Positions 1-60,000 of a DNA stretch of 60,000 bases are shown here, one piece after another. The notes beneath the pieces were generated by a model. That model saw only the letters and a list, made by a program, of their open reading frames with translations, had not been told where the DNA came from and ran no database searches. A program made the translations under genes and the position numbers. Source of the stretch: Malacoraja senta. Lineage: Eukaryota. Location of the stretch: positions 13,084,001 through 13,144,000 of the forward strand of contig CM075989.1 in NCBI GenBank assembly GCA_038087875.1, read 5' to 3'. The number at the start of each line of letters is the position of its first letter. The stretch's first letter is position 1.

Positions 1-1221
1 CCAGGTCATCCACAGCCTAACCCACAGCAACCCTGGCCACATATATTTCATTTGTTTTTTCCATCCCTCCTATCCCCTCCCTGCAATTTGAAATTAGCTT
101 GTATTCTCTTTTTCCCAGTGTTGACGATGGGTCTTGGACATTAACTGTCTCTCTATCCACAGACGCTGGCTGATCTGCTGACTGGTTCCCGAAATTTCTG
201 CTTCTATATCCAATCTCCTGTACCTGCAGCTTAGATTTTAAGCCTTGAGTATCTGTTCTGCTAATGTTTCCACAGCAGAACCGCCATATATCCACACTTG
301 CTGGTGTCCAAGTTACAGGGAGGGGATGGAGAGGACAAAGGAAATATTCTATTTTTATTATAGATTTCTTGACCTGTATTGCTCTCGCCACAAACACACT
401 TCTCTGGACAGCATTCCTTTCTCACATTTTCTGTCGCATCATCTGCAAACTTGTTCATCACTGTCACAATATGAAATTCAAACCACTTATAGATCCAATA
501 AAAAGCCAGGATCCCAGTCCTGGGATCCAGAGACACCACTGTGTAACACCCTGAAATTATTAAAACTCCCCTCAATTGATGTCCTTGATCACTCTGTGCT
601 TCCTTAAATGTTCATGTATGGTTTGCTTCAGAATGTATTCCAACATCTGCCATTCATCAGTGCACTGTCTCCTGGCCTGCTGCTCATTTGGTCTTTTACA
701 CTTTTTAAAACAATTCCATCACATCCACAGAGCTGTCCGGTGTTTATAGCCAATAAAGGACTAGAGGGTGACAACCTGGTGTCTTCCCCGCCCCCCCCCC
801 CTTGCAGTTTTTAACTCCCTTTATTCTGTGTTCTTTTTTTAGGCTGTGGGTGTCACTTTGAAGGCCAGCAATTATTGCCCATCCACAATTGTTATGCAGA
901 AGGTGACTCCATCTTAAATTATTGCAGTCCATCTGGCCAAGGTGTCCCCACAATACTGAAAGTGGAGGGAGTTCAAGAATTAGACTCAGCCAGAATGAAG
1001 GATAGGCAGTATATTTCCCAGTCAGGGTGGTGTGCTACGGGTACTGGTTCCCCTGAAATTCCTGATGGGAGTAGAGTGGATTTGTGAATTGCCCGTCATT
1101 GATGCCTGGGCATGCAATTGCGGTATATTTTGCAGTTGACACATACTGCACCTACAGTGTACCTTTGGGGAGTGGATAAATATTTTGAGTTAAATATTTT
1201 GGGCTGCGTTGTCCAGGATAG

Positions 1222-1722
1222 TGTAATGGTGTAAGCAAGGTTTGAGGATTTGGATCAATGATGAAGAAAAATAATATAGTTTAAAATAACACATTTATTA
1301 AAACACCAATAAAACAGGTCTCACGGCCACCATGGACTCTGTAGACATGAGCGTCAGCTGATAGTACTCAGTGGTCCTGGCACCGTTACGGATACTGGTT
1401 TCTCACAGCATGCACTTGTATCATCTGTGCATCTTTCCCAATCTCCAAACAATGGTCAGTTACATTTTAAAACTAGCTATGCTCCCCAACAGTGAAATCA
1501 TGGGTTGTTCATTATATTTGGCACTGAGCTGAACTTGCTTGTCTCTGGTAAGAACAAGATTATCTTATCTTATTACTGCATGTTCTTGCAGCTTCACGGT
1601 CCCAAGCCTTGCGATATATTTGTCTTCCCAAGCGAGTCTGCTTGCCTGATATGACGACTGTTAACAGACAACTCAATTTTAGTTGAAAAGTGTTTTAACC
1701 CCTACGTTACATTCCACCCCTT
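1222..1722 (-). mobile_element. Probable 3' LTR with polypurine tract
   Basis: Minus strand reads AAGGGGTGGAA then TGTAACG...CATTACA (about 490 bp), with AATAAA near the LTR 3' end (about 1294-1299). Confidence 0.55.
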
Positions 1723-1787
1723 GGAGTTGTCAGTCTACAGTTCTCATCTAACTACATGTCATTGGGAGGCCTGGCAGCCAAGCACAA

Positions 1788-2470
1788 ATCAAGTCAAGTG
1801 AAGAGAGTTTATTGTCATGTGTCCCAGATAGGACAATTAAATTCTTGCTTGCTGCAGTACAACAGAATATGTAAACATAATACAGAACAGGAGATAAAAG
1901 TTCAGTGTGTCTATATACCATAGACCATATATATACACAATAAATAAACAGTTAAAGTGCAATGGCTGTTATCGTTCAGAGTTTGTTTGATGGTGAGTTT
2001 AATAGCCTGATGGCTGTGGGGAAGAAGCTGTTCCTGAAACTGGATGTTCCAGATTTCAAGCTCCTGTACCTTCTTCCCGCTGGCAATGGAGAGATGAGTG
2101 TGTGGCCAGGATGGTGTGGATCTTTGATGATGTTGCCTGCATTTTTGAGGCAGGGACTGCGATAGATCCCTTTGATGGTGAGGAGGTCTGAGCTGATGAT
2201 GGACTGGGCAGTGGTTATAACCTTCTGCAATCTTTTCCGCTCCTGGACGTTTAAGTTACCGAACCAAGCCTCGATGCGACCAGCCAGTATGCTCTCTATT
2301 GTGTACCTGTAGAAGTTCGAGAGAGTCCTCCTTAACATACCGACTCTCCGTAATCTTCTCAGGAGGCGCTGATGTGCCTTCTTTATGATTGCATCAGTGT
2401 GCTGGGAGCAGGAAAGATCTTCGGAAATATGCACGCCCAGGAATTTGAAGTTCTTGACCCTTTCCACCAT
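1788..2470 (-). mobile_element. Rex1/Babar-clade LINE 3' fragment
   Basis: VERVKNFKFLGVHISEDL...KKAHQRL...IESIL...IIKDPHHPGH...FRNSFFPTAIRLLN; GACAATAAA plus (CTTGA)n tail. Related fragments lie at about 6010-6790, 7780-8480 and 32350-33010. Confidence 0.88.
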
Positions 2471-2984
2471 TGGCTCCCCAATCTGCAGATCTTGTCAATG
2501 GGATAACATTCGTACTTAAGTTGTTATCTAAATATTAAAACAATCCATTATAATATAAGTGTAATGCAAAGAAGCACAACAAGCATATGCAACATGATGC
2601 AAATCCATGGATGAACTTCAATATTCATTCCCCGGTGCCAAATTTGATCCAAGACTTGTTTTTGCAATTCCTCCAGCATATTGTTTTGGTAATTTAACTT
2701 CTTCCTTATAATTAGCCCATCGATAGACAATTTGTTTGGGCTCGTGTCACTTTTCCAATCTGCAGTTAGCGAAGGAACAGTGGCAAACTAATAGATCTTA
2801 TTGTCACAAGTCCTGGTTACCTTGAGGTCACAAATATTACACAATCTCGGATAGCCTGTCATCAAAAATATCCTATGGATTGCGCATAGTGGTGTCGATG
2901 GAAGCTCCAGTTCTCTGACTTGGACAGCTTCTGACCACTTCTTATACAGTCAATCAACAGGCTGTAAGAACATGCAAGAGGGCT

Positions 2985-2992
<8 letters not shown>

Positions 2993-3035
<43 letters not shown>
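2993..3035. repeat. (CA)n microsatellite
   Basis: Directly visible. Confidence 0.98.
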
Positions 3036-3037
<2 letters not shown>

Positions 3038-3892
3038 CTGTCTCTCCCTCTCTCTGCTCAGTGAGCCCAAGTTTCAGGCACTTTATTATACTTTGCATTC
3101 CACAAGTGCACTTAATATGTTTGTTTATTCCTTTAGGCAATGTTGGAGTCTGTCTGGCCACTGCCTAACAAAGCCAATCATACTAAAAATGTTATCAGCA
3201 AACAGGTCACTTTTATCTTCTCTCAGTACCATTGTTTAGTTCAATTCCAATGACTCCACAATTCATCTCTCATATTCATTACAGTGACTATTCCTCGATC
3301 AGGCGATATACTGCACTACTCTATATATACTGCACTATACTCTCAGTAACCAAGGTTTTAACAATGAATGTGAGCAACACATTAAACAATACTAAATCGT
3401 GTATGTATGTGGGCATGCTAAATACATCTACATTTATTACAATCCCACTCTTCATCCCAAAATGTTTATATTGCAGGGATCACTGTAACAAAGGTCTCTG
3501 CACGGTATACCAAATCTCAATTTCTTGGTGCACGACATACACACTTCAATGCAAATAACATAAATATATCACCAGAATGGATGTTAAAACAACCAATGCA
3601 GTTGCAGGATGAATAACTCAAAAACATTGACCTGAGGAGATCACCCCTTTAAAATATCCCACCAATGTTGAACTGTAAGATCTGTCTCTAACTTAGTCAT
3701 TCGGTATCACTCACCTTGATCGTAATCCTTTTAATCCTTGGCAATTTCACTCAATTCTTTAGTTACCTCAGGTGATCTGTTCAGAAAATCCGCCAACTCA
3801 TTCTCCTTTACCCCCAAAGACTCTTGTTACATTTGGAGGTAAAAGAGAAAGTCCCCATTTTATTTGTGATGTTGGATAAACCAATGGACTGA

Positions 3893-4068
3893 AGGACACA
3901 AGGTGTTGGAGTAACTCAGCAAGTCAAGCAGCATCACTGGAGAACGTGGATAGGTGACATTTCAGATCAGGACCCTTCTTCCATGTTCTCCAGAGATGCT
4001 GCCTGACCCACTAAGTTACTGCAGTATTATGTGTCTTTTTGTCTCAACCAGCATCTGCTGTTCCTTGA
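3893..4068. mobile_element. Older Penelope-derived short inverted element
   Basis: Diverged inverted termini (gagtaactcagc...gcagcat / gatgctgcc...gttact) with the CAGCATCTGC-GTTCCT tail on one side only. Confidence 0.7.
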
Positions 4069-7000
4069 ACTACCAATAGACTGAGTTCATTATGTGAACC
4101 ATGAAGACATCACATCTCTACAGTAGTGTTTTGGTGAAATTTCCATCCTCTGATAAATAGCTTCCAGAGATATTAGAAATGTACATGATTTTTCATTTTG
4201 TGTACTCTAATTTTATTCTCAATGTTAAGTGTTTCGACATCCATGCAGTTAACTGTGCCTAAATCTGTTCCAGAATCTCCTAATACAGTGTTCATTAAAT
4301 CTCTGCTGTTGTAAGACAGGGTCTGACATAATCAAATGGTACAGTAATCCACACAACCTCATTTTCATTTGACTTGAGACATGCTAATCTTTAAGCACAA
4401 CATACTTGCATTCTAGGCCATGAGAGTCCTGGCTGCTCATTTGTATTTTGAAAGACAAACATTGATTACATCAAAACAAGCTTTCCCAAAATAACTCAAA
4501 ATCTGTAGGTCAAAAATCTTGAGCAGCATCTTTTAACCTTTTGGAAACATTGCTTATTGTTCCCCAATTATTCCCATCTAACTCCCAAGATATCTATTTC
4601 AAAATCCCAATGACCTATACACTGTCATCACATTCTCAAGATGCCAATTTCTTTCTGAAATATTGGTATCTAATATCTGAAACATATTGGTATCTAATAT
4701 CTGAGACACATTTTTAACACCTTAACATGGATTCAATGTGGTCAGTGTAGAATCCAGGTTTCTCTCTCTCTTTAGAATCAATTCTAAAGGAAAAGATAAG
4801 GAAAACATACATAGGAACATAGAAAATAGGCGCAGGAGTAGGCCATTCAGCCCTTCGAACCAGCAGCGCCATTCAATATGATCATGGCTGATCATCCAAA
4901 ATCAGTACCCCATTCCGGCTTTTTGCCCATATCCCTTGATTCCCTTAGCCCTAAGAGCTAAATCTAATGCATGCTGGCAGAAGATTAAATACGCAATTAA
5001 ACCAACAACTAGCACACTATTATGGGAGGAAACCAGAGCATCTGGAGGCACATCCATGCAGCCACTCAGACAAATGTTGTATCTGTAGTGCAGTTTTCAA
5101 TATCTACAACCTCCCTTGCCATATTCAGCCATCTTGAGATCAAGGTCAACGTGCCATTAACTATTGCTATGCTTTTTAGCATTCCGCAAGATTGTAAATA
5201 TTTTAGCCAACATTGCCCCATCCCATATAATAAAGAAGGTAGATACAAAATGCTGGAGTAACTCAGTGGGACAGGCAGCATCTCTGGAGGGAAGGAATGG
5301 GCGACGTTTTGAGTCGGGACCCTTCTTCAGACTGATGTTGGGGGAGGAAACAATGTAGTCGGAGACAATAAGACTAGTGGGAGAACAGGGAAGGGGAAGG
5401 AGAGAGAAAGCAAGGGCTACCTGAAGTTAGAGAAGTCAATGTTCATACCGCTGGGGTGTAAATGACACCATATAATAAAGATCTACATTGACAGTCTGGA
5501 AGGTGTCCAGAACCACATCTCACAGAAAACAGATATCAAATAGAAATTCTTCACAATTGTCACCGCTGATCAGGCAGCAATGAAGTCAAGCCTCACATAC
5601 ACTTCTGAGTAACAAACTAATTACAGCAGCTCAAAGCACAGGGGAGAGGCAATTCCAACATTGTCTCAGCAAAAATCCAAGTCCATTGGCTGGATAAATT
5701 AACCAGTGTCAAAGACATCTCCCTGTTCAAATGGATAGATGACGTTCCAGGTTGGAACTCCTCTTCAGACTTTTCCGGGTCTGGAGGGATTGCGTTATAA
5801 GGAGATTGCATGGGACTCGGTTTACTTTCCTGGAGGCTGAGGGGGTGACCTTGTGGAGGTTTATAAAGTCATGAAGGGTGCAGATAAGATGGATGGTCAG
5901 CCTTCCCAGGGCTGGATGCATCCCCATCCACAAACTCCCAGCCTCCACCTAACAAGCTCTGCCGCTGATGTTGAGACAGACACTGCTAGTGCTGGAGTCT
6001 TCTGCACTCCCACCAATACCCCAGTATGCATTGGCGGTGCCCAAGTAGAGATGGTTGATAACTTCAAATTCCTATGAGTGAATATCACCAACATCTTTTA
6101 CTGGACCACAGATATTGAAGATCATAAGTGATAGGAGTAGAATTTGGCCATTAGGCCCATCAAGTCTACTCCACCAATAAAGAGGGAAGAAGATTATACT
6201 TTATTGCCTTCCATCACAGTGATGAAAGTGGGGAATCTGCTGTGGTGGATGGTTATGTTAACTTTCATGTAGTTGTGTGTCTTGTTGCTATTTATTAGTA
6301 TGGTAAATCAAATATCACTACCTTAATTGGTACATGTGACAATAAAATACCTTTGAAACCTTTGAATCATGGCTGGTCTATCTCTCCCTCCTAACCCCAT
6401 TCTCCTTCCTTCTCCCCATAACCTCTGACATCATAACCTCTGACATTGAAACAACGACCAAGAAAGTCCACCAACGTCTCTTCTTCCTTTGAAGGCTTAG
6501 CAAGTTTGGCATGTGCCAACAACTCTCACCAACTTCTACAAATGTGCCGTAGAAAGCATTTTATTGGGATGCATCACAGCTTGGTTTGGGAACAGCTCCA
6601 TCCAAGACCGCAATAAATTGCAGCGAATTGTGGACGCAGCCCAGACCATCACATAAATCAACCTCCCTTCCATTGACTCAATTTATACCTCATGCTGTCT
6701 CGGCAAGGCCAGCAACATAATCAAGGACGAGTCGCATCCTGGCCACTCCCTCTCCATTCAGGCAAAAGGCATAGAGGTGTGAAAACTTAAAACACATAAA
6801 ACAAAACAAAACTTTATGCTTGCATTGCTCTTCCTTTAGAACCTTCACGAATAACAGAAAAACTTTGAATAAATCATTAATTCCCATAACTGTAACTTTT
6901 TATTACATGTATTGTAAGTAATAAAGGAAAACAAACAATGGGTGGGGCCCTACACAACTCGTACAACTTCTTAAAGAGACATTGCTCTTCAAAAAGAGGT

Positions 7001-8554
7001 CCTGTAAATTTATACCCAAATATTATAAATATAATCCCCCCCCCCCGAAAGTCCTCCTGAGAGATGGTGTAAAGTGCATTCAAACCTTTCTAACAAAAAT
7101 AAGTAAATAAGTAAATAAATAAGATTTTTTTTTTTTTTTTTTTTTTTTTAACTTTACTTGTGTCTTTCTCACACTTGAGGACACCTTCATCTTTCCCCTA
7201 TTCACTTATTTTTACTTGATTTTAACTATGGGCACCCTCTGTGCCTTCCTATTTTTCTTCCTAATTTTACTGCTGAATCTTCTAAACGCTCTGTTAAATT
7301 CTCAGTATCTGTTGAACCTCCCTCTCATACCGTTTTATCACAGGTTTCCAGGATTGGAGGTTTCCCTTTCTAACTGTCCAAGCCGTCCCCTCCCACTGCA
7401 CTGACCCTGACGTGTCTTCCCACAGCTGTTTCCTATCATGCTTTGCACATTTATCATAACACTGTACTTGGCCATAACCCAGGTTTAGTTTTCTGGTCTC
7501 CAGTCTAACTTTATCCTGCTCCACAACCATGCTAAATCTATAAATTGTGTTCATAGCATCCAAAATACTCACCTATGGAAAAGTAGCCATCATTCCAGGT
7601 TTAATTCAGACCATGTGGTTTTGTTTGATCTTTCTAGCTCATTGCGATCATTCCTTTCATTGACAAGTATTTCAGTACCCAGTATTATTGCACGTTTGCC
7701 CCAGGAATGTTCAGTTGTCACTCCTGCATATTTGAGCATGGCCTTAGTAAGTCACCTTGTCCAGACTCCAGCCACCCCATAAAGTTCCAAGATGTAAACA
7801 TTACCAACTATCTGCCCAGACCAACTACATTGAAGCGACGGCCAAAAAATCCACCAATGCCTCTACTTCCTCAGAACACCAAGAAAATTTGACACGTCTC
7901 CAACGTCTCTTACCAACGGTTACAGATGCATCAATGATAGCATCAGGTTGTATCACAGCCTGGTTTTGGGAACAGCTCTGCCCAAGATCACAAGAAATTG
8001 CAGAGAGTTGTGGATGCAGCCCAGTCAATCACACAGACCAGCCTCTAGTCCATCAATTCCATCTCTATTTCTCACTGCCTCTGGAAAGCAGTTAACATAC
8101 TCAAGGACTTCATCACCCTGATCATTCCCTCTTCTCCCCTCTGTCATAGGGCAAATGATTCAATAACTTGAAAGCATGTACCACCAGACTCAGGAATAGC
8201 TTCTTCCTCTCTGGTGTCAGATTTCTGAATTGTATTTCCATAAGCTCGAGTACGGTCCTGATCTTCCAACATACCTCGTTGTGGACCTTGGACTTTTCCT
8301 CTGCGACTATCACTCAACAATGCTGACAAATTATATTCTGCACTCTGGTATTTTTTCTTTGCTCTATCTGCTGTACTTTTGTATGGCTTGATTGTATTCA
8401 TGCATAATATTATATGATATCACGCAATCAAAAGCTTTTCACTGTATCTCAGTTAATGTGACAATATAAACCAATACCATCAACTCGATCTTCACTTTAC
8501 GATGCCTCGGGAAAGTGCCCAACACACTTTTTTTTGTCTATGGTTTTGGTATTA

Positions 8555-9415
8555 CTTATGGAGGCTCTTTGGAGCATACTATCAAGGTATGGTTGTCACA
8601 ACAAGTACATCAGAATATTGAGGCTTCTACATGATGGCATGTCAGTTACAGTGCTCAGCAACTGCGGCACTGAGTCCGAGTCCTTCACTGTGGAAACGGG
8701 GGTCAAACAGGGATGCATCATCGCACCCACCCTGTTTGTCATCTTCATTGCTGCCATACTTCACCTCATTGGTGAAGAGCTGCCACAGGGGATCCCCGTC
8801 GTCTACAAAACTGATGGTGGGCTCTTCAACCTTAATAGGTTGAAGGCCAAGAGCAAAGTCAGTAACACTGCCATCATGGAGCTTCAGTACGTGGATGACT
8901 GCGCCATTGCAGGACACTCTGCAGAAGACCTCCAGGGCATCCTGAATGCCTTTGCCAAGGCATACAGAGCCATGGGCCTAGCCTTAAATATCAAGAAGAC
9001 CCAGGTCCTACTTGAACCTCCACCCAACCAGCTATCTACCCAGCCCACTATAAAAGTGGAAGACACCACTCTTGAAAACGTTGACCACTTCCCCTACATT
9101 GGTAGCATTCTTTCCTCAAAAGCTGACATCGACTCTGAGGTCAACCATTGCCTGAGTTGTGCCAGCGGAGCCTTCGCCAGACTCAGGAAAAGAGTCTTTG
9201 AAGACCGAGACCTAAAGGCTCAAACAAAACTGCTGGTCTATAGAGCTGTTTTCCTCTCCACCCTGTTGTATGGAGCTGAGTCATGGACCACCTATCGCAG
9301 GCACCTGAGAGCCCTGGAACAATGCCATCAAAGATCCTTACGAAAGATTCTGAGGATCAGCTGGGGGGACAAACGCACCAAAATCAGCGTTTTGGAGGAA
9401 GCCAACATGACCAGC
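8555..9415 (+). mobile_element. RTE (BovB-like) LINE internal RT fragment
   Basis: GVKQGCIIAPTLF, ELQYVDD, GLALNIKKT, FPYIGS, LLYGAESW; open frame. Confidence 0.9.
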
Positions 9416-9719
9416 AATGTCCAATGGGGAGAGACACAGCAATCATAATCATACTTTATTAGCCAAGAATGTTTTGCAACATACCAGGAATTTGATTTGC
9501 ATTATATTCCACCGGGTGGCGCCGTCAGCGATGGTTAAATTATGAGTTAATGTTATCTGGTTTGTTCTACGTATGTGGGGAGGGGGGGGGGGGGTCGGTC
9601 GGGGGGAACTTTGTTTTGCGGGGCCGTGGACTTACCATCTGTAACTTCCAAATTGAACCAATCCTCCCTCAGTCCACCTTAGAGACCCAGGTCTGGCCCC
9701 AACTGTCAGTGTGTAGTTT

Positions 9720-9833
9720 GCTCGTCCCCATGTGACTTCGCGGCTTTCCCGGAGCTCCGGTTCGATCCCACAGAGGAGCGGATCCACAGACAGAAGAGGT
9801 GCGTTCATCGCCCGCCGGAGATTGCAGGTGAGT
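9720..9833 (+). promoter_or_regulatory. SQOR: Probable SQOR promoter and non-coding exon 1 (donor at 9827/9828)
   Basis: CpG-rich stretch not recognised as a repeat, E-box CATGTGAC at 9729-9736, and consensus donor CAG|GTGAGT. The first coding exon has an acceptor 17 nt before the ATG, which implies an upstream UTR exon. The assignment is inferred. Confidence 0.55.
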
Positions 9834-9899
9834 GGCAGAAGAAGGGAAATGGGTCGGTGAGGGTGCGGCGGAGAGGCAACGGGATAGTTGGGTTGGAGG

Positions 9900-10215
9900 T
9901 AGGGTTGCCAACTGTCCCGTAGGACCCGGGACATCCCGTGTTTTGGGCTAAATTAGTTTGTCCCGTACGCCCTTGTCCCGTATTTAACTGCTACTACTCG
10001 GGTCGAGGGGTCTGTCGGGTCGGAGCCATGTCGTGCAGCAGCAGCAGCAGCGCCTCGCCCGTGGGTCGGCAGCCCGGCCAGTTGTCCGACCTCCGGACCT
10101 TCGCTGACCGCCGACACCACCCTCCCCCCCTTCTCATGGCCGATCATCGGTTTGTATATGTCCCGTATTTTGACCTCTTGTCCTTTATTTGGGATTGAGA
10201 AAGTTGGCAACCCTA
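9900..10215. mobile_element. hAT-type MITE
   Basis: 14-bp TIR TAGGGTTGCCAACT; 8-bp TSD GTTGGA(G/A)G; repeated subterminal TCCCGT motifs. Confidence 0.88.
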
Positions 10216-10846
10216 GTTGGAAGTGACACACGGTTAACCACACAATGCATCGACTCCATTCTCCCCCCAAGTCCCAGTCACCATTCCGCCACATTAAGGT
10301 TTGCTCAGTGGCATCTCCAACCCTTCACTGAGGTCTCTGGCCTTCTGGAAGATCGCTCCCCTGCCTCGGGTGCGAGCGCTGGCGTCTCCACTCTGGTTTG
10401 AGTCATCAGCGAAGACTTTTAAAGTACTTTTGGAGAAGGATTGGATCGGTGCACCTAAATTGGGGCAAGGGTAATAGAAATATAGGAAAAAAATAGGTGC
10501 AGGAGTAGGCTATTCGGCCCTTCGAACCAGCACCGCCATTTAATATGATCATGGCTGATCATCTAAAATCAGTGCCCTGTTTCTGTTTTTTCCCCCCATA
10601 TCACTTGATTCCTTCAGCCCTAAGAGCTAAATCGAACTAATTTTGGATGCATTTGGCATGAAGTTGCAGTGATTAACTGGGTGATGGACAAGACTGGCAC
10701 GTTCAAATGGGCACAGGGCTGGCACGTTCGGGAGCTCTGGTTGACCAGAGGTATTGAGGCTCTGGTCAGGGAAAAGAAGACATACATCTGGTCTGGGCAG
10801 TCGGGATCTAGTGAATCTCTTGACCAGTGGATGTGAAGGAGTAAAC

Positions 10847-13800
10847 TTTTTTAAAATTTCAAAATAGACTTTATTCAGGTAATAAATATATACAACATAT
10901 ACAATACATGAAATGTGCAAAAAATTATTTCAAAATAGAGGCTATACAAATTATTCAATACAGTCTACATACATTGCTCAAATTTCACAAATTTATCCCC
11001 CACCCTTCCACTCATGTAGCCCACTGGAATGGGATCCCATCCCTTATTTTGAGGGGCGTCTCCATCACACTCTGCCCCCATGTCCAGCAGCGGAAGGACC
11101 CTAGACTATGGTCCTCCCCCACCGAGCCTTGGCGTTGGCTGCACCGAGCTTCAGTGTGTCCCTCAGCAAGTACTCCTGCAGTCTGCAGCGGGCCAGTCGG
11201 CAACATTTCCTGACATCTCGCTCCGCTGGGTGGTGAACAGCGCTCAGGCAGACCAAAGAGCATCTTTCACCGAGTTGATGACTTTCCAGCAGCATTCGAT
11301 GTCAGTCTCTGAATGCATCCCTGGGAACAGTCTGTAAATCACAGAGTCCTCTGTGACGGAGCTGTTCGGAATAAACCGTTATAGGGACCCTTGCAGACCT
11401 TTCCAGACTCTCTTTGCAAATCCACACTCTGCCAAGAGGTGGGCAACTGTCTCCTCTCCATAGCAGGTACACAAAAATGCTGGAGAAACTCAGCGGGTGC
11501 AGCAGCATCTATGGAGCGAAGGAAATAGGCAACGTTTCGGGCCGAATCCCTTCTTCAGACTGATAGGGGGTGGGGAGAAGAAAGGAAAAAGGCGGAGGAG
11601 GAGCCCGAGGGCTGAGGGATGAGAGGAGACAACCAGAGGGCTGAGGAAGGGGAGGAGACAGCAAGGGCTAGCAAAATTGGGAGAATTCAATGTTCATGCC
11701 CCCAAGCGGAATATGAGGTGCATTTCCTCCAATTTCCGGTGTTGCTCGCTGTGGCCATGGAGGAGACCCAGGACAGAGAGGTCAGATACGGAATGGGAGG
11801 GGGAGTTGAAGTGCTGAGCCACCGGGAGGTCAGGTTGGTTATTGCGGACCGACCGGAGGTGTTCGGCGAAACGATCGCCAAGCCTCCGCTTGGTCTCACC
11901 GATGTAGATTAGCTGACATCTAGAGCAGCGGATGCAATAGATGAGGTTGGAGGAGATGCAGGTGAACCTCTGTCGCACCTGGAACGACTGCTTGGGTCCT
12001 TGAATGGAGTCGAGGGGGGAGGTGAATGGACAAGTGTTGCATCTCTTGCGGTTGCAAGGGAAAGTACCCGGGGAGGGGGTGGTACGGGAGGGAAGGGAAG
12101 AATTGACAAAGGAGTTACGGATGGAGCGGTCTTTGCGGAAGGCAGACATGGGGGGAGATGGGAAGATGTGGCGAGTGGTGGGGTCACGTTGGAGGTGGCG
12201 AAACTGACGGAGGATCACTTGTTGTATGTGACGGCTGGTGGGGTGAAAGGTGAGGACTAGCGGGACTCTGCCCTTGTTGTGAGTGGGGGGATGGGGAGAG
12301 AGAGCAGTGTTGCGGGGTATGGCAGAGACCCTGGTGCGAGCCTCATCCATGGTGGAGGAGGGGAAGCCCCGTTCCCTGAAGAATGAGGACATTTCGGATG
12401 CCCTGGTGTGGAACGCCTCATCCTGGGAGCAAATGCGGCGTAGACAGAGGAATTGGGAGTGGGGGATGGAGTCCTTACAGGAAGCAGGGTGGGAAGAAGT
12501 GTAGTCCAGATAGCCATGGGAGTCAGTAGGTTTGTAGTGGATGTCAGTCAGTAGTCTATCACCTGCGATGGACATAGTGAGGTCAAGGAATGGCAGGGAA
12601 GTGTCGGAAATGGTCCAGGTGTATTTGAGTGCCAGATGGAAGTTGGTGGTGAAGCGGATGAAGTCAGTCAGTTGTGTGTGGGTGCAGGAGGTGGCACCAA
12701 AGCAGTCATCGATGTAGCGGAGGTAGAGGTCGGGGATGGGGCCCTGGTAGGTATTGAACAAGGATTGTTCTACGTACCCGACAAAGAGGCAGGCGTAGCT
12801 GGGGCCCATGCGTGTGCCCATAGCTGTGCCTTGTATTTGGAGGAAATGGGAGGAATCAAATGAGAAGTTATTGAGGGTAAGGACTAGCTCCGCTAGGCGG
12901 AGGAGGGTGTCAGTGGCCGGGTATAGGTTGCTTCTCTGGTTGAGGAAGAACCGGAGGGCTTTGAGACCATCCTGGTGGGGGATGGAGGTGTAGAGTGACT
13001 GGACGTCCATGGTGAAGATGAGGGGGTGAGGGCCTAGAGAGTGGAATGCGCGGAGACGACGGAGAGTGTCGGGTGTCTTGAACATAGGTAGGGAGTGATT
13101 TAACCAAGGGGGATAGGATGGAGTCAAGGTAGGTGGAGATGAGTTCGGTGGGGCACGAACAGGCAGAGACAATGGGTCTACCGGGACAGTCAGGTTTGTG
13201 GATTTTGGGGAGAAGGTAAAATCGGGCCGTGCGGGGCTGGGGAACGATGAGGTTGGAGGCTCAGTCGGGCAGGGCGTGGGAGAGGATGAAGTCGGTGATG
13301 GTGCTGGAGATGGTGGCCTGGTGCTCGTCAGTGGGGTCATGGTCCAGGGGTAAGTAGGAGGAGGTGTCCGAGAGTTGGCGCGTGGCCTCAGCTTTGTAGA
13401 GATCGACGCGCCAGACTACCACGGCGCCTCCCTTGTCGGCGGGTTTGATAACCTGGACCATACAACAAGTGATCCTCCATCAGTTTCGCCACCTCCAACG
13501 TGACCCCACCACTCGCCACATCTTCCCATCTCCCCCCATGTCTGCCTTCCGCAAAGACCGATCCCTCCGTAACTCCCTTGTCAATTCTTCACTTCCCTCC
13601 CATACCACCCCCTCCCCGGGTACTTTCCCTTGCAACCGCAAGAGATGCAACACTTGTCCATTCACCGCCCCCCTCGACTCCATTCAAGGACCCAAGCAGT
13701 CGTTCCAGGTGCAACAGAGGTTCACCTGCATCTCCTCCAACCTCATCTATTGCATCCGCTGCTCTAGATGTCAGCTGATCTACATCGGTGAGACCAAGCG

Positions 13801-14620
13801 GAGGCTTGACGATCGTTTCGCCGAACACCTCCGGTCGGTCCGCAATAACCAACCTGACCTTCCGGTGGCTCAGCACTTCAACTCCCCCTCCCATTCCGTA
13901 TCTGATCTCTCTGTCCTGGGTCTCCTCCATGGCCACAGCGAGCAACACTGGAAATTGGAGGAAATGCACCTCATATTCCGCTTGGGCAGTCTACATCCTG
14001 GGGGCATGAACATTGAATTCTCCCAATTTTGCTAGCCCTTGCTGTTTCCTCCCCTTCATCAGCCCTCTGGTTGTCTCCTCCCATCCCTCAGCCCTCGGGC
14101 TCCTCCTCCGCATTTTTCCTTTCTTCTCCCCACCCCCTATCAGTCTGAGGAAGGGTTTCGGCCCGAAACGTTGCCTATTTCCTTCGCTCCATAGATGCTG
14201 CTGCACCCGCTGAGTTTCTCCAGCATTTTTGTGTACCTTCGATTTTCCAGCATCTGCAGTTCCTTCTTTAACACTCCTCTCCATAGCAGCTGTCCCAAGG
14301 GCAGCGTACACTGGTAGTGAGGTTCCGACGGTGCAGGAAGGATCCGACTGGGAGGGTTCCCCTCACCGCCAGCCAAGCCAGGTCTTGGTGCTTGTTGGTG
14401 AGTTCTGGCGATGAGGCATTTTGTCAGACAAGCTGGGCAGTCTGCTCTGGGAACCACGCCACCGGATCCATCGAGTCCTTTCCCTTCAGTGCCTGCAGGA
14501 CGTTCCGTGCTGACCACTGCCCGATGGACTTGTGGTCAAAGCTGTTGGTCTGGAAGAACCTTTCCACAAATGACAGATAGGGCGGCAATGTCTAGCTGAC
14601 TGGCACATTGCGTGGCATTT
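10847..14620 (-). mobile_element. Tx1/L1-clade LINE 3' fragment (10847-11466 plus 14290-14620), split by the Penelope insertion
   Basis: The rejoined minus strand reads ...HQDLAWLAVRGTLPV...RCPWDSCYGEETVAHLLAECGFAKRVW (ORF2 C-terminal CCHC knuckle). AATAAA and an A-rich tail lie near 10850-10875. Confidence 0.85.
11467..14273. mobile_element. Penelope-like element (Neptune-like), inverted two-arm insertion: minus arm about 11467-13453 (RT plus GIY-YIG, frameshifted), plus arm about 13459-14273 (GIY-YIG plus terminus)
   Basis: [40 protein letters not shown], linker CNRKRCNTC, LIYCIRC..C...YIGET...R..EH. TSD CTCCTCTCCATAGCAG at 11451-11466 and 14274-14289. Confidence 0.95.
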
Positions 14621-15674
14621 GTGCTAGGCCCATCCTTTGCAACGTACACTAAGAGGGAAATCAGGAGGGCAAAAAGCAGTAATGAGATGGATCTGGCAGG
14701 CAAGGTAAGGGATTCTACAGATAGATTAGGAATTTAAGGGTGGCTCGGGAAAGAATAGATGCCAATAAAGATTAACAATTCTTTGCCTTTAGGTGTGACA
14801 ATGTTTTGTAATGGGTGTGACGATGAGCTATAATTTGAAAGTTAATTAAAGGCTTGTGGTAGGAAATGGGTGTGTTATGCTGCAGGTGTCCAAGTCTTGA
14901 CACTTTGCCAAGCATCACCAGTGGGCATTGCCCCCTTCCAAAAACTTTGATTTATTGTCAACTTTCAAAGGCTTTGATTTGTCAATTTCATTTTTTATGT
15001 TGGAAGCACATGCCTCAAATTTCAGAAATTTAATACGTTTACTTTTCCCGTATATGATCTGTCATCGAGGTACCAGTGCAGCCAATCCCAAACCCCGAAA
15101 CTAGTAGATCATAAACACAAGCAGATGTTAGTTCAATCCTGGGGCTGATTAGAAGGCAGCGTCTGACAGTTTTTGCAGCTTTCCTGGGTTGGGGAGGCGG
15201 TGCTCAAATAAGGATTTGCAAGGCAGAAGTGGCATTCAGCACAACTGTTCAATGTTAACTTTTATGGGCTGCATGAACAAATTCCCACTGTGCCTCTCAT
15301 CTAACGTGAAGATATGAAGCTTGGAAGTTTCTCATAACAAATAAGGGTGGGAATAGCTTGTCTGACCCTTTGAGCCTGCTCTATTATTCATCAAGATTAT
15401 GACTGAGAATTTCTTCCAGCACCATCTCCATATCCATAGATTCCCTAGAAGTGAGAATTAAGATACTATGTCCAGAAATCTATTCATTTCTGTCAGAAAT
15501 GAACAGAATACCTGAGTTTCTACAGATGTCTGAAGAAGAGAATGCCAAAAGTTCAACGTCCTCTTAAGTGAATTCTCCTCATCTCGATCCTAAATCCCAC
15601 CCTTCATTCTCATACTGGATCCCTTGATGGAAATGCAAAGTGCTAGGTTAGGTAATATCTGGGGAAGGAATGGA

Positions 15675-15955
15675 TAAGATATTTAGAACTGAGATGAGGA
15701 ACAACTTTTTCACACAGAAAGTTGTGAATTTGTGGAATTCTCTGCCTCAGAAGGCAGTGGAGTCCGATTCACTGGATGCATTCAAAAGAGAGTTAGATAG
15801 AGCTCTTGGGGCTAGCGAAATCAAGGGGTATGGGGAGAAGGCAGGAACGGGGTACTGATTGTGGATGATCAGCCATGATCACATTGAATGGCAGTGCAGG
15901 CTCGAAGGGCCGAATGGCCTACTCCTGCCCCTATTGCCTATGTATCTATGTATGT
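15675..15955 (+). mobile_element. CR1 3' fragment
   Basis: FRTEMRNNFFTQKVVNLWNSLP...GYGEKAGTGY plus the 3' UTR. Confidence 0.88.
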
Positions 15956-18629
15956 ATCAGCACGGCTGCCTGTGTGAGATATGTGAAATATTAAATAAAT
16001 GCTTTTGATCCATTTTTACTGGGGAATAGATCATGGAAGCTAGGGACCAGAGGCATAGGAGCTGTGATGTTTTAGAACATATACAAATTATGAAAGAGGA
16101 ACCCAAGAGGATTAATTAGAGGAGGGCAATAGACATTGTCTATATGGACTTTTATAAGGTCTTTGACAAGGTTCCACATGGTAGGCTAGTTTGGAATGTT
16201 AGATAGCATGAAATCTAGAGAGAGCTAGCTAATTGGATACATTATTAATTTGATGGTAGGAAGCAGAGGGTGATGGTAGAAGATTGTTTTCCAGATCGGA
16301 GGCCTGTGACTAGTGGTGTGCCACGAGGCCCATTGTTAGTTGTCGTTTATATCAACGATTTGGATGGGATTGTACAACGCACAGTTAGTAAGCATGCAGA
16401 TGACACCAAAATCGGAAGACTGTAAAGGTTACAGTAAATAAATACTTGAGTGGCAATTTCTTCACATAGAAGGTGTGGTGCATATATGGAATGAGCTGCC
16501 AGAGAACATGGTTGAAGCAGGTACCATAATATTTAAAAGACATTTCAGCATCTACATATATGGGAAGGAAAGGTTTAGAGTGATATGGGTCAAACACGGC
16601 AAATGGGACTAGCTTAGATGGACATCTTGGTTTTCATGGGCAGGTTGGGTCGAAGGATCTGTTTCTCTACCGTGTTATTCTATGACTCTAATTGTGATTC
16701 ATAATCTAGATGTGGGTTCTAGAATCAAGTCCACTTCTAGAACATTTTTGTACTTAAGCAAACATTTCAGCTGAAATCATCCCCTAGGTGTACCTAACCA
16801 GTGGCTGTATATTGTCAGGCCGTGTGGTTAATATTGCCTTCAACAGGTTGTGGAAAGGATATTGCCATAAAAAGTCATTAAGTTAAATTGCCTTGAAAAA
16901 TTAGTTCATTCTGGTGTGCTCTGATGCACAGAGCTGTAAATTCTCTGGCATTAACTTTACATTTAACAAGTCTATTACTACAGAATGAAATATGATCATA
17001 AACATAAACAATCTCCTAAAGCTGAGAACAATAGGGTGCGGCAAGAGCAGTGAAATGGTACCATTTTATGAGCTGGGTGTGAACACAGGACAAGTCCGGG
17101 AAGTAATCAAAGAAACAAATCTGATCCTGACTTTATAAATAGAAGCACAGAAGTTAATGTAAAGGTGGTACCATCAACTGGCTGCCCCAGCCCATGTATT
17201 GTACTTTTTCTGGGCACCACACAAGGAACATTTACCAGGGCGCCAGAAATGATGGCGACAGGAACAGGTAAAAAAAAGCAGTGTTGTAGAAATGTTCCAA
17301 ATCGTGGAAACTTTAAATTCTCATAAATAGGTCGAAATGTTTTGCAGTGAGAGGGAGACTGGTAAACAGAGACTGCAGTCCAGAGGGAAGATGAGAAGAA
17401 ATGTTTTTTTAAATTGTGAATTGGGTAAGATGCGGGAATTGAATTTGCCAAGAACTTTCAAGCAGGGAGCAAATTAATGTGAAAGAGGACCAGGGAAAGA
17501 GTCAGGGAATGGAAGTGATTGCCTCAGTTACAATGGACTGCATGGAAAATCTAGTCATCGTGTGGTCTGGCAGGAAGCAAGGGACAGATTTAGTGGGCCA
17601 ATAGACATGGAACTGTTAATGAAAACACCTCCCTCCTTCCCGCCCCCATCACTGTTCCTTGTCACAAATAACAAGAATTGTTAAAGTGTTGAGCAAAGGT
17701 CTCCAGATGGAAACAACAGGAAGTCCAATGTTTTATTGGGACTTTCTCCGAAACATGAGACAGGAAGAGTCCAAAGTTAAACAATGCAAGCAAAGCAAAA
17801 AGACAAAATGCTGCAAATTCAAAGCAGAACAAGCACTGTCTGTGGGGAGAGAGACTGGGTTAATGTTTCAGGTCAATGTCTGTTGGATTTTATTCCTTCC
17901 TTGTGAACCCGGCTTCCGACACGATAAGAGAGAGAGACATGATTGTGTTGACTTGTTATGTAGTGTGTGCACTGGACTCGGAGCCACTGATCTGCCTGAC
18001 GTTGTGCAATCTGTCGCAGTTGCTCATTGTCATTGTCCTTCGAAATGTTACAGCAAATCTCACACCACCTATTTAGGTGGAGTAACTTCAAGTAACCCTT
18101 GCATTCCCTCTCTCTTCCTCCACTCTAATCGACTAGATTTATTGTTGAACTGCTTAGTTTCATTGTTTGTATCCACTCGTTATCATCTTCTCCACAGCCA
18201 ACAATGGACTACCATTAAATCAACGTTGCGGGGGAACAGTTTGTGTTAATAAATTATAATTCTGAAAATGAGGAGAAGATTTTTACCAAAGAACTTTTAT
18301 TTTTACGAGGATGTTTCCGTAACCGGCTTCCATCTCCGCACTAGTATCTTTGCTCCGCTATGGGATCTTTGGTGCGGAGACGGAAGCCGGTTATGGAAAT
18401 GGGGCTGAAAATTACCCATGAATCTGCCCATGACCGTACTACGTCTTTTTCGTTGAGTGATCTATCTTGCTCACTATAGGATCTTTCCTAACAACGGCCT
18501 GCTTCCTTTATCATCGTTAGTTTTTTGCATATTTTTCATTGATTTGTTCTGCATCTCTCCACATCACTGTCTATATCTCTCGTTTCCCTTTCCCCTGACT
18601 TGTCTAATTAAGGGTCTCAACCCAAATCC

Positions 18630-19180
18630 CAAAAGCAGCTCAGAAATATAATGTTGAGGCTCTATAAGGCGCTGGTCAGGCTGCATTTGGAGTACTGTGA
18701 GCAAATTTGGTCCCCATATCTGAGGAAGGGTGTGCTGGCTCTGAAGAGGGTCCAGAGGAGGTTTACAAGAATGATTCCAGGAATGAATGGGTTAGCATAT
18801 GATGAGCTTTTGGCAGCACTGGGCCCCTACTCACTGGAGTTTAGAAAGTTGAGGGGGGACCTCATTGAAACTTACAGAATAATGAAAGGCATAGATAGAG
18901 TGGATGTGGAAAGGATATCTCCACTGGTGGGAGAGTCTGGGACCAGAGGTCATTGCCTCAGAAGAATTAAAGGGTGCTCTTTTAGAAAGGAGGTAAGGAG
19001 GAACAGGATGCTGTGGAGCCCAAGTCAGTGGATATTTTTAAGGCAGAGATAGACAGATTCCTGATTATGGATATGGGGAGAAGGCAGGAAAATGGCATTA
19101 GGAGGCAGAGATCAGCCATGATTGAATTGCAGAGTGGACTCGATGGGCCAAATGGCCTAATTCTACTCCTATAACTTGTG
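18630..19180 (+). mobile_element. CR1 3' fragment
   Basis: LYKALVRLHLEYC...LRGDLIETY plus the 3' UTR. Confidence 0.88.
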
Positions 19181-20823
19181 AAACGTCACCCATTCCTTCT
19201 CTTCAGAGATGCTGCCTGCCCGCTGAGTTACTCCAGCATTTTGTGTCTATCTTGGGTTTAAACCACCAGCATCTGCAGTTTATTTGTGCACAATGGGCTG
19301 CCTGTACTTGATTATCTGGCTGGATGTTTGATTTGTTCTTTTCACACCTTTCATTCCTTTGTTCTTTGTACCTTTTTCACATCTCCCCTGACTCTCAATC
19401 TGAAAAAGGGTCTCGATTTGAAACGTCACCTATTCCTTTTCTCCAGAGATGCTGTCAGACTCACTGAGTTACTCCAGCATTTTGTGAGTATCTTCAGTGT
19501 AAACCACCATTTGCGGTTCTTTCCTACACACTGTAGACATAACTGTGGATTTGGAGGTACATGATGTTCATGTTTCTCTTACCTCTCCCCTATATCCACA
19601 TCTCCCTCGTCTCCTCTGCAGCACAGAGGAAATATGGAGCTTTCACCCCGGGAGAGGGGCGAGGGCAAGGTGAACACTGTGCATCCCCAAATCCAGAGTT
19701 AGGTCTATGTGTCCATCTGGGCAGGCAGTGTATACTCGCACCTGACTATGCTGCACAGATCACTCTAATTTTGATCGTATTTAATGACTTTAAGGATATC
19801 CGAGAGGTTACTGTACAAATCCTCAAGCGGTGAAGTGGTGTTAAGATTCACTGCGGAATTGTACAGATCTCAGACATCTTTGGTAGTGACGCGGAACATT
19901 ATTAGGCCAGCCTGCTCCAGGAGCCTGCAGTAAGATGGTGATAATCTCATCTTGGCCTCAGTACCACCTTTCCACCATCGGCTGTTTGTACTCTTTGGCT
20001 CCTCAGTAGCTTAAAATGTGAGGAGAATAACAACATGGATGTAGAAATAAGGAACTGCAGAAGCTGGTTACGAAACAAAAAGACACAGAGTGCTAGAGTA
20101 ACTCAGAGGGTTAGGCAGCATCTATGGAGAACATGGATAGGTGGTGTTTCACGCCAGGACTATTCTTCACAGCAAAATGAGATAAATATGGAATGTGTAA
20201 ATGGATGGTTGATGGTTGGCATGCACATGACAGACCAAAGGTAGACAAAAAAGCTGCAGAAACTCAGCGGGTAAGGCAGCATCTATGGAGAGAAGTAATA
20301 GGTGACGTTTTGGGTCGAGACCCTTCTTCAGACACAAATGGTCTCTTCCTGTGCACACTCACTCCGTCTTCCTGTCTCTCTTTCTCGCTCTCTCTCTTAG
20401 ACTCTAAATGTCCCTTGATCTCTGCTGAGAACAGATTAAATATCTTGTCAACCCTCTGGGGAAGGGAGAATCCAAAAGGTTCACACCCTTCTGACAGAAT
20501 AAACGTGAGGATATCAACATCAGTGGGATAAACAGAATGACGGCGCGTTATTTGAAAGGTGATAAAATGAGGATTATTGATGTAAATACAGACTTGTGTT
20601 TCTTTGTTAGTGATAGCTGAAGGAAACTAATGATTGCAGCAAGCCGTTAAGAAGGCAAATGGTCTGCTATTATTTACGGCCAATTGATTCGAGGATCAAG
20701 GATGTGTCATAATTATACAGGGCCCTGGTTAAATAGAATATACCTCTCACAGTCGGCAGGCAGCAAGCTTCACTATAATTATAGGCACAAAATGCTGAAG
20801 TAACTCAACTGGACAGGCAACAT

Positions 20824-23098
20824 GTTGTTAAAGAAGGAACTGCAGATGCTGGAAAATCGAAGGTACACAAAAATGCTGGAGAAACTCAGCGGGTGCAGCA
20901 GCATCTATGGAGCGAAGGAAACAGGCAACGTTTCGGGCCGAAACCCTTCTTCAGACTGATAGGGGGTGGGGAGAAGAAAGGAAAAAAGGCGGAGGAGGAG
21001 CCCGAGGGCTGGGGGAGGGGAGGAGACAACCAGAGGGCTGATGAAGGGGAGGGGACAGCAAGGGCTAGCAGAATTGGGAGAATTCAATGTTCAAGCCCCC
21101 AGGATGTAGACTGCCCAAGCGGAATATGAGGTGCATTTCCTCCAATTTCCGGTGTTGCTCACTGTGGCCATGGAGGAGACCCAGGACAGAGAGGTCAGAT
21201 ACGGAATGGGAGGGGGAGTTGAAGTGCTGAGCCACCGGGTGGTCAGGTTGGTTATTGCGGACCGACCGGAGGTGTTCGGCGAAACGATCGGCAAGCCTCC
21301 GCTTGGTCTCACCGATGTAGATCAGCTGGCATCTAGAGCAGCGGATGCAATAGATGAGGTTGGAGGAGATGCAGGTGAACCTCTGTCGCACCTGGAACGA
21401 CTGCTTAGGTCCTTGAATTGAGTCGAGGGGGGAGGTGAAGGGACAAGTGTTGCATCTCTTGCGGTTGCAAGGGAAAGTACCCCGGGGAGGGGGTGGTACG
21501 GGAGGGAAGGGAAGAATTGACAAGGGAGTTACGGAGGGAGCGGTCTTTGCGGAAGGCAGACATGGGGGGAGATGGGAAGATGTGGCGAGTGGTGGGGTCA
21601 CGTTGGAGGTGGCGAAACTGACGGAGGATCACTTGTTGTATGTGATGGCTGGTGGGGTGAAAGGTGAGGACTAGGGGGACTCTGCCCTTGTTGTGAGTGT
21701 GGGGATGGGGAGAGAGAGCAGTGTTGCGGGGTATGGCAGAGACCCTGGTGCGAGCCTCATCTATGGTGGAGGAGGGGAACCCCCGTTTTCTGAAAAATGA
21801 GGACATTTCGGATGCCTGGTGTGGAACGCCTCATCCTGGGAGCAGATGCGGCGTAGACGGAGGAATTGGGAGTGGGGGATGGAGTCCTTACAGGAAGCAG
21901 GGTGGGAAGAAGTGTAGTCCAGATAGCCATGGGAGTCGGTAGTCCATTTCCGACACTTCCCTACCATTCCTTGACCTCACTATCTCCATCGCAGGTGATA
22001 GACTTCTTACCGACATCCACTACAAACCTACCGACTCCCATGGCTATCTGGACTACACTTCTTCCCACCCTGCTTCCTGTAAGGACTCCATCCCCCACTC
22101 CCAATTCCTTCGTCTACGCCGCATCTGCTCCCAGGATGAGGCGTTCCACACCAGGGCATCCGAAATGTCCTCATTTTTCAGGGAACGGGGGTTCCCCTCC
22201 TCCACCATAGATGAGGCTCGCACCAGGGTCTCTGCCATACCCCGCAACACTGCTCTCTCTCCCCATCCTCCCACTCACAACAAGGGCAGAGTCCCCCTAG
22301 TCCTCACCTTTCACCCCACCAGCCGTCACATACAACAAGTGATCCTCCGTCAGTTTCGCCACCTCCAACGTGACCCCACCACTCGCCACATCTTCCCATC
22401 TCCCCCCATGTCTGCCTTCCGCAAAGACCGCTCCCTCCGTAACTCCCTTGTCAATTCTTCCCTTCCCTCCCGTACCACCCCCTCCCCGGGTACTTTCCCT
22501 TGCAACCGCAAGAGATGCAACACTTGTCCCTTCACCTCCCCCCTCGACTCCATTCAAGGACCTAAGCAGTCGTTCCAGGTGCGACAGAGGTTCACCTGCA
22601 TCTCCTCCAACCTCATCTATTGCATCCGCTGCTCTAGTTGCCAGCTGATCTACATCGGTGAGACCAAGCGGAGGCTCGGCGATCGTTTCGCCGAACACCT
22701 CCGGTCGGTCCTCAATAACCAACCTGACCTCCCGGTGGCTCAGCACTTCAACTCCCCCTCCCATTCCGTATCTGACCTCTCTGTCCTGGGTCTCCTCCAT
22801 GGCCACAGCGAGCAACACCGGAAATTGGAGGAAATGCACCTCAGGCAGTCTACATCCTGGGGTCTTGAACATTGAATTCTCCCAAATCTGCTAGCCCTTG
22901 CTGTCCCCTCCCCTTCATCAGCCCTCTGGTTGTCTCCTCCCCTCCCTCAGCCCTCGGGCTCCTCCTCCGCCTTTTTTCCTTTCTTCTCCCCACCCCCTAT
23001 CAGTCTGAAGAAGGGTTTCGGCCCGAAACGTTGCCTGTTTCCTTCGCTCCATAGATGCTGCTGCACCCGCTGAGTTTCTCCAGCATTTTTGTGTACCT
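20824..23098. mobile_element. Penelope-like element, second inverted insertion (minus arm 20826-21942, plus arm 21944-23098)
   Basis: Same family: RT C-terminal region plus GIY-YIG on both arms. TSD TGGACAGGCAACAT at 20810-20823 and 23099-23112. Confidence 0.95.
23003..23035 (+). ncRNA. Minimal type-I hammerhead motif of the Penelope terminus (representative copy)
   Basis: CUGAAGA-A-GGGU(UUCG)GCCC-GAAA-C-GUU, with a loopless palindromic stem III (ACGU). Repeated in many terminal copies in the window. Confidence 0.75.
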
Positions 23099-23502
23099 TG
23101 GACAGGCAACATATCTGGGGAGAAGGAATGGGTGACGTTTTGGGGCGAGACCCTTCTTCAGACGAGTCAGAAGACAGGGAAATGAGAGATATAGACAGTG
23201 ACTTAGAGAGATATAGAACAAATGAAAAAAAAGTATATTCTCTGTCCATCCCTCTTCTCTGCCTGGCCTCTCTTTTCTCAGCACCAATATAAAGTTAATG
23301 ACCTGAGGGTTTAACTTTGATTCTACCTTTACAGATGTTTTACTTTCTCAGTTTCCGTCTTGCATTTTCTGCTGTTTCATTGAGTTCCGTTATTACCACC
23401 TCAAGGGATTCCACTTGCTACAGTAATGGAATTCAAGCCAGCCACCCGCTAGTGTATCCTGAGGTTGGGTTCTTGGCTTTAGTCTGTGCACGTTCAGTGT
23501 GA

Positions 23503-46654
<23,152 letters not shown>

Positions 46655-47091
46655 AAGATATATGGTGAATGGACTCACCCACTGATACTGGGGTTTTGCA
46701 CCATTGACACCATCATTAACATCAGCATTTCATACTCAGTTTGTGAATAGCCGGATCTAATCTTACCCCTAGTCTGGTTCAGTAAAAGAAACTGTGGAAC
46801 ACTGAAGTCCAAACCCTTCTTTATTTGTATACACTGCAGGGACGGTCTCGGGTCCACTCGCGCAAGCCCACAATAGCCTCGTGCAAACAGAACAGAAGGA
46901 AGACAACCAACACACCCAAACGAATTACATACACTTTTATACCCCTAAACGAAGGCGGGGACATCATAACTGGTTTCATCATTGGTTATGCATCATAACC
47001 AATCGCTCAAAACAATTTGTCACAACAGACATAAGTGCCCCTGGTTAGTTGACATTGAGGCATGTAGCCTTGCTCTTCTAGGATACTAGTA

Positions 47092-47505
47092 TGTGTAGGA
47101 AAGAATTGTGGATGCTGGTTTAAACTGAAGATAGACATAAAATGCTGGAGTAACTCAACGGGACAGGCAGTATCTCTAGAGAGAAGGAATGGGACAAAGG
47201 GAAAGGAGATCAAGAAAAATGTAGTACTCCCCCCTTCCCAGTTCTCCCACCAGTCCTACTTTCTCTGACTACAGTTTATCTGTTTCCTATGTTGTTACCT
47301 TCTTCCAGCTAACAATGATCTATTTTACATTTCCCTTGATCCCCATTCCCTTTCTCCTGTTTGCACACCTTACACTTCCTTATCTATGTATCTCCCTCTC
47401 CCGTGACTTCAGTCTGAAGAAGGGTCTCAACCCGAAAGGTCACCCATTCCTTCTCTCCAGAGATGCTGCCTCTCCTGCTGAGTTGCTCCAGCATTTTGTG
47501 TCTAT
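47092..47505. mobile_element. Older Penelope-derived short inverted element
   Basis: Long terminus on the left, short terminus on the right, hammerhead-like motif at about 47412-47444. Confidence 0.75.
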
Positions 47506-47881
47506 TTATGGATAGTATGGATATTCTTTTAAAGCAGATGGGGACTTCAGAGTTTAGTAATGAGAGGCTAAAGTCTGTGAAAACTTCAGCCTGCTATTCT
47601 GGGCATGTTTTGAGCATGTGGCCAGATACCCTCTAAGAGTCGGATACTTTCCAAGGGTACACCCTTGTGATGGATCTTCTGACATTGGTGACTGAGATCA
47701 CATTGTCAACAGGGAATGTGGTGGGAAACGCTCAGGCAGGTAGGCAGTAGCCATGGAGAAATAGTTAATTTGTAGGTAATAGTCATGGTGTGCGTGGTAC
47801 AGCTTAGAAACGGGCCCTTTGGCCCACCACATCCATGCCAACCTTTTTGCCCATCCACACTAATCCAATTCGCCTGCAGAA

Positions 47882-48250
47882 AGGGCCTGTCCCACTTTCC
47901 CGAGTTATTCACGAATTCTCCTGAGTTATTCACGAATTCTCCCGAGTTTTCAAACTCGCAGAATGTTCGTAACGAGTCCGTAGGAGTCTGTGGATATATC
48001 GTAGCGGCTCGTTATGCCAGCCGTAGGTACTCGGGGCTATTTTTTTACTCATGGACATTTTTCATCATGCTGGAAAAAAAGTCCCGACTTACCGGATGCC
48101 CCGAGTACCTACGGCTGGCATAACGAGCCGCTACGATATATCCACGGATTCCTACGGCCTCCTACGGATTCTGCGAGTTTGAAAACTCAGGAGAATTCGT
48201 GAATAACCTAGGATAATTCGTGAATAACTCGGGAAAGTTGGTCAGGCCCT
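47882..48250. mobile_element. PIF/Harbinger-type MITE, long palindromic copy
   Basis: Same TIR as 25726-25906; shared internal GGACATTTTTCATCA; extended inverted arms. Confidence 0.78.
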
Positions 48251-48351
48251 TTAGGATGATATCCTTTTATGTCTTGCCTTTTTAAGGTGTTTATCTAAAC
48301 ATCTCTTAAACGTAGTGATTGTAGCTGATTCTGCATTTCCTCTTCCAAATC

Positions 48352-49200
48352 CAGTGGCGCTGGACATCCAGTGGCGCTGTTTACTGGCTGCCTCCGCCTT
48401 GAGTCTGGTATCTTTTTTATTTTTTGTTATGGTTAAAGTATGTTCTTTAGATTTTGTTTGTGTTTTATGTGGGGGGAAGAGGGTATGGTAAGGGGGAAAC
48501 CGTCCTTCAGTCACTTCCTGGCGAGGATGCGTCTTTTATCCGAGTCGCGCCCTCGTCCCCCTCCTCGCGGCCTACCAACTGGATTGGCGCGGTCTTTCCT
48601 GCCGGGACCATCCGGAGCTTCAGCAACAGCGGCGCAGCGCTGGATACATCGCGGAGCGGACGATGCCTCACCTGGGATCGCCGTTTGAGGCTCTGGAGTA
48701 TTGGGCCTGCTGCATCAACATCGCGGAGCTGTGGTTCGCGGAGCTCCCAACGCGGGCGGCGCTGACTAACATCGCGGAGTCCTGGGACCCTTTGCCGGGG
48801 GCCGCCAGCGTGAATCTGCTCCCAGCTCGGCCTGTGGACTTAGGGAGCCGTGGGAGGTGGCCGATTCAGAGGTCCAGGCAGCTGAGGATGTCTTACCTTT
48901 CGACGTCGGGGTTCCATCGTTCCCGGCGAGAGGGCCTGAACATCGGGCCGCCCGTAGCGGGGGGCTCGGGAGGCCCCGAACACGGGTGAACATTGGGGAA
49001 CATCAGCGAGGAGGTTAACTGGACTTTGGTTCCTTCCCTCACAGTGGGGTACTTTGGTGCCGTTGTGGGGATGTTTGTGTTGTGGACTACTGTATTCTGT
49101 GTTTTGTGTTTTTTTTATTTGTATGACTGTAAGGAAAATAGTATTTCGTATCTCTTAATGGAAGACAATGACAATAAATTGAATCCATCCAAATCCAAAT
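48352..49200 (+). mobile_element. Non-autonomous GC-rich retroelement related to 33336-34098
   Basis: Same layout: GTGGCGC head, T-rich tract, G-run, CpG-rich core, hairpin, GACAATAAA plus a short-repeat tail. Confidence 0.62.
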
Positions 49201-49741
49201 GAAGGGTCTCAAACCAAAATGTAGACTGTCCATTTCTCTCCACAGACGAGGTTCGGTAGTTTGTTTTTCTTCCCATTTCCAACATCTGCAGGGTTTTGTG
49301 TCTCCCGATAAAATCGGCAGTCTGTGTACAAGACTTTCCCCTCTGATCTCCTTTACGATGATTCCTCCCTCCCTCCCACCCACCAACCATAAGCTATGCC
49401 CATCTGTCCTGGATCCTTCTGGGAATTGGGGAGCGAAAGGATCTGCACTAAAGTGTGGACTAGTACCAGGTGGTTCATTACGACCTCGCATGGACAATTA
49501 GGGATAGACAATAATTACTGCCTTCTATCTATGCTCACATCTGATGAATAGAAATGTTGATATCAGATGGAAATAAAGGTGCACAAAATGCTGGAGTAAC
49601 TCAGCAGATCAGGCAGCATCTCTAGAAAACATGCATAGTTGGCGAATCATGTCGGGACACTTCGGACCAGTATCTTTGCTCCGTCTGCATTCGGTGGCGC
49701 TTCCTCTGCCTAAAATTGAGCAACATTGAGCAAGTGTAGGT

Positions 49742-50300
49742 ACACAAAAATGCTGGAGAAACTCAGCGGGTGCAGCAGCATCTATGGAGCGAAGGAAATA
49801 GGTAACGTTTCGGGCCGAAACCCTTCTTCAGACTGATAGGGGGTGGGGAGAAGAAAGGAAAAAAGGAAAAAGGCGGAGGCGGAGCCCGAGGGCCGGGGGA
49901 GGGGAGGAGACAACCGGATGGCTGATGAAGGGGAGGGGACAGCAAGGGCTAGCAGAATTGGGAGAATTCAATGTTCAAGCCCCCAGGATGTAGACTGCCC
50001 AAGCGGAATATGAGGTGCATTTCCTCCAATTTACGGTGTTGCTCGCTGTGGCCATGGAGGAGACCCAGGACAGAGAGGTCAGATACGGAATGGGAGGGGG
50101 AGTTGAAGTGCTGAGCCACCGGGAGGTCAGGTTGGTTATTGTGGACCGACCGGAGGTGTTCGGCGAAACGATCGCCAAGCCTTCGCTTGGTCTCACCGAT
50201 GTAGATCAGCTGGCATCTAGAGCAGCGGATGCAATAGATGAGGTTGGAGGAGATGCAGGTGAACCTCTGTCGCACCTGGAACGACTGCATGGGTCCTTGA
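49742..50300 (-). mobile_element. Penelope-like element, single truncated arm (GIY-YIG plus terminus), abutting the SPPL2A promoter
   Basis: ORF 49949..50290 is the GIY-YIG domain. Flanking repeat ATTGAGCAAG(T/C)GTAGGT at 49725-49741 and 50301-50317. Confidence 0.93.
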
Positions 50301-50317
50301 ATTGAGCAAGCGTAGGT

Positions 50318-50830
50318 GGTCCTTCAGGCCGCCAGGTGGCGCTATGGTCGCATACGTCACCCTGCCCCGCTGATGCTGGACGCCAGCAACGTGATGACGC
50401 CACAACTGCTGTAAACAGGAAGCATCGCTGCTCAGGCGCCGCAATGCGCATGCGCGCGGAGACGGTGTTGGCCATGGCGACGGTTCGGGTCCGGCCGGTG
50501 GCCGCGATCTTGTTGCTGCTGCTCGGCGTGTTCCAGGTGCCCAGGGAGAGAGGCCGCTAGCGGTATCTGTGGGCTGCCTATTCGCTCTGGTCGACAGGGA
50601 GCCCGTAGGCCGTCGGTGTCCGGTCCCCACACCACCGTCCCCCCTCCCGGTTCCTCCTCCCTTCGATTCTCTCCCCCACACCCCCCCGTGTCCGGGCCGT
50701 GATAACCCCCTGGCCCCAACCGCCCTCCCCACCACCCCTGTCACTTGCATCCCCGTCTCGGGCCTCGGGCACAGGCCCGCCCGGGACCCGCAGCTTCATC
50801 GCGGGTAGCGGTCGCTTCAGGTCAGTCCCC
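50318..50830 (+). promoter_or_regulatory. SPPL2A: SPPL2A CpG-island promoter
   Basis: CpG-dense; CRE-like TACGTCAC near 50353, ETS-like CAGGAAG near 50416, NRF1 palindrome TGCGCATGCGC at 50445-50455. Confidence 0.8.
50474..50536 (+). CDS. SPPL2A: SPPL2A exon 1 (signal peptide)
   Basis: Kozak context GCCATGG; MATVRVRPVAAILLLLLGVFQ; weak donor CAG|gtgccc, in phase with exon 2. Confidence 0.8.
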
Positions 50831-53800
50831 TCGCCCTGAATGTTTCCTCCTTCTGTCCAATGCAGGCCGAGGCCCAGGAGGGCATCCTCCGCGCGTCCAG
50901 CAAAGAGACCTCTCTCAAAATCCGGGAGTACTGCATTATTTTCAACGCACAGTGGATGTCGCTACCCAGTACTCTGACCAACGCCGTGAGTAACAGACAA
51001 CTAAAGGATTGGCTGAAAAGCAAAAAGGGAAATAAAAAACCGCGCCCTGCACCTTTTCTGTACTTTTCACAACTTGCCTCTATGTTGAGACATTGGCTTC
51101 TGTCTTGTTGTTCCTTGACTCTAACCCCGAGCTAACCTAACTTAATCAGGTGACCGTCCCTTACATAAATCATAGGAACAGAATTGGGTCATTCTTAATG
51201 GTTCTTGATGTTGTCAATTGTCTTTTGGTTTAGGGATTGCATTATAGGCAGACCCTTATCAGACATTGTGTGTAGGAACTGCAGGTGCTGATTTATACCG
51301 GAGATAGACACAGAATGCTGGAGTAACTCAGGGGCCAGGCAGCATCTCTGGAGAAAAAGGATAGGTGACGTTTGGGTTTCCTCATTTTTTAAATTTCTCT
51401 CCATGCTAATTTCTGTTGCCAGTCTTGTCCAATGGGGTGAGATGATGTTAGAAAATGCTGCTGTCTCTGAAATTTCTATCTAGCTCCTAAACAGGTCTCA
51501 TCCTTGTCTGTAACTACATCTCCATCAATCATGTTCAAACTTGGGCTGATGCAGAGTTGTATGTAATGAGAAAGCAAAACAAAATATTGGCCATAAAGGG
51601 AACACATTTTAAATTGTCATTTTTTGAGCAGGGTGTTTTTTGTTTGTCATGTAAACGGGTCCTTTGGCTCAACATGTCCATACTGACCAAAATGTCCTAT
51701 TTGGCTTTGTTAGGCCCATATCCCTCTAAACCTTTCCTATGCATGTATCTATCCAAATTGCATTTAAATGTTCTTATTCTACCCGCCTCATCTACTTGGT
51801 CTGGCAGTTTGTTCCATGTACCCACTGTGTGTAAAGGATGTCTGTCCATTTCCTATTAAATCTTTTCCCTCTCACCTTAAAGCTATGCACTCTAGTTCTT
51901 GATTTCCAATTCCCATATCCTGGGTAAAAGACTCTGGGCATTCACCCTATCTATTCCCCTCACAATTTTACACATTCTGCAAGATTACATTTTTCTTTGA
52001 GCAGGTTTGTGTTGATTTGTTACAGACACTGAAGATAAGTGAAAACTTTGCTCAGTGACATGGTCTCTAATACAGGGTGCCGTGTTTGTCCTTGTATTGA
52101 AAGGCAAGCAGGGCTGGGTTGCTCACTCCAGTGTTGATGCATGCTTGATGCATTAATACAAACTGAACTACACATGTAAAGCTCTGCTCAATGCCAATCC
52201 TATAGTTTGCTTCTTGCTGCTACTACTGGCACTGTCTTCTGTGATTTTGAAGGTTCCTTCTTGGGTCTCTTTCACTATTGATGCTTCTTTATCTCTGTAG
52301 ACTAATTACCAATTACAAGACCTGACCAGCACTGAACTCTGCAATTCATCAGATGTGCCTGCTGAGGGTATAAAGGACAAGCTTGTGGTTGTGATGAGAG
52401 GGAACTGTACCTTCATTGAAAAAGCACGGGTTGCTGTGGAGAATCATGCCAAAGCTCTGTTGATTGCCTCTACAAGTCGTATAGTAAGTCGGCATTTGAA
52501 TAATTCCACATCTCTATTTTTGTTTATTCACTAAAATTGCCAGCGTGTCATAATGTGCATTTTTAGTTTATCTAAAATACTGTGGCTAAATGGTCCTGTT
52601 ATCGAACATCAATGGATATTTTCTTGATATTTAATAATAGGGACTAAAACTCCCCCCTTCCAACCCCTTCTAACCAGGTGTTAAAGAAGGAACTGCAGAT
52701 GCTGGGAAATCGAAGGTACACAAAAATGCTGGAGAAACTCAGCGGGTGCAGCAGCATCTATGGAGCGAAGGAAATAGGCAACGTTTCGGGCCGAAACCCT
52801 TCTTCAGACTGCCGGTCTGAAGAAGGGTTTCGGCCCGAAACGTTGCCTATTTCCTTCGCTCCATAGATGCTGCTGCACCCGCTGAGTTTCTTCAGCATTT
52901 TTGTGTACCTTCTAACCAGGAGTGACGTGTTGTAATTCTCCTTTTGAGAAAGCTACAAATCGGAGTAGGTGTAGGTCACAGCCTATAGAAATCTGTTACT
53001 CTGTTTTGAATGTGATGAGTGAGTCAGTCTCCACAGCCCTCCAGAGAATCACAAAGGGTCATCAGTGTGAAGAAATTTCACCTTAATTTCAGTTTTATTT
53101 GGCATATACTTCACTGGGAGACTGTCACCCTGGTTTTTGACTCCATGTCGGGGGACCGTCCTTCCTACTTTCACTGTTGAACCCCCTCAGAATTTAGCAG
53201 ATGTTAACGACTACATCCCATGGACCCCAGAGAGAAAGCCCAGCCCAGCAACATCTCCTCTCTGGCAGATGTGCCATCCCGGGGACCAGCCGGTGAAGCT
53301 TGGCTGCATCCTTCTAAAATATATCCTGTTCAGATAAGGAAAACAAAATTATTCTCAATATTCGGGTCTGGAAACATTTTGTTAGGAGGGGAAATCTACA
53401 GTGGGGATGGTTTTTATTTGCTGTTATTAAATTAACTTTGAAGAATGTCTAGTTTGTTCAAAACTTAACCGTTCCTCAAATTCATTTACTGCAAAGCACT
53501 ATGCTCATCAATGATCTTTTTTTTCAGATTCCTTCTCTGGGTAATGCATCTGAATACGAGCAGCTACAAATTCCAGTGGCCTTAATCAGCTATGCTGATG
53601 TACTGTCCATGAAAAAGGTAATTTAATTCTTGCCTTTCTGCTGCTCATTGTGCCTGGACCCCACTGTCGCCTCTTCTCTCTGCATTCTGCTGTACTGCCG
53701 CATGGCTGTTGCATGCTCCACCTGACTTTCCATGGACCTGGCAGCAAATGAGGTTCAAACTAATGTAAGCATTTATTTTGATTGATGAAAGAAACAGGCC

Positions 53801-56800
53801 CTTTGGCTCACTGAATCCATGCCAACCATCAATCACCCGTTCACACTAGTTCTATGTTATCTCACTTGTGCCTGCATCCACTCCCTACACATTAGGGTCA
53901 ATTTAGAGGCCAATTGACCTTCAACGTTGTAAGACGATAAGATATAGGAGCTGAAAGGCCTTTCGGCCCATCGAGTCTACTCCGCCATTCGATCATGGCT
54001 GATCTATTTTTCCCTCATCCCCATTCTGCCTTCTCCCAGTAACATCTGACATCCTTATTAATCAAGAATCTATTAATCTCAACTCTTAAAATACCCAATG
54101 ACTTGGCTTCCCAAGCCATCTATGGCAATGAATTCCACAGATTCACCACCCTCTGGCTAAATAAACACTTCCTCATAACCATTCTGAAGGTACATCCTTT
54201 ATCCCGAGGCTGTGCCCTCTGGTCCTGGACACCGCAAATTAGTGGAAGCATCCTTTCAATGTCAGCTGCATCAAGGTATTTCATTATCCAATAGGTTTCA
54301 ATGAGTTCCCCCTGATCCTTCTAAACCCAAATGAGTACAGGCCCAAAGCATTAAAACGCTCTTCATTTGTTAATGCAATCATCCCCGGGATCATTCTCAT
54401 AATAGTTGTAGAGCTTGGACTGACAAGCACAGGCTTTGGTTGGAAGTATTGTCGTGGATTTGTTTCCTGGTGGCTCACTTCAAAGGGACAGGTATGGCAA
54501 AAAAAGGCGGCCTGTTGTACTGTATGGGTGCAGGAGGAGATGTGTGATTCTGAAGCAGAACGTGCAAATCCTAATCGCTCCTTGTATAAATACTTTTCGT
54601 CTCTTTTCCTCTGATTCCTTTGACACTTGGTTTAAATTTGTCTGCCTCTAAACACAAGGAATTGGGCGTAGACCTCTTGGCCCCTCAAGCCTGCCCTGCC
54701 ATTCACTGTGAACGTGCCTGATCTCCCCTTGCCCTCGACTATTCTGTGCCAGTTTTGCAAAGCCCTCGACTCCCTGATTTTTCTTTCAAAAACATTACGT
54801 ACCGCCTTTTTAAATACCCCCAATGATCCAGCTTTCATAACTCGGGGACAGAGAATTGCAGAAATTCACCATATTCTGTACGATCAAATTCCTATCCTCT
54901 GTGTTAAATGCCTGCCTCCTTGTCTGAGACTCTCCCTTTACAACTCTTCTTCATCACTAAATTTACATGGTCGTGCTGTCTTAGGATCTTATGCTGCAAT
55001 AGGGTCACCTCTCATTCTTCTATTACAGATTCAATTTCTTTATCATGTGTTAGAACAAGCCCCACAGACCAGGAATTAGCCCAGTCAATCTTTTGGACCT
55101 AGCATATCTAGTCTTCAATGAGGGAGCAGAAAATGCTCAGTGCTTCATATGCCATGCCAACTCCCTGGGTATGATTATAAGAATACTTCCCTTTTTATAA
55201 ACTCCAACCTTCAAGCAACAAGGCCAACATGACATGTGCTGCCTAAACTCCTGTATCTGCCTGCTAACCTATTGTGATTCACGCACAAGACCACCTAGAT
55301 CCCTCTGTACCTATGTGTAAGATGTTGCCTTTTCATTCCTCTTACCAAGTGCATGAATTTTAAAGATAGACACAAAATGCTGGAGTGACTCAGAGGGTAA
55401 GGCAGCTTCCCTGGAGAAAATGGACAGGGGACATTTCAGGTCGGAACACCTCTTCAGTCTGAAGAATGTTTCCAACCCGAAAGGTTGCCTATCCATATTC
55501 TCCAGGGATGCTGCCTGACCTGTTGTGTTACTCCAGCATTTTGTGTCTATCTTTGGTATAAGCCAACATCAGCAGTTCCTTGTTATCAAATGAATATTAA
55601 ATGTAGTTTGCCAAGTTTGTGCCTATTCAGTCACTCGTAGCAGTGTCCAAATATCCTCCTTGCAAGATACCCACCCATCCACCTTAGTGTTTTCAGCAAA
55701 CTTTGATCCTGTGTATTCAGCCTTTTCCTTCAGGTCACTTGTATAAATCATGAATAATTTGGGTTGTCTTCAGGCTGAAGGGATTTGACTGGGGGATTAC
55801 CCCAAGATCAGTTCTTGGTCCCATTTTCCCGATATCAGTGTGATGGCCAGCCTTCGATCCGTGGTAAAGTCTTCGTCTCCCCAGTTCTGCGAACTCTCAG
55901 CTTGTGTACCAGCCCTTAATGTAGCATGTTGGCAAATGCCTTATGGCAATATGTGAAAAATATTCCAAATCACTGACAAAACAACAGCAAACCCAATTCA
56001 GATTATTCAGAAAATATTAAACAATACTGATCTAAACTAGGAGAACTCAATGCTTTTACATTTACGAATTGTGGTAATTTTTATCTTTGGATCAGTCACC
56101 TGCCTGGAGAAGGCATTGGCTGTTGGAATCGTATCCTTGATGTACCACTTATTAGGTATTATTTTGGTTGTAGGTGCTGGGGAATCAAATTTCAGCCACA
56201 CTCTACTCTCCTCCCATGCCCTCTATGGACTACAGCATCCTGATTGTCTTCTTTATTGCTGTTGGAACTGTTGCCCTTGGAAGTTACTGGAGTGGGATAG
56301 AAGAACCGGAAAGGTAAATCGGATCTGTTGAGTGGTATTGCTTTTTAAGCTTGGCACGTGTTCTTATCAAAGTTAACATAGGGCAGTAAGGTGGCGCAGC
56401 GGTAGAGTTGCTGCCTTGCAGCGTCAGAGACCCAGGTTCAATCCTGATTACAGGTGCTGCCTGTACGGAGTTTATATGTTCTCCCCGTGACCACATGGGT
56501 TTTCCCCGGGATGCTCTGGTTTCCTCCCACACTCCAAAGATGAACATGCTTGTAGGTTAATTGGCTTCAGTAAAGATTGTAAATTGTCCCTGGTGTATAG
56601 GATAGTGCTAGTTTACGGGGATCGCTGAGGACTGTCTCTACACTGTATCCCTAAACTTAGGTCAGATATTTTCTTTTCTACTGAGTGAGCTTCAGGTTAA
56701 GGAGGCTGATTTGCTTGTCATCTCTTTTGCTCTCTCTCGCTTCTAATCATAGAACAATTGACAAAATTGTATGGGGTTGCTTCTTTAGTCTTTGTGGGTT

Positions 56801-59180
56801 CTTTTCCCACAACTTGAATCTTTTATTTTAATTTAGAGGTACAGCATGGAAACATGCCCTTCAGCCCACCGAGTCCATGCTAACCATCGCTCACTCGTTC
56901 ACACTAGTTCTAGGTTATCCCGCTTTCTCATCCACTCCCTACACATTAGTGGCAATTTTGCAAAAGCCAATTAATATATAAACCCGTGTTAAAGAAGGAA
57001 CTGCAGATGCTGGAAAATCGAAGGTACACAAAAATGCTGGAGAAACTCAGCGGGTGCAGCAGCATCTATGGAGCGAAGGAAATAGGTAACGTTTCGGGCT
57101 TCATATATAAACCTGCATGTCTTTGGGACGTGGCAGGAAACCCACATGGTCACAGCTCTGGACAGACAGCATCTGTGGGCAGAATCGAACCTGGGTGCTG
57201 TGAGACAGCTGCTCTACAAGCTGCAAACAGTTGGGATATGCTGTACAACTAACTGCCAGTGGCCCAAATTCCTCGTCACCAGTTTGTTCCTGCAGTCCTA
57301 TTTCTGTATTTTAGCAGCAGTCTAATTGGTCATGTCGTTGTTCTGAGCTTAACAGCTTTACTATAAGATGATAGATTGTACTTTGAAAAATTTAACAAGT
57401 GATTGTTTTTAATCTTATTTCTTTTGGGGAAAAGTGAAAATTTATCAGCTGAATCCAGATCAAGGACCCGGAGAGGGAGTAAGAATGAGGACACGGCAAA
57501 CATCTTGACTCCAATCACCGTCCTATTTTTTGTCATCATTGTTATCGTGATGATTGTACTGTTGTACTTCTTCTACAAGTGGTTAGGTGAGAATGTTGTG
57601 CATTCAGACATTTCCGTTTATATAATAAATCCCAGAGTAAGGAAGGTATAGTACTTGCACTAGAGCCAAGAAATCAACTTGGAGCATGGTATAAAAGTGC
57701 TATTGCTTAACCGACTGTTAGAAAAGTAGTAAAGAATTGATGAACAGTGAAGTATCATTTACTTTGGGAAGGTCACTCTCTGCAAGTTAATGCAATCCCA
57801 GTGTAATATGCAAGTTGCACTAAGTTTGTTAAATGTTGTGTTTAGCTTTTATCAGTGTGGGCTCTTATTCACAAGGATAGTTGTAAATTGGGAAAAGTTC
57901 AAAGTTAGTACTGCAGACTAAACAACAGATGTTTAGTTACCCCAAAGAGATTATTCGTTTTACGTTTTACTCGAGGTTGGAAGTCTTTTCAAACAAATAT
58001 GTGGAAATGGTCTTAAGCACAGAACTCTGAGCAGCTTAAAAATGCAGCAGTACATAGAATGGATGTGTGGAAAACTTACCTCTGCTTGTTTCCCTTAGTG
58101 TACGTGGTCATTGCCATCTTCAGCGTAGCTTCAACAATCAGTCTCTACAATTGTTTGTCGGCGCTAGTGAGGAGAATCCCATATTGCAAATGCAGGTAAG
58201 CTGCCTTTAAACCTTTCATAGTAGTTGAACATTCTCTTTCAGAAGCAGAAGGACATTGAAGTATCATTTACATCAGTTACAAATGTGCTTGAGTACAGCT
58301 TTCAGTCGCTGCACTATAGTACGTTAGTGCTTGTCTGCGAGCCGTTGTACACAACAGAGTATCGCGTGGTTGTGGCCTACAGATATGCTTTCCGTAACTT
58401 GTCTGTGCCCAGAGTTCAGAGAGCAGCATCTTGCTGCGATTCACCAACATTCACTTGGATCCTATGCCGCCTTGGACCTGACACAGCATTGTCGATGCAT
58501 GGTTTTTGATAGGATTAAAGTGGACGATGGTTAAAAATAAGATGCATTCCTTTGCAACTGCAGTTTGTACAGTGTTTTTTTGTAGATTAGTAAAATTCGA
58601 AACAAATTTAAATAATTGAGACACAGTGGCACAGCTGCTGCCTCTCAGCGACAGAGACCTGGGTTTGATCATGACCATGGCTGCTGTCTAAGTGAAGTTT
58701 GCACATTCTCCCTGTGTGCATGGATAACACCAGGTGCTCCGGTTTCCTCCCATATCCCAAAGATGTGTGAATTTGTAATCCTTTGTAAATTGAACCTAGT
58801 TTGTACGGAGTGGATGCGAAAGTGGAATAATGTAGAACTAGCATGAATAGGTGATAGCATGATGGTTGGCATGGAGATAGATGGCAGGCCAAATGCCCTG
58901 TTTCCAGGTTGTATCTCTAAACTAAGCTGAAATTGTTAAATCTTTCTGTGTCAGCTGACAATCTGGGAGTGGGCTTCTATTCTCAGGCTTGGGAATGTGT
59001 TTCCCAGGCAAAGTCCACCCCCAACACACACCACCTTCAGCCTCCATGGACATGATGGCCTTTACCTTTTTGTTTCAGCTTCATGTGCAGTAGCAGAAGG
59101 ATTGAAGTTCGTTTGGTGATGCTCGCATTGTTCTGTATGTCATTGGCTGCAGTGTGGGTTGTGTTTCGAAATAATGACAG
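50474..59180 (+). CDS. SPPL2A: Signal peptide peptidase-like 2A, exons 1-8, 3'-partial: join(50474..50536,50866..50985,52301..52483,53528..53617,56174..56313,57435..57586,58099..58195,59079..59180)
   Basis: Signal peptide, QEGILRAS...YCIIFN, PA domain (VVVMRGNCTFIEKA), and TM segments IAVGTVALGSYWSG, LLYFFYKWLVYVVIAIF and VWVVFRNND. All junctions are GT-AG and in phase. QEGIL and YKWL favour 2A over 2B. Confidence 0.93.
50866..50985 (+). CDS. SPPL2A: SPPL2A exon 2
   Basis: tgcag|GCC; AEAQEGILRAS...LPSTLTNA; donor gtgagt. Confidence 0.93.
52301..52483 (+). CDS. SPPL2A: SPPL2A exon 3 (PA domain)
   Basis: ctgtag|ACT; TNYQLQDLTSTELCNSSDVP...RGNCTFIEKARVA...ALLIASTSRI; donor gtaagt. Confidence 0.94.
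52679..52910. mobile_element. Palindromic mini Penelope insertion (termini only)
   Basis: Two inverted terminal segments meeting near 52812. TSD CCTTCTAACCAGG at 52666-52678 and 52908-52920. Confidence 0.92.
53528..53617 (+). CDS. SPPL2A: SPPL2A exon 4
   Basis: tttcag|ATT; IPSLGNASEYEQLQIPVALISYADVLSMKK; donor gtaatt. Confidence 0.92.
53935..54400 (-). mobile_element. CR1 3' fragment
   Basis: Reverse complement of the CR1 RT C-terminus and 3' UTR. Similar fragments lie at about 4810-4968, 10475-10632, 29905-30230, 30840-31160 and 51650-51970. Confidence 0.8.
55362..55585. mobile_element. Older Penelope-derived palindromic element
   Basis: Inverted arms with a tail on the right; degenerate TSD ATGAA(T/A)TTAAA-like on both sides. 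Confidence 0.75.
56174..56313 (+). CDS. SPPL2A: SPPL2A exon 5
   Basis: ttgtag|GTG; VLGNQISATLYSPP...IAVGTVALGSYWSG; donor gtaaat. Confidence 0.93.
56987..57102 (-). mobile_element. Penelope terminal fragment (long end) inserted into a V-SINE
   Basis: TGTTAAAGAAGGAACTGCAG... terminus. TSD ATATATAAACC(C/T)G at 56974-56986 and 57103-57115. Confidence 0.85.
57435..57586 (+). CDS. SPPL2A: SPPL2A exon 6
   Basis: aaag|T, the acceptor that keeps the frame; ENLSAES...LTPITVLFFV...LLYFFYKWL; donor gtgaga. Confidence 0.9.
58099..58195 (+). CDS. SPPL2A: SPPL2A exon 7
   Basis: ccttag|TG; VYVVIAIFSVASTISLYNCLSALVRRIPYCKC; donor gtaagc. Confidence 0.94.
59079..59180 (+). CDS. SPPL2A: SPPL2A exon 8
   Basis: tttcag|C; FMCSSRRIEVRLVMLALFCMSLAAVWVVFRNND; donor gtgagt. 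Confidence 0.93.
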
Positions 59181-60000
59181 GTGAGTGTCCAGACAGCAAG
59201 CTGCCATCAACTGGTGTGTGCTAGTGCTGACCACAATGAATGGACCAGCATGCTGTGTGGGATGTTGAGTGTTTGCCTAGAGGAAGAATTGCTAAAAGCA
59301 GTGGTATAATAGTTTGAAAATTAGGTCGAGTGCCAAATTGTTGGAATCGATCACTTTTTCACAAAACAATTAGTCTGCATATGTCTTGGCTATTCAAGTG
59401 CCTGACTAAATATTTCCCAAATTTAGGGATTGCATCCGATTCCACCACCTGTTCCAGCACCATGTTCTGCATTAATTAGTTTATGCATTAATTTTTTTTA
59501 CATCCCTTCCTGTGCCCTTTAGTTTTTGGTACCATGGGAAAAGATGCTTTCTCCTGAGTAGTTCTTTGATCAGATAAGATCGGCATTAAAATGCCATACT
59601 TGCTTATGGACATCTGGTTTGTGTATGGGGGGGGTGGCACTCAGATCCTCACACCTGCCTCTGTGTACAGTAAGCTCCCGACTGATCTGATTGTACTCGC
59701 ATGCCTTTATTCTCTTCACAAATCCATTAAACCACCTGATCTGTCTACCATTAATAATCAAAGGAAAGACACTTAGTGCTGGAGTAACTCAGCGGGACAG
59801 GCTGCATCCCTGGAGAACATAAATAGGTGACGCCTCGGGTCGGAAACCTTATTCAGACTTTTGAAAACATCCTAAAAGGCCATTGAAAGTAGAGCTGCAA
59901 AAACCCATGCTTCTGGCAATAGATATTGTCTTCTCTGTCTCAAATGGGAATTCCTTACTTTTAAATAGTTTTTCTTAGTTCTAGATTCTCCCAAAGATTA

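What the first reader, a model, noticed from the sequence alone, without database searches (positions are those of the whole stretch)
11451..57115. Young Penelope family with two fixed termini about 35 nt apart, inverted arms and long TSDs
Seen: five insertions use only two end-points. The long end is TGTTAAAGAAGGAACTGCAGATGCTGGAAAATCGA-AGGTACAC; the short end starts at AGGTACAC. The three inverted insertions (11467-14273, 20824-23098, 52679-52910; 2.8, 2.3 and 0.23 kb) each have one long and one short end facing outward. 49742-50300 has only the short end and 56987-57102 only the long end. All five have 13-17-bp flanking duplications, and the short end shares 1-5 nt of microhomology with the target. 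Established: Penelope-like elements carry a 30-40-nt terminal tail and often form inverted structures, but clean TSDs are not generally typical of them. Inference: staggered nicks about 14 bp apart each prime reverse transcription, at two different fixed RNA positions, and the two cDNAs join in the middle.
Basis: partly seen in the sequence, partly recalled or inferred. Interest (0 to 1): 0.78.

Follow-up and report, generated by a model that had tools for sequence, protein, structure and literature searches.

The report
Penelope retroelement insertions with two start-sites
These are truncated copies of a Penelope-like jumping gene in a shark-or-ray genome that show the already described 'tail' and mirror-image insertion pattern, with the added detail that each mirror-image insertion seems to use each of the element's two copying start points once.

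Summary
Five insertions of one Neptune-type Penelope-like element (PLE) carry 13-17-bp target-site duplications (TSDs; 3 of 1500 random controls reach 13). The three inverted ones each pair a tailed (long) with an untailed (short) end. Corrections: the short end is a 5-nt window, not one base; sister arms differ by 1.8-2.7%; no intact ORF is present. The core interpretation is already in print: two reverse-transcription start sites bounding the tail, with both target strands cut and extended (PMC11167929), and TSD-flanked inverted PLEs with a one-sided tail (PMC3846280). Added here: sister arms share a source (8 of 8 informative sites); older subfamilies follow the long+short rule (7 of 9 pairs automatically, 9 of 9 after two manual reassignments); short ends have 1-5 nt microhomology (P about 0.003), whereas the in vitro report found no homology; the short arm usually reaches at least as far as the long arm. 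Best reading: both nicks prime on one RNA, short site first. Orthologous empty sites could not be read. New member of a known kind; modest interest.

The parts
11451..11466 (.). Insertion A, left TSD copy (16 bp); its last 2 nt are the short-end microhomology
11467..13452 (-). Insertion A, short-ended (untailed) arm; 5'-truncated RT + CX4CxxC linker + GIY-YIG ORF remnant (11676-13452), frameshifted near 13060-13120, with a 16-nt deletion near the C-terminus
13451..13461 (.). Insertion A, inversion junction: 10-11-nt filler matching the element at two other places (12610-12620, 13339-13348)
13459..14273 (+). Insertion A, long-ended (tailed) arm; tail 14239-14273
14145..14169 (+). Hammerhead-like core (CUGA..A, stem II, GAAA) in the terminal repeat; recognised by eye, no Rfam hammerhead match
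   Evidence: sequence; Rfam negative
14274..14289 (.). Insertion A, right TSD copy
20810..20825 (.). Insertion B, left TSD copy (16 bp with 1 mismatch, or 14 exact), inside an older PLE end
20826..21942 (-). Insertion B, long-ended arm; tail 20826-20860
21944..23098 (+). Insertion B, short-ended arm; reaches 85 nt further into the element than the long arm
23099..23114 (.). Insertion B, right TSD copy
49725..50317 (-). Insertion D: single short-ended arm 49742-50300; TSD 49725-49741/50301-50317; 4-nt microhomology at the short end; the element match runs 6 nt into the right TSD copy at the truncated end
52666..52920 (.). Insertion C: long arm 52679-52811 (sense -), 3-nt centre, short arm 52815-52910 (sense +); TSD 52666-52678/52908-52920; 5-nt microhomology
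56974..57115 (-). Insertion E: single long-ended arm 56987-57102 inside an older short repeat; TSD 56974-56986/57103-57115
3880..4084 (.). Older inverted pair, short + long, 13-bp TSD with 1 mismatch
23847..24633 (.). Older inverted pair, short + long; the long arm's tail is displaced about 550 bp by a later insertion; 13-bp TSD with 1 mismatch
   Evidence: called S+S automatically, reassigned by hand
31375..31600 (.). Older inverted pair, short + long; no clear TSD
36742..36960 (.). Older inverted pair, long + short; no TSD found
   Evidence: minus arm missed by the script
37063..37206 (+). Single long-ended copy of a related subfamily, 12-bp exact TSD
45393..45556 (-). Single long-ended copy of a sister subfamily; no TSD found
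47087..47519 (.). Older inverted pair, long + short; only 7 nt of exact flanking duplication
55353..55601 (.). Older inverted pair, short + long, 12-bp TSD with 1 mismatch, palindromic centre

Best explanation
These are 5'-truncated insertions of an endonuclease-bearing Penelope-like retrotransposon of the Neptune/Nematis type in a cartilaginous fish. The GIY-YIG nuclease nicks the two target strands about 13-17 nt apart, which gives the TSD (TSD shown; nicking inferred). Reverse transcription can start at two places near the end of the terminal-repeat RNA, 35-39 nt apart; the stretch between them is the known 'tail' (two end classes shown; that they are start sites is taken from PMC11167929). 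At the short site the target's 3' end pairs with 1-5 RNA bases (microhomology shown; role in priming inferred). Two-armed insertions arise when both nicks prime, most likely on one RNA: the short site is used first, the tail is then the only free start, and the second cDNA copies the tail and follows by displacing the first. Both cDNAs stop early and are joined head to head (inferred). If the long site is used first it covers the short site and a long-only copy results; if the second nick is not primed a short-only copy results.
For: RVT_1 and GIY-YIG hits (weak E-values 3e-5 to 1e-3); best named homologues are shark and ray proteins at 55-69% identity; CX4CxxC linker matches the CX2-5CxxC motif given for Neptune and Nematis. 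TSDs exceed chance. Empty sites rebuilt with one TSD copy align to paralogous host repeats without a TSD-sized gap for B and E, while keeping both copies adds 13-16 gap positions; hundreds of host-repeat contigs carry the E target once (table 7). 8 of 8 informative sites group arms by insertion, 0 by end type, apart from two misaligned junction columns. Long+short pairing: 7 of 9 pairs by script, with 16 long and 16 short among 32 arms; 9 of 9 after two manual reassignments. The short arm reaches further than the long arm in 5 of 9 pairs, equally far within 1 nt in 3, and less far (7 nt) in 1. In contigs of four organisms, 12 of the 14 listed joints entering element E land at 56987-56994 (5) or 57017-57027 (7). 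In vitro precedent: PMC11167929.
Against: No direct test of priming order or of one versus two RNAs. The 5:1 arm-length asymmetry is not significant (sign test about 0.2, my arithmetic). The unedited pairing count, 7 of 9, has P about 0.09; the 9 of 9 figure (P=0.002) rests on two manual calls. Only 3 of 6 older pairs keep a clear TSD. Shared arm variants could also come from two transcripts of one source locus or from later gene conversion. PMC11167929 reports initiation without homology to the cleaved DNA and an AT-rich cut preference; these targets are not AT-rich except E, and older short ends show 0-3 nt by eye. One search lists only the best-supported joints (1440 and 788 more not shown). 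A, C and D have no empty-site evidence.
Confidence: 0.5

Rival explanations
1. Fold-back: the short-primed cDNA stops, folds back and copies itself; the second nick primes only a short tailed cDNA, which anneals to that copy and supplies the tail. Both nicks still prime, but most of the long arm is DNA-templated.
For: Predicts short arm at least as long as long arm (8 of 9 within 1 nt), same-source arms and palindromic centres (C, 31472, 55457). Self-priming was proposed for PLE inverted junctions in PMC3846280 (Discussion).
Against: Long-only copies extend well into the element (e.g. 26358-26569), so long-primed cDNAs are not intrinsically short. Junctions of A and B show filler bases rather than clean inverted complementarity. 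One pair has the longer long arm.
Confidence: 0.2
2. Two RNAs on a protein dimer: each protomer holds its own RNA and primes one nick, with an asymmetry that forces one to the long and the other to the short site.
For: PMC11167929 predicts a dimer and sees both strands extended. Needs no strand displacement.
Against: The same paper saw no difference in start site between strands, so long/long and short/short pairs would be expected; none survived review here. Does not predict same-source arms in a family with several source variants (8 of 8 sites), nor the arm-length bias.
Confidence: 0.15
3. The short end is a cut, not a start: one long-primed intermediate is resolved by the element's nuclease, which removes the tail on one side (the view in PMC8557442).
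For: PMC8557442 attributes the tail to endonuclease-mediated resolution (passage). It would also give one tail per insertion.
Against: The short arm is longer than the long arm by 1230 nt in A and 85 nt in B, so it cannot be a trimmed copy of the long cDNA. The short junction moves over 5 nt with target homology. PMC11167929 mapped both positions as start sites.
Confidence: 0.1
4. Each inverted structure is two independent insertions, the second into the first, with chance or pre-existing flanking repeats.
For: PLE ends are dense here (32 arms in 60 kb) and B sits inside an older PLE end.
Against: One TSD spans both arms; arms group by insertion; B's target is single-copy in paralogues.
Confidence: 0.03

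Closest known systems
Poseidon element PAc of Anolis carolinensis (PMC11167929; text parts 1-3 of 4 read, supplement figures not visible)
   Same: RT + C-terminal GIY-YIG; two adjacent start sites that define the tail and genomic ends; both target strands cut and extended; hammerhead motif in the terminal repeat.
   Different: This element has the CX4CxxC linker that Penelope/Poseidon lack. Its short ends show 1-5 nt microhomology, where PAc was reported to start without homology. Targets are not AT-rich. That paper's text does not treat TSD length or pairing of end types in inverted inserts.
Inverted-pLTR Penelope inserts of Adineta vaga (PMC3846280; part 1 of 5, passages, Discussion)
   Same: Head-to-head arms, tail on one of the inverted repeats, TSD around the whole unit, single copy at an empty allele, palindromic junctions.
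   Different: TSDs there are 8-10 bp, here 12-17 bp. That paper favours self-priming on an antisense template.
Neptune and Nematis clades of EN+ PLEs (PMC8557442; passages)
   Same: CX2-5CxxC linker, cysteine pair inside GIY-YIG, DKG motif, 5' truncation, adjacent inverted copy, 30-40-bp tail often at one end only.
   Different: No microsatellite target bias in these five insertions; clade not fixed by a tree.
L1 twin priming (recalled; only search listings seen)
   Same: Second nick primes a second cDNA, giving an inversion inside one TSD.
   Different: As recalled, L1's two segments do not overlap and only one carries the 3' end; here both arms carry the 3' end and overlap almost fully.

Membership tests
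EN+ Penelope-like elements | RT with C-terminal GIY-YIG nuclease in one ORF | tested here: met
   RVT_1 and GIY-YIG in order on one arm (weak scores, one of three GIY-YIG hits above the curated cut-off); 49-64% to residues 291-887 of an 889-aa homologue. The ORF is broken and truncated in every window copy.
EN+ Penelope-like elements | Two cysteines between GIY and YIG (CCHH motif) and DKG motif before the RT core | tested here: met
   LIYCIRCSRCQLIYIG; IKPADKGG; definition from PMC8557442 passages.
EN+ Penelope-like elements | [quoted passage not shown] | tested here: met
   Tail 35-39 nt; three young and six older inverted pairs.
EN+ Penelope-like elements | Hammerhead ribozyme motif in the terminal repeat | tested here: inconclusive
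   Core-like motif with a folded stem II at 14145-14169; no Rfam hammerhead match at gathering or E<=10. PLE hammerheads are described as minimal and atypical (PMC4209133 passages).
EN+ Penelope-like elements | Partial-tandem pseudo-LTR upstream of a full ORF | not testable with these tools
   No full-length copy in the window; no genome held.
Neptune clade | CX2-5CxxC linker between RT and nuclease (shared with Nematis, absent from Penelope/Poseidon) | tested here: met
   CNRKRCNTC; the linker-plus-GIY pattern is in 93 of 120 listed homologues.
Neptune clade | RT phylogeny placing it with Neptune rather than Nematis | not tested
   No labelled reference sequences were available from a tool.
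Neptune clade | Insertion bias for microsatellites (hypothesised trait, PMC8557442) | tested here: not met
   None of the five targets is a microsatellite; E has a short TA run within its TSD. A tendency, not a defining character.

The most novel reading that the evidence does not exclude
PLE integration runs on one RNA with an ordered pair of start sites: a homology-assisted short site used first and the tail end used second with strand displacement. This one rule would explain the one-sided tail, the absence of long/long and short/short pairs, same-source arms and the arm-length bias. The shark and ray genomes, which hold very many such ends, would then be a natural data set that settles how PLE inverted repeats form and shows in vivo microhomology that the in vitro work did not see.
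Probability: 0.35. Interest if true: 0.55.

Novelty: new member of a known kind. Interest (0 to 1): 0.3.

Why it matters
How PLEs build their tandem and inverted insertions is still called unresolved (PMC8557442 passages; PMC11167929 says later steps await validation). This window ties the two in vitro start sites to the two ends of single TSD-bounded events in a different clade, and offers countable predictions (end pairing, arm-length bias, microhomology). The phenomenon itself, tail plus inverted arm plus TSD, is published, so the gain is in mechanism detail rather than a new system.

Tried and rejected
No host genome is held, so no genome-wide table could be made. A 29-nt element motif had 0 matches in viral and metagenome contigs. 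A degenerate 20-mer gave 15 metagenome loci; none extends beyond about 30 nt of similarity, so all 15 were dropped as chance. Orthologous empty site: 4 of 24 listed runs were laid on 55700-58400; three related organisms have flanks about 95-97% identical, but no listed contig bridges E, so this is inconclusive. No RNA holder listed. Tail structure: an 8-bp stem between tail and upstream sequence is kept in 11-13 of 14 copies per pair with no two-sided change, and the fold z-score is -1.28, so it is not evidence of structure. CpG decay explains only 4 of 19 and 3 of 16 arm differences, so arm identity at insertion is not shown. Fold-back of the long-primed cDNA was rejected for A and B because the short arm is longer. 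Rfam gave no hammerhead. Text search of the PMC11167929 supplements gave no hits; its figures S1-S2 could not be seen and may bear on end pairing and TSDs. Earlier-finding look-ups returned nothing.

Full report
Observation. The five insertions exist as described. Their flanking duplications are 16, 16 (or 14), 13, 17 and 13 bp, with 3 mismatches in 75 pairs. Only 3 of 1500 random coordinate pairs gave 13 nt or more under the same tolerance. A, B and C are head-to-head pairs with one tailed and one untailed arm; D is untailed and E tailed. The short end is a window: the first base that must be element-derived lies 35, 37, 38 or 39 nt from the long end, preceded by 1, 2, 5 and 4 nt shared with the target (B, A, C, D). 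The summed 12 nt has P=0.0002 at fixed register and 0.003 under a looser null.

Identity. The longest arm encodes an RT followed by a GIY-YIG nuclease (weak Pfam scores), with the DKG motif, the cysteine pair inside GIY-YIG and a CX4CxxC linker. PMC8557442 (passages) gives that linker for Neptune and Nematis and says Penelope/Poseidon lack it. Of 538 homologues found, 120 were listed; the closest named ones are shark and ray proteins at 55-69%, so the host is inferred to be a cartilaginous fish. No window copy is intact: arm A starts at about residue 291 of an 889-aa homologue and is frameshifted. Sister arms differ at 21/767, 19/1073 and 2/98 sites, so the family is recent only relative to the older subfamilies around it.

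Are the duplications made at insertion? B lies in an older PLE end and E in another short repeat. Removing the insert and one duplicate gives sequences that align to paralogues without a TSD-sized gap; keeping both adds 13-16 gap positions. A, C and D had no paralogous target in the window. Contigs of 4 of 24 listed runs were laid on E. The same-species run matches both flanks and the right junction with no differences. Three relatives have flanks about 95-97% identical, but no listed contig bridges the site, so the orthologous test is inconclusive. Loose-end consensus from about 400 host-repeat contigs per run shows the E target once.

One event or two? Among the four long arms of A and B, 8 of 8 informative sites group the arms by insertion and none by end type, leaving out two misaligned columns at a junction. 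With one TSD around both arms, each structure is one event from one source.

Is the long+short rule general? A script found 32 arms of all ages, 16 tailed and 16 untailed, and 9 adjacent head-to-head pairs, 7 of them long+short (P about 0.09 by my arithmetic). The two exceptions were reviewed by hand. At 23869/24019 the tail lies about 550 bp away behind a later insertion, and the 13-bp TSD sits beyond it. At 36789/37542 the script missed two intervening arms seen; the true partner at 36954 is untailed, though no TSD was found. After review 9 of 9 are long+short (P=0.002). Three of the six older pairs keep 12-13-bp TSDs with one mismatch, one keeps 7 nt and two none; a single older copy has a 12-bp exact TSD. 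In one search, 12 of the 14 listed joints that enter element E from elsewhere land at 56987-56994 or 57017-57027, across four organisms; the other two are internal skips, and 1440 and 788 further joints were not shown. This is a hint, not a census, that the two end classes are genome-wide.

Arm lengths. The untailed arm reaches further into the element in 5 of 9 pairs (by 1230 nt in A and 85 nt in B), equally far within 1 nt in 3, and 7 nt less in 1. This rules out copying of the untailed arm from the tailed cDNA in A and B. The 5:1 split alone is not significant.

Mechanism. Shown: TSD, two end classes, microhomology, one source per insertion, long+short pairing. Taken from PMC11167929 (parts 1-3 of 4 read): a PLE protein cuts and extends both strands, starts at two adjacent internal RNA sites that bound the tail, and is predicted to dimerise. 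Inferred here: nicks 13-17 nt apart; the short site primes first with help from 1-5 paired bases; the tail is then the only free start on the same RNA, and the second cDNA follows by displacement; the two truncated cDNAs join head to head, with 1-11 nt of filler or a palindrome at the centre. Long-first priming would cover the short site and give long-only copies such as E. I put this at 0.5, against fold-back of the short cDNA (0.2), two RNAs on an asymmetric dimer (0.15), nuclease trimming (0.1) and independent insertions (0.03). Sequence from old copies cannot separate the first two.

Comparison with print. PMC3846280 (part 1 of 5, passages and Discussion) describes inverted PLE inserts with 8-10-bp TSDs, a 31-bp tail on one inverted repeat and an empty allele with one TSD copy. 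PMC8557442 (passages) says the 30-40-bp tail is often at one end only. PMC2377424 (passages) gives a 34-37-bp repeat and TSD-flanked copies. Six searches of the held library listed no paper that tabulates end pairing, TSD length or microhomology for a shark or ray PLE; subscription papers and repeat databases are not covered, and the PMC11167929 supplementary figures could not be seen. PMC4209133, PMC9977147 and bioRxiv 10.64898/2026.07.22.740005 were seen as passages only and add context, including hammerhead pairs on opposite strands 100-700 bp apart in Schistosoma. Earlier AI notes of this scan report the same pattern in other shark-like windows; they are leads, not support, but suggest the pattern is common.

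Verdict. Real, correctly observed and mostly explained by published PLE biology. What is added is the longer TSD, the in vivo microhomology at the short site, the same-source arms and the strict-looking pairing, which together suggest a testable one-RNA order of priming. New member of a known kind; interest 0.3.

Noticed in passing
window 52811, 55457, 31472, 5333, 20333, 23953, 59859: Many arms of all ages stop at the upstream edge of the hammerhead-like core; in older subfamilies that edge is a short natural palindrome that could help two cDNAs anneal.
   Followed up: partly
window 13451-13461 and 21944: The filler at A's junction matches the element at two places, and B's short arm ends at one of them (equivalent to 12610-12620); possible pause or jump site.
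   Followed up: partly
window 14274, 52678, 56986, 45392, 20825: The base before the long end is G in 4 of 5 young or sister copies; may be 1-nt homology or a cut preference.
   Followed up: no
window 14196-14273: An ATG opens a 26-codon frame running through the tail to the long end in the young family, as if the repeat held the ORF start; older copies have stops in that frame (by eye).
   Followed up: partly
window 14193-14257: An 8-nt sequence in the tail is complementary to one upstream of the short site, conserved in most of 14 copies but without covariation.
   Followed up: partly
window 24021-24570: A later insertion of about 550 bp sits in the tail region of an older PLE arm; not identified.
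   Followed up: no
window 38467-41770: Long LINE with endonuclease and RT frames of 585 and 525 codons; CR1-like by recall.
   Followed up: no
window 30241-32180 and 34527-34976: Exon-like frames that resemble sulfide:quinone oxidoreductase (name recalled; Pfam gave no family for the one piece tested).
   Followed up: no
window 43765-44270: Diverged tandem repeats of about 65-130 nt with long open frames on both strands.
   Followed up: no
window 56974-57155 in runs X1, X3, X4, X7: The element end draws summed contig depth above ten million against about 30 for unique DNA in all four organisms; not a copy number, but the end is very abundant.
   Followed up: no
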